In this document: in pieces, positions 1 through 64,000 of the stretch
Numbering within the stretch: position 1 is the stretch's first letter
Layout: the number at the start of each line of letters is the position of its first letter
Assembly: GCA_963700285.1 (NCBI GenBank)
Contig: CAVOXA010000015.1
Span: 128,001-192,000 of the forward strand
DNA: 64,000 bases
Source of the DNA: an uncultured Chloroflexia bacterium
GTDB taxonomy: Bacteria > Chloroflexota > Anaerolineae > JAAYZQ01
Reading direction: 5' to 3'
Program-made: the position numbers and the translations under genes
The notes under the pieces: generated by a model
Seen by the model: only the letters and a program-made list of their open reading frames with translations
Told to the model about the DNA's origin: nothing
Databases searched by the model: none

Positions 1-1089
1 TACCGGGAGATCGTCACAAATGTCCACGATAACTATTTCAGTGACCCACTTGTTCCTGAGAAGTTCCAGGTGTTACAGACCCCCAACCTCATGGTCACAG
101 GCTGGTATGACCACTGCGCCACCGGGCCGGTCGACTTTTTCATGGACACGATGACCTATGCGTCTGAGGAGCAAAAGCGGAACACACACCTCATTATTGG
201 CCCGTGGGATCACAGCGCCGCCGGGGATGAAGCGCATGAATACGATTTTGGACCTGATGCAGATCTGGACCATTCGGCCATAGAGGCGGCGTTTTTCGAG
301 CACCATCTCAAGGGGCATCCGCCCGCCGAACCTTTGGCGCCGGTCAAGATCTTTGTGATGGGCAGGAATGAGTGGCGGGATGAGCAGGAATGGCCGCTGG
401 CACGCGCGCGGGAGACGAAGCTCTATCTCCACAGCGATGGCGACGTCGCCGGAGCCTGGGTCCGGGGCAGCCTCTCCTTGGATCCCCCTGGCGCAGAGCG
501 TCCGGATTGTTTCACCTATGATCCGGCTGATCCGGTGCCAACCTGGGGCGGAGCCAACAGCGCTCCGGCCAGAGTATTGCCGATGAAACGGGGAGCCCGC
601 GACCAGCGCATTACGCTCTACCGCAAGGATGTCCTGACCTTCTACAGCGATCGGCTGCAAGCGCCTCTTGAGGTGACTGGAATGCTCAAACTGGTGCTGT
701 ATGCCGCCAGCTCTGCGGTAGATACCGACTTTACCGCAAAGCTCATGGATGTCGCCCCTGACGGGAATGCCCGCCTCATCTCCGATGGTGTCGTCCGTGC
801 CCGGTTCCGCCATGGCCTGGAAACACCCGAGTTCATCGAGCCTGGGGCAGTTTACTGCTACGAGGTCGATCTGTGGTTTACCAGCAACGAATTTCAGTCG
901 GGACACCGTATCGCCTTGGCCATATCAAGCAGCAATTTCCCGCGGATTAACAGGAATCTGAATACCGGAGGCGACAACGAACAGGATAGTTGCTTTGTCT
1001 CTGCGAACCAGACCATATTTCATGATTCGAGATATCCGTCGCACCTTGTCCTGCCAGTGATAGGTAGTCAGAAATTTAGAGCATCCTAG
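1..1089 (+). CDS. CocE/NonD family hydrolase (X-Pro dipeptidyl-peptidase C-terminal domain), 5'-partial
   Basis: Frame is open from base 1. Motifs TGWYD, LIIGPWDH, FTYDPADPVPT, DTDFTAKL and ISSSNFPRINRNLNTG are typical of CocE/NonD. Confidence 0.9.
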   Translation, partial: YREIVTNVHDNYFSDPLVPEKFQVLQTPNLMVTGWYDHCATGPVDFFMDTMTYASEEQKRNTHLIIGPWDHSAAGDEAHEYDFGPDADLDHSAIEAAFFEHHLKGHPPAEPLAPVKIFVMGRNEWRDEQEWPLARARETKLYLHSDGDVAGAWVRGSLSLDPPGAERPDCFTYDPADPVPTWGGANSAPARVLPMKRGARDQRITLYRKDVLTFYSDRLQAPLEVTGMLKLVLYAASSAVDTDFTAKLMDVAPDGNARLISDGVVRARFRHGLETPEFIEPGAVYCYEVDLWFTSNEFQSGHRIALAISSSNFPRINRNLNTGGDNEQDSCFVSANQTIFHDSRYPSHLVLPVIGSQKFRAS

Positions 1090-1288
1090 CGAATAACCAG
1101 ACGTGCCTGGCGGAACGCAGATCACGCTTCGACACGAGGGTATTCCGCCAGGGATAAGGGGCACGGATAATGAACGTGGTTCGGCATCGTCCCTGAGGAG
1201 TTTGGCTCACCTCATGGAACAGGGCGAGGCCTAGGTCATCGCGCCTTGCATTCCAATTGCAGACATTGGCCGTGACACTTGCGCGGTC

Positions 1289-1480
1289 ATGGCTGAAGAC
1301 CCAGATTGGAGCGCATACACCAATGGGGCTGCCTCCAGGGCTTTTGCCCTGGCTGCGGGGATAATCGCTCCCCTTGCCGGGGCCTTTGTGGTTCGTTTGG
1401 GCCCTCGCTTGGCGATTCTAGGTGGCTCTGTCCTGGGGGCCGCCGGACGTTGTACCCAGAGCGCTGTCCGAATCCGGCGC
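1289..1480 (+). pseudogene. MFS transporter-like fragment
   Basis: Short hydrophobic stretch ...LAAGIIAPLAGAFVVRLGPRLAILGG resembles the MFS motif A region; no full ORF. Confidence 0.35.
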
Positions 1481-1523
1481 GGCACCGCTGCGATTGATAA
1501 ACAAAGATTTATATAATCTTAAT

Positions 1524-1552
1524 TTGACAATTTACTGAGCTGGTTGTATAAT
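1524..1552 (+). promoter_or_regulatory. sigma70-type promoter
   Basis: TTGACA (1524-1529), 17 bp spacer, TATAAT (1547-1552); perfect consensus. Confidence 0.85.
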
Positions 1553-1611
1553 CGTTAGGACGGTGCCGCTTATCGATGCGACAAAGGATGAAGGACTAGC
1601 ATTGGGAGGTT

Positions 1612-2874
1612 ATCACGACAGAACTGGATGCAGTAATCATAGGTGCCGGGCATGCCGGCCTCGGGGTCAGCTACTTCCTGCAACGGGATGGCCGCAAGCA
1701 TATTGTCTTTGAGCGAGGGAGGATTGGCGAGTCGTGGTTATCGCAACGCTGGGACTCATTCAAACTCAATACGCCGAATTTCATGAATGTCCTGCCTGGT
1801 TTACCGTACGATGGTCCGGAGCCTGATGGCTTCTGGTCGCGCGATGAGTACATCGCCTATCTCCGAAGCTACGTCGATCACTGGCGCCTGCCTGTTAGAA
1901 CGCGCGTCACGGTGGTCTCGGTCGAGCAGGCCAAAGGCGAAGAGCATTTCATCGTCAGGACGACAGGCGACGGGCAGGCAGAAGAGTCCGTGTCAAGTCG
2001 CTCGATCGTGATCGCTTCTGGTATGCAACGAACCCCAAAGTTTCCCCCGATTCGTAGCGCCATGCCGCACGACATCCGACAACTCCACACGGCTGACTAC
2101 CGAAGCCCAAGCGCTCTGCCGCCGGGTGCGGTTCTCGTCGTCGGAAGCGCACAATCGGGTTGCCAGATTGCCGAGGAGCTGCTGTTGGCTGGCCGGACCG
2201 TGTATCTGAGTACCAGCAGAGTTGGCCGCGTTCCTCGCCGCTATCGCGGGCGGGATATTCTGGAATGGTGGGCTGATATGAAGTTTCTCGATGTGCCCTA
2301 CGCCAGCCTGGACGACAAGTCGATCGCCCGCGCCACTCAGCCACAAACGTCGGGGCTTGGGCGTTATGGGCACACAGTCAGCTTGCAGCATTTGGCGCGC
2401 CAGGGGGCTGTGATTCTGGGTCGCTTGCTGGACATCAATGCAGGCACACTTGTCCTGGGCGATGATGCGGCCGCCAACGTGCGCTTTGCCGATGAGTTTT
2501 CGCAACGGGGAAAGGACGGCATCGATGCCTACTTGGCACAGGCGGGTATCCCTCGGCCACCCCTCGAGGATGATCCGGCGGACGCGCCTGACCCTGAGGC
2601 TGCAAGCGTCTCGCCGTTGCGCCGGCTGAATCTTGGCGACGCAGAGGTCAGTACGGTCATCTGGGCGACAGGGTTTGGTGGGGATTTCAGCTGGATTCAC
2701 CTACCGGCCTTTGACGCAGAAGGCAACCCGGTCCATGAGCAAGGAGTTGCGCCGGTGCGTGGCTTGTACTATATCGGATTCCCTTGGCTCCGTAGCCGCA
2801 AGTCGGGCATCGCTTACGGAATTGAGGAAGACGCCCAATACATCGCTGCTGCCCTGGCGAAGCGCTTGGGCTAG
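1612..2874 (+). CDS. Flavin-containing monooxygenase / FAD-NAD(P)-dependent oxidoreductase (CzcO-like)
   Basis: In-frame ELDAVIIGAGHAGLG...FERGRIGESWLSQRWDSF lies upstream of the ORF-track start (1783). Also VLVVGSAQSGCQIAEEL, VIWATGF and GLYYIGFPW. Start codon uncertain. Confidence 0.85.
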   Translation: MTTELDAVIIGAGHAGLGVSYFLQRDGRKHIVFERGRIGESWLSQRWDSFKLNTPNFMNVLPGLPYDGPEPDGFWSRDEYIAYLRSYVDHWRLPVRTRVTVVSVEQAKGEEHFIVRTTGDGQAEESVSSRSIVIASGMQRTPKFPPIRSAMPHDIRQLHTADYRSPSALPPGAVLVVGSAQSGCQIAEELLLAGRTVYLSTSRVGRVPRRYRGRDILEWWADMKFLDVPYASLDDKSIARATQPQTSGLGRYGHTVSLQHLARQGAVILGRLLDINAGTLVLGDDAAANVRFADEFSQRGKDGIDAYLAQAGIPRPPLEDDPADAPDPEAASVSPLRRLNLGDAEVSTVIWATGFGGDFSWIHLPAFDAEGNPVHEQGVAPVRGLYYIGFPWLRSRKSGIAYGIEEDAQYIAAALAKRLG

Positions 2875-3020
2875 ACCCGCACCTGACCTGGCCGAGAATA
2901 CTCATCGGCGAAGGTCTCAGCCGAACCGGACGAGCAATCCTTGTGCGCGAATATGTGTGCGCTCCGGGTCACCTAGTACGCGGCCAGGCGAGGACCTTCT
3001 GTGCCCTTGTCCTGCCCTAG

Positions 3021-4686
3021 CAGCCTGTCGGAGAGAGACAGTTTCTCCGCAGGCCGGATTGATGGTAAACTGATTCCCTGCTTGAGTCACTCAAGCGAGT
3101 TGATAGCAGGGAGAGAGAACGATGGCTCGCAAGTTCAAGATGGTTGACTACGAAAAAGCGCTCGATCAGACGGTAACGATCAGAGATGTTCTGCCACCCG
3201 ATCATCTGGCACGATTCATCGCCAGGGTGATTCTGTTGCTGGACTTGAGTGCCATCTACGCGCAATATGCGCCCGTGGGTGGCGAAGCCTATGCCCCCGA
3301 GCTTCTGCTGGGTCTGTTGTTCTACGGCTATGCCACCGGCGTGTTCAGTTCGCGCAAGATCGAGAAAGCGACGTACGAGTCGATTCCTTTCCGATTTCTT
3401 GCTGGCGGCTGGCATCCGGACCATGACACCATTGCCAACTTTCGGAAGACGTTTCTGCCCGAAATCACGGACCTGTTTGCCCAAGTGCTGGTTATCGCCC
3501 ACGAGTTGGGGGTGCTGAAGCTGGGCAGGATCAGCGTGGATGGCAGCAAGATTCACGCCGATGCGTCCAAAAGCCATGCGGTCAGCTATGGTCGGTTGCT
3601 GCAACTGGAGCGACAGACTGCGGATTGAGGTAGAGGAGTTGATGGCTTTGGGAGAGACAGGCAGATCAGGAAGAGCTGCCAGAAGGCCTGGATGTGGGAT
3701 TCGAGATTGCTTTGCGGCAAGAGCGGTTGCTCAACCTGGCTCAGGCCAAGGCCGTCCTGGAAGCACGAGCTGAGGAACGGCACGAGGCGGAAAAAGCCGA
3801 GTACGAGGCCAAGCTGCGGGAGCGGGAAGAGAAGGCCAAGCAGACAGGGCGCAAACCGCGTGGCAGACGCCCCAAACCGCCCACAGCCGGGCCTCGGGCG
3901 AAGGACCAGTACAACTTCACCGATCCCGACTCGCGGATCATGAAGAACAGCAACAACAAAGGCTTCGATCAGCATTACAATGTCCAGGTGGCGGTGGACC
4001 AAGACTGTCGGTTGATCGTCGGCAACACGCTGTCGAATCATGCCAGCGACAGAGAGGAAGCGATTCCCACAGTGGATGCCATTCCGGCCGAGGTCGGCAA
4101 GCCCAAGGCCGCAGCCTTGGACAATGGCTATTGGAGCCCGACCAACGTGGAGGAATTGGAGAGGCGAGGCATCGAGCCCTATATCGCCACGGGGCGTGAC
4201 AGCCACTATCAGAGCTGGCAAGAACGCTTTGCCCAGCAACCAGAGCCTCCTGCGGAGGAGGCGAGTCTGATCGTCCAGATGGCTTACAAGCTCAAGACGG
4301 TCATCGGCAAGCAGATCTACGGCTTGCGCAAATCGACCGTGGAACCGGTCATCGGCATCATCAAGGAGACGTTGGGATTCCGCCAGTTCTCGCTGCGAGG
4401 GCTGCTGGCAGCGGCTGGCGAGTGGTGTTTGGTATGTCTGGCCTACAACTTGAAGCGGCTGCACATCCTGATGGCTGGCTAAAGGCAAGTCGCTTCCTCT
4501 CCGTGCGTCTGATGAGCTGGAGAGAAAGCGACATGAGAGAGCCAAACAGCCCATTTGGAGTCAAAAATGGGCTCTGATTGGCTATGATCTGACACGGATA
4601 TGGCTGTTCGAAGCATGATTATCGTCAACTTGTGATTCGTACTTGGTCAACGGAGAGGTGATCCCGATTTCCTCTCCGACAGGCTG
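3021..4686 (+). mobile_element. IS1182-family insertion sequence
   Basis: 15-bp perfect terminal inverted repeats CAGCCTGTCGGAGAG (3021-3035) / CTCTCCGACAGGCTG (4672-4686), flanked by CTAG on both sides (3017-3020, 4687-4690); encloses a transposase. Confidence 0.9.
3122..4482 (+). CDS. IS1182-family DDE transposase (frameshifted near 3615-3665)
   Basis: GVFSSRKIE, PDHDTIANFR, VDGSKIHADAS, NFTDPDSRIM, YNVQVAVD, LDNGY and RKSTVEPVIGIIK, split over two ORFs. Confidence 0.9.
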
Positions 4687-4750
4687 CTAGAGATTGCCCA
4701 TCACCAATACCGAATCACAAACTCAAGATCCAGCCTCCAGTCTCCAGTTC

Positions 4751-5858
4751 TTATTCTCGCACCCCTGGAAACGCAGCTAGCTTGGCTTCCGGTACCCTTT
4801 GCACCAGTTCTTGGGCAATGGGCCCAAATGCCTCGGTTTCATATTCCTCGACGCGCCCCGCATCGCACAGCTTGGCAATCTCGGGGTCGATGGGCAGTCG
4901 GCCCAGGAAAGGGACACCGATCTGTCGCGCCACCTGCTCAGCGTGGCTGGGGCCAAAGATCTCGTATCGCTTGCCAGTGTCAGGACATTCAAAGTAGCTC
5001 ATGTTCTCAAGTAGACCCAGGATAGGGGTTTGCATCTGCCGGGCCATGTTCGCTGCCTTGCGCACCACCATGCCCGCCAGATCCTGCGGTGAGCTGACTA
5101 GTACGATGCCGGATATGGGCAGCGATTGCATCACGGTCAATGAGGCATCCGATGTGCCAGGCGGCAGGTCCACGACGAGATAGTCCAACGTGCCCCAAAA
5201 GATGTCGCCCCAGAACTGCTTGATAGCACCGCTAACCAGCGGTCCACGCCAGATGACGGCCATGTCCTCCTGGTCCAAGAGCAAGTTGATGGACATGACT
5301 TTGATGCCGCTCTCGGTCTGGGGTGGCATGGGGCCCATGGGGCTTGTACCCAGCTTTGCCCCGTCAGGGAAGAACATCTTGGGGATGCTCGGGCCGGTAA
5401 TGTCGGCGTCCAGGATGCCAACGCGGTAGCCCGCTTTGCGCAGCGCTAGCGCCAGCAATCCACTTACCAGCGACTTGCCCACGCCACCTTTTCCGCTCAT
5501 CACGGCGATCACCCGGTGGATCTCGTTCAGGTCCTCGGCCGCGCCCTTGTCTTGCTGCCGCGGTACGCCGATGCCGATCCGGCGCTTTTCCTCGTCGGTC
5601 ATCGCGGTCAGCTCTACCTCCACCCCGTCAACGTCTTCTAGAGCCGCTGACCGCTTTCTCCACGTCGCCTACGATCTGCTCTTTGAGCGGGCAGCCCATC
5701 GTCGTCAGGGCCAGGGTAATGCCCACCTGGTTTCCCTGGATCCGTACCTCGCGGACCATGCCCAACTCGATCAGACTCTTGTGCAACTCTGGGTCCATGA
5801 CCCCCTCAAGTGCTTTGCGCACTGCGGATTCCTCAATCAACTTTCTTACCTCCCTCAT
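4751..5858 (-). CDS. Mrp/NBP35 (ApbC) Fe-S carrier ATPase with N-terminal DUF59/MIP18 domain (frameshift ~5630)
   Basis: VMDPELHKSLIELGMV...TTMGCPL (DUF59) plus SGKGGVGKS, DADITGPSIP, WRGP, DLPPGTSD and ENMSYFECP. Confidence 0.9.
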
Positions 5859-5881
5859 TTTCTTTGTCTTTCATCCTTCGT

Positions 5882-6646
5882 TTATCGTCCGTTTCCATTG
5901 GCCATCGTGACCAGTCGCACGCCCCGCATCTGGCGGAAGATGGCCCCCTGGCCTGCCACCGCCAGAGCCGTGGCGGGATCGACGACGCGCGTCCCAGCGA
6001 TCAGGTCCACGCCATGCTTGAACAGAACCGGCGACAACGGCGACGTTGGACCCAACACCAGCACAAAGGCATCAGGGCGGCAATGCTGGATCAGTTTGTC
6101 AAAGGTCCTGTTGACCAGAGACGTTCCTGTGATGGCCACCACATCCGCTTCAGGGAGCACCTCGGCGGCTGCTTGGGGCGGTAGCTCGTCAGGTCCCGGA
6201 TCAAGCTCCAGGACATCCAGCCGTCCCACTGCCCGCCGTACCTTGGAAATAAAGGGAAAATGGCCGACAACGACGACCCGCTTTCCCTCGCCCCGCTGCA
6301 TGATCTCGGCGGATGCGTTGCAGTCGGTCAGAGAATCCTCTGGGACCTCCAGCAGGGCATTGAGGGTCGCCATGCCCACGGCAGCCTCCATCGGACTCTT
6401 GGACCTGAGGAGCCCCGCTAGCTCATGGGCACCATGCTCCATCAGACTGCCGGCCCAACGTATTAGGCTGTGGCCATGGGCCGTGTGGGCGTCGCGTTGC
6501 GTGGAGGCCAGTCCTGCGCCCCGCTCGGTCCAGACCACCGTCCAGAACGGGCCCACGCGCACGTCGCGCACCGGGATATCCCCCGCCGGCAGCGAAGCCA
6601 GCAGATCGTCGACGATGCTCGTGCGTTCCTGCCGGTCAGCGCTCAC
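5882..6646 (-). CDS. DUF364 family protein (putative heavy-metal chelation, Rossmann-like)
   Basis: AAVGMATLNAL, VVVVGHFPF, ADVVAITGTSLVNRT and LGPTSPLSPVLF. Confidence 0.8.
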   Translation of the reverse strand: MSADRQERTSIVDDLLASLPAGDIPVRDVRVGPFWTVVWTERGAGLASTQRDAHTAHGHSLIRWAGSLMEHGAHELAGLLRSKSPMEAAVGMATLNALLEVPEDSLTDCNASAEIMQRGEGKRVVVVGHFPFISKVRRAVGRLDVLELDPGPDELPPQAAAEVLPEADVVAITGTSLVNRTFDKLIQHCRPDAFVLVLGPTSPLSPVLFKHGVDLIAGTRVVDPATALAVAGQGAIFRQMRGVRLVTMANGNGR

Positions 6647-7032
6647 TGATGCATCTCCATGTGGGTGTCGTACACTCCCAAAAAATGGTGCAGTACCCGG
6701 TCCGTCTCCCGCAGGTCATCCACCCACCAGGCCAGGTAGCGATCCCCTTCCTCCGTGATCTGGTATAGACGGCGGGCTGGGCCGGCGCTATCCGTGTTCC
6801 AACGCGAGGTGACAAAGGCTCGATTCTCCAGACCGCGCAGCCTGCGGTACACGGTACTCGAATCTACCGGATTCTGCTCAAAGCCGAACGGCTTCAAGCC
6901 CTCCAAGAGTTCGTACCCGTGGGCTTCGTTGCAGTGCAGCAGCAGGAGCAGGCACGGGTCAAGAAAGCGGTTGATGCGCCTGGGACAGGCTTCTCCCCCC
7001 TGCCCGCCCCGCCAGCGGTGACCTTGAGGCAT
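6643..7032 (-). CDS. PadR family transcriptional regulator
   Basis: HGYELLE, STVYRRLRGLE and GPARRLYQITEEG; 4-bp overlap with the DUF364 gene. Confidence 0.9.
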   Translation of the reverse strand: MPQGHRWRGGQGGEACPRRINRFLDPCLLLLLHCNEAHGYELLEGLKPFGFEQNPVDSSTVYRRLRGLENRAFVTSRWNTDSAGPARRLYQITEEGDRYLAWWVDDLRETDRVLHHFLGVYDTHMEMHQ

Positions 7033-7055
7033 GACGTACCTACCTTTCGCAGCTC

Positions 7056-7107
7056 ATCTATGTGCATAACGCATATAGATGATACAGCACCTTAGCCGGA
7101 TTGTCAA
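7056..7107 (-). promoter_or_regulatory. Promoter of the padR operon with overlapping palindromic operator
   Basis: Minus strand TTGACA (7107-7102), 17 bp, TATCAT (7084-7079). Inverted repeat ATCTATGTGC-N5-GCATATAGAT at 7056-7080 covers the predicted transcription start. Confidence 0.7.
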
Positions 7108-7144
7108 GTCTCAGGACCAGAGTGGCTAGGGCTGTAGCAAAGTC

Positions 7145-7224
7145 GTCATCGCGGGCGTCAGCAAAGCGATCTACACCTTTGCCTTGGGGATTGCCACGGC
7201 GCAAACGGCGTGCCTCGCAATGAC
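7145..7224. repeat. Palindromic REP/MITE-like element
   Basis: Ends GTCATCGCGGG...CTCGCAATGAC are near-inverted repeats with inner GCGATCT/GGATTGC pairing; resembles widespread GTCATTGCGAG...CTCGCAATGAC intergenic elements. Confidence 0.55.
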
Positions 7225-7391
7225 AGATCTGGCCGGCAGTGTATGGCAAGGGACAATGCAACAGCCCTGCCAGAGTGGCAGAGATTCTGGAAGCCAAACT
7301 CCTTCGCTCGTGGAGAACCGCAGTCCACCGTTTGGAAGTGACTTCATCCCACCCAGATCTGGAGCAGTTGCTGCCTTTGGGGGTCATCCGT

Positions 7392-8041
7392 TCAGGAGAG
7401 CAGTGTCGTGAGGATCTCCTCCCAGCAGGTAAACAGGAGGAAATGGCCCTCACCCGGGAGGAACGTGGTCTGGCAGTTTGGAAGCGCAGATGCCATGTAC
7501 CGGGCCATGGCCGGAGGGGTACTGGTATCCTCCTCGCCGTGCCGGAGATGGATCTCGATCTCGATATCTTCCAAACGGAAACCCCATGGCTGGGCCAGGA
7601 TCTGTACCTCCCAGGCGTAACCCTGGATACCGCTCCGGGTCGCCTCGGCATAGCTGGACATCAGCATCTCCCGAAATTCTGTCTGGGCGAGCAGAACCTG
7701 ATCGGCTGGGGGATTGTGGGCTGTGTTCTGTGCAAAGAACCGTTCGGGATTTCTGCGACCTCTACCTCGTCAGATGGCCAATCCAGCAGCCTGCGCCCGG
7801 GCTGAAAGTCAGACAGTCCAAAGCCCGGTCGATCCATCATGATCAGCCGGGCACCCAGGGATCTGGTTAGGTCCTTGTCAGGGTGGAGTAGCCGCGAACT
7901 GGGGGTACCCTGAAAGAGGAATACGGGCTTGCCCGTTGGGTCGCCATACTCGGCGTAGCCTAGAAGCCGCCCGTCATGCAGTCGTATCTGCCAGCCATCA
8001 CGACCATGGAAAATGCGCTCCTGTCGAACGTATTCGTCCAT
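7392..8041 (-). pseudogene. Alpha/beta hydrolase, internally deleted and frameshifted
   Basis: N-terminal DGRLLGYAEYGDPTG...DRPGFGLSD and C-terminal HGEEDTSTP...PGEGHF lie in different frames; the GxSxG nucleophile region is missing. Confidence 0.75.
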
Positions 8042-8115
8042 CCCGGGAAAAGACTTCTTGCCGACCAATTCTCCAGCACCTTGTTCCTTGTCCTTGGCAG
8101 CACCCTGTACCGATT

Positions 8116-9681
8116 CTACTGTCGCGAACCCCGGATCAGGCCGTGGCACCAGGCCCAGCCTCGGTGCCAGAGGACGCGGATCTCCTCTACCTTAAAGAGG
8201 TAGGAAGTGAGGAAAAAAGCGGCGCCGCCCAGTACCCCGGCAGTAGCCAGATAAACGATCAGCGCGACCAGCCCTTTGCTACCGGCCAGGTCTTCACCGA
8301 ATCGGAGGAAGGCCCAAAGGGTCGCCGCGGTGGCCAGCGAAGCCAGCACCATCTGCCCGGTAAAGGGCCCAAACGGAGCCAGGCGGAACTCGGGCACCCG
8401 GCGCCCAAATATGAACAACAGGACCAGGACCTTCAGGCCCTTTGCTACAGCCACAGCCAGAGCGATGCCTCCCAACCCAAAGGTCGCCAGCAGTGGTGGA
8501 ATGAGGGCCACGTTGAGGAGAAAGGCGGCGATGTCAGTGATCACAGGTGTGAGCGTATCCTGGCGGGCAAAGAAGAATTGGACGACAATGACCTCCAGGG
8601 CGAAGGGCAGGAGGGCCATGGAGTAAAAGAGCAGTGGCCCAGCCGTCAACTGCGTCGAGGCGGCGGTAAATGCCCCCCGCTCAAAAAGAAGCCGTACAAA
8701 GGGCTCGCGGAGCACCATCAGCCCCATCGTCACTGGCAGGAAGAGCAGTGTGAGCGCCCGAACCGACCCGGACAGAGTCCTGGCCAGCGCCTGGTTGTCC
8801 TGCTTGGCCGCCATCTCGGCTGAGAAGGGCAGCAATACCAGCGCTAGAGCATAGGGCACGATAGTGGTCAACGTTTCCGCGATCTTGCGGGCGTAGGCCA
8901 GGGCCGATACGCCCCCCACGCCAACCCTGCTGGCAAAGGCATTCTCCACCAGCGGGCCGACGAACAGCGACAGGCTGAGGGCCACCAACAGCGGTGCAGC
9001 CAGACGGCCCACCCTTCGCACCGGAGGAAAACCCAGATCCAGGCCAGGACGGAGCCTGCGCAGGTGGCGACTGAGCCCCAGTGTTTCAAAGACCAACTTG
9101 CCCAGGGCGCCCAGTGTTACGCCCAAAGCCAGCCCCGGCACCCCGCCCAGTACCAGGAAAAAGACCAAGGGCCCTGCCCGAAAACTGGCCATAGAGAGGG
9201 CCGGCAGCGCGAAGCGCTTCTGGGCATGAAGCGCTGCTGTGGTCAGTGTCGAGAGCCCGAGGAACAACAGGGCCGGCATCACCAGCCGTGTCAAACGTAC
9301 TGTCAAATCGTACTGCTGACCCGAAAACCCGGGAGCTGCAACCGAGATCAGGGGGGCGGCCAGCAGTACGCCAGCGACAGTCGCGGCTCCCAGCAGTAGC
9401 AGCAGCAACGTACCAACCACACTAAACAGCCGCCAGCCATCCCGGATCGATGCGCCCAGTGTGCGTACAAAAGTGGGCAGGAACGAAGGCTCGATGACTT
9501 CGCGCAGGACAATGTAGGCGCTGAAAGGGATGGTGTAGGCCACCAGGTAGGCATCGACTTCGATGCCCGTCCCGAAAAAGTTGGCCAGCAGGATCTTTTC
9601 GACAAAGCCCAGCCCCTTGACGATCAGGGCGATGGCCGTCACCATCGTCGTAGCTTGTACGATCCTCTTGACATCAAGCAT
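8116..9681 (-). CDS. murJ: MurJ/MviN family flippase
   Basis: 521 aa, multi-TM; FFGTGIEVDAYLVA, LFERGAFTAAST and FFARQDTLTP. Confidence 0.85.
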   Translation of the reverse strand: MLDVKRIVQATTMVTAIALIVKGLGFVEKILLANFFGTGIEVDAYLVAYTIPFSAYIVLREVIEPSFLPTFVRTLGASIRDGWRLFSVVGTLLLLLLGAATVAGVLLAAPLISVAAPGFSGQQYDLTVRLTRLVMPALLFLGLSTLTTAALHAQKRFALPALSMASFRAGPLVFFLVLGGVPGLALGVTLGALGKLVFETLGLSRHLRRLRPGLDLGFPPVRRVGRLAAPLLVALSLSLFVGPLVENAFASRVGVGGVSALAYARKIAETLTTIVPYALALVLLPFSAEMAAKQDNQALARTLSGSVRALTLLFLPVTMGLMVLREPFVRLLFERGAFTAASTQLTAGPLLFYSMALLPFALEVIVVQFFFARQDTLTPVITDIAAFLLNVALIPPLLATFGLGGIALAVAVAKGLKVLVLLFIFGRRVPEFRLAPFGPFTGQMVLASLATAATLWAFLRFGEDLAGSKGLVALIVYLATAGVLGGAAFFLTSYLFKVEEIRVLWHRGWAWCHGLIRGSRQ

Positions 9682-9750
9682 ACGCGAAAAGGGCCAAGTT
9701 TAAGGACCAGGGCTTCGTCCCTGGCTCAAGCTTGGCCTCAACCTCAGTAC

Positions 9751-11592
<1,842 letters not shown>

Positions 11593-11719
11593 GTGGTTTT
11601 CCCTCCTGTTGACAAATCACAGGCGGCTCGAGGCTTGCAGCACGTAGCCCCGTGGCTACCTGCTGTACAGTTCTTGGAACCTGCAACCTGTCGCTTGTAC
11701 TTGGTACAACCAACCACTG

Positions 11720-11957
11720 CGCGGGCCCTTTGTCCCGCCGGTTGCCCGGCGGTTTTGTACGGCGCGCTTGTTCCCAGGAGGGGAAGGTACGGGCCGTGGC
11801 CGTGGCCCGGGAGGCATCCGCTGATCACTCGATTTTCGGATCGATTTTGTTGTGCGCTGTCGCAACAAAGACGACGCGAACCCCGCCTTGCGGCTGAGGA
11901 CCTCCTCCTCGTCAACCTTACCATCCTACCAATGGGAGGGTAAGGCCCATGCGCTGG
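11720..11957 (-). ncRNA. glmS ribozyme (GlcN6P-activated self-cleaving riboswitch) with internal insertion
   Basis: Minus strand reads AGCGCATGGGC...GTTGACGAGGAGGAGGT-[66 nt]-ATCGAGTGATCAGCGGATGCCTCCCGG...ACAAAACCGCCGG-GCAA-CCGGCGGGACAAAG. This matches the conserved core and P4 GNRA hairpin, and lies directly upstream of glmS. Confidence 0.9.
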
Positions 11958-12023
11958 CTTCCCCTGTTCACACTGCTACGTTCCGAGTCTCTGTCCCCGA
12001 GGGCACCTCCTTTCACTGGCTAG

Positions 12024-13935
12024 CTCTCTCGGAAAGTCCCACAACCCCCGTTTACGCGGGGAAGACAGCTTGAGACCTCCCACGTTTTAAGATTTCACCC
12101 CCAATCTGCCTGTGTGGCATGATAGGCACGACGGTATCCAATTCCACGTGCCTGGCTCACTCCAGGCAGAAAGGGGGCTACTCATGATACCACCACTCTT
12201 CTCGCACAAGCGCTATGTCCGCTCTGCGCTTGCCTATTCGCGCCGCCACGGCGGCCTGCGCACCGACCATCGGCACTACCACGTCTGGCAGAAGCTGAAA
12301 GAGACCAACCTGGACCACGCCTATCCCCTCCTGGCTACTCTCTATTCGGACACGTTGGGATGCCTGGGCCGCGATCCCGTCTCCATGCTCCGCTCTTGTC
12401 TGGCGATGATGCTCTGCGGTGTCACCAGCTTCACCGTCTGGGTCGGAATGATGCGCGATGACCGCTTCTATGCGCTCATCAGCGGCTTCCATCCCGACGA
12501 CACGCCAGGGGTTGGCACCTTCTACGACTTCCAAGACCGCCTCCTGCAACGTCCCCGTCAGGCCCCGCACCACGACTCGCCGTCCCTACCAAAGTCGAGA
12601 CCAGCGGGACAAGGCCAAACAGCACAAGGACAAGAACGATCTGCGCCCTCACAAGGACATTGTCAACCGCCTGGCCGACCGGATCCTGGCTCGCCCTTTC
12701 CCCAACATCCCTGTGGCCGCCACCCTGGAAGGCTACAGTGACTTCTCAGCCCTCCCGACCCACGAACAGACTCTTGCATTGCATCTTCTTCGCTAGCTTT
12801 GTTGCCCGTTCCGTGGACCTGAACCTTATCGACCTCGACAATCTCCACGTCGCTGGCGACGGAACCAAGCTCGCCACCTGGGCCAATGCCCGGGGCAAGA
12901 AGCTCTGCTCCTGTGACAACAAGGGCAAGAAAGCGAAAGAGCGTTGTCGCTGTCTACGGCTTACCACGACGCCCACGCCCTCTGGGGCTGGGACAGCTAC
13001 CGTGAATGCTGGGTCTACGGCCACAGCCTCTACGAACTCACGCCTACAGCCTCCAGCATCGCTGCCAACTGCCTCTCGTCGTTTCCCTGGCCGATTGCAA
13101 CCGCCACGACAGCGTCCACTGCCTCGCGACTCCATCTATCGCGCCTGGGAAACCTTCGGCCTCTTCCTCCAAACCGCTTCCCTGGATGCGGCCCACGATG
13201 CGCTGGGGCTCTTTCGCCTGGCTACTCAGCGCTGGCATATGGCCCTCGTCGTACCCCTCAACGAGCGCAACAAGGACAATCTCCGCTACGCCGGTCCCTT
13301 GCGACTCGAAAAGGGCGTCCCCATCTGCCAGGCTGGCTTGGCCATGAAGCATTGGGGCTTCTGCCCCGACCGCTTGCGTCTCAAATGGCGCTGCCCCTTG
13401 GCCGCCGCCAAGAAGACCCCAGACCTCACCACTTGTCCTCACTTCGCCAAGGACTGTTCGGACTCTGCCTACGGCCGCGTCATCTACACCTACCCCAAGG
13501 AAAACTATCGCCTCCACACGCTCATCCCCAGAGATAGCGACCTCTGGGATCTCCACAAAGACGCCCGCTCCTGTGCCGAACGTTCCGTCAAACGCAAGAA
13601 GAACGATTTCCATCTCCTTGAGACCCGCACCGCTGGCCGCGACCGCTGGTTCTTCCGCGTCATGCTCGCTGCCATGTGTCAGCACATTTGCGCTTGGGTT
13701 ACTCACGCTGCCGACCGCTTGAACTGAACAGTCGAGCGGCAGTCAACAACCTATGATCGGTGCCCTAGCCCGGTGACCTCGTCACGATGGCTAGTACCCC
13801 CTGGCTTGTTAACGTTCTCTCAACATTTGTCAGATTCGATTAGCCACTCACAACTGCTAACCATGCCTCTCCACAGCTATCAATCTCTTACTAGCTGTCT
13901 CTGACTGTCATCGCTCACGACTTTCCGAGAGATCT
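12024..13935 (+). mobile_element. Insertion sequence (IS4/IS5-like DDE; family uncertain)
   Basis: 14-bp inverted repeats TCTCTCGGAAAGTC (12025-12038) / GACTTTCCGAGAGA (13919-13932); CTAG at 12020-12023 and 13936-13939. Confidence 0.8.
12184..13727 (+). CDS. DDE transposase (several frameshifts)
   Basis: RDPVSMLRS, PGVGTFYDF, VAGDGTK, LDAAHD and RSCAERSVKR distributed over shifted ORFs. Confidence 0.8.
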
Positions 13936-13947
13936 CTAGCAGACCCC

Positions 13948-13976
13948 ATTATAGGATGGAACGTTGAAAAGCGCAA
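13948..13976 (-). promoter_or_regulatory. Likely native glmS promoter
   Basis: Minus strand TTGCGC (13976-13971), 17 bp, TATAAT (13953-13948); points toward glmS just outside the IS. Confidence 0.65.
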
Positions 13977-14027
13977 ATCACCCGCCAGCGCCTATCGGGT
14001 ACGGCCACCACACAGTTTTCGCTGGGC

Positions 14028-14056
14028 TTGATCTTCAGCATCTTCTGTGCGATAAT
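14028..14056 (+). promoter_or_regulatory. Putative promoter of the toxin-antitoxin pair
   Basis: TTGATC, 17 bp, GATAAT. Confidence 0.5.
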
Positions 14057-14120
14057 GTTATCCAAGTTCAGATGCGAATGGTAGTAACGTGCGGACCTTC
14101 AGGTGAGAAAGGCAAGAAGG

Positions 14121-14435
14121 ATGAGTACTGAACAGGCCGCATGGACACAATTGCATTCACTGGCACAGCGGGCCAGGCAAGCGGGTACAACTCACCAGCA
14201 GTTGGATGTTCAGCTCTCACCAGAGGAGAGCGCTGTGCTGGCTGAAGTGCTGGAAGCCGCATTGGACATGGTGGTTGCCATGGCGGGTCAGCCACACCTG
14301 GATCTGAGCGAGCCCGACAACAGAGAACTGGCCCTTCTGGCCATGCAAGGGGGATCCTTTGACTGGCTGGCCAATGAGCCTGACCTCTACACGGATGATG
14401 ACCTGGTGGAGCACTTTGAATGGGCAAAAGTCTGA
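14121..14435 (+). CDS. Putative antitoxin
   Basis: Small acidic protein ending GGSFDWLANEPDLYTDDDL; overlaps the start of a PemK/MazF-like gene. Confidence 0.6.
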   Translation: MSTEQAAWTQLHSLAQRARQAGTTHQQLDVQLSPEESAVLAEVLEAALDMVVAMAGQPHLDLSEPDNRELALLAMQGGSFDWLANEPDLYTDDDLVEHFEWAKV

Positions 14436-14773
14436 GCTGAGGGTCTGTTGTACTAGCCGTTTACCCCTTCACTGATCTGTCATCGGCCAAACGTCGCCCG
14501 GCTCTGGTAGTGTCTGCCACCGAGCGTCCGGGCCGGGACTGTATCCTGGCCTTCATCACATCCCGTGCGGGACTCGTTGAGGTAACCGATCTGGTACTTG
14601 ACCCTGCTGATCGGTACTTTTCGGGTACAGGGCTGCGGGTACCATCGAGGGTTCGCTGTGACAGGCTGATGACGTTGGACTGATCTCTTCTGGTAGGCCG
14701 TCTGGGGCATCTCAGCAAGCGCCACATGGACAAAGTAGACATCCGGCTAAAAGCCGCGTTGGACCTGCAATAG
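14420..14773 (+). pseudogene. PemK/MazF family toxin with two in-frame TGA codons
   Basis: Manual translation: MGKSLS*GSVVLAVYPFTDLSSAKRRPALVVS...ILAFITS...TGLRVPSRVRCDRLMTLD*SLLVGRLGHLS...LKAALDLQ. TGA at 14438 and 14681; absent from the ORF track. Confidence 0.85.
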
Positions 14774-15439
14774 CCACCCCACCGTTGTAGCCTGCTCCAG
14801 GCTCGATCTGCATCGGTCAGGGCCAAGATTGCGCCGTACTAGCCTCGTATCGAAAAAGCAAGCTATCCTGCACCTACTTTGCGCCAACAGTTCACGCAAT
14901 TGAAACTGCTTTTTTTCTGTTGAGACGCAGCGCAGGACTGACGGTCCTGTTGTACTCTTCTCAGAATTGGCGATCTCCCGATCGACTGCTGCTCCTAGCG
15001 CCACTCTCCCCTGCTGGTAAGCATCCTGCATGTGCCAGCGGCACCGGGCGCAAGATCCCGTTTTGCGCTACATCCAGAGCCCACTCCGGGGGCTTTATCG
15101 GGAGAGATCTCGGAGGGCTGTCCTAGCTGCAGGCAATCATCCGCTCTTGGAACGGCTGTGTGGACCCTTTCTCACTCTTGGGGAGGCGTGACCCTGCAGA
15201 GAAGAACAGCGGATTGGCAGGATGAAGGGATCGAGACAGCGGATGCCAAGATCCGCCAATCCTGCCCATCCGATGTTTCCACCCCCAAAGGACAATGGAT
15301 CAGAGGACAATGGACGGTGGTTCGCGGCCCTGCGGCGGCAGCGCGGCGGCACAGCGGAAGCCCACGTTGAGGTTCTGGGCCGGCGATCTGAGGAGGGCAG
15401 AGCCCCCGTCAGAAGCCCAGGAACCAGGAGCTCAGAAGC

Positions 15440-15684
15440 TCACCCTCCTGGCAAACCGGTACAACGAAAGCCGATGCTGTCGTGGCTGCTGGCCGGGTTG
15501 TTGAGGTCGCGGTCCGCCGCGCGCACGTGGTTCGCATTGTCGGACCACGAACCGCCACGCAGCACCTTATACGCCCCGCTGTCCGGCCCTGGCGCGTTGC
15601 GATAAGGCGAGACGCTGTAGTAGCTGGCGTCGTACCAGTCGGCCACCCACTCCCACACATTGCCGGCCATGTCCAGCGCCCCAT
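15440..15684 (-). pseudogene. Formylglycine-generating enzyme (SUMF1) domain C-terminal fragment
   Basis: GALDMAGNVWEWVADWY...VLRGGSW...IGFRC; N-terminal part absent. Confidence 0.8.
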
Positions 15685-15718
15685 TCAGTGACATCCTGTA
15701 ATGAGTCAAATCGGATAC

Positions 15719-15746
15719 TTGACAAATTCCCGAAACCGGTTATAAT
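15719..15746 (+). promoter_or_regulatory. thrS promoter
   Basis: TTGACA, 16 bp, TATAAT, upstream of the T-box leader. Confidence 0.75.
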
Positions 15747-15764
15747 AGGACCCAACCAAACAGT

Positions 15765-16033
15765 CCGAACGCATTGATCAGGACGAGTAGGCGGCGTAAA
15801 GCGCCAGAGAGTGTGGGCCACCGGCTGGAAGCCTGCACCGCTGGAAACCGTCGAAAACCACCTGGGAGTGAGTCCTTCAAATTGCTGGCTTTCTCTCGGC
15901 AAGAGTATGGGCCTCCGGTTGGCTCCGTTACCAGCCAATGAGATGGGTGTCAACGACTATTTTGTCGTAGGCTGGCCAACTTGGGTGGAACCGCGTGAGT
16001 GAGCCTCTCGCCCCATGGGTGAGGGCTTTTTTT
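15765..16033 (+). ncRNA. T-box riboswitch (Thr)
   Basis: Stem I with AGTA, AGAGA and GCTGGAA motifs; specifier GAAA-ACC (ACC = Thr, 15857-15859); T-box AACTTGGGTGGAACCGCG (15978-15995); terminator follows; upstream of thrS. Confidence 0.9.
16001..16033 (+). terminator. T-box attenuator terminator
   Basis: GAGCCTCTCGCCC-cat-GGGTGAGGGC followed by a T-run. Confidence 0.8.
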
Positions 16034-16180
16034 GTTGGTACAAAGATGGCCTGAAAGACATGTAAGGGGGTAGCAGATTTGACCGACGACGATGGGACCA
16101 CAGCAACAGTTTTCAGTCGCATAGGCGACGGGCACTTTTGCTACCCTGTTGCCAACCTGTAACCCGAGGAGGAGCGTAAA

Positions 16181-17971
16181 ATGGCACCTGGAAATCGCGA
16201 CCACGACGAACAACTGTATAAACTGCGGCACTCTACGGCCCACGTGATGGCTGAGGCCGTCCTGGAGATGTTCCCAGAAGGAAAACTGGCCTTTGGCCCA
16301 CCCGTCGAAAATGGTTTCTACTACGATTTCGACCTGCCCCGGGCACTGTCGACTGAGGATCTGGCCGAGATCGAAGAGCGGATGAAAACCATCATCAAGG
16401 GCAAGTATCCCTTTGAGCATCGCGACGTCAGTGTGAACGAAGCCAAGGAGATGTTTGTCGACCAGCCGTACAAGATCGACCAGATCGACAAGCTCGCTTC
16501 CGGCCAGGAAGACGAGCACGGCGAGGCCGGCGCTGAACCGGTCAGTAGTCTGTCGATCTATACCCACCGCAATTTCACAGACCTGTGCCGTGGTCCCCAC
16601 CTGGAGAACACGGGACAGATCTCGTGGAACGCCTTCAAGCTGCTTAATGTCGCAGGCGCCTACTGGCGCGGCGACGAGAACCAGGCCATGCTGCAGCGCA
16701 TCTACGGTACGGTCTGGCCTACCAAAAAGGAGCTAAGGGAGCACCTGGCCTGGCTGGAGGAGGTTGAAAAGCGCGATCACCGGCGCCTCGGGAAAGAGTT
16801 GGACCTGTTCAGTTTCCACGAGGATGCTGGCGCTGGCCTGGTTTATTGGCACCCCATGGGTGCGCGGGTTCGGGCCGTCATCGAGGACTATTGGCGGCAA
16901 CAGCACTATAAAGGTGGCTATGAAGTAGTCTACACGCCTCACATCGGCCGGGATCGCCTTTGGCAGACGAGCGGGCACCTTGATTTTTTCTGGGACAGCA
17001 TGTACTCGCCGATGGACATCGATGGCATGGACTACTATATCAAGCCGATGAACTGCCCGTTCCACATCAAGATCTACCAGAGCAAGCGCCGCAGCTACCG
17101 CGAACTGCCTATGCGCTGGGCCGAATTGGGTACAGTCTATCGCTATGAGAGAAGTGGTGTGCTGCACGGACTGCTGCGGGTGCGTGGCTTTACCCAGGAT
17201 GACGCTCACATCTTTTGCACGCCGGGACAGGTTGAAGGCGAGGTTCTGGAGGTGCTTCGCTTCTCCCTGCGATTGCTCGAAGCCTTTGGCTTCTCAGATG
17301 TCAAGGCCTACCTGGCGACGAGGCCCGAAAAGGCTCCCGGCGAATTGGAGCGTTGGGAGCAGGCCACGGAGGCGCTGAAACGTGCCATCGCCGTCGAAGA
17401 GCTGCCGTACGAACTGGATGAGGGCGGGGGCGCCTTTTACGGTCCCAAGATCGACCTCAAATTGCGCGATGCCCTGGGCCGCGAATGGCAGATGACGACG
17501 ATCCAGTTCGATTTTAACCTGCCAGAGCGATTTGACCTGAAATACATCGGACCCGATGGCCAGGAGCACCGGCCCTACATGGTCCACCGTGCGCTGCTGG
17601 GGTCTATTGAGCGCTTTTTCGGGGTGCTCATTGAGCATTATGGTGGAGCCTTCCCCGTCTGGTTGGCGCCGGTGCAGGCCAAGATCATCCCTATCGCGGA
17701 CCGGCACAATGACTATGCCTACCAGGTGGCGGCGCAATTGAAGGCGGCCGGCCTGCGGGTGGAGGTCAATGATTCCAATGATCGGATGCAGGCCAAGATC
17801 CGCGATGCCCAGCTCCAAAAAGTGCCGTACATGCTCATCATGGGTGACCGGGAAGTGGAGAACGAGGCAGTGGCCGTGCGTCTGAGGAGCGGTGAGGATA
17901 TGGGAGCGCAGAGCGTCGCTGATTTTTCAGCCATGGCCCAATCAGCCGTTGCTGAGAGGCGTGACGTGTAG
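16181..17971 (+). CDS. thrS: Threonine--tRNA ligase
   Basis: RHSTAH, DLCRGPH, RDHRRLG, KPMNCP, RGFTQDDAH, AFYGPKID and HRALLGSIERF. Confidence 0.98.
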   Translation: MAPGNRDHDEQLYKLRHSTAHVMAEAVLEMFPEGKLAFGPPVENGFYYDFDLPRALSTEDLAEIEERMKTIIKGKYPFEHRDVSVNEAKEMFVDQPYKIDQIDKLASGQEDEHGEAGAEPVSSLSIYTHRNFTDLCRGPHLENTGQISWNAFKLLNVAGAYWRGDENQAMLQRIYGTVWPTKKELREHLAWLEEVEKRDHRRLGKELDLFSFHEDAGAGLVYWHPMGARVRAVIEDYWRQQHYKGGYEVVYTPHIGRDRLWQTSGHLDFFWDSMYSPMDIDGMDYYIKPMNCPFHIKIYQSKRRSYRELPMRWAELGTVYRYERSGVLHGLLRVRGFTQDDAHIFCTPGQVEGEVLEVLRFSLRLLEAFGFSDVKAYLATRPEKAPGELERWEQATEALKRAIAVEELPYELDEGGGAFYGPKIDLKLRDALGREWQMTTIQFDFNLPERFDLKYIGPDGQEHRPYMVHRALLGSIERFFGVLIEHYGGAFPVWLAPVQAKIIPIADRHNDYAYQVAAQLKAAGLRVEVNDSNDRMQAKIRDAQLQKVPYMLIMGDREVENEAVAVRLRSGEDMGAQSVADFSAMAQSAVAERRDV

Positions 17972-18111
17972 TCACGCCTCTGCCGGCCGATGCCTTCGAT
18001 TGCCAGCAGGCTGAGATGGGTATCTGAATAGGAAACCTCTGCAGTTCACACGCGAAAGGGCTGACAGGTACACATCGAACCAGTATCTGCGAAACGAAAA
18101 GGAGGGGAAAC

Positions 18112-19791
18112 ATGTGCGCTAAATACGCCATCGGCGTGGACTTTGGCACCGAGTCGGGGCGCGCAGTACTAGTGGATGTGGCGAATGGTCGGGAGATTGT
18201 CACGGCCGTACATCCCTATGCCAACGGCGTGATTGATGAGGTACTTCCTGACAGCGACATCCGCCTCGAGCCAGACTGGGCATTACAGGATCCCAACGAT
18301 TACCTGGAGGTATTCAAAAAAGCGATTCCCGCCGTTCTCGATGAGGGCAGGGTCGATCCTGGCGACGTGGTGGGCCTGGGGATTGACTTTACCGCTTGCA
18401 CGATGCTGCCTACCAAGGCCGACGGTACTCCCCTGTGTTTCCTGCCCGAGTGGCGGGAGAATCCGCACGCCTGGGTGAAACTGTGGAAGCACCATGCGGC
18501 CCAACCTGAGGCAAACAAGCTGAATGAGACGGCGCGGGAACAGGGTTATACTTTCTTGGACCGCTATGGGGGCAAGATCAGTTCCGAGTGGTTCTTCCCC
18601 AAGGCCTGGCAAATCCTGGATGAGGCACCCTCAGTGTATGCTGCGGCTGACCGGTTGCTGGAAGGCGCAGATTGGGTGGTGTGGCAGCTCACTGGCGAGG
18701 AGAAGCGAAACTCGTGCACTGCTGGTTATAAGGCTATCTGGTCCAAGCGGGAGGGATTTCCCTCCAGTGAGTTCTTCAAGGCCTTGGATCCGCGCATGGA
18801 ACAGATCGTCGACGAAAAGATGGCACACGCGATCTACCCCCTGGGCGCCAACGCTGGAGGGCTGAGCGATGAGGCTGCGCACTGGACAGGGCTGAAGCCA
18901 GGAACGGCGGTAGCCATTGCCAATGTGGATGCCCACGTATCCGTACCTGCTGCGACCGTCGCCGAACCAGGGCGCATGGTTATTATCATGGGTACCTCCA
19001 ACTGTCATATGGTGCTGGCTACCGAGGAGCGGATCGTACCGGGTATGTGCGGCTATGTTGAGGATGGCATCATTCCCGGGTTCTTTGGCTACGAGGCAGG
19101 GCAATCATGCGTCGGGGATCATTTTGCCTGGTTCGTGGAAAACTGCGTGCCGGGCGCCTACGAGCGGGAGGCGCAGGCCAGAAACCTCAGTATCCACGAA
19201 TTGCTCGAAGATAAAGCTGCCCGCCTCAGGCCAGGCGAAAGTGGATTGCTGGCCCTAGATTGGTGGAACGGCAACCGCAGCGTCTTGGTGGATGTGGATC
19301 TGACCGGCATGCTCCTAGGCGCCACGCTGGCTACCAAGCCAGAGGAGATCTATCGGGCCCTCATTGAGGCCACCGCCTATGGAACCCGGATCATCATCGA
19401 TACTTTTGAGGCCAACGGTGTGCCAGTGAAAGAGATCGTAGCCACTGGAGGGCTGCCCGATCGCAACCGGCTATTGATGCAGGTCTATGCCGACGTCACA
19501 GGACGTTCCATCCACATTGCGGCAACGAGCCAGGGCGGTGCCCTGGGCTCGGCCATGCATGCTGCTGTGGCCGCAGGAAGCGACGCTGGCGGCTACGACT
19601 CTATCGTGAAAGCGGCCCAGCGGATGGCACACTTGCGCCAGGAAGCCTACCACCCGAGTGGGGAGAACAAAGAGATCTATGATGAACTCTTTGCCGAGTA
19701 CGTCGCCCTGCATGACTATTTTGGCCGGGGGGCGAACGATGTGATGAAGCGTTTGAAGGCACGAAGGGCAAAGATCCTTTCCGAGTCGTAG
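18112..19791 (+). CDS. araB: Ribulokinase
   Basis: [36 protein letters not shown] and LDWWNGNRS. Confidence 0.92.
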
Positions 19792-19867
19792 ACGATCCCT
19801 TGGCCTGTGTTACATCTGCAGGGAATGGGGCGTTGGCAACCGGGGCTGGAAAAAAGAGGAGGGAGAA

Positions 19868-20509
19868 TTGCTGGAAGCATTGCGTGACGAGCTGTGGCGA
19901 CTGCACCTGGAATTGCCCAAGAACAACCTGGTCACCTGGACAGGAGGGAACATCAGCGCGCGAGATCCCGAAACGGGCTACGTGGCAATCAAGCCCTCCG
20001 GGGTACGCTATGAGGATCTACGACCAGAGGATATCGTCATCGTGGATCTGGAGGGCAACTGCATCGAGGGCAATCTCAAGGCATCTTCTGATACGGCCAG
20101 CCATCTCTACATCTATCGGTACCGGCCAGATGTCAACGGCGTCGTTCATACCCATTCCCGCTATGCAACAGCCTTTGCTGCTTTGGGCCGGCCTATCCCA
20201 GTCTATCTGACGGCCCACGGCGACGAATTCGGGGGGCCCATTCCTTGTGGCGGTTTTGCCCTCATCGGTGGGGAGGAGATTGGCAAGATAGTTGTGGATA
20301 CCATCGGAGATTCTCGGGCTGTACTACTCAAGAATCACGGCGTCTTTACAGTTGGGGCAACGCCGCAAGAGGCCGTCAAAGCCGCAGTGATGGTGGAGGA
20401 TGTAGCGTGGACGGTATGGATCGCACTGCAGATAGGGCAGCCCGACGAGATCCCTTCGGAGCAGGTGGCCAAGCTTTACCATCGCTACTCACATGAGTAT
20501 GGCCAGTAG
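19868..20509 (+). CDS. araD: L-ribulose-5-phosphate 4-epimerase (class II aldolase family)
   Basis: WTGGNISAR, IKPSG, SSDTASH, HTHS and LLKNHG; follows araB. Confidence 0.85.
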   Translation: MLEALRDELWRLHLELPKNNLVTWTGGNISARDPETGYVAIKPSGVRYEDLRPEDIVIVDLEGNCIEGNLKASSDTASHLYIYRYRPDVNGVVHTHSRYATAFAALGRPIPVYLTAHGDEFGGPIPCGGFALIGGEEIGKIVVDTIGDSRAVLLKNHGVFTVGATPQEAVKAAVMVEDVAWTVWIALQIGQPDEIPSEQVAKLYHRYSHEYGQ

Positions 20510-20628
20510 CGGGACCGGTTTTTGAGGGCCTTATAGTAGAATCTTCTGGTGGCCCACTACGTGCTGGAATCCTGCGGGCGGATCTCGAGCGCGACTTTGC
20601 TGCAACCCTGCACATCTGACTGTCTTAC

Positions 20629-20657
20629 TTGACCGGGTATCGCTTTTCGGGTATAAT
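20629..20657 (+). promoter_or_regulatory. infC operon promoter
   Basis: TTGACC, 17 bp, TATAAT. Confidence 0.75.
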
Positions 20658-20816
20658 TCTCCGGTACAATACAAGTTGTCAGAACACTGTTGTTTTGGCT
20701 GTTGTGTCGAACAGAACTTGTGTTGCAGCTAACTGCAGAGCCCAACGCGACTGTGAGTGGTAAGGCCCAGCGGAGAACGGTCATGTTGGTTCTGCTAGAG
20801 ATGAGGAGGAGCAGAG

Positions 20817-21338
20817 ATTAGCAACCAGAGAACACGTGTGAACGAGGCTATCCGGTCCCCGCAGTTGCGGGTCATTGATGCTGATGGTAAGCAGCTTGGG
20901 GTCCTGCCGCGTAGGGAAGCGCTACGCTTGGCCGGCGAGCGCGAGTTGGACTTGGTGGAGGTTTCCCCGAACGCCGATCCCCCAGTCGTCAAGCTAATGG
21001 ACTTTGGCAAGTACCAGTACGAGCGGGCAAAACGCGACCGGGAAGCACGCAAGGCCAGCAAGAATATTGAAGTCAAAGAGATCCGGTTGCGGCCCAAGAC
21101 TGGTGAACATGATCTGGCCTTCAAGATCCGTCAAGCGCGCTCTTTTTTGGAAAGCGGCGCCAAAGTTAAGGTTCGGATTCGCTTCCGCGGCCGGGAGATT
21201 ACTCATCCCGAGGTCGCCCGTGCGCAGATGGAACGTATCTCTGGGGAACTGTCGGATATAAGTAGCGTCGAACAACGACCTGGCTTTGAGGGGCGTACCA
21301 TCTTGATGATCCTGGCGCCCACTGTACAGCGCAAGTGA
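20817..21338 (+). CDS. infC: Translation initiation factor IF-3 (ATT start)
   Basis: VNEAIR, LDLVEVSP, MDFGKYQYE and FRGRE; SD GAGGAGG then an in-frame ATT at 20817. Confidence 0.95.
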   Translation: MSNQRTRVNEAIRSPQLRVIDADGKQLGVLPRREALRLAGERELDLVEVSPNADPPVVKLMDFGKYQYERAKRDREARKASKNIEVKEIRLRPKTGEHDLAFKIRQARSFLESGAKVKVRIRFRGREITHPEVARAQMERISGELSDISSVEQRPGFEGRTILMILAPTVQRK

Positions 21339-21468
21339 GGCTCCCAAGCACGCGGAAGGGGTCGATAGCCAGATTCTATCCATCTGCTCAACTGTCACAG
21401 ACTAGATCTTTTTTTGCTGTTGCCCCTGAGCAGGATGGGGGCAATCGCTTTGTAGGGAGAGTGCTATA

Positions 21469-21678
21469 ATGCCAAAGATCAAGACGCACAAGGCTACTGC
21501 TAAACGGTTCAAGTATTCCGGCTCGGGCAAGCTGATGAGGACCAAGATCGGCAAGAGCCACCTGCGCCGGAAAAAGTCCAAGCGCATCAAGCGTATGTTT
21601 GATGAGATGCACGTGGTAACGGATTCTGCTTCCAAAACGCGGGTCCGGAAACTGGCTCCATATCTGAAAAAGAAGTGA
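21469..21678 (+). CDS. rpmI: 50S ribosomal protein L35
   Basis: [15 protein letters not shown]; position between infC and rplT. Confidence 0.95.
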
Positions 21679-21754
21679 TGACGGACAGGTTGCTGGCATG
21701 CTGGCCGTTTGTGCTTGCCTGCCAGTTGCCACATATGCTGTAGAGGAGTTAACA

Positions 21755-22105
21755 GTGCCAAGAGTAAAAGGGGGTCCTCGGATCCGACGACGACATAATA
21801 AGGTCCTGAAGCTGACCAAGGGTCAGTTTGGGGGCAAGCACCGGTTGTGGCGGCGGGGCAACGAGGCGATGCTCAAGTCGCTGTGGTATAGCTACCGCGA
21901 CCGGCGTAACCGAAAGCGAGATTTCCGCCGCCTGTGGATCACGCGCATCAACGCGGCTGCACGTCAAAGCGGGCTGTCCTACAGCCGTTTTGTTTATGGT
22001 TTGAGGGAGGCCAACATTGAACTGGATCGCAAGGTCCTGGCTGACATAGCCGTACGCGACCAGGCGACCTTTGCTCAGTTGGTCGAGGCTGTCAAGGAGC
22101 AGTAG
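21755..22105 (+). CDS. rplT: 50S ribosomal protein L20
   Basis: GTG start after GAGGAG; [23 protein letters not shown] and [10 protein letters not shown]. Confidence 0.97.
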
Positions 22106-22143
22106 GCCCAGGACTATAGGCCTCAGCAGGATAGGGCCGCACT

Positions 22144-22944
22144 ATGGTCAAGATCACGAGCGTTCACAACGAACGCGTCAAGTATGTCCGGTCCCTCGCC
22201 CGGCGCCGAAACCGCCAGCGAGAGGGCCGTTTTGTTGTCGAGGGTAGCCGGCTGGTGGATGAAATGGTGAGAGCGGGCGAGAGGCCCGCTCTTGTCTTGT
22301 ACACCGAGGCCTGGGCAGCAAGCCTCGAGGCCAAACCCTTGCTGACGGTGCTGGCTCTGGCAGAAGGTGGAGCCTGGCCTGTCAGCGAGCCGGTCTTTGC
22401 AGTTTGCGCTGATTCCCAAACGCCCCAGGGCGTACTGGCGGTCGTGTCCTTTGTACGCACCCTACCGCGCCCAGGGCCCATCCTGATCCTCGATAGATTG
22501 CGAGATCCTGGCAATCTGGGTACTCTCCTTCGCTCTGCAGAGGCTGCGGGTGTGGGGCAGGTGTTCCTTGCGCCAGGGACCGTGGACCTGTACAACCCCA
22601 AAGTTGTGCGAGGGGCTATGGGTGCCCACTTTCGCCTGCCTGTAATTCACCTGGACTGGCCGGCCATTGTCGAACAAGTGGCGGGGCGAGCGGTGTGGCT
22701 GGCCGATGCCGAAGGTGAGACGGCCTACGATGCCGTGGATTGGAGGGTACCTTCCTCGCTAATTGTCGGGGGAGAGGCGACAGGTTCCAGTCAGGAAGCA
22801 TCTGACCTGGCGACAGGACGGGTACGCATCCCCATGACCAGGGGCACAGAATCTCTCAATGCAGCGATGGCTGCGACCGTGATCCTATTTGAGGCTGCTC
22901 GCCAGCGGCGGGTCCACGCAACTTTTTCTGGAGACTATCTATGA
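22144..22944 (+). CDS. TrmH/SpoU family RNA methyltransferase
   Basis: DPGNLGTLLRSA, VGGEATG and IPM...ESLNAA. Confidence 0.92.
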   Translation: MVKITSVHNERVKYVRSLARRRNRQREGRFVVEGSRLVDEMVRAGERPALVLYTEAWAASLEAKPLLTVLALAEGGAWPVSEPVFAVCADSQTPQGVLAVVSFVRTLPRPGPILILDRLRDPGNLGTLLRSAEAAGVGQVFLAPGTVDLYNPKVVRGAMGAHFRLPVIHLDWPAIVEQVAGRAVWLADAEGETAYDAVDWRVPSSLIVGGEATGSSQEASDLATGRVRIPMTRGTESLNAAMAATVILFEAARQRRVHATFSGDYL

Positions 22945-24147
22945 ACATCCGCTCAGTCACCTGTTTCGTCAACGCCGGCTCTGTCGATACCCAGGCCGAG
23001 ACCATTCGATCCGCCGGGCAGCTGGCACAAGAAGCCAGCGCAGCGCTGCGGTCGGCGGGTTTTCCCGTCCAGACAACGCGTCTCGCGACACAGCCGTTTT
23101 CTCTCTTGCCAGATAACCCGATGCACCTGGCCCCCACCCTTTGGAGTCAGTGCGCCGAGGCTGGTTTTGATTTCTTGTCTTTAGGACCGATCTTGGCCGA
23201 CACGCCGGCTGCAGACCTGTCGCGGATGGACCTGATCCCAGATCTGATCCGCAGTACTGAAACGGTGTTTGCCAGCGTGCTCGTCAGCAAGCGAGGACAG
23301 GGACTGCACCTGGATGCGATCCAGCGGACAGCTAGCCTCGTGCGAGAGATTGCCCATTCTACCGATCTGGGATTTGGCAACCTTCGATTGGCCATGCTGG
23401 CCAACGTGGGTCCGCATTCGCCCTTCTTCCCGGCCGCTTACCACGACGGTGGGTCGCCGGCGCTAGCCATCGCCACCGAGTCCGCTGATCTGGCCGTTAC
23501 TGCCTTTTCCGATGCGACTTCACTGGACGAGGCACGGCTGCGGCTTGTGGCGGCGGTCGAAGCAGCGGCGGGACAGATCGTTGACCTGATCGGCCCGCTG
23601 CTCGAAAAGCAGGGCTATCGCTTTCCTGGGATCGACTTTTCCCTGGCGCCCTTCCCCGAAGAGGCGCGGAGTATCGGCGCCGCGGTGGAAGCCCTGGGTG
23701 TGGATTGTTTTGGAGCGCCGGGTACTCTTTTTGTATCCTCGCTCCTCACCGATTGTCTGCGCCAGGCAAACTATCCTCGTTGTGGCTTTAACGGCCTGAT
23801 GCTGCCGGTGTTGGAGGATGCCATTCTTGCCGACCGCAGTCGCCACGGACTGTTTACTGTCAACGACCTGCTCCTCTATTCTGCAGTGTGCGGTACCGGA
23901 CTTGACACCGTGCCTTTGCCAGGCGATGTGAGCGAGGCGGAACTGTCCGGCATCCTGCTAGACGTGGCTGCGCTGGCCTTTCGCCTGGACAAGCCACTTA
24001 CCGCGCGGCTGATGCCCATACCCGGCGCCCAAGCCGGCTGACCTCACTACTTTCGACTTTGCCTACTTTGCCAACGGGCGCGTTCTGGACACAAAGGCAC
24101 TGGGCAGCCGTGGGTTGTTCGAGCGAGGATCATGGTTGGCAACGTAG
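22941..24147 (+). CDS. DUF711 family protein (frameshift ~24039)
   Basis: VQTTRLAT, IDFSLAP, GFNGLMLPVLED and YSAVCGTGLDTVPLPG; C-terminus DLTTFDFAYFANG continues in a shifted frame. Confidence 0.8.
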
Positions 24148-24246
24148 CCCTCCTTACTTGGCGAATTTGCACTAGTGTGGTAGAATTCGTGCCGTACTAG
24201 GCTTTGGGCTTGGTGCGCGTTATGCATGATGTGAACGAGCAGGTCA

Positions 24247-24286
24247 GGCGGCTCATCAGGCAGGACAGTGATGAGCCGTCTTTTTT
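24247..24286 (+). terminator. Terminator in the EF-G leader (attenuator-like)
   Basis: GGCGGCTCATCA...TGATGAGCCGTC followed by T6; lies between a TTGGCG-17-TAGAAT promoter (24158-24186) and the EF-G start. Confidence 0.7.
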
Positions 24287-24369
24287 GTGCGCTGCAGAGA
24301 GCATGCATGCAATGTTGATGAGGAACAAGAACAGAAAGCCGTGCGCTTGCCGCGCAGAGGGTTGTGACA

Positions 24370-26462
24370 ATGAAGGCAAAAAAAACGGATACGCTCGATA
24401 CCATTCGCAACATCGGCATCATTGCCCACATTGACGCGGGCAAGACTACTGTCACCGAGCGGGTGTTGTTCTATACTGGCTTCACCCACCGCCTGGGCAG
24501 CGTGGATGACGGAACCACGGTGACCGACTTTATGCCCCAGGAACGAGAACGGGGCATCACCATCCAGTCGGCGGCTATCACCAGCACCTGGCGCGATCAC
24601 CAGATCAACATCATCGATACGCCGGGCCACATCGACTTTACTGCCGAGGTGCAGCGCAGCCTGCGCGTTCTGGATGGTGGTGTGGTGGTATTCGACGGCG
24701 TGGCTGGCGTGGAGCCCCAATCGGAGACCGTCTGGCGCCAGGCCGACCGCTACGGTGTGCCCCGCATCTGCTTTGTGAACAAGATGGACCGCATGGGCGC
24801 CGACTATTGGCGTACCATCGACAGCATCACCAAGCGGCTGGGGGCAAAGCCTGTAGCGGTGCAGTTACCCATTGGGTCGGAGAGACGACTTTTGCGGTAT
24901 CGTGGATCTGATCGATGAAAAGGCCATCGCCTATTGCGACGAGGACCACACCGAGCCGGCGATATGCAATGTACCAGAGGAGATGCGAGCTGAGGTGGCC
25001 CGGCGGCGGGACGAGATGATCGAAAACTGGCCGAGCTGGACAGCGAGGCCTCTATCGAGCTGGCGGAGCTGTACCTGGAAGGAGAGGAGCTGTCCCCGGC
25101 GCTGCTCCGGGCGGTCCTGCGCCAGGCGACACTCGCCGGGGAGGTGGTACCGGTGCTGTGTGGCACGGCTTTACGCAACAAAGGGGTCCAGATTGCTGTT
25201 GGATGCTGTGGTGGACTATTTGCCCTCGCCCCTGGACGTACCGCCCATGACTGGCAAGGATCCTGATACGGACGAGGAGGTCGCCTGTCTGCCCGGACCC
25301 TGGCGCGCCGACTGCGGCCTTGGTTTTCAAGATTAATACCGACCCTTACATGGGCAGGCTGACCTATTTCCGCGTCTATTCGGGAGCCGTGCGGCGGGGC
25401 GAATTCCTGCTCAATGCCAATAGCGGCAACCGGGAGCGGATCGGCCGCTTGGTGCGCATGCACGCTGATCGCCGCGAAGAGGTGGATGAGATCCGAGCCG
25501 GAGACATTGGCGCTGTGCTGGGCCTCAAGGCTACAACCACAGGCGAAACCCTGTCTGCTGAGGAACGGCCCGTGGTATTGGAACAGATCACATTCCCTGC
25601 TCCGGTCATTGAGCTGGCAGTCGAGCCGTACACCAAGGCTGACCAGGACAAGTTGGGCTTGGCCCTTAAGCGATTGACGGATGAAGATCCTACCTTCCAG
25701 GTACGCCATGACGAGCGCCTGGGACAGACGATTCTCGCCGGCATGGGCGAACTTCACCTTGAGGTGCTACTGGATCGCCTGCGCCGCGAGTTTGGTGTTG
25801 GTACCAAGGTGGGGCGTCCCCAGGTGGCTTACTATGAGACGATTACCCGCCCAGCACGTGCCGAGGGCCGGCTGGTCAAGCAGACAGGGGGGCATGGCCA
25901 GTTCGCCGTGGTGGAGTTGGAGGTCGAACCCCTGCCCTCTGGCAGTGGCTTCCTCTTTGAGAATAAGGTAGTGGGTGGGAACGTACCGCGGCAGTACATC
26001 TCTGCCGTTGAGGCTGGCGTACACGATGGCATGACTCGTGGTGTGTTGGCCGAGCAACCCATGGTGGACATCAAGGTCACTCTGGTGGACGGCAAGGCGC
26101 ACGACGTGGATTCGTCGGAGCGAGCTTTTTCCACGGCGGCGTCCATGGCTCTGCGTCAGGCCGTTGGCCAGGCTGGTCCCATCCTGCTGGAGCCGATCAT
26201 GCACGTAGACGTATTGACGCCCGAAGACTATACAGGGGATGTCATTGGTGATCTGAGTACCCGATCTGCCAGCATCACGGGTATTGACTCGCGAAATGGC
26301 AGTGGCCAGTCTATCCAGGCCGATGTTCCGCTTGCGGCGATGTTCGGCTATGCCACATCGCTGCGGTCCCGAACCCAGGGCCGGGGAGCTTTTGTCATGC
26401 AGTTCGATCACTATGCTCCGATATCGCCTGAAGTGATAAAAGAACGGGAGAGAGCCCACTAA
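24370..26462 (+). CDS. fusA: Elongation factor G, stand-alone paralog (several frameshifts)
   Basis: [47 protein letters not shown] and LRSRTQGR; not in an rpsL-rpsG-tuf context. Confidence 0.92.
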
Positions 26463-26488
26463 TCACCGGTGAGATCTCGTACTTTGAG

Positions 26489-26530
26489 CACTCGGAAAGG
26501 GTGGATTCTGTCCCCCTTCCGAGTGTTTTT
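26489..26530 (+). terminator. Rho-independent terminator
   Basis: CACTCGGAAAGGG...CCCTTCCGAGTG followed by TTTTT, after fusA. Confidence 0.8.
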
Positions 26531-26620
26531 CGTTGTGGGCTTGCACGTCTCTGTGAGCAATGGTATACTGTAACCTGATGGACATCAGCTTTGATGCAGT
26601 TTTTCTGGAGGTGGGAGGCT

Positions 26621-27607
26621 ATGGGTTTCTGGGCTGACTTGAAGTATAGGCTTCAAAATCTCTTTGGGCTGGAGACATCTTTTCCCTTGGGCGACGAAGT
26701 ACTGCCTCAAACCTTGCAGCCCCGCGTGTTGCTGATCACCTTCAATCCTGTCATCCGCTCGGAAGGCGGCAGAAAGCTGACAGACGTCCTGGGCTGGTGC
26801 AACATTGATGAGTTGTGCCGCGAGTACATTGCCGATCTGCGCGAGTGCAGTGGTGGCTTTTTAGAGTACCGGATCGTCCAGCGAATTGGGATCGACGCCT
26901 GGCCGAGGAAAATAGACGGCTTTCGCTATGATGGGGATAGTTACCTACAATGCTGGCGCAACCGGACAGGCTTCCACGATCCAGACGCCGTCGACTATGA
27001 GGCTATCCTCGAAGAGTTTGATCTTCTGGCTCGCGTCGAGTCGGACCAGATTGATGAGGTATGGTTATTCGGCTTTCCCTATGCCGGTTTCTACGAATCG
27101 CAGATGATTGGGCCCAAGGCTTTTTGGTGCAATTCACCGCCCATGTCGCGCAATGATGGGATCTCGCGCCGGTTTGTGATCATGGGCTTTAACTATGAGC
27201 GAGGCGTGGGCCCCATGTTGGAGTCCTTTGGGCACCGTGTTGAATCGCATCTCCAGTACGTCTGGCGTCGTCGGAGGGGCGAGGACAACCTATGGGAGCG
27301 ATTCATCCGCTACGACAAGGTCTCCCCCGGGCGGGCGAACTGTGGTTGGATGCACTATGCCCCCAACAGTCTCACGGACTATGACTGGGGCAACCCGACC
27401 AGAGTACAGAGCAACTGCGACGACTGGCTCAACTTTCCCAACTTTCAGGGTGCCTGGGGAGTGGTAGATTGTCGTGACTGGGGAAACGGCGATATGCGCG
27501 CTCATCACAAGTGGTGGTTCAAGCGCCTGCCCAACGCCCCAGGTGACACGCAGGGAATCTCTAACAACTGGTGGCTCTATGGCGTGGACCCCAACAGGGC
27601 CGGCTAG
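26621..27607 (+). CDS. Hypothetical protein
   Basis: Long ORF with SD GGAGG and a TTGCAC-17-TATACT promoter (26541-26569); Trp/Asp-rich; no family recognised. Confidence 0.75.
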   Translation: MGFWADLKYRLQNLFGLETSFPLGDEVLPQTLQPRVLLITFNPVIRSEGGRKLTDVLGWCNIDELCREYIADLRECSGGFLEYRIVQRIGIDAWPRKIDGFRYDGDSYLQCWRNRTGFHDPDAVDYEAILEEFDLLARVESDQIDEVWLFGFPYAGFYESQMIGPKAFWCNSPPMSRNDGISRRFVIMGFNYERGVGPMLESFGHRVESHLQYVWRRRRGEDNLWERFIRYDKVSPGRANCGWMHYAPNSLTDYDWGNPTRVQSNCDDWLNFPNFQGAWGVVDCRDWGNGDMRAHHKWWFKRLPNAPGDTQGISNNWWLYGVDPNRAG

Positions 27608-27729
27608 GAGAGCTGTCCCGCCGATGCCCTGACCGCCAGGGCCGGGAGCCGGGGTGTGACTCATCGCAAGACTTGTCATGGATCCGGCTCTGGGGGGGCC
27701 TGGGGTTCGGAGCTAGGATAGCAGCCCTT

Positions 27730-28584
27730 ATGATTCTCGTCACAGGAGCAGCGGGGAAAACGGGTCAGGCTGTCATTCGGGCATTGGCCATCAAGGGTGA
27801 ACCCGTGCGGGCGTTGGTCCGCCGCCCAGGGCAAATCCAGGGTATCATGGACCTCGGGGCTCGGGAAGCAGCAGCCGGTGACATGCGCTCAAGGGCCCCG
27901 ATGGAGCATGTCACCCAAGGCGTTCGGGCCATTTACCATATCTGTCCCAATATGAGCCCTGACGAGGTGGCCATTGGCCAAACTGTGATCGCGGCGGCCC
28001 AATCAGCCGGCGTCGAGCACTTTGTCTACCATTCGGTCCTGCATCCCCAGACCGAAGCCATGCCCCACCATTGGCTCAAGCTGCGCGTGGAGGAGCAGTT
28101 GTTCGAGTCAGGGTTAGATTACACAATCCTACAACCTGCAGCCTACTTGCAGAATATCCTGGCTCATTGGGATCAGATCGTCGAACAAGGCGTCTACCCG
28201 ATTCCCTATGCAGCGGAGACCCGTCTGGGTATGGTTGATCTGGAGGATGTCGCCGCGGCAGCTGCCATCGTTCTGACTGAGCCTGGACATGAGGGCGCCA
28301 CGTACGAACTGTCCGGGCCCAACCTTCTGTCTCAGACCGAGATTGCTACGATCTTGGCTGAACTACTGCGTCGTCCGGTATGCGCCCAGGTCGTGCCTCT
28401 GGCAACTTGGGCGGCTAGAGCCAGGGCCTCGGGTCTGGGCGACTACCAGGTTGAGACACTGGTCAAGATGTTCTGCTACTACGAGAAACATGGGTTCAGG
28501 GGCAATGCACAAGTGCTAGGCTGGTTGCTTGGCCGTCCTCCCACCAGTTTCTCAGTCTTTGTACGGCGCATCTCTTGGGGATGA
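27730..28584 (+). CDS. NmrA/SDR family NAD(P)-binding protein
   Basis: MILVTGAAGKTG, SGLDYTILQP, VDLEDVA and YELSGP. Confidence 0.88.
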   Translation: MILVTGAAGKTGQAVIRALAIKGEPVRALVRRPGQIQGIMDLGAREAAAGDMRSRAPMEHVTQGVRAIYHICPNMSPDEVAIGQTVIAAAQSAGVEHFVYHSVLHPQTEAMPHHWLKLRVEEQLFESGLDYTILQPAAYLQNILAHWDQIVEQGVYPIPYAAETRLGMVDLEDVAAAAAIVLTEPGHEGATYELSGPNLLSQTEIATILAELLRRPVCAQVVPLATWAARARASGLGDYQVETLVKMFCYYEKHGFRGNAQVLGWLLGRPPTSFSVFVRRISWG

Positions 28585-28684
28585 ATTCGTACATGACATA
28601 GAGGGCTGGAAAGCCTCGACCTGATTCACCGAGATAACCGTCAGAGTGAGGAGTGGGGATATGATCAATCATGGAGGTACAGTG

Positions 28685-29491
28685 ATGACAGATTCTTTCC
28701 TAGTTCCGCCCGGTACCCAAGTCAAGCTTGCCGATTACGATCCAGGCTTTGCCGGTACAATCGAGAAGAAGAGCCAGGCCAAAAACGAGCTTAGGGACAA
28801 CCTGGCGCAGCTCCAGGCCCTCCAACAGATGTTGTGGGCTGAAGACAAACATGCCTTGCTCCTGGTCTTCCAGGCGATGGATGCTGGCGGCAAGGATGGC
28901 ACCATCAGGCAAGTGATGCGTGGTGTGAACCCCCAGGGCTGCCAGGTGACCAGTTTCAAAGTGCCAAGCAAGGAGGAGCTAGCCCACGATTATCTATGGC
29001 GGATCCACAAGGCAGCACCACGGCGAGGCTACATCGGTATCTTTAACCGCTCCCACTACGAGGACGTGTTGGTGGTACGTGTTCACAACCTGGTTCCTGA
29101 AGATGTATGGCGGCAGCGTTACGAGCAGATCAATCACTTTGAGAAACTGCTGGCTGATTCTGGGACGACGATCCTGAAATTCTTCCTGCACATCTCAAGA
29201 GAGGAGCAGAAGAAACGATTTGAGGAGAGGCTGGCCGACCCCAGCAAGAACTGGAAGTTCTCCCTGGGTGACGTGGAGGAGCGAGGGTATTGGGACGACT
29301 ATATGCGGGCCTTTGAAGAAGTGCTGAGCCGGTGCAGCATGCCATGGGCGCCCTGGTACGTCATTCCTGCCAATCGCAACTGGTACCGCAACCTGGCCAT
29401 TTCCCAAATCATTGTCGAAACACTAAAAAAACTGGATATGCGCTACCCTCCGCCTCTGTCCAATGCCGGCGAGATCGTCATTCCTGACTAG
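28685..29491 (+). CDS. ppk2: Polyphosphate kinase 2 family protein
   Basis: QAMDAGGKDG, HDYLWR, FNRSHYE, KFFLHIS and APWYVIPAN. Confidence 0.92.
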   Translation: MTDSFLVPPGTQVKLADYDPGFAGTIEKKSQAKNELRDNLAQLQALQQMLWAEDKHALLLVFQAMDAGGKDGTIRQVMRGVNPQGCQVTSFKVPSKEELAHDYLWRIHKAAPRRGYIGIFNRSHYEDVLVVRVHNLVPEDVWRQRYEQINHFEKLLADSGTTILKFFLHISREEQKKRFEERLADPSKNWKFSLGDVEERGYWDDYMRAFEEVLSRCSMPWAPWYVIPANRNWYRNLAISQIIVETLKKLDMRYPPPLSNAGEIVIPD

Positions 29492-29844
29492 GTGATCAAC
29501 CGATCCCTTGTGCCAGTATCCGTGTAAACTGGCATGAATTCGTGTCAGGACGACAAGATTGCTTCTGGGCCTGTTGCGTGTTATAATAGGGCCGTACCGA
29601 GTTCTGACGCCCACTGTCATGACGGTGGTGTGTTGTCGTCAGGCAAGGGGTGCGATAGCGGTGTACAATGGCCGTGCAGATTAGGGGTGTGCGACAACAG
29701 GGAGAGTTGTCTTGGGAACCAATGCGTTGCCCTGATCCATGGAGCGATTCACGAAGGCAAGCGCACGAACCTTGGGCCGAAACTTTGTGGGGCCTCCCTG
29801 CGTAGTAGAAGTGGAACTCACATACCCAATTGAAAGATGCATAA

Positions 29845-31278
29845 ATGACACAACCATTGGCCATTGGAACAGTACTGAAAAACCATTACCGCATTGTCCG
29901 CCTGGTTGGAGGAGGCGGAATGGCCTGGGTCTACCAGGTGGAGGAGCTGCCGCCCGCCAGTGGCAATCTCTGGGCCCTCAAAGAACTGCGCCCCCAGACC
30001 CAGGATAGGGAGGAGCGGGCCACTGCCCGCAAGCTCTTTGAACAGGAATCTTTGTTGCTCCGCGATCTGGACCACGTGAACATCCCCCAGATCGCCGGCT
30101 TTTTCGAGGAGAACGGCCGGGCATGCCTGGTGATGGAGTTCATATGGGGCGAATCGCTGGAGAAACGGTTGGAAGCTGCCAACGCGCCCTTGTTGGAGAC
30201 CGACGTGCTCAAGTGGGCTGTCCAGCTCTGCGAAGCATTGGACTATCTTCATGCCCGCCAACCGCCTGTCATCTTCCGTGACATGAAGCCCAGCAATGTA
30301 ATGGTGACCAATACCGGACTGGTCAAACTGATTGACTTTGGTATCGCGCGTACCTACAAGGTGGGGAAAAAGCGGGATACGGTAGCTATGGGCTCTGAGA
30401 ACTATGCAGCGCCAGAGCAATGGGGCAAAGGCCAGACCGACGCCCGGTCCGATATCTATGCTCTGGGTGCTACGATGTATCACCTGCTGGCCAATATGGC
30501 CCCAACGCCGGCCTTTCTGCCATCTGAACCGCTGCCCCTGCGCAACTATAACGGTGCGCTCTCGGCAAAGACTGTGACACTCGTTGAGAAGGCCATGGAC
30601 CGCGAGCGGAGCAAACGTTTTCAGTCGGCTGTAGAAATGCGCAAGGCGCTCATCGACGCCCTTCCGGGACCGTATGTTGCACCAGTGGTCCCCGCCGTCC
30701 ACCATCCTGTGTCCAAGGCGGCAACAGGTACCGGTCAGGGCCCGGCCAGGGCCACTGGCGCTTCCACTACCTCGGGTTCTACAGGGGCCGGGGCATCCGT
30801 TCAGCCCCCGGTGCAACGCGAGCCCCAACCGGCGCTCAGGCCAGCGCACCGGCCAGCGCCTCCGCCAGCCAAGGCTTGTCCAGCCTGCGCGCGGGCCAAC
30901 AGGCAGAACGCTCGGTTTTGCGTTGGCTGCGGTCATTCCTTTGTGCCCCTTGGGCCAGCCGTGTTGCGCGTCGTCGAGCCAGTGCGGGCTGCCTGGGAGA
31001 TGCCTGTGGCTCACAGCCCGACGCTGCTGGGCCGTGCCAGTGAGGCCGAGGGCTACCGGCCAGACTTTGACATGACGTTCTATGATGAAGGCGACTATGT
31101 CTCTCGCCGCCACGCGCGGATCACCAAAGGCCGTGTGGGCTATTTTGTCACCGATCTCGGCAGCAGCAACGGTACTATGGTCAATGGGCAGCCATTGGCG
31201 CCCAACCGCGCCCGCTTGTTGCGCAATGGTGACCGGCTCAAAGTCGGTTTGGTCGTTATCCAGTTTCGGTTGGGATAG
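29845..31278 (+). CDS. Ser/Thr protein kinase with zinc ribbon and C-terminal FHA domain
   Basis: GGGGMA, ALKE, FRDMKPSN, DFG, YAAPE; CPAC...FCVGCG; FHA motifs LGR, VSRRHA and DLGSSNGT. Confidence 0.93.
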   Translation: MTQPLAIGTVLKNHYRIVRLVGGGGMAWVYQVEELPPASGNLWALKELRPQTQDREERATARKLFEQESLLLRDLDHVNIPQIAGFFEENGRACLVMEFIWGESLEKRLEAANAPLLETDVLKWAVQLCEALDYLHARQPPVIFRDMKPSNVMVTNTGLVKLIDFGIARTYKVGKKRDTVAMGSENYAAPEQWGKGQTDARSDIYALGATMYHLLANMAPTPAFLPSEPLPLRNYNGALSAKTVTLVEKAMDRERSKRFQSAVEMRKALIDALPGPYVAPVVPAVHHPVSKAATGTGQGPARATGASTTSGSTGAGASVQPPVQREPQPALRPAHRPAPPPAKACPACARANRQNARFCVGCGHSFVPLGPAVLRVVEPVRAAWEMPVAHSPTLLGRASEAEGYRPDFDMTFYDEGDYVSRRHARITKGRVGYFVTDLGSSNGTMVNGQPLAPNRARLLRNGDRLKVGLVVIQFRLG

Positions 31279-31352
31279 AGTTCCCAGCCAGGTCTGCGGA
31301 AGCTTCATGATCTGTCCAAAAGACCCCGACGAGAGTCGATAGGAGGTAGGTA

Positions 31353-33155
31353 ATGAACTGTTCCGCATGTGGAACGGACAATCGAGATGGGGCCAATTTC
31401 TGCCGGATGTGCGGTAAGCAGATTTCCGAACATCTCCAGGATCAGGTCACAATTACAGGCGGAGACGAGGCTGGGGCCAAGGACGGTCCTGCCCCCGGCC
31501 AAGATCTGAAACTTGAGGCAGATCTAGCAACGTCAGTATCCGTAGATGAACTGCCTGTAATCGAATTGCCAGAAATGCTTCCAAAGGACTTGTACGCGGA
31601 ACTGCAGGAAGGAGTGGATGGAGAACCAGAAATACCGTCCGGGGTGCAGGCGGAGGATGTGTCCCTGGGTGGAGAACCCGTGCTCGAGGCGGAGGCTGCG
31701 AAGGAACCATCTGAGGGATCGGGAGTGGAAACCGAGATAGTAGAGGGCGAGTTCGATCAAACTGTGCCTGAAACCCACCTGGCAGTAGAACCACCTGAGG
31801 CTGGAGGGTTTGGGTCTGCCATACCGGCCGACTCTTCTGGTCCTGCAGTCCCTACTGAAGTCGGGGGAAGCGACGTTGAGGCGAGTATGGCGCAAGAAAC
31901 AGAGGCCCCGCCTGGAGAACCAGTAGCTCAGACAACTAGACCAGAAGCTCAGCCGGTAGAGGGCGCTGGTGAGGCCGAAGACGGGACAGTCATCCCTGAG
32001 CTTGTCACGTCTGACAGCATGATGCCACTGGTGCCGGGAACCGTGATTGGCGAGCGCTTACGGATAGTGGGAGTGCTGGATGACGAGGAAGACGAGATCC
32101 TTTATCTAGCTCACGATCTGCTTCGATGCTGGCAGTGTGGTTTCCAGGACAATGAGCCTGACGATACCTTCTGCGCCCAATGCGGCGCGTCTCTGGATCG
32201 CGAGGCGCGGGTGCGCCTGCTGGAGGTCCAGAGCAAGGAGGCCGAGCCATCCGGCGGCGAGGCTGTGGCTGCCCGGCTCAGCTACGAAGGACGCCATTTT
32301 CTTCTTCTGGCAGAGCCAGATGCGGCGATTGAGGTGGAATCGGGATCCAGTGCTCCAGGTGTGCCCCAGAGTGTTCGGCTCGTGGTGGGGCAGTACTCTG
32401 ATGCTGGCCGGGTTCGCGAGCTGGATGAGGATAGCCTGCTGGCCCTGACCCTGGCTCCCACCTACGAATCGCGGACCGGCCCGGTGTTGGGCCTCTTTGC
32501 TGTGGCTGACGGAATGGGGGGCCACGAGGGCGGCGAAGTCGCTAGCAAAGTGGCATTGCAGGTACTGGCCGATGTGGTGTTGCGCAGTATTGTGCTGCCG
32601 GCACTGGCGGATGAAGATCTTCTGGAGGAGGAGATCATTGCCCGCCTGAGTCAGGCGACTGTGAGTGCCAATGACGCTGTGTACCTGGCCCGCCAGAAGC
32701 GGGGAAACGACATGGGGACGACCTTGACCACAGCTCTGGTCAGGGATGACCGGCTCTTCTTGGCCCATGTGGGCGATTGCCGTGCTTATCGATGGGGAGC
32801 TGACGGCCTCCAGCAGCTAACCACCGACCATTCGCTGGTGGCCAGCATGATTGCCAGCGGCCAGGCTGCGCCTGAAGAGATCTATACCCATCCCCACCGC
32901 AGCGTCATCTATCGCTGCGTCGGCGACCAGCCAGTGGTGGAGGTTGATACGGACGTCGTGTCCCTTGTCCCAGGTGACCGGATCCTTGTCTGCTGTGATG
33001 GCCTGTGGGAGATGGTGCGCGACGAAGGCATCAGAGATGTCATGATGCAGGAAGCTGATCCCCAGGCTGCCTGCGAGATGCTGGTGAATCATGCCAATGT
33101 AGCAGGCGGTGATGACAACATCAGCGTCATCATCGTACAGATCAAGGGTGCATAA
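31353..33155 (+). CDS. PP2C (PPM) Ser/Thr phosphatase with zinc ribbons and acidic linker
   Basis: CSAC...FCRMCG, CWQC...FCAQCG; GRVRELDED, VADGMGGH, MGTT, HVGDCRAY, CDGL and GGDDNIS. Confidence 0.93.
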   Translation: MNCSACGTDNRDGANFCRMCGKQISEHLQDQVTITGGDEAGAKDGPAPGQDLKLEADLATSVSVDELPVIELPEMLPKDLYAELQEGVDGEPEIPSGVQAEDVSLGGEPVLEAEAAKEPSEGSGVETEIVEGEFDQTVPETHLAVEPPEAGGFGSAIPADSSGPAVPTEVGGSDVEASMAQETEAPPGEPVAQTTRPEAQPVEGAGEAEDGTVIPELVTSDSMMPLVPGTVIGERLRIVGVLDDEEDEILYLAHDLLRCWQCGFQDNEPDDTFCAQCGASLDREARVRLLEVQSKEAEPSGGEAVAARLSYEGRHFLLLAEPDAAIEVESGSSAPGVPQSVRLVVGQYSDAGRVRELDEDSLLALTLAPTYESRTGPVLGLFAVADGMGGHEGGEVASKVALQVLADVVLRSIVLPALADEDLLEEEIIARLSQATVSANDAVYLARQKRGNDMGTTLTTALVRDDRLFLAHVGDCRAYRWGADGLQQLTTDHSLVASMIASGQAAPEEIYTHPHRSVIYRCVGDQPVVEVDTDVVSLVPGDRILVCCDGLWEMVRDEGIRDVMMQEADPQAACEMLVNHANVAGGDDNISVIIVQIKGA

Positions 33156-33302
33156 GATGGATGCCTGGGCGACCTTGAGTGGGGGGACAATGCTCGCCGG
33201 CCCTTCAGATCCAGCAATCGCCCCGGTATTGTGAATAGAACGACCGTGCGGTTCGCACGTATAGGATAAGCCATGATAATGGCCAATGTAAGGAGGGATG
33301 AT

Positions 33303-34556
33303 ATGGCCAACGATTTGACTCTGACCTGCCGGCTCAACAAGGCCTATCTGCCGGTTATGAACACCCAGCAGCTAGTGTACGTGCTCATCGATGCGGTACC
33401 GGGCGCGAGCATGGCGCAGGTCCAGATGCCACTTAACCTCAGCTTGGTGCTGGACAAGAGTGGCTCGATGCAAGGAAAAAAGATCCAGAACTTGCGAGAG
33501 GCGGCCAAGCTGGTGGTGGATCGCCTGGGACCGCAAGATACCATCTCCATCGTCGCCTTTAGCGACCGAAAGTATCTGATCGCCACCAGCCAGCCGATCA
33601 CAGACAAGGGAGCACTCAAAACAAAGATTGACCGGATCCGCGATGGTGGCGGAACTGCTATCTCTGGCGGCATGAATCAGGGACTGACCGAGTTGGGCAA
33701 GGCCGCATCCCCTGATCGAATCAGCCGGATGCTGCTCTTGACAGACGGTCAGACCTTTGGCGACGAGAAAACGTGCAAACAGCTGGCCCAAAAAGCTGGC
33801 GACCAGGGCATCCTGGTCAATGCACTGGGCCTGGGTGACGATTGGAACGAGGATCTATTGGATGACATCGCCGCAGCCAGCGGTGGCGTGGCCGACTTTA
33901 TTGATTCGCCCAACAAGATTGTCACCTTTTTTGAGCAGGCTGTCCAGTCCATGCAGGACAGCGTGGTGCAGAACGCGCAGATGGTTCTGCGTCTGGCCAG
34001 CGGCGTCACACCCCGCCAGGTTTGGCAGGTCCTGCCCCTGATCTCGAACTTGGGCTACCGCCCTCTGTCGGATCGCGATGTGCAGGTCGCCCTCGGCGAG
34101 ATGGAGAAAGGCCAGCCACGTAGCTTGCTGGTAGAGCTGCTGGTTGGCCCCCGGCCTGCTGGCACCTATCGTGTTGCCCAGACGGAGGTCAGCTATGACG
34201 TACCCGGCTTGAAGCTTTCCGGCGAAAGGGTCAAGTCCGACATCCTGCTCAGCTTCACAGCCAATGCTGCTGAAGCCAAGGACTATGAGCCTGAAGTAAT
34301 GAACATCGTCGAGAAGGTGACGGCCTTCAAGCTCCAAACCCGGGCGCTGGAAGAGGCCAAGATGGGCAACATAGCCGGCGCCAGCCAGAAGCTCCGTGCT
34401 GCTGCCACCCGCCTATTGGAGATAGGCGAAGACGATCTGGCACAGTCGGCGCTAGAAGAGGCCGAGAACCTGGAGACGAGCGGCCAGATGTCTTCTCATG
34501 GTACCAAAAAACTGCGCTACGAGACGCGCAAGCTGACGCAGCGCCTGAGTCCCTGA
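33303..34556 (+). CDS. vWA domain protein
   Basis: MIDAS motif VLDKSGSM, GGTAI, LLTDG and LGLG. Confidence 0.9.
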   Translation: MANDLTLTCRLNKAYLPVMNTQQLVYVLIDAVPGASMAQVQMPLNLSLVLDKSGSMQGKKIQNLREAAKLVVDRLGPQDTISIVAFSDRKYLIATSQPITDKGALKTKIDRIRDGGGTAISGGMNQGLTELGKAASPDRISRMLLLTDGQTFGDEKTCKQLAQKAGDQGILVNALGLGDDWNEDLLDDIAAASGGVADFIDSPNKIVTFFEQAVQSMQDSVVQNAQMVLRLASGVTPRQVWQVLPLISNLGYRPLSDRDVQVALGEMEKGQPRSLLVELLVGPRPAGTYRVAQTEVSYDVPGLKLSGERVKSDILLSFTANAAEAKDYEPEVMNIVEKVTAFKLQTRALEEAKMGNIAGASQKLRAAATRLLEIGEDDLAQSALEEAENLETSGQMSSHGTKKLRYETRKLTQRLSP

Positions 34557-34669
34557 ATGCCAGGGATTGTGGCATCCTCTGCTGCATGAATGTCAGATCA
34601 GAGGGGTAGGAAGTACCAACAAGCGTCTTTTTGTTTAGCATGTACGACCGAAGAAGGAGGAACCGAATC

Positions 34670-35674
34670 ATGCCAACATGCCCAAACTGTGGAAATGAAA
34701 CTGCAGCAGGTGCTATTTTCTGCGACCAGTGCGGAACGCAGATCCCGGCGTCCGGGTCTGCTGTTCCAGAGGCGCCACCCGCCCCGGCCGGTGGCAGCAT
34801 AATCTGTCCCGCCTGCGGCGCGGGCAACGTGCCGGGCGAGGCCTTTTGCGACTTTTGCGGCTCTCCCCTGGATGCGCCAGTACCGGCAGTCGTAGAGGCA
34901 CCCATGCCGGCGCCCGCCGAGGTTGAGGTAGCAGCCGATGCTGTACCTGACGAAGATCAATCCATATGTCCAGCCTGTGGGGCTGAGGTCCAGCCTGGAG
35001 AGGCCTTTTGCGCCAATTGCGGGGCATCGCTTGTCGAGCCCATACAGGCGCCAGAGGCAGGAGATGTGGTAGAACCGCCAGCCGAGGGAGTGCCCCTCGC
35101 CGCCGATGGGCAGGTTCCTGAGGCACGAGAAGCGATAGAGCCTGTCGCTGAGGAAGTACCTGAGGTGCGAGAGGTCGTGGTTGAGGAATCAGCTCCGCCA
35201 CCGCCTGCCCCAGAGCTGGTTGCCGCGCCCACCTGTCCGGCCTGTGGCGTGGAAATCGTCGCTGGTGACAAGTTCTGCAGTAACTGTGGGGCAGTGTTGC
35301 AGGCTGTGGCTGAGCCAGCAGTGGCTGAGGTAGCACCGCTGCCTTCACCTTCCGCCGGCCCGCGTTTGGTGGTCGTTGCGTCCGGGGCTGAGATCCCACT
35401 TCCGACTGCTGATGAGATACTGATTGGCCGTGAGGACCCGGTGAGCGGCGTCTTCCCCCAGGTGGATCTGACACCCCATGGTGGTGAGGAGGGAGGGGTT
35501 TCTCGCAGGCACGCGCGGCTGATTGTCAAAGGTCTCAACTACTCTGTCGAGGATTTGGACAGTACCAACTATACCTTCGTCAACAAGCAAAAGCTGGCGC
35601 CCGGAATCAGCCATCCGGTTCGTGATGGTGATGAGATCCGCTGCGGTCGCGTGACGCTGGTCCTGAGAACCTGA
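34670..35674 (+). CDS. Multi-zinc-ribbon FHA domain protein
   Basis: Four CPxCG...FCxxCG units; FHA motifs IGRED, GVSRRHA and DLDSTNYT. Confidence 0.9.
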   Translation: MPTCPNCGNETAAGAIFCDQCGTQIPASGSAVPEAPPAPAGGSIICPACGAGNVPGEAFCDFCGSPLDAPVPAVVEAPMPAPAEVEVAADAVPDEDQSICPACGAEVQPGEAFCANCGASLVEPIQAPEAGDVVEPPAEGVPLAADGQVPEAREAIEPVAEEVPEVREVVVEESAPPPPAPELVAAPTCPACGVEIVAGDKFCSNCGAVLQAVAEPAVAEVAPLPSPSAGPRLVVVASGAEIPLPTADEILIGREDPVSGVFPQVDLTPHGGEEGGVSRRHARLIVKGLNYSVEDLDSTNYTFVNKQKLAPGISHPVRDGDEIRCGRVTLVLRT

Positions 35675-35757
35675 TACCAGGTACGGGGGATTGGAGATTG
35701 CAGAGATGATGTGCATCGCAATGCCTAGTTTCTGTTCTCCAGTCTCCCAGTTGCCTT

Positions 35758-37635
35758 ATGCAACATTGTCGTGAACTGGTGTGCGGCCATCTCAACAGGC
35801 CGAGTGCTCGCTTCTGTGAAAAGTGTGGGCAGCCGCTGCGCGGTCAAAGTGATCGCCCGGCGGATGCCTGGTCCGCCTTGCCTTCAGGACACCTGATGCG
35901 GGGTGGCACCTATCGTATCCTTGAGCCGCTGGGCAAAGGAGGGATGGGCGCGCTCTATCTGGCGGCCGATACAGGTGCCTTTGACCGGAAGTGTGTGGTC
36001 AAGGAACTCCTAGACTACTACGATCCCACAAACCCCGACGAAGCCCAACTGGCCCAGGATCGCTTTGAAACTGAGGCTCGCCTGCTGGCTGAACTGAGCC
36101 ATCCTGGAATTCCACGTATCTATAGCTTTTTCTCCGAGGCTGGGCGTCACTATATCGTAATGGAATATATCCAAGGGGAGACACTGGAGCGCGCGGTGAC
36201 TCACGTCGATCCTCTTGGGTTCACCATCGCGGCACACCAACTTTCCGCTGAGACGGCTGTGCGCCACGCTATCCGAATCTGCCGGGTTCTGGAGTATCTG
36301 GCCAACCAGCCAATACCCGTAGTGCACCACGACATCAAGCCTGCAAATCTCATCGTGGACCGAACCAGTGGAGAGGTGAGGCTGGTGGACTTTGGTACCG
36401 CCCAAACCCGCACCCGCTGGGCCACCCAGGCCCGACTGGACCAACAACCCTCGATGCTTTTTGGCACCCCCGGATATGCGGCGCCGGAGCAATACCGGGG
36501 CAGCTCAGAGCCACGATCGGATGTCTATGCTCTGGCTGCCACCCTGTATCACATTCTGACCGACGACGATCCTGGCGAGCATCCTTTTCAGTTCACCAAC
36601 ATGGGAGGCCTGCCCGCTTCGCTGGCTGACGCCCTGGGCCGAGCCCTGCGTCCAGAGGTGCAGCGGCGCAGTACTGCATTGGAGTTTCGGCATGCGTTGG
36701 CAGGTTGGTTCATTCCCGATGAAGCTGCCCAACCCTTCGTTTTTCGCTCAGGAGCCGTAGCCCATACCACAGAGGAACTGGTTCTTCTCTGCGATCGGTA
36801 TTGGCCCGAAGCCCGACTGCACCTGAGCGACGGAGATTTTGACCAGTGGTTCCGTACTCGCAATCGACACGACCTCGTGGCGAAAGCCAGGTCGGCAAAG
36901 CTCGAGAGGAACGCCGACGCTGCGCTGGAGGTGTTTCTGAGGCGCCTGAATCCACGCTTGGCGGCGCCAAGCCTCGTCATCGAGCCACTGAACCTGGATT
37001 TTGGACGGATAACCCGCAGTGGAGCCGTTCCGCGCCATCTACGGGTGTGCAATGAGGGCAGGGGCTATGCTCAGGCGAGCCTGAGTACCCCGGTGCCCTG
37101 GATACTCATCGAGCGATCTCGGGTAGGATGTCTGTCGGGCACAGAAATCTCCGTAGAGGTTCAACTTGACGCCACAGCGTTGTCTTTGCAGAGAGATCAC
37201 CAGACTGTCATCGCCTGTACGCCAGATCGTGGCGCAAGAATCTCCATTTCGGTTGTGGCCGAGTTGAATTTGGTCCGGGAGGCGCTGCGGCGGATCGCTG
37301 CGGCTTTCACGGCGGTAGCTCACCTGGCCGTTAGAGGAGCCCGGCGCGGGTGGGGGTTTTGGATGCGAACCTTTCGCAGCCTGCTCCGGTCCCGCTATGG
37401 GCTGTGGATCCTGGGGGCCGAGGCTGTGATACTGGCTGCGGCGATGGTGGCTCTGTGGTGGATCTGGCCTGACTCTTCGCCTGCCTTGGACGACTTGGCT
37501 CGGGCTCTGATCCTGATCGTACCGCTATCGCTGCTGGTCGTCTATCTGCTGCCAGCGATCGCCTTCGTCGCCGGATTTGTCGTCTGGGAGGTCGTCCGGG
37601 GCATGGCGGGCTGGGCGAGGGCCGCCACGCGCTGA
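35758..37635 (+). CDS. Ser/Thr protein kinase, N-terminal zinc ribbon, C-terminal membrane anchor
   Basis: FCEKCG, GKGGMG, VVKE, HHDIKPAN, DFG and GTPGYAAPE; Ig-like segment (LDFG...PWI); two hydrophobic C-terminal helices. Confidence 0.9.
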   Translation: MQHCRELVCGHLNRPSARFCEKCGQPLRGQSDRPADAWSALPSGHLMRGGTYRILEPLGKGGMGALYLAADTGAFDRKCVVKELLDYYDPTNPDEAQLAQDRFETEARLLAELSHPGIPRIYSFFSEAGRHYIVMEYIQGETLERAVTHVDPLGFTIAAHQLSAETAVRHAIRICRVLEYLANQPIPVVHHDIKPANLIVDRTSGEVRLVDFGTAQTRTRWATQARLDQQPSMLFGTPGYAAPEQYRGSSEPRSDVYALAATLYHILTDDDPGEHPFQFTNMGGLPASLADALGRALRPEVQRRSTALEFRHALAGWFIPDEAAQPFVFRSGAVAHTTEELVLLCDRYWPEARLHLSDGDFDQWFRTRNRHDLVAKARSAKLERNADAALEVFLRRLNPRLAAPSLVIEPLNLDFGRITRSGAVPRHLRVCNEGRGYAQASLSTPVPWILIERSRVGCLSGTEISVEVQLDATALSLQRDHQTVIACTPDRGARISISVVAELNLVREALRRIAAAFTAVAHLAVRGARRGWGFWMRTFRSLLRSRYGLWILGAEAVILAAAMVALWWIWPDSSPALDDLARALILIVPLSLLVVYLLPAIAFVAGFVVWEVVRGMAGWARAATR

Positions 37636-37754
37636 ACATCTAGCCATGAGGGCATTTACCTGGCAGCCATGATACAAGACTAGTAGGCCTTCCGGAGCCT
37701 GCCAGTCTTTCGTTTGTCAATCCTTGTGAATGCAACGAGAAAATCCAGATCTAG

Positions 37755-37783
37755 TTGACATCACCCCGAGCCTGTGGTATACT
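37755..37783 (+). promoter_or_regulatory. Promoter of the catabolic cluster
   Basis: TTGACA, 17 bp, TATACT, with an extended -10 TG. Confidence 0.75.
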
Positions 37784-38084
37784 TGGCTTCGTTCGTAACC
37801 TGGTGAGCATGTTGATTCAGCTTCCTCGCGGTTCGTGTGTTGACGACCCAGCGATATGGTGCTGAGCCTGTTGTCGTTTGATTGTCCTCTGCCCATTTTG
37901 CTGTCGGATCCAATGCCTCTGTGGCTCGAATGCGGGCCCCTTTGCGGTAGGTGATTAGACTAACCCTCGAGCTTCGGGGTACCTGGTACTGGTTTCCGGG
38001 TCGACATACAACTGATGGAACACTGCGCCCCCTGAGACACGGAAGAATCAACCAATGGCGCAGAACCAGATTGTGGGAGTACCC

Positions 38085-39827
38085 ATGGCACTTACGAAAT
38101 CGGAAATCCGGTCGGGGGCCTACTATGACTCTGTGGTGCTCATGCAATTGCAGCGCTCTCTGGCTGCCCTCCCTGGCGTCCTTGATGCCGGCGTGGTGAT
38201 GGGTACCGAGGCCAACCAAGAGATCCTGGCCCAAACTGGCCTGTTGACAGCGGAAGGTCTGGCCGGGGCGGCCGATGATTTGGTGATTGTGGTCAAGGCT
38301 GAGACTGAAGCTGAGGCTGAGGCGGCTCTGGGACAGGTGGACGAACTCCTGGCGGTGCGGAGGGGCGGTGTCGAGCAGGACTACTGTCCCAGGAGCCTGG
38401 AAGCGGCAGCCGAAATGAGGCCCGACGCTCAATGGGTGCTGATATCCGTCCCGGGTCGCTATGCTGCCGGGGTGGCCCGCCAGGCCCTGCGCCTGGGCAA
38501 GAACGTGTTCCTCTATAGCGACAACGTTTCTCTGGCCGATGAAGTCGCCCTCAAACAGACTGCCGCCGAATGCGGTCGCCTGGTGATGGGGCCGGACTGC
38601 GGTACGGCCATTGTCAACGGCGTGGGACTTGGTTTTGCCAATCGGGTGCGCCGGGGCTCAATCGGCTTGGTCGCTGCCTCGGGAACCGGTCTGCAGCAGG
38701 TCAGCGCCCGCATCCACCAGTTGGGAGGTGGCATCAGCCATGCCCTGGGTACTGGTGGGCGGGACCTCTCCGAATCTGTCGGGGCGGTGACAGCTTGTCA
38801 GGGCCTGGATCTCCTCATTCGTGATCCTGAGACCCGCGTGATTGTACTTGTCTCCAAACCTCCAGCACCCCAGGTGGCCAGTGAACTGTTGGATGTTGCC
38901 CGTTCCTCGGACAAGCCAGTCGTGGTGGACTTTGTTGGCTACTCCCCCTCTGTGCGTGAGTCGGACAACTTGCGCTTTGCTACCACCTTTGATGAGGCGG
39001 CTGAACTCGCCGTGCGCCTGGCGACGGAGGACGATGTGGGTGCTGGCCCGAAGCCGCACGGGACCGCAGTACCCACAGTGGCTGGACTGGATCGTTTCGC
39101 ACCAGGACAGCGCTATCTACGAGGGCTGTTTTCCGGTGGCAGCTTGGCCTACGAGGCCCTGCTTCTGCTGCAGGACTATGCTCCGGGGATCTTTTCTAAC
39201 GTTCCTTTGGAAAAGGATTTTGGCTTGTCCAACCCCATGGTCAGCCAGGCACATACCATGGTCGACCTGGGTGAAGATGAATTCACTGTCGGCCGTCTAC
39301 ACCCAATGATGGACCATGATCTCCGCATCCGACGGCTCCAGCAGGAAGCGCAGGATCCAGAGGTTGCTGTAATCCTACTCGACGTCGTACTGGGCTATGG
39401 GGCTCACCCGGATCCGGCTGGTGAGATTGCACCGGCTATTGCCCAAGCGCGCTCTGATGCGGCCGAAGTTGGCCGGTACCTCGAGGTGGTCGCCGTCGTT
39501 GTCGGTACCGACGAGGATCCGCAGGATATGGATACCCAGATCCAGCAACTAGAAGCGGCAGGTGCCTGGGTGGAGACCAGTAACGATACTGCCGTCCGCT
39601 ACGTTGGTCGCCTGATCCAGGCTCTTGCTCCGAAATCTAGAATCCTGAATCCTAAATCGGTAGACTTGGCTGTGCTTCACCAACCTCTGGGCGCCATCAA
39701 TGTTGGAGTGGAGTCGTTTGCCGAAAGCCTGCAGGCCCAAGGTGCGCCCGTCATCCAGGTGGACTGGCGGCCGCCGGCCGGCGGAAACGAGAAATTGATG
39801 GCGATTCTCGAACGGATGCGGGGCTAG
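38085..39827 (+). CDS. fdrA: FdrA (AllF-like acyl-CoA synthetase family)
   Basis: YYDSVVLM, MGTEAN, ISVPGRYA, MGPDCGT, SGTGLQ, GTGGRDL, DLGEDEFTVGRLHPM and DWRPPAGG. Confidence 0.9.
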   Translation: MALTKSEIRSGAYYDSVVLMQLQRSLAALPGVLDAGVVMGTEANQEILAQTGLLTAEGLAGAADDLVIVVKAETEAEAEAALGQVDELLAVRRGGVEQDYCPRSLEAAAEMRPDAQWVLISVPGRYAAGVARQALRLGKNVFLYSDNVSLADEVALKQTAAECGRLVMGPDCGTAIVNGVGLGFANRVRRGSIGLVAASGTGLQQVSARIHQLGGGISHALGTGGRDLSESVGAVTACQGLDLLIRDPETRVIVLVSKPPAPQVASELLDVARSSDKPVVVDFVGYSPSVRESDNLRFATTFDEAAELAVRLATEDDVGAGPKPHGTAVPTVAGLDRFAPGQRYLRGLFSGGSLAYEALLLLQDYAPGIFSNVPLEKDFGLSNPMVSQAHTMVDLGEDEFTVGRLHPMMDHDLRIRRLQQEAQDPEVAVILLDVVLGYGAHPDPAGEIAPAIAQARSDAAEVGRYLEVVAVVVGTDEDPQDMDTQIQQLEAAGAWVETSNDTAVRYVGRLIQALAPKSRILNPKSVDLAVLHQPLGAINVGVESFAESLQAQGAPVIQVDWRPPAGGNEKLMAILERMRG

Positions 39828-40235
39828 CAGTGAGGCGAGTGGGCTTTACTCAGCCGATGCGAAGAGTTGGTCCGGCAGCAGAGGCAGCAGGTACGGCTCT
39901 TGCAGTTTGTGGTATCATCACGCTGGCAACGCCTGTCTGGGCCGGCCCCAGCCATATGTCGTCGGCCGGCAGCAACTGGGTCAATGTCCTGCTGGTTCCA
40001 CTGACCGCGAGTGGCATGGATGGTGTTGGCAGGGTCTGTGCCGCTGCTCGTCGCATTGGATCAGCCTCGAGAGGGGGCGAAAGAGCAGATCAAATCACGC
40101 TCACCGAGAGCGTCTTCCCATAGCCATTACTAGTTGTACGGAGTCTGATACAAGATCTTGTGGAGTGGACGTATGCGCCAGCTCCAATATTCATTCCCGA
40201 CTATCGATCTAGTCCCGTAGGAAAGGTATGCAAGC

Positions 40236-41504
40236 ATGGATATCGAGAAGGCCAATGCACAAGCAACCGAACGAATGATGGAATCCCGCCCGGTTCTGGT
40301 GGGGATGGGCAGGGCCATTGACGTGGTGCCCGGCATGCGCGAGAATCTGCTACTGCACGCAGGTCCGCCCCTGACCCTTCGGTCGGAACCTCAGGGCAAA
40401 GCCTGGGATCGCGCTTCTGGGCCGATGCGAGGCGCCATCACGGGAGCCCTGATCTTTGAGGGCAAAGCCAAAGGCGAAGACGATGCTCAAACCCTGATCG
40501 AATCGGGCGAGATTGAGCTGGAACCCTGCCATCACCATCAGGCTGTGGGGCCCATGGCTGGTGTGACCTGCCCTTCCATGTCGGTGTATATCCTGGAGAA
40601 CAAGACCTACGGGAACAAGTCCTACTCTAACCTTAACGAGGGCTATGGCAGGGTACTGCGCTACGGCGCCTATAGCGAGGAAGTGCTGGACCGCCTGCAC
40701 TGGATGGAGGAGGTGATGGCCCCGGTTCTGACCGGCGCTATCGAGGCCAGTGGCGGGATCGACATCCGTGCCCTGCTGGCCGAAGCCCTGCACATGGGCG
40801 ATGAGGGGCACAATCGCAACAAGGCCGGTTCGATTTTGTTCACGACCAAGCTTGCGCCTTTCATTGCCAGGGCTGCACCCAACGCTGATGTGGCAGCCGA
40901 CGTTCTGCGCGCTTTGGGCGACAATGCGCTGAGCGTCCTGAATCCGGTGATGGCCGCCTGTAAGGGGATGGCCGATGCCGCGCATGGCGTTGAGGGTAGT
41001 ACCATCGTAAGCACCATGGCTCGCAACGGCACCGATTTTGGCATTCGCGTCAGCGGCCTGGGAGATCGCTGGTTCACGGCCCCGGTCGCGGTACCAGAGG
41101 GCCTCTACTTTCCAGGTTTCACGGCTGAGGATGCCAGCGGTGACATCGGCGACAGTGTGATCACCGAGACTGCCGGCATTGGCGGATTTGCCATGGCTTC
41201 CGCGCCGGCCATCGTCACCTTTGTCAGTGGCACGCCGCGGGATGCCCTGAATGCCACCCTGGAAATGTACGAAATCTGCAGCGCCGAGCACAAGTACTTT
41301 AGCATGCCCCCCCTCGACTTTCGCGGAACGCCGACCGGCATCGACGTCCGTAAGGTCGTGGAGACAGGCATTACGCCCCGAGTCAACACTGGAATTGCCC
41401 ACAAAGATGCTGGCGTCGGTCAAGTCGGCGCCGGGCTGGTACGCCCACCGATGGCCATGTTTGAGGAGGCGTTGGTGGCTTTTGCACAAGAATACGGATA
41501 CTAG
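40236..41504 (+). CDS. DUF1116 protein (YlbE/YahG, AllG-like)
   Basis: LLHAGPP, VGPMAG, LNEG...LRYGAY, LHMGDEGHNRN, MARNG, DIGDSVITETAGIGG and NTGIAHK. Confidence 0.88.
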   Translation: MDIEKANAQATERMMESRPVLVGMGRAIDVVPGMRENLLLHAGPPLTLRSEPQGKAWDRASGPMRGAITGALIFEGKAKGEDDAQTLIESGEIELEPCHHHQAVGPMAGVTCPSMSVYILENKTYGNKSYSNLNEGYGRVLRYGAYSEEVLDRLHWMEEVMAPVLTGAIEASGGIDIRALLAEALHMGDEGHNRNKAGSILFTTKLAPFIARAAPNADVAADVLRALGDNALSVLNPVMAACKGMADAAHGVEGSTIVSTMARNGTDFGIRVSGLGDRWFTAPVAVPEGLYFPGFTAEDASGDIGDSVITETAGIGGFAMASAPAIVTFVSGTPRDALNATLEMYEICSAEHKYFSMPPLDFRGTPTGIDVRKVVETGITPRVNTGIAHKDAGVGQVGAGLVRPPMAMFEEALVAFAQEYGY

Positions 41505-41520
41505 ATACTGGAGGGAGACA

Positions 41521-43194
41521 ATGGACCGCGATCAATTCATCAAAACCATGGCTGATGCCAAGTTGTACGACCTGACCCAGGGGTGCAGTATCTTTACGCC
41601 GCCCTGGCCTGGAGAGAAGGCGCTGGAAGTACACTTTTTCAAGCGCGTCACGGGTGCTTATGGCGGTGGGCTGGGTGCCAATGGCCAACTGCTCAATTGG
41701 AGCAACACGGTCGGCACTCACTTGGTGGGCGAAACCGCTTTTCATTCGAAGGGCAGGGCCATGGCGGACATCACCTTGGAAGATGTTTGTGGCCAGGGTG
41801 TTGTCGTAGACATCTCTGACGCGGTATCTGACTACAGTCTGTATACGCCCGAGATGGTCATGGAGCGGGCCACGGTCAAAAAGGGTGACATCCTCATCAT
41901 CAATACAGGCTACCATCGCTACTCTTGGGATCAACCGGATGTCCACAATCCAGAGGCCCAGGGTGGTGTCGAGTCCAAGGAATTCGGCTTCCTCGTGCGC
42001 CATCCGGGCCCCTCGCCTGACTTTTTCAAGTGGGCGCTGGAAATGGAGCTCAAAGTAGTAGGCGTGGATTGTGGGTGTGTTGAACATCCCATGAATACTG
42101 CCATCCGCTACATGCATGCGAACGAGTTCCAAAAGGCCGAAGCGAAACTGGTGCGTGACCATGGCAAGACGTGGGACGAGATGTTCCCTCCCGAGGAGTA
42201 CTATGAGCTGACTCACGTCACCATGCCCAAGGCTCACCTGCTCCTGGCAGAATCGATCGTGGGCGACATCCAAAAGTTGAACAATCAACGGGCCTGGATC
42301 ATGATCCCACCCATTCCCTACATGGAGGTCGAGACCTCGTGGTCCCGTGCTTGTGCCCTCCAGGCACCTGAGGGCATGGACGAAGAAGAATTCTTCCAGG
42401 TCATGGATTCGGCCGAGATGCTGGATCTCACAGTACCCTTTAGCGTCCAGACACCCCAGTGGGCCAACTATGTGCCACTCACCGTCACCTATACCAAGCG
42501 GGTTGGTGGGCAGAACTTTGGTATGGGCCGTAATGGCTCCATTTGCAATGCCAGCATCCACTTGGGCACCCACATGGATGGAGAAAAGCACTTTTGGCCG
42601 GCTGGCCGGACCATTGGCGAGGTCCCCCTGGAGGAATGGGTTGGTCCTGGCGTGATCGCTGATATTTCGCAACTGGTCAGCGACGCTAGTGTGTACACTC
42701 CCGGGATGATCGAAAGCGTGGTCGACGTCCGCGAGGGTGACATCCTCATCATCAAGACCGGCTGGAGCAAGTATGGCTGGTACAGCCCCGATTCGGACGA
42801 GTTCCGCTACATGATCAAGCACCCCGGCCCCTCTCCTGATTTTTCGGAATGGTGCGTGGGCAAAAAGATAAAGTGGCTTGGTGTTGATGCCGTCAGTCAG
42901 GATCATCCAATGAACACCATCCAGCGCGTCTGGCATCCCAAGACTTTTGAAGAGGCCAACCGCAAACTGATTCAAGATTTCGGCAAGGATTGGGACGAGA
43001 TGTTCCCGCTGGACCACTACTACCAGGATACACATCTGAACCTCTTCCCCGAAAAGATCGTCCACGCTGAAAATCTGGGGGGCGACATTGGAACCACGCC
43101 CAGCGGCCGGTACTATATTGGCTGCTACTTGCAGAAAGGGATGGAGATTGCCTCCATGTGGGGGCGCTTTATTGCCTTCAAAGAAAAGGAATAG
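41521..43194 (+). CDS. Tandem two-domain cyclase (kynurenine formamidase-like) protein
   Basis: Two homologous halves (second starts ~42376), each with GDILII.TG, HPGP and GVD....HPMNT; HxGTHxD is intact only in domain 2. Confidence 0.88.
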   Translation: MDRDQFIKTMADAKLYDLTQGCSIFTPPWPGEKALEVHFFKRVTGAYGGGLGANGQLLNWSNTVGTHLVGETAFHSKGRAMADITLEDVCGQGVVVDISDAVSDYSLYTPEMVMERATVKKGDILIINTGYHRYSWDQPDVHNPEAQGGVESKEFGFLVRHPGPSPDFFKWALEMELKVVGVDCGCVEHPMNTAIRYMHANEFQKAEAKLVRDHGKTWDEMFPPEEYYELTHVTMPKAHLLLAESIVGDIQKLNNQRAWIMIPPIPYMEVETSWSRACALQAPEGMDEEEFFQVMDSAEMLDLTVPFSVQTPQWANYVPLTVTYTKRVGGQNFGMGRNGSICNASIHLGTHMDGEKHFWPAGRTIGEVPLEEWVGPGVIADISQLVSDASVYTPGMIESVVDVREGDILIIKTGWSKYGWYSPDSDEFRYMIKHPGPSPDFSEWCVGKKIKWLGVDAVSQDHPMNTIQRVWHPKTFEEANRKLIQDFGKDWDEMFPLDHYYQDTHLNLFPEKIVHAENLGGDIGTTPSGRYYIGCYLQKGMEIASMWGRFIAFKEKE

Positions 43195-43217
43195 AAATTG
43201 GATAGTGGAGGAACTCT

Positions 43218-44096
43218 ATGAAACCGGCTCCTTTCAAATACTATGCACCGGCCACGGTTGAAGAGGCCCTGGCGCGACTGTCCGAACATGGCTGGGATGC
43301 CAAGGTGCTGGCCGGCGGACAGAGTCTGATTCCGATGATGAACTTTCGCCTGGCTCAGCCGGCTGTTCTCGTCGACTTGAACAATATCCCTGAACTGTCT
43401 TACGTCCGCCCTCTCAGAGATGGCGGCTTGCTCGTGGGGGCCATGACCCGCCAGCAGCAGCTAGAACGCGATCCATTGGTCGCCGAGCGAGCACCCATGA
43501 TCCACGCCGCGATGCCAAAAATCGCCTACTCCCAGATCCGCAGTCGAGGTACCATCGGCGGCAGCATTGCCCATGCCGACCCCTCAGCCGAACTGGTGGC
43601 GGCCAGCGTGGCCCTCAAGGGACGCTTTCGGCTCCGTCGAGGGGCCACGGAGCGCTGGGTGCCGGCCAATGAGTTCTTTGTCGGGCTCTTTACGACAGTT
43701 TTGGAACCGGACGAGCTGCTGTTGGAGGTAGCATTGCCACCTATGCCCAAGCGCACTGGATGGTCTTTCCTGGAAGTGGCCCGGCGCCACCACGATTTCG
43801 CTCTGGTGGGGGCTGCTGCCGTCGTGACCCTAGACAGGAAGGGACAATGCGAGGAGACCCGCCTGGTATACTTTAGCGTCGGCGATGGTCCCGTGGAGGC
43901 GCACCAGGCGGCAGACGTACTGAGAGGTCAAGAACCCACTCCGAAGATTATCCAGGTGGCCGCTGAGACTGCTGGTGACGCTGATCTCGATCCCAACAGT
44001 GACATTAACGCCTCGGCCGAATATCGCCGGCACCTGGCCAAGGTTCTGGGCCGGCGCGCTCTCACAGAAGCTTTTGAGCGAGTCAGTCAGGGTTAG
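43218..44096 (+). CDS. Mo-hydroxylase FAD-binding subunit (CoxM-like)
   Basis: MKPAPFKY, LAGGQSLIPMMNFRLA, RGTIGGS..HADP and ASAEYRRHL. Confidence 0.92.
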   Translation: MKPAPFKYYAPATVEEALARLSEHGWDAKVLAGGQSLIPMMNFRLAQPAVLVDLNNIPELSYVRPLRDGGLLVGAMTRQQQLERDPLVAERAPMIHAAMPKIAYSQIRSRGTIGGSIAHADPSAELVAASVALKGRFRLRRGATERWVPANEFFVGLFTTVLEPDELLLEVALPPMPKRTGWSFLEVARRHHDFALVGAAAVVTLDRKGQCEETRLVYFSVGDGPVEAHQAADVLRGQEPTPKIIQVAAETAGDADLDPNSDINASAEYRRHLAKVLGRRALTEAFERVSQG

Positions 44097-44160
44097 ATAT
44101 GGGCCTGACAGGGCGGATGCTGCACATCCGTCGACAAGCGCGTCGGGTTTGGAGGTTAGA

Positions 44161-44638
44161 ATGAGCGATCTGACGACTGTTTCCATTGACGTAAACGGCA
44201 CCTTCTATGAACGCGCGGTCGAGCCACGCCTGTCTGCTCAGCGATTTCCTGCGCCACGAACTGGGTCTGACCGGCACGCATGTCGGTTGCGAGCATGGGG
44301 TATGTGGCGCTTGTACCGTGTTGTTCGATGGTCAACCGGTCCGCTCCTGTTTGATGTTCGCTGTGCAGGCCAATGGCCATCAGGTCACGACTGTCGAAGG
44401 GCTGGGTACCCCGGAAAACTTGCACCCCATTCAGGAGGCATTCCGGGAAAGCCATGGCGCACAATGTGGCTTCTGTACGCCAGGCTTTCTGCTGACCCTG
44501 GTACCCTTTCTGGAGGACAATCCTGATCCCACCGAGCAAGAGATCCGCGAGGCATTAGCCGGGAACCTCTGCCGTTGTACCGGCTACCAGCACATTGTTG
44601 ATGCCGTCCAACTCGCAGCACAAAAGATGAGGGCATGA
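44161..44638 (+). CDS. Mo-hydroxylase [2Fe-2S] subunit (CoxS-like; frameshift ~44233)
   Basis: GCEHGVCGACTV, QCGFCTPG and GNLCRCTGY. Confidence 0.92.
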
Positions 44639-44743
44639 TACGTGATATGCGACGTGTGATGTATTCCAACTATCCATCCTCATGGTTGGTGCGTCCTGTA
44701 CCTCACGAGTCACGCATCGCGGTGCACATATAGGAGTCGAACC

Positions 44744-47086
44744 GTGACGAAAAAGTACGTTGGCCAGCGCATGACCCGAACCGAAGATCCAAAGCTCCTA
44801 ACCGGGCAAGCCCTGTTTGTGGACGATGTCCAAGTGCCTGGGATGTTGCACGCGGCTTTCTTGCGCAGTGACTATGCCCATGCCCGCCTGAAGAGCCTGG
44901 ACGTGGCCGCTGCACGGGAGCGTCCTGGTGTGGTGGCTGTCTTTACTGCTGAGGATATGGGCGCCGCTTGGCGACCCAGTCCTCCTAACGTGTCACCTCC
45001 ACCTGGCATGCCGGGCGTTACCTTTTTTTCACGCACGCCGGTGCCCCTCGTGAAGGACAAGGTCAGGCACGCAGGAGAGGCGCTGGCTTTGGTTATCGCT
45101 GAGAGCCGCTACATTGCTGAGGATGCTGTCGAAGACATTTGGGCCGACCTGGAGCCACTGGGTGCTGTGGTGGACCTGGAAACGGCCCTGGATCCCGGCG
45201 CGACCCTCGTCCACGAAGACTTGGAATCCAACTTGGCCGCCCACCTCATCCAGGAGAAGGGGGACTATGAGGCGGCTCGGAAGCAGGCTGACGTGGTCGT
45301 CAAGCGACGTATCACCATCGACCGCGGTGCGGCTGGGGCCATGGAGAACAGGGGCATCGTTGCCCACTGGGAGCCAAAGAGTGAGCACCTGACGTTGTGG
45401 GATACAACCCAGGCTCCCATCCCCATCCGCAACGGTCTGGCAGCACTGTTTGGCCTGGCGGCACCCCAGGTACGGGTCATCGCTCCCTTTGTCGGCGGTG
45501 GTTTTGGGCCCAAGATCATGTTGTACTATCCCGAGGAAGTCGTCCTCACCTGGGCGACGATGCAATTGGGCAAACCCATCAAGTGGATCGAAGATCGCCG
45601 GGAGAACTTTTTCGCTACCACTCAGGAACGCGGCCAGGTCCACTATGCCGAGATAGCGGTCACCAAAGAAGGGCGCGTATTGGGGATTCGCCATGACTTT
45701 GTTCACGACACGGGTGCCTACAACCCCTATGGCTTGACGATTCCCCTCAATACACAAAGTCATTCCATGGGCGCCTATGACATCGCCAACTACTATTCCG
45801 AGCTCAAGGTTGTCTTTACCAACAAGACAATTGTCACGCCGGTACGCGGAGCTGGACGGCCACAGGGCATCTTTCTGGCGGAGCGATTGATGGACCTTGC
45901 TGCCAAAGAACTGGGTATGGACAGGCTCGAGATCCGGAAAAAGAACCTCATCCCACCTGACGCCTTCCCCTACGAGCACAAGATCATTGACCAGGCATTT
46001 GCTCCGCTGATGTATGACAGCGGGAACTATGCAGCCACGCTGGAAAAAGCAGCCGCCATGATCGGCTACGAAAAGTTCCTGCAAGAGGAGCAACCTCGAC
46101 TCCGGGCCGAGGGTAAGCACGTAGGTCTCGGCATTGTGCCCTTTGTCGAAACGTCGGGCGTTGGGCCCTACGAGGGTGCCCGGGTCACCGTCGAGACCGA
46201 TGGCCGGGTGAGCGTTGCCACGGGGGTTGGTACGCAGGGACAGGGCCACTTTACCTCTTTTGCCCAGATCGTAGGCGACCAACTGGGTGTGAGCCCGCGC
46301 AAGGTGCGCGTGGTGACGGGTGATACGTCCGAATTCCACTGGGGAACAGGTACCTTTGCCTGTCGGGGCGCTGTCGTCGCAGGCAATGCCATCAACGCAG
46401 CGGCGTTGTCAGTCCGGAAAAAGGTCCTTGCCCACGCCAGCAAGGTGCTGGAAACACCCGAGGAGGAGCTAGAGTTGGTGGATGGCCTGGTCCGAGTGGC
46501 TGATCTGCCGCAGCAGTCAATCAGTCTGGGTGAACTGGCAGCGATGGCCAATCCGCTGCGGGGTGCGGTTGAGCCAGGAACCGAGCCTGGCCTGGAGGCT
46601 ACTGACTACTTTGGCCCCCGCTATGGCGCTGTGGCCAACGGCGCCCACGCCCTGATTCTCGAGGTCGATCCAGAGACGATGATGATCGAGATTAAGCGCT
46701 ATGTGACTGTCGAGGATTGTGGTACGATACTGAATCCCCTGATCGTGGACGGCCAGATCCATGGCGGTGTGGCCCTGGGCATAGCCAACTCTTATTACGA
46801 GCAGCTCATCTATGATGACAACGGGCAGCTTCTCAACGCCTCGCTGGCTGATTATCTGATCCCCACGGCTACTGAGATCCCGAGGATCGAGATCGGGCAC
46901 GAGAATACGCCCACGCCGCTCAACCCCATTGGCAACAAAGGTGTTGGTGAAGGCGGCGCTATCCCCGTGCCGTCCGCATTTGCCCAAGCCATTGAGGACG
47001 CACTGGCCGACTATGGCTTGGAAGTGCTTGAGATGCCGTTAAGTCCCAATCGGCTGTTCGAATTGCTCTATCAACGTGATGCGTAA
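44744..47086 (+). CDS. Mo-hydroxylase large molybdopterin subunit (CoxL/XdhA family)
   Basis: VGGGFGPK, TPVRGAGRPQG, QGQGH, GQIHGG and KGVGEGG. Confidence 0.92.
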   Translation: MTKKYVGQRMTRTEDPKLLTGQALFVDDVQVPGMLHAAFLRSDYAHARLKSLDVAAARERPGVVAVFTAEDMGAAWRPSPPNVSPPPGMPGVTFFSRTPVPLVKDKVRHAGEALALVIAESRYIAEDAVEDIWADLEPLGAVVDLETALDPGATLVHEDLESNLAAHLIQEKGDYEAARKQADVVVKRRITIDRGAAGAMENRGIVAHWEPKSEHLTLWDTTQAPIPIRNGLAALFGLAAPQVRVIAPFVGGGFGPKIMLYYPEEVVLTWATMQLGKPIKWIEDRRENFFATTQERGQVHYAEIAVTKEGRVLGIRHDFVHDTGAYNPYGLTIPLNTQSHSMGAYDIANYYSELKVVFTNKTIVTPVRGAGRPQGIFLAERLMDLAAKELGMDRLEIRKKNLIPPDAFPYEHKIIDQAFAPLMYDSGNYAATLEKAAAMIGYEKFLQEEQPRLRAEGKHVGLGIVPFVETSGVGPYEGARVTVETDGRVSVATGVGTQGQGHFTSFAQIVGDQLGVSPRKVRVVTGDTSEFHWGTGTFACRGAVVAGNAINAAALSVRKKVLAHASKVLETPEEELELVDGLVRVADLPQQSISLGELAAMANPLRGAVEPGTEPGLEATDYFGPRYGAVANGAHALILEVDPETMMIEIKRYVTVEDCGTILNPLIVDGQIHGGVALGIANSYYEQLIYDDNGQLLNASLADYLIPTATEIPRIEIGHENTPTPLNPIGNKGVGEGGAIPVPSAFAQAIEDALADYGLEVLEMPLSPNRLFELLYQRDA

Positions 47087-47159
47087 GATGTGAGGCACGT
47101 GGGTGATGGCCGGCTGCCCGCGTGACGTCACACAATTGGACATGGGAGGACAGATTGCT

Positions 47160-47822
47160 ATGAAGCTGGATGGTGAGTATGTCTTTGACGGCCCACGAGA
47201 GGCCGTTTGGGAGTTGGTGCGAGACCCGGAAGTGTTGGTCACCGCGCTGCCCGGTACTCAAAGCCTGGAACAGGTCGGCGAGAACGAGTACGTGGGCAAG
47301 ATGCATGTCCGGATCGGGCCGGTGTCCGGTGTCTTTGATGGCAAGATTGTTGTCTCGGATGAGGTGCCGCCCGAGAGCTATACCTTGGCGGTGGATGGCC
47401 GGGGTGCACCTGGCTTTGCCAATGGAACAGGGCATGTGCAATTGTTCGAGCGGGATGATGGTAAAACCCTCATGCAATACGAGGGCGACATGCAGGTTGG
47501 CGGCCGGCTTGCCAATGTCGGCCAGCGGTTGATCGACTCTGCCAGCAAGAGTATGATCCAGCAAGGGCTGGAATCGCTGAACAATGCCCTGCAGGCTCGC
47601 ATGGTGGCCGAGGCCGAGGGCACGGATGTTGAATACGTGCCGCCCACCGAAGCCGAGTTCGCCGCGGCTGTGGCCAAAGATATGGCTGGCGAGATGATGC
47701 CATCCCCTCGGGTGATAGGTATCATCGTTGCCGCGGTCGTTGCCATCCTCATCGCTATGGTGTGGCTGGGTACCAGAAAGAGGACCGAATGGGAATCACT
47801 GAGTGATGGGCTCACTGAGTGA
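47160..47822 (+). CDS. CoxG-like SRPBCC protein with C-terminal membrane anchor
   Basis: VWELVRDPEVL...LPG, VGGRLANVGQRLID; C-terminal hydrophobic helix. Confidence 0.85.
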   Translation: MKLDGEYVFDGPREAVWELVRDPEVLVTALPGTQSLEQVGENEYVGKMHVRIGPVSGVFDGKIVVSDEVPPESYTLAVDGRGAPGFANGTGHVQLFERDDGKTLMQYEGDMQVGGRLANVGQRLIDSASKSMIQQGLESLNNALQARMVAEAEGTDVEYVPPTEAEFAAAVAKDMAGEMMPSPRVIGIIVAAVVAILIAMVWLGTRKRTEWESLSDGLTE

Positions 47823-48079
47823 AGGCGCAACCAGAGGTGGCGAGGTCACTTTGGCGGATCGCCGCAGCGGACTCGGAAAGGACTGGCGGAACGATAGCAT
47901 AGGTATCGATCGGTTTCGCGCTCAGCCCGCTGCGGGGCTCTGAAAGGGGGAGTGCTTATCGCCAACTGGGTCGTACCGAGGCTGAATCGGAGATGTGATC
48001 TGGCTTGCTATGACGGTTGATGGTAGCCGGCTCGCAAAATCTCTGTTGTCGCGAAATCAGCGTAAATTTCCACGTAAGG

Positions 48080-48108
48080 TTGACAAGCTGCCCATGATTG
48101 TGTACAAT
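48080..48108 (+). promoter_or_regulatory. Promoter of the ABC transporter genes
   Basis: TTGACA, 17 bp, TACAAT. Confidence 0.7.
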
Positions 48109-48216
48109 TGAAAGTGTTTCAGACCAAGGGCGACACTGACTTCAGCAACAGCGAGACTCCGGCAATAGATTTCCGTATCTGTAAGCCGATCCCGAAAGCC
48201 AGACAGAGAGGAGGAC

Positions 48217-49501
48217 ATGGCAATGACTATCAAATTCTTTGGCAAGCAGGGCATTACAGTACTCAGGGTGGTCGTGATCTCTCTGATGTTGGTTGCGGTG
48301 GCGATAGGATTGACCATGTGTTCGCCATCACAGCCGGCTGATGAGGCTCCTGAAGGCGAAAAGGAGAAGGCCACGCTGGCCATTGAGCATTTCAGCATCA
48401 TCGAAGGGACGACCTGGTCTGGAGCCCACGATCGTGCAGGGAAGCGTATCGCTGAGAAATACCCAAACGTGGACTATGTTTACAGAGAGGAAGTGGGACC
48501 TGACGCCGCAGTTCCCTATGCAGAAGAGTTGATCGCTGACGGGGCCAGCGTGGTCGTCGGAAACGCAGAGTTCATGGGGTTGCCCTTGGCGGATATTGCT
48601 GACAAGTACCCCGATGTCTACTTTGTGTCCATCATTGCCAGCGATCTCACGACAAAGAGGAACTTTATCAGGCTGTTTCCCCGGCAATATCAGGCTCTCT
48701 ACCTCGAAGGGCTTATTGCTGGGGCGCTGACCGAGACAGGCAACATAGGGATTGTCTCAGCATTCCCATCTGGGCAGGTTGCCAGGCGGCAGAATGGCTT
48801 CTACCTTGGGGTGCAGGATGCGGCAGAAATGCTTGGCAAGGACATCACCGTGTACGTCAAGTACGTCGGTGACTGGTACCTGCCCGCGGAAGAGCGGGAC
48901 ATTGCCAAGACCTTGGTGAGCCAGTATAACGTCGATGTCTTGACTCAGCAGACCGATTCTGGATCTCCACTGGACGTCGCCCAAGAGGAGGGCATTTGGT
49001 TCATTGGGAAGGACATGGACATCGTCGGCTTTTACGGCTGGTCGGATACTAACACTGTCGCTGTGTCCTTTGACACGCGATGGGAAGTCCTCTACGAGAA
49101 GGTCGTACAAGACTGGCTGGCCGGCGAACAGAATCCGGAAACGGTCCTGTATCTGGGCATGGACGACACAATGACGCTGGCTGACGGTACAGTGGTCCCA
49201 ACCGTCGATATCATGAACGACAACAAGGTAGGTATCGACGCCATAAGCCCAGCCGCACGGCCCATGATTCCGGACGAGATCGTTGATCTCGTCGAGAAAA
49301 GGCGAGATCAGATGCTAAAGGGCGAGTGGGATCCCTTTGAGGAGCACGCGTTTGTGAGCAATGGGACTGGTTTTGCTCTGGAGAACCTGCCGATTCCCGC
49401 CTGCGGGGACTGAGGTCAAGCCAGCCGGTGAGATGCCGACGAGCGAGTGGCTGCTTGCCGAGTTCAACTTTGACCTGGAAGGCATGAAAATCCTGGAGTG
49501 A
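48217..49501 (+). CDS. BMP family ABC substrate-binding lipoprotein (nucleoside/nucleobase type; frameshift ~49400)
   Basis: Signal peptide ending LTMC; WSGAHD, YLEGLIAG, YVGDWY.P..E and VLTQQTDS. Confidence 0.85.
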
Positions 49502-49562
49502 GGCAGCCTTTGGTGTCTCTTTTGCCCTTGCTGGTGTATGATAGTCTCTGCTAGCCAGGCGA

Positions 49563-49612
49563 TATGAGGCTCCCGTCCCCAGGGGGAAACTCCCGGGGCG
49601 GGAGCCTCATGC
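49563..49612. repeat. Strong intergenic hairpin after the BMP gene
   Basis: ATGAGGCTCCCG...CGGGAGCCTCAT inverted repeat without a U-tract. Confidence 0.7.
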
Positions 49613-49791
49613 CTGGCAACAGGTTCTTCTCAAGTCCTTCCGCTAGTATGATTCTTCTTGAACCAAGGTTTCATACCCATGTAGGTCCTTTTTCTCTGAT
49701 CGGCGAGATTCGGACCTGGCTCGGAGTATAGGGTGATCTTGATCGGAAAATCTCAACAAAAGAGACGGGTGTCATAATGCTCCTGGAAGGG

Positions 49792-51327
49792 ATGAAGCAC
49801 GGACGAGACGGTTCTGGAGGCGAGGGGAATCACAAAGAGATTCCCGGGAGTCGTCGCCAATGAGAATATCGATCTCGACATCAGAGCGGGTGAGATCCAC
49901 GCAGTCCTTGGGGAGAATGGCGCCGGCAAGACGACCCTGATGAATGTCCTGTTTGGGTTGCTGCAACCCGACGAAGGCGAGATCTATGTCGCTGGCAAGA
50001 GAGTCAAGTTCCGATCGCCTCTGGATGCCATCGACGCTCGGGATTGGGATGGTCCATCAGCACCGGAAGCTGGTAGCAGCTCATACGGTGATCGAGAACA
50101 TCATCCTCGGTCACCCCAGGGCCGGGAAAATCCTGAATCTAAAACGGGCGGAGCAGGAGGTGGAGGAACTCTGTGAGAGGTATGGGTTCAGCGTAGACCT
50201 CAGGGCAAAGGTCTGGCAGCTTGCCGAAGGCGAGAAGCAGATGGTGGAGATCCTAAAAACCCTCTATCGCGGCGCCAAGATCCTTATCCTGGATGAGCCA
50301 ACATCGGCCCTGACGCCCTACGAAACCGAGATGCTCTTGGCTTCCATCAATGCCATGGCCCAAGATGAGCTAGCCATGATCCCGTTTATCACGCACAAAC
50401 TGCCCATTGTGCTGGCAATCAGCGAAAGGGTAACCGTCCTGAGGCGCGGGAAGGTCACGGCTCGCCTGAAGACGGGGAGCGCAACGGAGCAGAGCCTGGC
50501 CCGGGAGATGGTGGGACGTGAAGTCATTTTCCGGATCGAGCGGACAGAGGTAGAGGCGGGCGATCCCATCCTCCGGGTAAAAGATCTGTCCACCCGCAGC
50601 GACAGGGGTTTTCTGGCCCTAGAAGATGTTTCGTTCTCCATTCGTGAGGGCGAGATCTTTGGGATTGCGGGTGTCTCGGGCAATGGTCAACAGGAGTTGG
50701 CTGAGGTTCTTGCAGGTCTTCGAAAACCGGAGGGGGGCGAGGTCACTCTGGGAGGCAAAGACATCACCCAGTCTTCCAGCCTGGAAAGATGGAGGCTTGG
50801 TGTGGGATACATCCCATCTGAGCGCATCGACTGTGGGTTCCATCGCTGCTTTCTCCCTGGTGGAGAATATCGCGATGAACTATTACTTTGATGGTGACTA
50901 TACCCGGCGAGGTCTTGTAGACTATGGGAGCATACGCAAGCTCACCGAAGAGATTGTCTCTGAGTACAGCGTGGCCACCCCAACCACAGAAACAAAAGCC
51001 AAGAACCTCTCCGGAGGGAATCTCCAGAAGCTTATCCTGGGACGTGTGCTCTCCCGCCGACCTCGCTTGTTGATCGCCAGTCTGCCGACCCAGGGCCTGG
51101 ATGTCGGGGCGACAGAGTTCGTTCGGAATAAGCTCATAGAGGCCAAGATGGAAAAAGCTGGTATTCTGCTGATCTCCGAGGACCTCGATGAGGTCCTGTC
51201 GTTGAGCGATTGGGTGGCTCCGATTTACGAAGGAAAGTTCATGGGCATCATTCCGGGAGAGACGGCCCAACGGGAGAACATCGGGGCTATGATGGCGGGC
51301 TTGCAGTTGAAGGGACAGGAGACATGA
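49792..51327 (+). CDS. ABC transporter ATP-binding protein, two NBDs (frameshifts)
   Basis: [43 protein letters not shown] and ISEDLDE. Confidence 0.9.
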
Positions 51328-51333
51328 GGATCG

Positions 51334-52461
51334 GTGCCTACTGAACTCAAGCTCGAGAAGCGGCTGGCTCTCACCGGCTGGAACGCAGCCGTGATTTCGT
51401 TCTTCGCCATAGTCTTGGCCCTCGTGCTATTTGGCCTGATCTTCATGCTGGCAGGGATCAACCCGTTGATTGCCTATCAGGAGATCTTTTCCTATCGCAT
51501 TTGCCAACGCTTTTGGCCTGCCGCTGACGATCAACCGTTTCATGTTCCTGTTGCTGTGTACCTGTGCATTTATCATCCCTTTCAGAGCCGGGCTCTGGAA
51601 TATCGGGATGACTGGGCAGCTCTACGGTGGTGCATTGGGAGCATTTGCCGTTCTGTTTGCCTTTGGCGCCAGGCAGGCAAATAGCTTCAGCCTTTCCCCC
51701 ACCATCCTCATCCCCCTGATGCTGATCGCGGCAGCCCTGGGCGGTGCAGTGCTTGGAGCGATTGCCGGGTTTCTAAAGGGCAGGTTCGACATCAACGAGA
51801 TCGTGGTGACCATGATGTTGAACTTTATCATGTTCTGGTTGGTGGCATTCATGATCAAAGAAGGGGGCCCTTTCATGAATCCCGGCGGGAGGGGTGAAAG
51901 CTTTGAGTTGCCCCCTTCTGCGTACGCGCCGTTGATCGTGAATATCCCTTTCACGGTCTTTCTCGCACTCGGGCTTGCCGTGTTGTTGTACTTTGTGTTT
52001 GCCAGGACCAAGATCGGGTATCAGATCAAGGCTTACGGTCACAGCCCGGCCGCGGCCAGATACGCTGGAATTAGTTCAATCAGGATACCACTCCTGGTCT
52101 TTGTTCTGGGCGGTGCTCTGGCTGGCCTGGCTGGGTATCACTATTTCGCTGCGGTTCCCGGCGTCTACAAGATCGCCAGAAACTATGGGTTTTTTGGCGA
52201 TCTGGCTTTCTATGGGATCATCTGTGGACTTGATTTCCCTCGGCAACCCGCTGGCAGCGATTCCGGTGGCGCTGCTTTTCGGAGGGCTTGTCCATAGGCG
52301 GCAGGTTCGCTCAAGGGAAACTCAACATGGGCTTTGGCGTGGATTATGCCCTGCTCGGCGTCTTGATGATTACACTCGTCGCCTTTCAATTCTTTTACCG
52401 CTACAAGATTGTGCTGGGTAAAGACAGGGGAGAAGAGGCCGATGTGGGAGTTCATCGCTAG
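51334..52461 (+). CDS. ABC transporter permease (frameshifts)
   Basis: RAGLWNIG..GQ, NEIVVTMMLN and AARYAGI. Confidence 0.85.
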
Positions 52462-53319
52462 AAGTCTGGAAGCCTCAACGATTTTCACCTTTGCCGCTCT
52501 CGGCGAACTCATCGACCAGCGCTCGGGCATTCTGAACGTTGGGATCGAGGGTGTGATGCTTTTTGGCGCCACCCTGGGTTTCATCGCTGCCCAATCCACC
52601 GGCAGCTATTGGGTTGGCTTCCTGGTGGGAATTGCCATCGGAGGCCTGCTCGGCCTTCTCCACGGCTTCTTTTCCATCACGTTGGGGGTCGACCAGGTTG
52701 TCAGCGGGATGGGCATCTGGATCCTCGGCTTTGGCCTGACCACCTACATCGGCAATCCCTTACACCGGCCCTCTGGGGATGCCGAGGATCCCCACCATCT
52801 TGGGTCTTTCCCCCTTCTTCTATCTCGGAATCGCGCTGGTGGTTCGTCACGTGGTTCGTGCTCTCCAAGACGAGCCTGGGGCTGAGGATAAGATCGGTGG
52901 GCGAGAATCCATCGGTTGCGGAAGTCTCTGGTATAAACGTCGCCAGAATCCGCTATCTCTGTGTGACGATCGGCGGAATGCTCATGGGTCTGGCGGGTGC
53001 GATCTATTCTCTGGATTACAACCCGGTCTGGAACTATAACTTTCTCATGGGTTGGGGGTTCATCGCCCTGGCGCTGGTCTTTTTCTCCATGTGGAACCCA
53101 TTCATCCTGCTCGGCGGGTCCTTGCTCTTTGGGACTCTGTGGCAGCTTTCGCTCAATCCGCAGCTTGTACTGCCCGGCTTCATGTCCAGATACCTCTGGA
53201 GGACGGTTCCCTTTGTCACGACCTTCGGGGTTTTGCTGGTCATGTCAACCAAGTGGTTCAGGACCCGGTGGGGCGCAGCAAAACCTGAGGCGCTCGGAAC
53301 TCCCTACGTCAAGCAGTGA
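52442..53319 (+). CDS. ABC transporter permease (frameshifts)
   Basis: AALGE..QRSGILNVGIEG, DQVVSG, GLRIRSVGENP, GWGFIALA and PEALGTPY. Confidence 0.85.
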
Positions 53320-53459
53320 GTGCAGCGTCCCGAAAGTTTTGGCGTTCTTTGCCAAAGACTGATGGGGAGCCACCTGGCGCCAAGGGGCGGTTGGTTTGAC
53401 CGCCCCTCCTACATTGATATAATAATGGTTGTCCAATCTTGTGCTGTAGCGAGGGAGCC

Positions 53460-54488
53460 ATGCAGACTGCGAGGCTGGGCAAGACTGAACTGTGGGTATC
53501 CAGGGTGGGATTTGGCGGCATTCCCATTCAGCGTTTGACTGAGGCGCAGGCAATCCGCGTGGTACATACCAGCCTGGACCTGGGTGTTACCCTTCTTGAC
53601 ACGGCCAATGGCTACACGACCAGTGAAGAGCGCATCGGCAAAGCATTGGCCGCCATGCCGGGACAGCGGCAGCAGGTCGTCATCGCGACCAAAACGGGAG
53701 CACGAGACGCCAACGGGGCTCAGGAACATCTGGATCTGAGTCTGAAGCGGCTGCAAATAGAGGCCATCGACCTATGGCAGTTCCACAACGTCAGTACGCT
53801 CGAGGCGTACGAAAAGGTGCTTGGGCCAGGCGGAGCGATGGAAACGGCGCGGCGGGCCCAGGAAGCGGGCAAGATCCGCCACATTGGCATCACCAGCCAC
53901 TCGATGGACATGGCCCTGAAAGCTGTATCTTCAGGCTACTTTGAGACGATCCAATTCCCCTTTAACTTTGTCACGAACGAGGCCGCGGAGCGATTGGTCC
54001 CCTTGGCCAGGGAGCATGATCTGGGCTTCATCGCCATGAAACCTTTTGCTGGCGGATTGCTGGATGACGCCAACCTGGCACTCAAGTACCTGCTGCAGTT
54101 CGAGGGCGTCGTACCTGACCCAGGTATCGAGGTAGTTGAGGAGATCGAAGAGATCGCCGGCGTCGTCTCTGGGTCGTGGGCTCTCTCAGTCCAGGAGCAG
54201 CGCAAGATGGAGCGCATCCGTGACGAGGCCGGTACGCGCTTTTGTCGTCGCTGTGGCTACTGTGAACCCTGCGAGCAGGGTGTACGCATTTCCCTGGTTA
54301 TGAACCTGCGAAGCGCTATGCAGCGTTTCCCAGCCGACAGATTGAGTGCTGGGCCGCTCGCCGATGCCGTGGAAGGCGCCAGACATTGTATTGAGTGCGG
54401 CGAGTGCGAAGAGAAATGCCCGTATCACCTGCCAATCCGTGAGATGATCTGGGAAAATCTCGAGTATTACGATAGCGTGGTATCTTGA
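53460..54488 (+). CDS. Aldo/keto reductase with C-terminal 4Fe-4S domain
   Basis: LGKTEL.VSRVGFG, DTANGY, IATK, AMKPFAGG; CRRCGYCEPC and CIECGECEEKCP. Confidence 0.9.
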   Translation: MQTARLGKTELWVSRVGFGGIPIQRLTEAQAIRVVHTSLDLGVTLLDTANGYTTSEERIGKALAAMPGQRQQVVIATKTGARDANGAQEHLDLSLKRLQIEAIDLWQFHNVSTLEAYEKVLGPGGAMETARRAQEAGKIRHIGITSHSMDMALKAVSSGYFETIQFPFNFVTNEAAERLVPLAREHDLGFIAMKPFAGGLLDDANLALKYLLQFEGVVPDPGIEVVEEIEEIAGVVSGSWALSVQEQRKMERIRDEAGTRFCRRCGYCEPCEQGVRISLVMNLRSAMQRFPADRLSAGPLADAVEGARHCIECGECEEKCPYHLPIREMIWENLEYYDSVVS

Positions 54489-54543
54489 GGTAGAAGCCCG
54501 TATGGGCCTGCCTTTGTCTCAACCTTTGTGAAGGAGCGTAGCC

Positions 54544-55422
54544 ATGAAACTTATCGATCTGACTATTCCTCTGGGCATTGGTACACCGCCGTGGCCCACC
54601 TATGAGCCGTTGCAGGTCAAGTATTTCAAGCGGTTGGCCCCCAACGGGGCCAATGGCCAGTTGCTCACCCATTCGAACCACCTAGGTACGCACCTGGATG
54701 GTGAGATTCACTTTTACACCCCCGGCAAGGACATCGCCCAGTTGGAGCTGAACGATTTCTTGGTAGGTCCGGGCGTTGTCGTGGATCTCTCCGATGCCAC
54801 CGGCGATTACCAGATCTATACCTCAGAGATGATCGAGGAGCGTGTAGAGGTCCGGGATGGCGACATCCTTATCATCCATACCGGTTACCACCACTTTGGC
54901 TGGGACATGCCCCATGCCGACGAAGTCCGCTACATGGTCCAGCACTCTGGTCCAGACCGGGAGTTCACCGAATGGGCCAAGGAGAAAAAGATCAAGTGGA
55001 TCGGAGTTGACTGTGGCAGTGCCGACCATCCCATGAATACCATCATTCGCGACTGGATGCCCCGCCAGGCCGCCGAGGCCGACAGGGTTTTCCAGGATAT
55101 GTACGGCGCGACCCTGGCCGAGCGCTTTACGCCAGACAAGTACCAGTTGATGCACCTGGAGATGTTCCCCGACCATATCATTCATGCCGAGTGCGTCGGT
55201 GGGGAGATCGACCTGCTGGTCAACCGGCGGGCCACCATCGGCTTCTTCCCTTGGCGCTTTGTCGACGGAGAGTCCTGCATCGGTCGCTGCGTGGCCATGG
55301 TCGACGATGACGAGTACGAGGAGCTGATGGCCCGCAAGGCGGAACTGCCCCAGACCCGCTTCGGCGATTGCTATGATCCGGAGCACGTGGAGCGGATCAA
55401 GCGGTTGACCAAGCGCTTCTAG
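54544..55422 (+). CDS. Cyclase (kynurenine formamidase-like metal hydrolase)
   Basis: HLGTHLDGEIH, GDILIIHTG, GVDCGSADHPMNT and MH...HAE. Confidence 0.9.
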   Translation: MKLIDLTIPLGIGTPPWPTYEPLQVKYFKRLAPNGANGQLLTHSNHLGTHLDGEIHFYTPGKDIAQLELNDFLVGPGVVVDLSDATGDYQIYTSEMIEERVEVRDGDILIIHTGYHHFGWDMPHADEVRYMVQHSGPDREFTEWAKEKKIKWIGVDCGSADHPMNTIIRDWMPRQAAEADRVFQDMYGATLAERFTPDKYQLMHLEMFPDHIIHAECVGGEIDLLVNRRATIGFFPWRFVDGESCIGRCVAMVDDDEYEELMARKAELPQTRFGDCYDPEHVERIKRLTKRF

Positions 55423-55460
55423 CAGTGGCCGCGATGTGCCGAACATGCGCATGTCAGCGG

Positions 55461-55523
55461 TGACGGAGGACGAGGGACGCATGCAAGACCAGGAAATGGC
55501 CCTTCGTCCCTCGTCCTCCGTCA
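55461..55523. repeat. 19-bp perfect inverted repeat built from ~7-mer units
   Basis: TGACGGAGGACGAGGGACG / CGTCCCTCGTCCTCCGTCA. Confidence 0.8.
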
Positions 55524-55583
55524 GTCATACCCTGATCGTAACGTATCGTCCAAAGCGACGTTGATTTGTGAGGAGATAGCTTG

Positions 55584-56792
55584 ATGCAACCACTAGAAGG
55601 TATCCGTGTGCTGGACCTGACCCGAATTCTGGCCGGGCCCTACTGTACCATGATGTTGGGCGACCTGGGGGCGGACGTAATCAAGGTAGAGCAACCTGGC
55701 CGGGGCGACGATTCACGAAGTTGGGGACCGCCGTTTGTGGGTGAGTCCTGCGGGCCTTTTCCTGGTGAGGCAGCCTACTTTTTGGCCGCCAACCGGAACA
55801 AACGTGGAATTACGGTCAATCTCAAGGCGCCAGAAGGGCGGGAGATCGTACGCCAGCTGGCGCGTGCCTCGGATGTGCTGGTGGAGAATTTCCGCGGCGG
55901 TACCCTGGAACGGATGGGGCTGGGCTACGAGGATCTGCGAGGTCTGAATCTACGCCTTGTCTACTGTTCTATCAGTGGCTATGGCCGTACTGGCCCTTAC
56001 GCTGATCGGCCCGGCTACGATTTCATCATCCAGGCTGAAGGCGGGATGATGGGTATCACCGGGCCCGAGGAGGGGCAGCCGTATCGGGTTGGGATCCCTA
56101 TCGTGGACATTGCGACTGGTATGTTTGCGAGTACGGCCATTTTGGCCGCGCTCCGGGCCCGCGATTTGACGGGGGAAGGACAGTACGTGGATATGTCCCT
56201 CCTGGATTCACAGGTGGCGGTGCTGACCAACGTGGCATCCAACTATCTGGTTGGGGGGCAGGGTCCGCGGCGGCTGGGCAATGCACACCCCAACATCACG
56301 CCCTACGAGGCTTTTCGCGCACGGGACAAGTGGTTTGCCCTGGCTGCGGGCAATGAACGGCAATGGGCCATCCTGTGCAACGTTATCGACCGGCCAGAGT
56401 TGAAGGACGATCCTCGTTTTGTCGACAACAGTAGCCGGGTGGCGAACCGGGCAGTGCTACGCGAGGTGCTTGATGGCGCCTTTGCAGCACGTGACGCTGC
56501 CGAGTGGCTGGCCGAGTTCCGCAGCGCCGGGCTCCCTTGCGGGCCGATCAATTCGGTTCCGGAGGTCTTTCAGCATCCCCAGGCCGAAGCTCGGTCGTTC
56601 GTGCTGGAGGCTGAGCACCCGACTGCCGGTACGGTACGGTTTCCCGGATTCCCCTATAAACTCTCCGCGACCCCTGCGGCCATACGCCGGCCACCCCCAC
56701 GGTTGGGCGAGCACACGGAAGAGGTGCTGCAGGATCTGCTGGGCTATGCTGCCGAGGAGGTGTCGGCCCTCCGAGAACGCGAGGTTGTGTAG
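55584..56792 (+). CDS. Class III CoA transferase (CaiB/BaiF, formyl-CoA transferase family)
   Basis: PLEGIRVLDL..LAGP, LGADVIKVE, NRNKR, ENFR, SISGYG and PRLGEHT. Confidence 0.93.
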   Translation: MQPLEGIRVLDLTRILAGPYCTMMLGDLGADVIKVEQPGRGDDSRSWGPPFVGESCGPFPGEAAYFLAANRNKRGITVNLKAPEGREIVRQLARASDVLVENFRGGTLERMGLGYEDLRGLNLRLVYCSISGYGRTGPYADRPGYDFIIQAEGGMMGITGPEEGQPYRVGIPIVDIATGMFASTAILAALRARDLTGEGQYVDMSLLDSQVAVLTNVASNYLVGGQGPRRLGNAHPNITPYEAFRARDKWFALAAGNERQWAILCNVIDRPELKDDPRFVDNSSRVANRAVLREVLDGAFAARDAAEWLAEFRSAGLPCGPINSVPEVFQHPQAEARSFVLEAEHPTAGTVRFPGFPYKLSATPAAIRRPPPRLGEHTEEVLQDLLGYAAEEVSALREREVV

Positions 56793-56848
56793 AGACGAGC
56801 GCATCTGGGAATCTGTACAGACCCTTCTAGTGCGTACAGAGTAAGGAG

Positions 56849-57751
56849 GTGACTGAGGTGTTTGCCAGGCCTGGTTTGCCCAGCTTTGACTATGTTCGAC
56901 CGGGCACAGCCGATGAGGTGACCGGCCTCTTGCAGGAGCACGGTGAGGCCGCGCGGCTATTGATGGGCGGTACCGACCTGTTCCCTGGCTTGCGGGATGG
57001 CGCATTCCGTCCCAAGGTAGTCGTGGACGTCAAGGGCTTGCCCGGCATGGGCGACATCTTGTTCGACAGGGAAACAGGGCTGACCGTCGGAGCGGCCGTG
57101 ACGATGAACGCTTTGGCCAACCACCCAGACGTGCAGGTGCATTATCCGCTGCTGGCCGAGGCGGCCGGAACGGTAGCGTCTTATCAGATACGCAACCGAG
57201 CTACCCTCGGTGGCAACCTGTGCAATGCTTCTCCTTGCGCTGACACATCTCCGGCAACGCTTGTATTGGAGGCTCACTTTGGCCTGTACGGTCCCAGTGG
57301 GCAGAGGACTGTCCCCGCCGGCGAGTTCTTTGTCGGGCCAGGCCAGACAGTGCTCCAGCCTGGCGAGCTGATGACGGCCATCCGCTTCCCACCCCTGCCA
57401 GCCGGTGCAGCGGGCCGCTACCTCAAGCTGGGCCGCTGCAAGTCAGGTGACCTTGCCCTCGTCGGCGTGGCCATCCTCGGTTACCCTGACGGGACGCGTT
57501 CCGGATACAAGCATCGCCTTGGGCTGGGCTCGGTCGCACCGACGCCGTTGCGGGTGGAGGAAGCAGAAGATATCCTAGCCGTGGCGCCCCCGGGAGAAGA
57601 TGCCTTTGTCCTGGCCGCCGAGAGGGCGATGGGGGTCGCTTCCCCCATTAGCGACGTCCGCGGCGGCGCGAGCTACCAGAAGGCCATGGTGCGCGCGCTC
57701 ACGCTGCGCGGCTTGCGAGATGTCTGGAAGCAGATGAAGGAGGGAGAGTGA
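56849..57751 (+). CDS. Xanthine dehydrogenase-family FAD subunit
   Basis: MGGTDL, QIRNRATLGGNLCNASP and PISDVRG. Confidence 0.92.
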   Translation: MTEVFARPGLPSFDYVRPGTADEVTGLLQEHGEAARLLMGGTDLFPGLRDGAFRPKVVVDVKGLPGMGDILFDRETGLTVGAAVTMNALANHPDVQVHYPLLAEAAGTVASYQIRNRATLGGNLCNASPCADTSPATLVLEAHFGLYGPSGQRTVPAGEFFVGPGQTVLQPGELMTAIRFPPLPAGAAGRYLKLGRCKSGDLALVGVAILGYPDGTRSGYKHRLGLGSVAPTPLRVEEAEDILAVAPPGEDAFVLAAERAMGVASPISDVRGGASYQKAMVRALTLRGLRDVWKQMKEGE

Positions 57752-57752
57752 C

Positions 57753-58226
57753 GTGGCTACACACGCAATCACCCTGACGGTGAACGGCGCCAAGGAGCGC
57801 CTGGACGTCCCCTCTAACATGACCCTGCTGCAAATGCTTCGGGAGAAACTGGCCCTCACCGGCACCAAGAATGGCTGCGAGGCTGGGGAGTGTGGGGCCT
57901 GTACCGTGTTGCTGGACGGCGAACCGGTAAACTCGTGCATGGTGCTGGCTGTTGAAGCCGATGGCCGGGAGGTCTTGACGGTAGAAGGGCTGGCCCCGGA
58001 GGGGGGATTGAGACCTTTGCAGGAGGCATTTGTGGAGCACAACGCTGTACAGTGTGGCTTCTGCACGCCAGGAATGCTGATGTCGGCGACCGCATTGCTG
58101 GAGCGGAATCCAGAGCCAACTGAGCAAGAGATCAGAGAGGCGCTGGTCGGCAACCTGTGCCGCTGCACGGGCTATGTACGTATTGTCGACGCCGTTCAGG
58201 CAGCAGTGAGCAGAGGAGGTGCGTAG
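57753..58226 (+). CDS. Xanthine dehydrogenase-family [2Fe-2S] subunit
   Basis: GTKNGCEAGECGAC, QCGFCTPG and NLCRCTGY. Confidence 0.93.
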   Translation: MATHAITLTVNGAKERLDVPSNMTLLQMLREKLALTGTKNGCEAGECGACTVLLDGEPVNSCMVLAVEADGREVLTVEGLAPEGGLRPLQEAFVEHNAVQCGFCTPGMLMSATALLERNPEPTEQEIREALVGNLCRCTGYVRIVDAVQAAVSRGGA

Positions 58227-58227
58227 A

Positions 58228-60585
58228 ATGGCCAATCTTGCCTCTGAGGGGTTCACTTCTGAGCCCGTTGGCAAAAGTGTGCCGCGCATCGATGCCTACG
58301 AAAAGGTCACTGGGTCGGCAGTGTTTTCCGATGACCTGCAGTTTGGTCCTGGGCTCTACTATGGGCGTCTGGTCCGGAGTCCTCACGCCCATGCTCTGAT
58401 CAAGGACATCAACGTAAACAAAGCCCTGGAGATGCCCGGCGTCAAGGCCGTCGTTACAGGGGAGGATGTACCCAACAATATCGGTCTGTACCTCATCGAC
58501 CGGCCCATCTTTGCCCGGGGCCGCGTCCGTTACGTCGGCGAACCCGTCGCCGGAGTTGTAGCCACCAGCGAGGAGATAGCCCACGAGGCGGTCCAACTCG
58601 TCGAGGTGGAATACGAGGAACTGCCAGCCGTATTTGACCCGATACGGGGCGCTCAGCCTGATGCGCCTTTGCTCCACCCAAACTTGGGCGAGTACGAGGT
58701 CGCCAACTTTATCTTTCCTAACCCAGGTACCAACATTTCGGAGCATTTCAAGCTACGCCGTGGGGATGTGGAAGCGGCATGGTCCCGATGCGCGGCCGTC
58801 GTGGAGGGGACCTTCCATTTGCCCCAGATCCAGCACGTGCCTATCGAACCCCATGTTGCTGTGAGTCACTGGGAGGGATCTGGGGAGGTCACCTTGTGGA
58901 CCTGCTCCCAGTCGCCCTTTGCTCAGCGCGATTTGGTGGCTCAGAGTCTAGGCATCCCCCACGGCAACCTGCGGGTGGTGGCGCCCTACGTCGGCGGTGG
59001 CTTTGGCGGCAAGGCCGGCATTTCTATGGAGGTCTGCGCGGTGGTTATGGCCCGGGCAGTCAAGGGGCATCCGGTCAAGCTGCGCATGACGCGCGAGGAG
59101 GAGTTCATCGGCACGTCGGTGCGCCAGAGCCTGGTAGCTCAGACCAAGATCGGCTGCGACGCTGAGGGCAACCTGCTGGCCATGGAGACCCAGTATTACT
59201 TTGGCGGTGGAGCCTACAACGACTATGGTGTCAACGTCGCCCGAGCAGCAGGCTACTCGTGTACCGGTCCCTACTTGATCCCTAATGTCAAGGGTGATTC
59301 CTACTGCGTTTACACGAATCAACCCATCGGCAGCGCCATGCGCGGCTTTGGTATGCCCGAGATCCATTGGGGCATCGAGCAGATCATAGACCAGCTTGCC
59401 GAAAAGATCGCGATGGATCCCGCCGAGTTCCGGCGGCGCAATTGCGTCAAGACCGATGCCACCATCCTGACCGGTATGAAGATGCCGCCCATTGACCTGG
59501 TGGCCTGCATCGACAAGGCTACCGAGGCAGTCAACTGGGGCAGGACAGAGGCTGCCTCTGCTCCGCACAAGGTACGCGGCAAAGGCCTGGCCATCATGTG
59601 GAAAGCTCCAGCCATGCCGCCCAATCCCGGCAGCGCCGCCATCATTCACTTTAACGAGAACGCCACGGTCAATGTCTTGATCGGCGCCCAGGACCTGGGC
59701 CAGGGCGCCTTCACCGTCCTGGCCCAGATGGCGGCCCAAGCTCTGGGTGTGCCATACGAATGGGTGAGTGTCTCCGTACCGGTGGATACCAAGTACAGCC
59801 CCTACGAATGGCAGACGGTTGCCAGCCGTATCACCTGGTCCACCGGCAATGCGGTGCGGTCGGCGGCCCTAGATGCCCGACGGCAGATCCTGGAGGTCGT
59901 GGCCAAGCACTGGGGCGAAACCCCAGAAGATCTGGATATCAAGGATGGTGTGGTCTTTTCCTACCGGTCCGAGGAGGAGCAGCCACTTCAGAACATGGTC
60001 GTCTACGGGCTGCCCAACGAGGGCTTTGAGGGTTGGAAGGGAGGCCCCATCGTCGGTCAGGGGAAATTCATGCCCACCTATGTCACTAATCTTGATTTCG
60101 AGACTGGTCAGGGCACCCGTGCTGTCGTACACTATACCGTCGGCGCCCAGGCGGTTGATCTGGAGGTTGACACCGAGACCGGGGAGATCGACGTGCTCAA
60201 GATCGCCAGCGTGTACGATGTGGGCAAGGCCATCAACCCCGATCTGATCCTGACCCAGATCGAGGGTGGGGCAGTGCATGGCATGAGTTCGGCTTATGAG
60301 GCGCTCCATTTTGACGAAAAGGGGCGGCCTCTGAACCCGAATATGGTCGACTACCGTATCGCCACGGCCATGGATACTCCCGGCGAGATCCACGGCGACT
60401 TTGTCGAGACGCCGTTGGAGGATGGCCCCTGGGGCGCTCGGGGCGTGGGCGAACACGTGATGGTCCAGACCGCGCCGGCCATGGCCAATGCCATCTACGA
60501 TGCGCTGGGTATTCGCTTCAGCGAACTACCACTTTCGGCGGAGAAGGTCTTTTTGGCTTTGCAGGACCTACCTGCAGAGAGCTAG
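58228..60585 (+). CDS. Xanthine dehydrogenase-family molybdopterin subunit
   Basis: KVTG, VGGGFGGK, AMRGFG, QDLGQG, ASR, QIEGG and GARGVGE. Confidence 0.93.
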   Translation: MANLASEGFTSEPVGKSVPRIDAYEKVTGSAVFSDDLQFGPGLYYGRLVRSPHAHALIKDINVNKALEMPGVKAVVTGEDVPNNIGLYLIDRPIFARGRVRYVGEPVAGVVATSEEIAHEAVQLVEVEYEELPAVFDPIRGAQPDAPLLHPNLGEYEVANFIFPNPGTNISEHFKLRRGDVEAAWSRCAAVVEGTFHLPQIQHVPIEPHVAVSHWEGSGEVTLWTCSQSPFAQRDLVAQSLGIPHGNLRVVAPYVGGGFGGKAGISMEVCAVVMARAVKGHPVKLRMTREEEFIGTSVRQSLVAQTKIGCDAEGNLLAMETQYYFGGGAYNDYGVNVARAAGYSCTGPYLIPNVKGDSYCVYTNQPIGSAMRGFGMPEIHWGIEQIIDQLAEKIAMDPAEFRRRNCVKTDATILTGMKMPPIDLVACIDKATEAVNWGRTEAASAPHKVRGKGLAIMWKAPAMPPNPGSAAIIHFNENATVNVLIGAQDLGQGAFTVLAQMAAQALGVPYEWVSVSVPVDTKYSPYEWQTVASRITWSTGNAVRSAALDARRQILEVVAKHWGETPEDLDIKDGVVFSYRSEEEQPLQNMVVYGLPNEGFEGWKGGPIVGQGKFMPTYVTNLDFETGQGTRAVVHYTVGAQAVDLEVDTETGEIDVLKIASVYDVGKAINPDLILTQIEGGAVHGMSSAYEALHFDEKGRPLNPNMVDYRIATAMDTPGEIHGDFVETPLEDGPWGARGVGEHVMVQTAPAMANAIYDALGIRFSELPLSAEKVFLALQDLPAES

Positions 60586-61543
60586 ACATCCACAGGAACC
60601 CTGTCAGGGTATCTGCCCCAGAGGTGTGACCATGGGACAGGACGTTCGTCGCAGTGTTCACGAGTTGATCTTCTCTGCCTTTTGCCAATGCATCCAGTAG
60701 ATGATGCCAGGCAGCGCTGCATTCTCCCTCTGCTGCTGCCCTGAGAAAAGCCGCAGAGAGTATTGTGGTCCGAGGTGCAGCCATCTCGATGATCTCATAA
60801 CAGAGGCGGCGGGGAGTAGGGTGGGCTAGCCAGGCCCAGAGCATGAACCCGATCAGAAAATCATCGCCAGCTGGCGTGAGGCCACTCCCCAGCCCCGCCA
60901 GTTGCGTGGCACCCTCTCGCAGTGAAGTCGTGTCCCCCTTCCACCCGATTTGTAGAGCTTCTGCGCCAGCCAGGGCTGACGCGAGAAAGGCGAGAGCGAG
61001 GTCCTGTCGTAAGGGATCCGATGGAGCCCCTTGTACCCCACCTCGCATTTCGCTCCTTCTGGTCTGCAGTCCGCCCGACTCGGACAGCCCCATCGTCAAG
61101 AGCGTGAGCAGGCTACCTTGGGGGTTTTTGGACAGGGCGATAGATTGCAGGAGGGCAAGCCGCTGCGTGATAACCCGCTGATAGACCCTAAGGCGCTCCC
61201 AGAGGGCCCGGGGCTCCCAGACCCTGGCTTCGCTCAGGGCGATGACCAACTCGCCAACTTGCAGGTGCCTCCCGGTCAAATGGGCTGGCATCCCCGGCTT
61301 GACAGCGGCAAAAACGCCTTGCTCGCCGTCGATCACGATGTTGAGTGGCCCATCGCCGATCTGAGGCAACACCAGAGTGGCCACGGTACCGTCGGAGGTC
61401 ACCAGACTGCAAGCTCGATCAAATACAGCCAACACCCGGGTGACGAGCGTCTCCCCCTCGATCTGCTCCCATACCCGGCGGCTAATGGAGCGGGCTCGCA
61501 GATCCGCTTTCTGCGGTTCGATTACAGCGTGACTTTTAGGCAA
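60518..61543 (-). CDS. DUF2877 protein (YlbF/YahE, AllH-like)
   Basis: LAGLGSGLTPAGDDFLIG, RTTILS and GHTSGADTLTG. Confidence 0.85.
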   Translation of the reverse strand: MPKSHAVIEPQKADLRARSISRRVWEQIEGETLVTRVLAVFDRACSLVTSDGTVATLVLPQIGDGPLNIVIDGEQGVFAAVKPGMPAHLTGRHLQVGELVIALSEARVWEPRALWERLRVYQRVITQRLALLQSIALSKNPQGSLLTLLTMGLSESGGLQTRRSEMRGGVQGAPSDPLRQDLALAFLASALAGAEALQIGWKGDTTSLREGATQLAGLGSGLTPAGDDFLIGFMLWAWLAHPTPRRLCYEIIEMAAPRTTILSAAFLRAAAEGECSAAWHHLLDALAKGREDQLVNTATNVLSHGHTSGADTLTGFLWMSSSLQVGPAKPKRPSPPKVVVR

Positions 61544-61584
61544 GCACGCTCATCTCCGGGACCGTCCCCCGAGCGGGATCCGAC

Positions 61585-62088
61585 TCACCATCTCCCTGTG
61601 TGAATCCTTGCCGGATCATATTGGGTACGGGCCTCTTTCTCCTCGCCCGGGTAGCCGAGAGATAGCAGGCTCAACACTCCGATATCGTCAGGGATGCCCA
61701 ATGCATCGCGGACGGCTTGTTCTCGCTCTGGCCGGAAGTGGCTGCCAAGCCACACGCCCCCTAGCCCCATCCCAGCCGCTGCAATCAGGATATTTTCGGT
61801 TGCCGCCGAGCAGTCCTGGACCCACCAGGCGGAGATAGATGGGTCGCCGCACACAGCGATGGCCAATGATGCGTTGGCCAGCATCTTGCCAAAGGGGTGA
61901 GCGTCCGCCAGGGCCTTCAAGTCTGCCTTGTCCGTCACCACCACAAAATGCCACGGCTTCTGGTTCGATGCCGATGGCGCAGCCATGCCCGCTTCCAGCA
62001 GACTCTTTTTCTCTGCCTCGCCTACCGGTTCGCCCGTGTACACGCGGATGCTCCGCCGGGCAAAGATGATCTTGAGTCGATCGTCCAT
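61585..62088 (-). CDS. Nitroreductase family protein
   Basis: RRSIR, APSASNQKPWHF, QDCSAATENIL and LGGVWLG. Confidence 0.92.
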   Translation of the reverse strand: MDDRLKIIFARRSIRVYTGEPVGEAEKKSLLEAGMAAPSASNQKPWHFVVVTDKADLKALADAHPFGKMLANASLAIAVCGDPSISAWWVQDCSAATENILIAAAGMGLGGVWLGSHFRPEREQAVRDALGIPDDIGVLSLLSLGYPGEEKEARTQYDPARIHTGRW

Positions 62089-62355
62089 GTGTGTCTCCTC
62101 TTGTGTGTTTGTAGAACAACCCTGCTTTTCCTGGGATCCCAAAGTACTGGACAGCAAGAAGCCCAGCTCTTCCCAGTATACGACAGTGGCAGAAAAAGTG
62201 CAAGCGTCCCCTGTAGCCATAGCCACGACTGGTCCGAACTGAGGGCGCGCAGCGAACTCGTTCACCACCGCTTGCAATCACCTGCGCCCTGTGGTATAGT
62301 GAACCTGAGCGAATCTGAGCGCGTCATTCTCTGCGGGCTCCGCGTGATCCGATCA

Positions 62356-62862
62356 ATGAACGTCAGCTACGAACAGACGGCCAGCGCTTATGCGGCCCAC
62401 CGCCACACACATGGGGGCGTATCTTGCGTGCTGTGCAATTGGGATGGGTTAGGCCCAGGCGTCAGGGTGCTCGAAGTGGGTTGCGGAACCGGTAACTATA
62501 TCCGGGCCCTGAGCAAGTGCCAAAGTTGGGACGCCTACGGCCTGGATCCCTCAGCCGCCATGCTGGTCCAGGCGAGGACTGAACCGGAACCTGTGTCCCT
62601 GATTCTGAGCCGCGCCGAACAGATGACCTTCGCTGCTGATACATTTGACCTGATCTTTTCCGTTGATGTGATTCATCATGTCGACGACAAGGCAGCTTTC
62701 TATGCCGGGGTGGCGCGGGGATTGCGTCCTGGCGGTCAAGTGTGCACTGTAACCGACTCGGCTGATATCATCCGCCGCCGAGAAGTGTTGTCTGGATACT
62801 TTCCCGAGACCGTTGATCGGGAGTTGGCTCGCTATCCGCGTATCAGCCAGCTCGAGGCATAG
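62356..62862 (+). CDS. Class I SAM-dependent methyltransferase, probably C-terminally truncated
   Basis: VLEVGCGTG, GLDPSAAML, FDLIF and LRPGG; only 168 aa. Confidence 0.75.
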   Translation: MNVSYEQTASAYAAHRHTHGGVSCVLCNWDGLGPGVRVLEVGCGTGNYIRALSKCQSWDAYGLDPSAAMLVQARTEPEPVSLILSRAEQMTFAADTFDLIFSVDVIHHVDDKAAFYAGVARGLRPGGQVCTVTDSADIIRRREVLSGYFPETVDRELARYPRISQLEA

Positions 62863-63120
62863 CAGGCGGGACTGGAACGCTTGGAGAGAGACGTCGCCCG
62901 CGGCCCGGTCCCGGGCGTGTCGTGCTATGCTTGTGTGTGGGGACGCAAAAGGTGATAGAGGCGCAGTACCACCGGCGGGTCGGTGTGGCAATGTACAGGG
63001 TTGGGTCCGGAACCGGAACCAAAGGGTAACTCTGCGGAAGCGGGAAACCCAGCCCACCCGCATTCTCAAGTTCGTCAGCCTAGCCAGGAGGATATCGTGC
63101 CCGAGCAGAGTACAGTCCAC

Positions 63121-64000
63121 ATGGAATTCCACGTGTCCCGTCAGGCGCGGGATCGCTACCAGTTCGAGGATTCGCTGTTTGCTTTGAGCGGCAACGTTGT
63201 CTTTGCCAATCTGCACGGTGCTCGAATCTTTGCTCAGAGGATGAACGATAGGCGCGATCTCGTCAGTTTCCCCGAGCAAGCGGTCAGGGCTGGACAGATC
63301 AATGCGATGGGCCTTATTGACGAGATCTTGCACCTTACCATCCAGCAGTATCGCGAGCAAAAGAATCCCGATGCCATGGCCAAAGCGCTGGATTGGCTTT
63401 ACGGGCACCTGGGTGACGTGGCGGTCAACGACGCCCTATACAGTTTTGCCGACGAGTTCCCTCCCCTTGCCGTCTACCGGCGTGAGGTCAGCCTGGAAGA
63501 CTATATCGAGGGCAAGACCGCAGGCGTCCCCCACCGTCAGATCCTGCTGGAAGAGATGCTGATGCTGTGGCTGGCCAATGCCAACCCGGCCTTCGGCCCG
63601 TTTCGGGAACTGTTCGACGACTCCGACTTGGTCAGGGAAACAGCCTATCGTCACATCCTGACCAGCTTGCACGATTACTTTGACACACAACCGCGTTTTG
63701 GTCCTGACCAACAGAATCTGATTGATATGCTGCGCGCACCAGCCCTGGCACATCCGTACTCCCTCTCCGCCCAACTGGAATTCGTCCGCCAAGAATGGAG
63801 TTCCCTCCTGGGCAGCTACTTTTATCGCCTTCTCGGCGGTTTGGACTTGATCGCTGAGGAGGAGAAGGCTATTTTTGTGGGTCCCGGCCCTGCCCTGGTA
63901 TACGAATATGGCGAACTGGAATTTGAACCGGAGCGTTTCAGCCCTGACCTCGACTGGATGCCCAGCTTGGTGCTGATGGCCAAGAATACCTACGTCTGGC
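63121..64000 (+). CDS. Large alpha-amylase family (GH13-like) protein, 3'-partial
   Basis: Open frame to the window end: MEFHVSRQARDRYQF...AGQINAMGLIDEILH...EPERFSPDLDWMPSLVLMAKNTYVW. Product assigned from recalled N-terminal similarity; the catalytic domain is outside the window. Confidence 0.65.
   Translation, partial: MEFHVSRQARDRYQFEDSLFALSGNVVFANLHGARIFAQRMNDRRDLVSFPEQAVRAGQINAMGLIDEILHLTIQQYREQKNPDAMAKALDWLYGHLGDVAVNDALYSFADEFPPLAVYRREVSLEDYIEGKTAGVPHRQILLEEMLMLWLANANPAFGPFRELFDDSDLVRETAYRHILTSLHDYFDTQPRFGPDQQNLIDMLRAPALAHPYSLSAQLEFVRQEWSSLLGSYFYRLLGGLDLIAEEEKAIFVGPGPALVYEYGELEFEPERFSPDLDWMPSLVLMAKNTYVW

Follow-up and report, generated by a model that had tools for sequence, protein, structure and literature searches.

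Described pyrimidine and ureide routes, and the layout of the locus

The oxidative route of pyrimidine breakdown became known in the 1950s; to our knowledge no gene is assigned to the ring-opening enzyme of its thymine branch, and our literature search returned no paper naming one. In Rhodococcus and related actinobacteria, a uracil/thymine dehydrogenase, which oxidises the base at C6, a Toblerone-fold barbiturase (EC 3.5.2.1) and ureidomalonase lead to urea and malonate. The pathway is called rare on account of the scarcity of barbiturase homologs, which occur in 3% of genomes in a survey that PMC3758960 cites. Two other systems act on ureido groups: E. coli AllFGH, an oxamate carbamoyltransferase working with AllK, uses oxalurate, a linear ureide (PMC11326118), and the reductive urate pathway (YgfK, SsnA, HyuA, YgeW/X/Y, YqeA) gains carbamoyl phosphate for ATP by ureido phosphorolysis (bioRxiv 10.1101/2025.05.19.654654). 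In the textbook reaction of the cyclase family PF04199 a linear N-formyl amide is hydrolysed (PMC4243253), and ring hydrolysis has precedent there in isatin hydrolase and dihydrophloroglucinol (DPG) cyclohydrolase (PMC10470551).

The window analysed here is a 64,000-nt stretch from an uncultured Chloroflexia bacterium (GTDB lineage Bacteria; Chloroflexota; Anaerolineae; JAAYZQ01), namely positions 128,001-192,000 of the forward strand of contig CAVOXA010000015.1 in assembly GCA_963700285.1. The genome is 89% complete, which bounds all genome-wide absences below. The cluster comprises 18 genes at positions 38,085-61,543, every one of which was found; an NmrA-like gene that lies inside the module in relatives sits 10 kb upstream of the cluster. 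Every gene named in the initial annotation was recovered at its position, as were its two distinct FAD/FeS/Mo hydroxylases, Mo1 and Mo2, with their different active-site loops. An Rfam search found no RNA elements in the cluster. The features are as follows.

27730..28584, + strand: NmrA-like NAD(P)-binding protein, displaced module A member (63% identity to NmrA in relatives' clusters)
38085..39827, + strand: AllF/FdrA subunit, predicted ureidomalonate carbamoyltransferase (NF004760, 537 bits vs cut-off 433)
40236..41504, + strand: AllG (DUF1116) subunit, single copy (PF06545, E 1e-93)
41521..43194, + strand: tandem cyclase-family protein (tCYC), predicted module A ring-opener (PF04199 twice)
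43218..47086, + strand: Mo hydroxylase 1 (Mo1), predicted uracil/thymine dehydrogenase (FAD/FeS/large subunits)
43218-44096, + strand: Mo1 FAD subunit
about 44161-44638, + strand: Mo1 FeS subunit (frameshift near 44232)
44744-47086, + strand: Mo1 large subunit (loop PVRGAGR)
47160..47822, + strand: CoxG with C-terminal hydrophobic helix, predicted Mo1 membrane anchor (PF06240; C-terminal sequence)
48080..48108, + strand: sigma-70-like promoter consensus TTGACA-17-TACAAT, 5' of the transporter (consensus match only)
48217..53319, + strand: BMP-type ABC importer (binding protein, ATPase, two permeases), interrupted by single-base insertions
53460..54488, + strand: aldo/keto reductase (AKR) with 4Fe-4S domain, not a conserved member
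54544..55422, + strand: single cyclase-family metallohydrolase (sCYC), predicted module B barbiturate ring-opener (intact metal ligands)
55584..56792, + strand: class III CoA transferase, predicted (methyl)malonate CoA transferase (PDB match; barbiturase-cluster homologs)
56849..60585, + strand: Mo hydroxylase 2 (Mo2), predicted second pyrimidine dehydrogenase (FAD/FeS/large subunits)
56849-57751, + strand: Mo2 FAD subunit
57753-58226, + strand: Mo2 FeS subunit
58231-60585, + strand: Mo2 large subunit (loop AMRGFG)
60518..61543, - strand: AllH (DUF2877) subunit, convergent (PF11392, E 8e-26)

We consider it likely that this cluster encodes an O2-independent oxidative pyrimidine pathway, degrading uracil and thymine via barbiturate with ring-openers unrelated to textbook barbiturase; every substrate and reaction in this reading is inferred from observed gene content, motifs, folds and co-occurrence. 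The Mo hydroxylases would convert uracil and thymine to barbiturate and 5-methylbarbiturate, which the cyclases would open to ureidomalonate and its methyl form. AllFGH, with phosphate, would then release carbamoyl phosphate, from which a carbamate kinase encoded outside the cluster would make ATP, and (methyl)malonamate. An amidase from outside the cluster would yield (methyl)malonate, which the CoA transferase would activate to (methyl)malonyl-CoA for conversion to acetyl- or propionyl-CoA by a decarboxylase encoded elsewhere. The predicted course from Mo oxidation through barbiturate and ureidomalonate to a malonate end is that of the Rhodococcus pathway. Unlike the latter, the window has KynB-fold cyclases in place of a Toblerone-fold barbiturase, two Mo enzymes and two ring-openers, and its predicted AllFGH products are carbamoyl phosphate and malonamate rather than urea and malonate; the cluster contains no free ureidomalonase-type hydrolase gene. 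If true, the pathway is common in Anaerolineae and haloarchaea and conserves ATP, the range of AllFGH reaches beyond oxalurate, and the thymine branch gains assayable gene candidates. A literature search covering few subscription journals gave no paper that connects this cyclase subfamily or AllFGH with barbiturate or uracil.

Cyclases and molybdenum hydroxylases in two modules

The window cyclases share their fold with KynB, isatin hydrolase and dihydrophloroglucinol cyclohydrolase, the tCYC model (pLDDT 88.8) having the KynB/isatin hydrolase fold. Unlike these PF04199 members, to which they are at most 20% identical by structure, they form a separate, highly conserved subfamily with an HPMNT signature. 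Three cyclase domains are present, as first annotated, but only two appear active: sCYC and the tCYC C-domain combine the fold with the full HxGTHxD...H...E ligand set shared with those members, and the tCYC N-domain (about 41521-42408) does not. Its His46 and Asp52 are missing in 86/86 copies, and also in 120/120 homologs among the matches listed; metal ligands are complete in none of the 86 N-domains and in all 86 C-domains, and H46/H50/D52/H204/E216 of sCYC are intact in 101/101 copies. We read tCYC as a pseudo-dimer with one active site; its tandem build, in which the N-terminal site is dead, distinguishes it from the three described enzymes. In a tree of 65 cyclase domains both tCYC halves group together (96; a quick search with long-branch warnings), which probably reflects internal duplication; the tree was left out of all substrate claims. 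Residue 203, preceding the catalytic His, is Met in 129/129 single-type cyclases and Thr in 7/7 of those termed cyc3; the exchange of Met203 for Thr had resembled a methyl pocket and was considered as a specificity residue, but both residues occur in the 86 copies of the tCYC C-domain, 56 with Thr and 30 with Met.

Mo1 falls below the model for form I Mo-Cu CO dehydrogenase (TIGR02416, 543 bits vs cut-off 991), and its loop has no Cys; the Cu-binding Cys loop of form I CO dehydrogenase is AYRCSFR. Mo2 matches the XdhA model best, at 541 bits (cut-off 780; PucD 415 vs 784), and better xanthine dehydrogenase candidates lie on another contig, C1. Database labels read arylformamidase for the cyclases, and Mo1 scores 868 bits with the CODH group-5 model (cut-off 950), as might be expected if a kynurenine formamidase, a form-II CO dehydrogenase and allantoin genes had come together by chance. 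However, the arylformamidase model TIGR03035 gives tCYC and sCYC 48 and 43 bits against a cut-off of 223, and the genome has a better KynB-like gene (125 bits) elsewhere and a kynureninase on another contig. Together with the Cys-less Mo1 loop and a gene order conserved over many families, this makes chance assembly exceedingly improbable. By the same scores the cyclases are not kynurenine formamidases, an outcome raised in the initial annotation, and the conservation it had proposed to check proved strong in Anaerolineae.

The cyclase subfamily was found in 126 of 341 Anaerolineae genomes, plus haloarchaea. Among these 341, Mo1 occurs with it in 71/72 genomes and Mo2 in 68/71, counts that come from related genomes with three Mo candidates scored per genome; a Mo2 ortholog (at least 50% identity) is present in 42/80 single-cyclase loci. 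Most genomes hold Mo1 or Mo2 alone, with both together in 21, which speaks against the proposed double hydroxylation of one substrate. The window merges two modules sharing one AllFGH: module A, with Mo1, CoxG, tandem cyclase and NmrA, and module B, with Mo2 and single cyclase. That 70 of the 72 Mo1 genomes carry a tandem or cyc3 cyclase suggests a second substrate, perhaps 5-methylbarbiturate. A strict one-enzyme-one-base specificity fails, since 20/55 tandem-cyclase genomes lack a single cyclase and four combine tandem cyclase and Mo2 without Mo1. Within the pyrimidine reading the most likely division of labour, at somewhat less than even chances, is that sCYC opens barbiturate and that tCYC is needed for 5-methylbarbiturate while also accepting barbiturate.

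Barbiturase clusters and the choice of substrate

The substrate assignment draws on clusters that contain a true barbiturase. Embleya replicon NZ_CP108785 encodes AllF, AllG and AllH (43, 54 and 29% identity to the window), a Mo enzyme whose large subunit is 44% identical to that of Mo1 (loop PYRGAGR vs PVRGAGR), CoxG, a CoA transferase (44%) and an AccD/AccA-like carboxyltransferase. Also encoded are a nitrilase and an NmrA, each 54% identical to its counterpart in relatives' clusters, together with carbamate kinase, a cytosine deaminase scoring over its cut-off, and two permeases, one of the NCS1 type and one RutG-like. The cyclase's slot is taken by a barbiturase ortholog (595 bits to PDB 5HWE), with about 5 kb of unrelated genes between it and the nitrilase, and no cyclase of the HPMNT subfamily was found on the 5.7-Mb replicon. 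In Nonomuraea the Mo1-AllFGH block recurs, with a barbiturase ortholog at a distance of about 30 kb and no cyclase match; in both organisms the Mo1 type accompanies the true barbiturase of the oxidative pyrimidine pathway. A search for Toblerone-fold barbiturase (PF09663) gave none in the window's genome and hits in 10/401 genomes of the phylum.

Because the window's importer is of the BMP-ABC type, permease evidence for pyrimidine uptake is borrowed from relatives. NCS2 permeases in their clusters carry TNYGEN in 35/36 cases, the E of which we take to be a uracil-type signature, and one representative scores UraA 212 > RutG 165 > PbuX 108. On the other side, two xanthine-type (Q) permeases were seen, both in haloarchaeal clusters. 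Cytosine-deaminase-like genes occur in 6/80 single-cyclase loci and codA/codB adjoin the cyclase in Halostagnicola; no cytosine deaminase was found in the window's genome. The best match there to a PreA-type dihydropyrimidine dehydrogenase is below cut-off (189 vs 335 bits), which is no more than suggestive. The Embleya set with barbiturase in the cyclase slot, the uracil-signature permeases and malonyl-type neighbours together point to the pyrimidine pathway.

The same chemistry could serve, in module A or both modules, another pyrimidine-like ring (5-substituted, oxidised or thio-pyrimidine) or a cyclic ureide. NmrA (15/42) and DinB (7/42) in module A loci are unexplained, AllFGH recurs in combination with other ureide hydrolases, e.g. 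a cyanuric-acid-hydrolase-like and a BiuH-like gene, and in three clusters of family f63 a complete barbiturase-family protein lies nearest the orphan Frankia enzyme 5HY0, not barbiturase. Yet in Embleya NmrA, CoxG, nitrilase and the Mo1 type all accompany a true barbiturase and a cytosine deaminase, and NCS2 permeases of module A and module B loci have one common signature; we consider this alternative unlikely.

The f63 clusters also combine barbiturase-family gene and cyclase without AllFG, from which it follows that barbiturase and cyclase are not always alternatives. This arrangement, like the family's typical linear N-formyl amide hydrolysis, would suit cyclases that hydrolyse an open ureide, in the manner of ureidomalonase, with ring opening left to another protein such as AllFGH. 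Embleya, where barbiturase and AllFGH occur in the absence of a cyclase, argues against that division of labour, as do the minimal cluster L163, containing a Mo enzyme, a cyclase, an amidase and nothing more, the action of E. coli AllFGH on a linear ureide, and the ring-opening members of the cyclase family, so its probability is very small.

The AllFGH step, downstream genes and the importer

Returning to the pyrimidine reading, its AllFGH step has all three subunits, FdrA, DUF1116 and DUF2877, in the window; AllF and AllH have one match each in the whole genome, and AllG shares about 50% identity with DUF1116 proteins of E. coli. As in E. coli, the genome encodes carbamate kinases, although none inside the cluster. 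Unlike the E. coli system, AllH is separate and convergent, AllD and allantoin genes are missing (best AllD match in the genome 185 bits vs cut-off 496; the E. coli control passes), and the predicted substrate has one more carbon. The reductive urate pathway likewise would share ureido phosphorolysis to carbamoyl phosphate, and in both systems other genomes have a hydrolytic alternative, but the window enzymes belong to other families and a related cluster lies elsewhere in the genome.

The initial annotation had envisaged two hydroxylations of a purine or pterin, opening of its ring and an onward route through oxalurate and oxamate to an oxalyl product. The oxalurate specificity of E. coli AllFGH, the XdhA-like score of Mo2, PucR-type regulators in some relatives' loci and the BMP importer are compatible with this; some BMP proteins bind purine nucleosides. 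Context nevertheless points to pyrimidines: purine genes have a cluster of their own on contig C1, the genes for the later steps are malonyl-type, Mo1 and Mo2 co-occur in no more than 21 genomes, and lumazine breakdown, where known, relies on different enzyme families (PMC12391406). Neither AllD nor oxalyl-CoA decarboxylase (best 222 bits vs 739) passes its cut-off in the genome. We thus regard a purine or pterin substrate as improbable, and the oxalurate end is not supported. Of the allantoin genes and carbamate kinase to be sought elsewhere in the genome, carbamate kinases are present and AllD is below cut-off. What survives is a conserved route for an N-heterocycle, apparently not described before, that combines Mo hydroxylation, ring opening by cyclases, an AllFGH-type step and a CoA transferase.

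That CoA transferase, once assigned an oxalyl or formyl product, scores below the Frc and YfdE cut-offs (273 vs 504 and 310 vs 522 bits). Its best PDB match is succinate-hydroxymethylglutarate CoA-transferase (412 bits), with YfdE at 283, most formyl-CoA transferases at about 206 and 10UH, named formyl-CoA transferase, at 374; it is 44-45% identical to CoA transferases of barbiturase clusters. For amide removal, relatives offer three candidates, no two of which share any of 247 loci: a nitrilase (60 loci), a GNAT-fold protein (57) and an amidase (13). The GNAT-fold gene accompanies sCYC in, for example, the cultured Bellilinea caldifistulae (locus L061). The nitrilase gene lies between AllF and AllG in 32/55 comparable loci and is absent from the window, and the single amidase tested has malonamidase E2 as its nearest match. 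No orthologs of the three were found in the window's genome (best about 30% full-length). In the locus of the same-genus genome, 26 residues resembling a nitrilase (E 0.064) were too weak a match to count as an amidase remnant, and the window gap has none. The Na+-pump (methyl)malonyl-CoA decarboxylase (15/80 single-cyclase loci) and a Cys-less thiolase/DUF35 pair (33/80) never occur together; the window cluster has no such decarboxylase. In locus L028, module A is directly linked to the decarboxylase as well as to an acetate kinase-PduL fusion. A tentative and rather doubtful joint reading would make tCYC, as a pseudo-dimer, the missing 5-methylbarbiturate hydrolase, sCYC a barbiturase independently evolved on the KynB fold and AllFGH an ATP-yielding ureidomalonate phosphorylase. 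By the same slot logic, Frankia-type Toblerone hydrolases would act on 5-methylbarbiturate, the GNAT-fold protein would convert malonamate to malonyl-CoA, and the Cys-less thiolase/DUF35 pair would be a malonyl-CoA decarboxylase.

The AKR-FeS gene was considered as a core member and rejected, with an ortholog in 1/80 single-cyclase loci, the same-genus one. Compared with the same-genus genome, the Mo1 FeS, BMP, ATPase and both permease genes carry single-base frameshifts; several of the extra bases are missing from public-run contigs, so the frameshifts are probably assembly errors, and the importer genes are intact in the same-genus locus L021. Two sediment metatranscriptome runs gave near-identical contigs over the BMP gene, although contigs cannot show transcription. 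The promoter consensus matches at 11/12 positions, with one site observed vs 0.3 expected.

Gene content and conservation of the cluster

Every gene that the initial annotation listed for the cluster was confirmed at its place, in a host genome represented by a 7.05 Mb assembly (89% complete), assigned to the Anaerolineae on the basis of named relatives. The order runs allF, allG, a tandem cyclase (tCYC), a first molybdenum hydroxylase (Mo1; FAD, FeS and large subunits), coxG, a BMP-ABC importer, AKR-FeS, a single cyclase (sCYC), a class III CoA transferase whose closest match is a succinyl-CoA:dicarboxylate transferase, a second hydroxylase (Mo2) and a convergent allH. Compared with a 91%-identical locus of the same genus, the Mo1 FeS gene, BMP, ATPase and permeases are disrupted by single-base insertions. 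These are probably assembly errors, since the extra base at 49399 is missing from a near-identical contig of a public run and several others are missing from related public-run contigs. A signalling cluster stands between the NmrA gene and allF. Neighboring features of the window are:

28646-29491 (+), PPK2-family polyphosphate kinase, score over cut-off, adjoining the displaced NmrA gene
29845-37635 (+), signalling cluster: Ser/Thr kinase-FHA, zinc-ribbon PP2C phosphatase, VWA protein, multi-zinc-ribbon FHA protein, second kinase
11711-11966 (-), glmS ribozyme (Rfam RF00234, 41.3 bits; gathering score 37)
9751-11592 (-), 613-aa ORF downstream of the ribozyme, probably glmS

The cluster is real and conserved. 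Gene-neighborhood analysis of the cyclase subfamily, suggested in the initial annotation, revealed co-occurrence with both the molybdenum enzymes and AllFGH genes. In a set of 80 genome loci centered on sCYC, of which many are incomplete (39 exceed 20 kb), a Mo2 ortholog occurs in 42, AllF in 40, AllG in 41, AllH in 27, an NCS2 permease in 29, a CoA transferase in 14 and carbamate kinase in none. The 42 metagenome loci of at least 8 kb (out of 80) around tCYC feature AllG (39), the Mo1 large subunit (29), AllF (24), nitrilase (21), BMP (19), NmrA (15), CoA transferase (12) and Mo2 (8). We also surveyed 341 genomes of the class, scoring three Mo candidates in each; 126 carry the cyclase subfamily, which accompanies Mo1 in 71/72 and Mo2 in 68/71 genomes, counts drawn from related and thus non-independent genomes. 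Cyclase types were taken from the matches listed, with 24 further weak matches outside that listing, five of them assigned by inference to cyc3, an alternative type. Mo1, Mo2, tCYC and sCYC occur together in 12 genomes.

The three cyclase domains originally proposed are present, but only sCYC (101/101 copies) and the tCYC C-domain (86/86) retain the full HxGTHxD...H...E metal motif. In the tCYC N-domain, both the first His and the Asp are missing from 86/86 copies, as they are from 120/120 homologs among the matches listed (80-87% identical). The AlphaFold model of tCYC (pLDDT 88.8) resembles KynB and isatin hydrolase at no more than 20% identity. Because KynB active sites are completed by the partner subunit (PMC4243253), the best reading of tCYC, by analogy, is a pseudo-dimer that has a single active site. 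KynB identity itself was rejected for tCYC and sCYC (48 and 43 bits; cut-off 223), which argues against the proposed alternative that the cyclases are kynurenine formamidases. Another ring-opening cyclase is on record (PMC10470551).

Actinomycete replicons and the substrate class

The strongest clue to the substrate emerged when Mo1 was used to query plasmid-collection records: its two best matches lie on actinomycete replicons (Embleya and Nonomuraea). In Embleya, a Mo enzyme 44% identical to Mo1 is grouped with AllFGH, PucR, CoxG, a RutG-like permease and a nitrilase sharing 54% identity with its counterpart in the relatives' clusters. Beyond ~5 kb of unrelated sequence lies a barbiturase ortholog, which scores 595 bits against Rhodococcus 5HWE and 324 against the next family, accompanied by carbamate kinase, an AccD/AccA-like carboxyltransferase, CoA transferase (44%), NmrA (54%), an NCS1 permease and a cytosine deaminase scoring over the cut-off. 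No cyclase of the window's subfamily was found on this replicon. The Nonomuraea replicon is similar, with barbiturase ~30 kb away. In the oxidative pyrimidine pathway, ring opening of barbiturate by barbiturase gives ureidomalonate (PMC3758960); module A (Mo1, CoxG, tCYC and NmrA) therefore looks like the Embleya cluster with tCYC in place of barbiturase.

Clues from permeases, cytosine deaminases and carbamate kinase agree with a pyrimidine reading. TNYGEN is found in 35/36 permeases of relatives' clusters, at a position where we take E to mark uracil carriers and Q xanthine carriers. Cytosine-deaminase-like genes occur in 6/80 sCYC loci, codA/codB flank the cyclase in Halostagnicola, and in four genomes of one genus AllFGH and carbamate kinase directly adjoin Mo1-like genes and two cyclases. 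We thus consider it likely that the cluster is a new variant of oxidative pyrimidine catabolism, predicted to combine non-homologous ring-openers with carbamoyl phosphate capture; it is like the barbiturate pathway in its working, but not a member by enzyme family.

Downstream steps and the host genome

Across 247 loci, a set including duplicates and loci without the cluster, none carries more than one of three genes, which encode a nitrilase (60 loci), a GNAT-fold orphan (57) and an amidase-signature protein (13). The best match of one amidase representative is malonamidase E2 (E 6e-51). The orphan, modeled at pLDDT 87.5, occurs in 49/80 sCYC loci, never alongside nitrilase. It comprises 241 aa (L114:10922-11644) with no Pfam or NCBIfam match, and has two subtypes, one tied to a thiolase/DUF35 pair. 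These mutually exclusive candidate amide-removing genes fit an amide product of AllFGH; the E. coli enzyme yields oxamate and carbamoyl phosphate from oxalurate (PMC11326118).

Na+-pumping (methyl)malonyl-CoA decarboxylase (15/80) and the thiolase/DUF35 pair (33/80) are also mutually exclusive:

L088:6482-7669 and L068:12773-13126, thiolase-like protein, DUF35 partner

The thiolase's catalytic Cys is replaced by Pro in 39/39 sequences, consistent with a predicted decarboxylase role; Cys-less thiolase-type decarboxylases have precedent. The pathway endings are malonyl-type, and the oxalyl end first proposed was not borne out. In one relative (L028), the decarboxylase and a fusion of PduL with acetate kinase are linked to module A. 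The fused protein, directly downstream of module A (L028:16743-19082), also contains a cNMP-binding domain.

Carboxyltransferase and OadB genes are present elsewhere in the host genome. Of the genes suggested for a genome-wide search, carbamate kinase was recovered twice on another contig, C1, while AllD was not: neither it nor oxalyl-CoA decarboxylase, barbiturase or cytosine deaminase scored over cut-off in the 89%-complete assembly. One kinase belongs to an arginine deiminase operon. The second, which at 355 bits falls just below cut-off, is part of a purine cluster, together with YgfK (over cut-off) and genes for SsnA-like, XdhA/PucD-like and 8-oxoguanine deaminase proteins. In all, this purine cluster (L165-L166, C1 about 1.67-1.71 Mb) encodes two Mo enzymes, along with a pair of carbamoyltransferases, an SHMT-GcvT fusion and two BMP-ABC systems. 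Orthologs of the nitrilase, GNAT-fold protein and amidase were not found in the same assembly (89% complete), and the missing amide-removing gene is a genuine gap in its pathway.

Two modules and related cassettes

Mo1 is paired with tCYC or cyc3 in 70/72 genomes, and tCYC and cyc3 never share a genome. Of 49 sCYC-alone genomes, 42 carry Mo2 and one Mo1, so sCYC appears insufficient for Mo1 products. In 20 genomes both cyclases accompany Mo1 and no Mo2 was found (confirmed for five), and 11 Mo2 genomes have a cyclase but no sCYC among the matches listed; from co-occurrence, tCYC would serve either Mo enzyme. The simplest reading, which we hold tentatively at somewhat below even odds, is a thymine/uracil division: Mo1 would oxidize uracil and thymine, as a Rhodococcus enzyme does, sCYC would open barbiturate, and tCYC would be required for 5-methylbarbiturate while also accepting barbiturate. 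Against this stand the 20/55 tCYC genomes without sCYC, the single ring-opener of the Embleya replicon and the mixed signal from a candidate pocket residue; alternatively, what sets the modules apart may be the electron acceptor, with a CoxG-anchored Mo1 and a soluble Mo2.

Relevant to the thymine/uracil division, ring-opener pairs recur, as two cyclases in one family (f89), and as a cyclase plus an enzyme with the Toblerone fold of classical barbiturase in three clusters of another (f63), a fourth ending at the contig edge:

L157:~2000-15000, L258:6000-19000, L259:7700-17500, f63 clusters: amidase, 5HY0-like hydrolase, Mo1-like enzyme, cyclase, cytosine-deaminase-like gene

Two f63 clusters add an AMP ligase and one a uracil-type permease. 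The nearest relative of their Toblerone enzyme is Frankia 5HY0, which to our knowledge is inactive on barbiturate and cyanurate; these clusters thus offer the orphan 5HY0-like class a pyrimidine setting and a candidate substrate, 5-methylbarbiturate.

We found no description of the window's route in the literature. In published work, allFGHK adjoins biuret genes (PMC12625717), lumazine breakdown follows a different route (PMC12391406), and phosphorolytic logic is shown for urate (bioRxiv 10.1101/2025.05.19.654654). A cassette on many enterobacterial plasmids (L282:1949-9590) comprises a ring-opening amidohydrolase, an NCS2 permease, allH-allF-allG and carbamate kinase, and its gene content suggests possible AllFGH phosphorolysis in cyanuric-acid-type breakdown. 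On a Peptoclostridium acidaminophilum plasmid (L281:3986-11183), allH-allF-allG and carbamate kinase accompany a BiuH-like hydrolase, which at 319 bits stays below the cut-off of 370. On a Rhodococcus ruber plasmid, L123:1-14600 contains no Mo enzyme and encodes a 39%-identical cyclase together with DUF1116, a cupin, two nitrilases and two Rieske oxygenases; this set may form a route that handles N-substituted rings.
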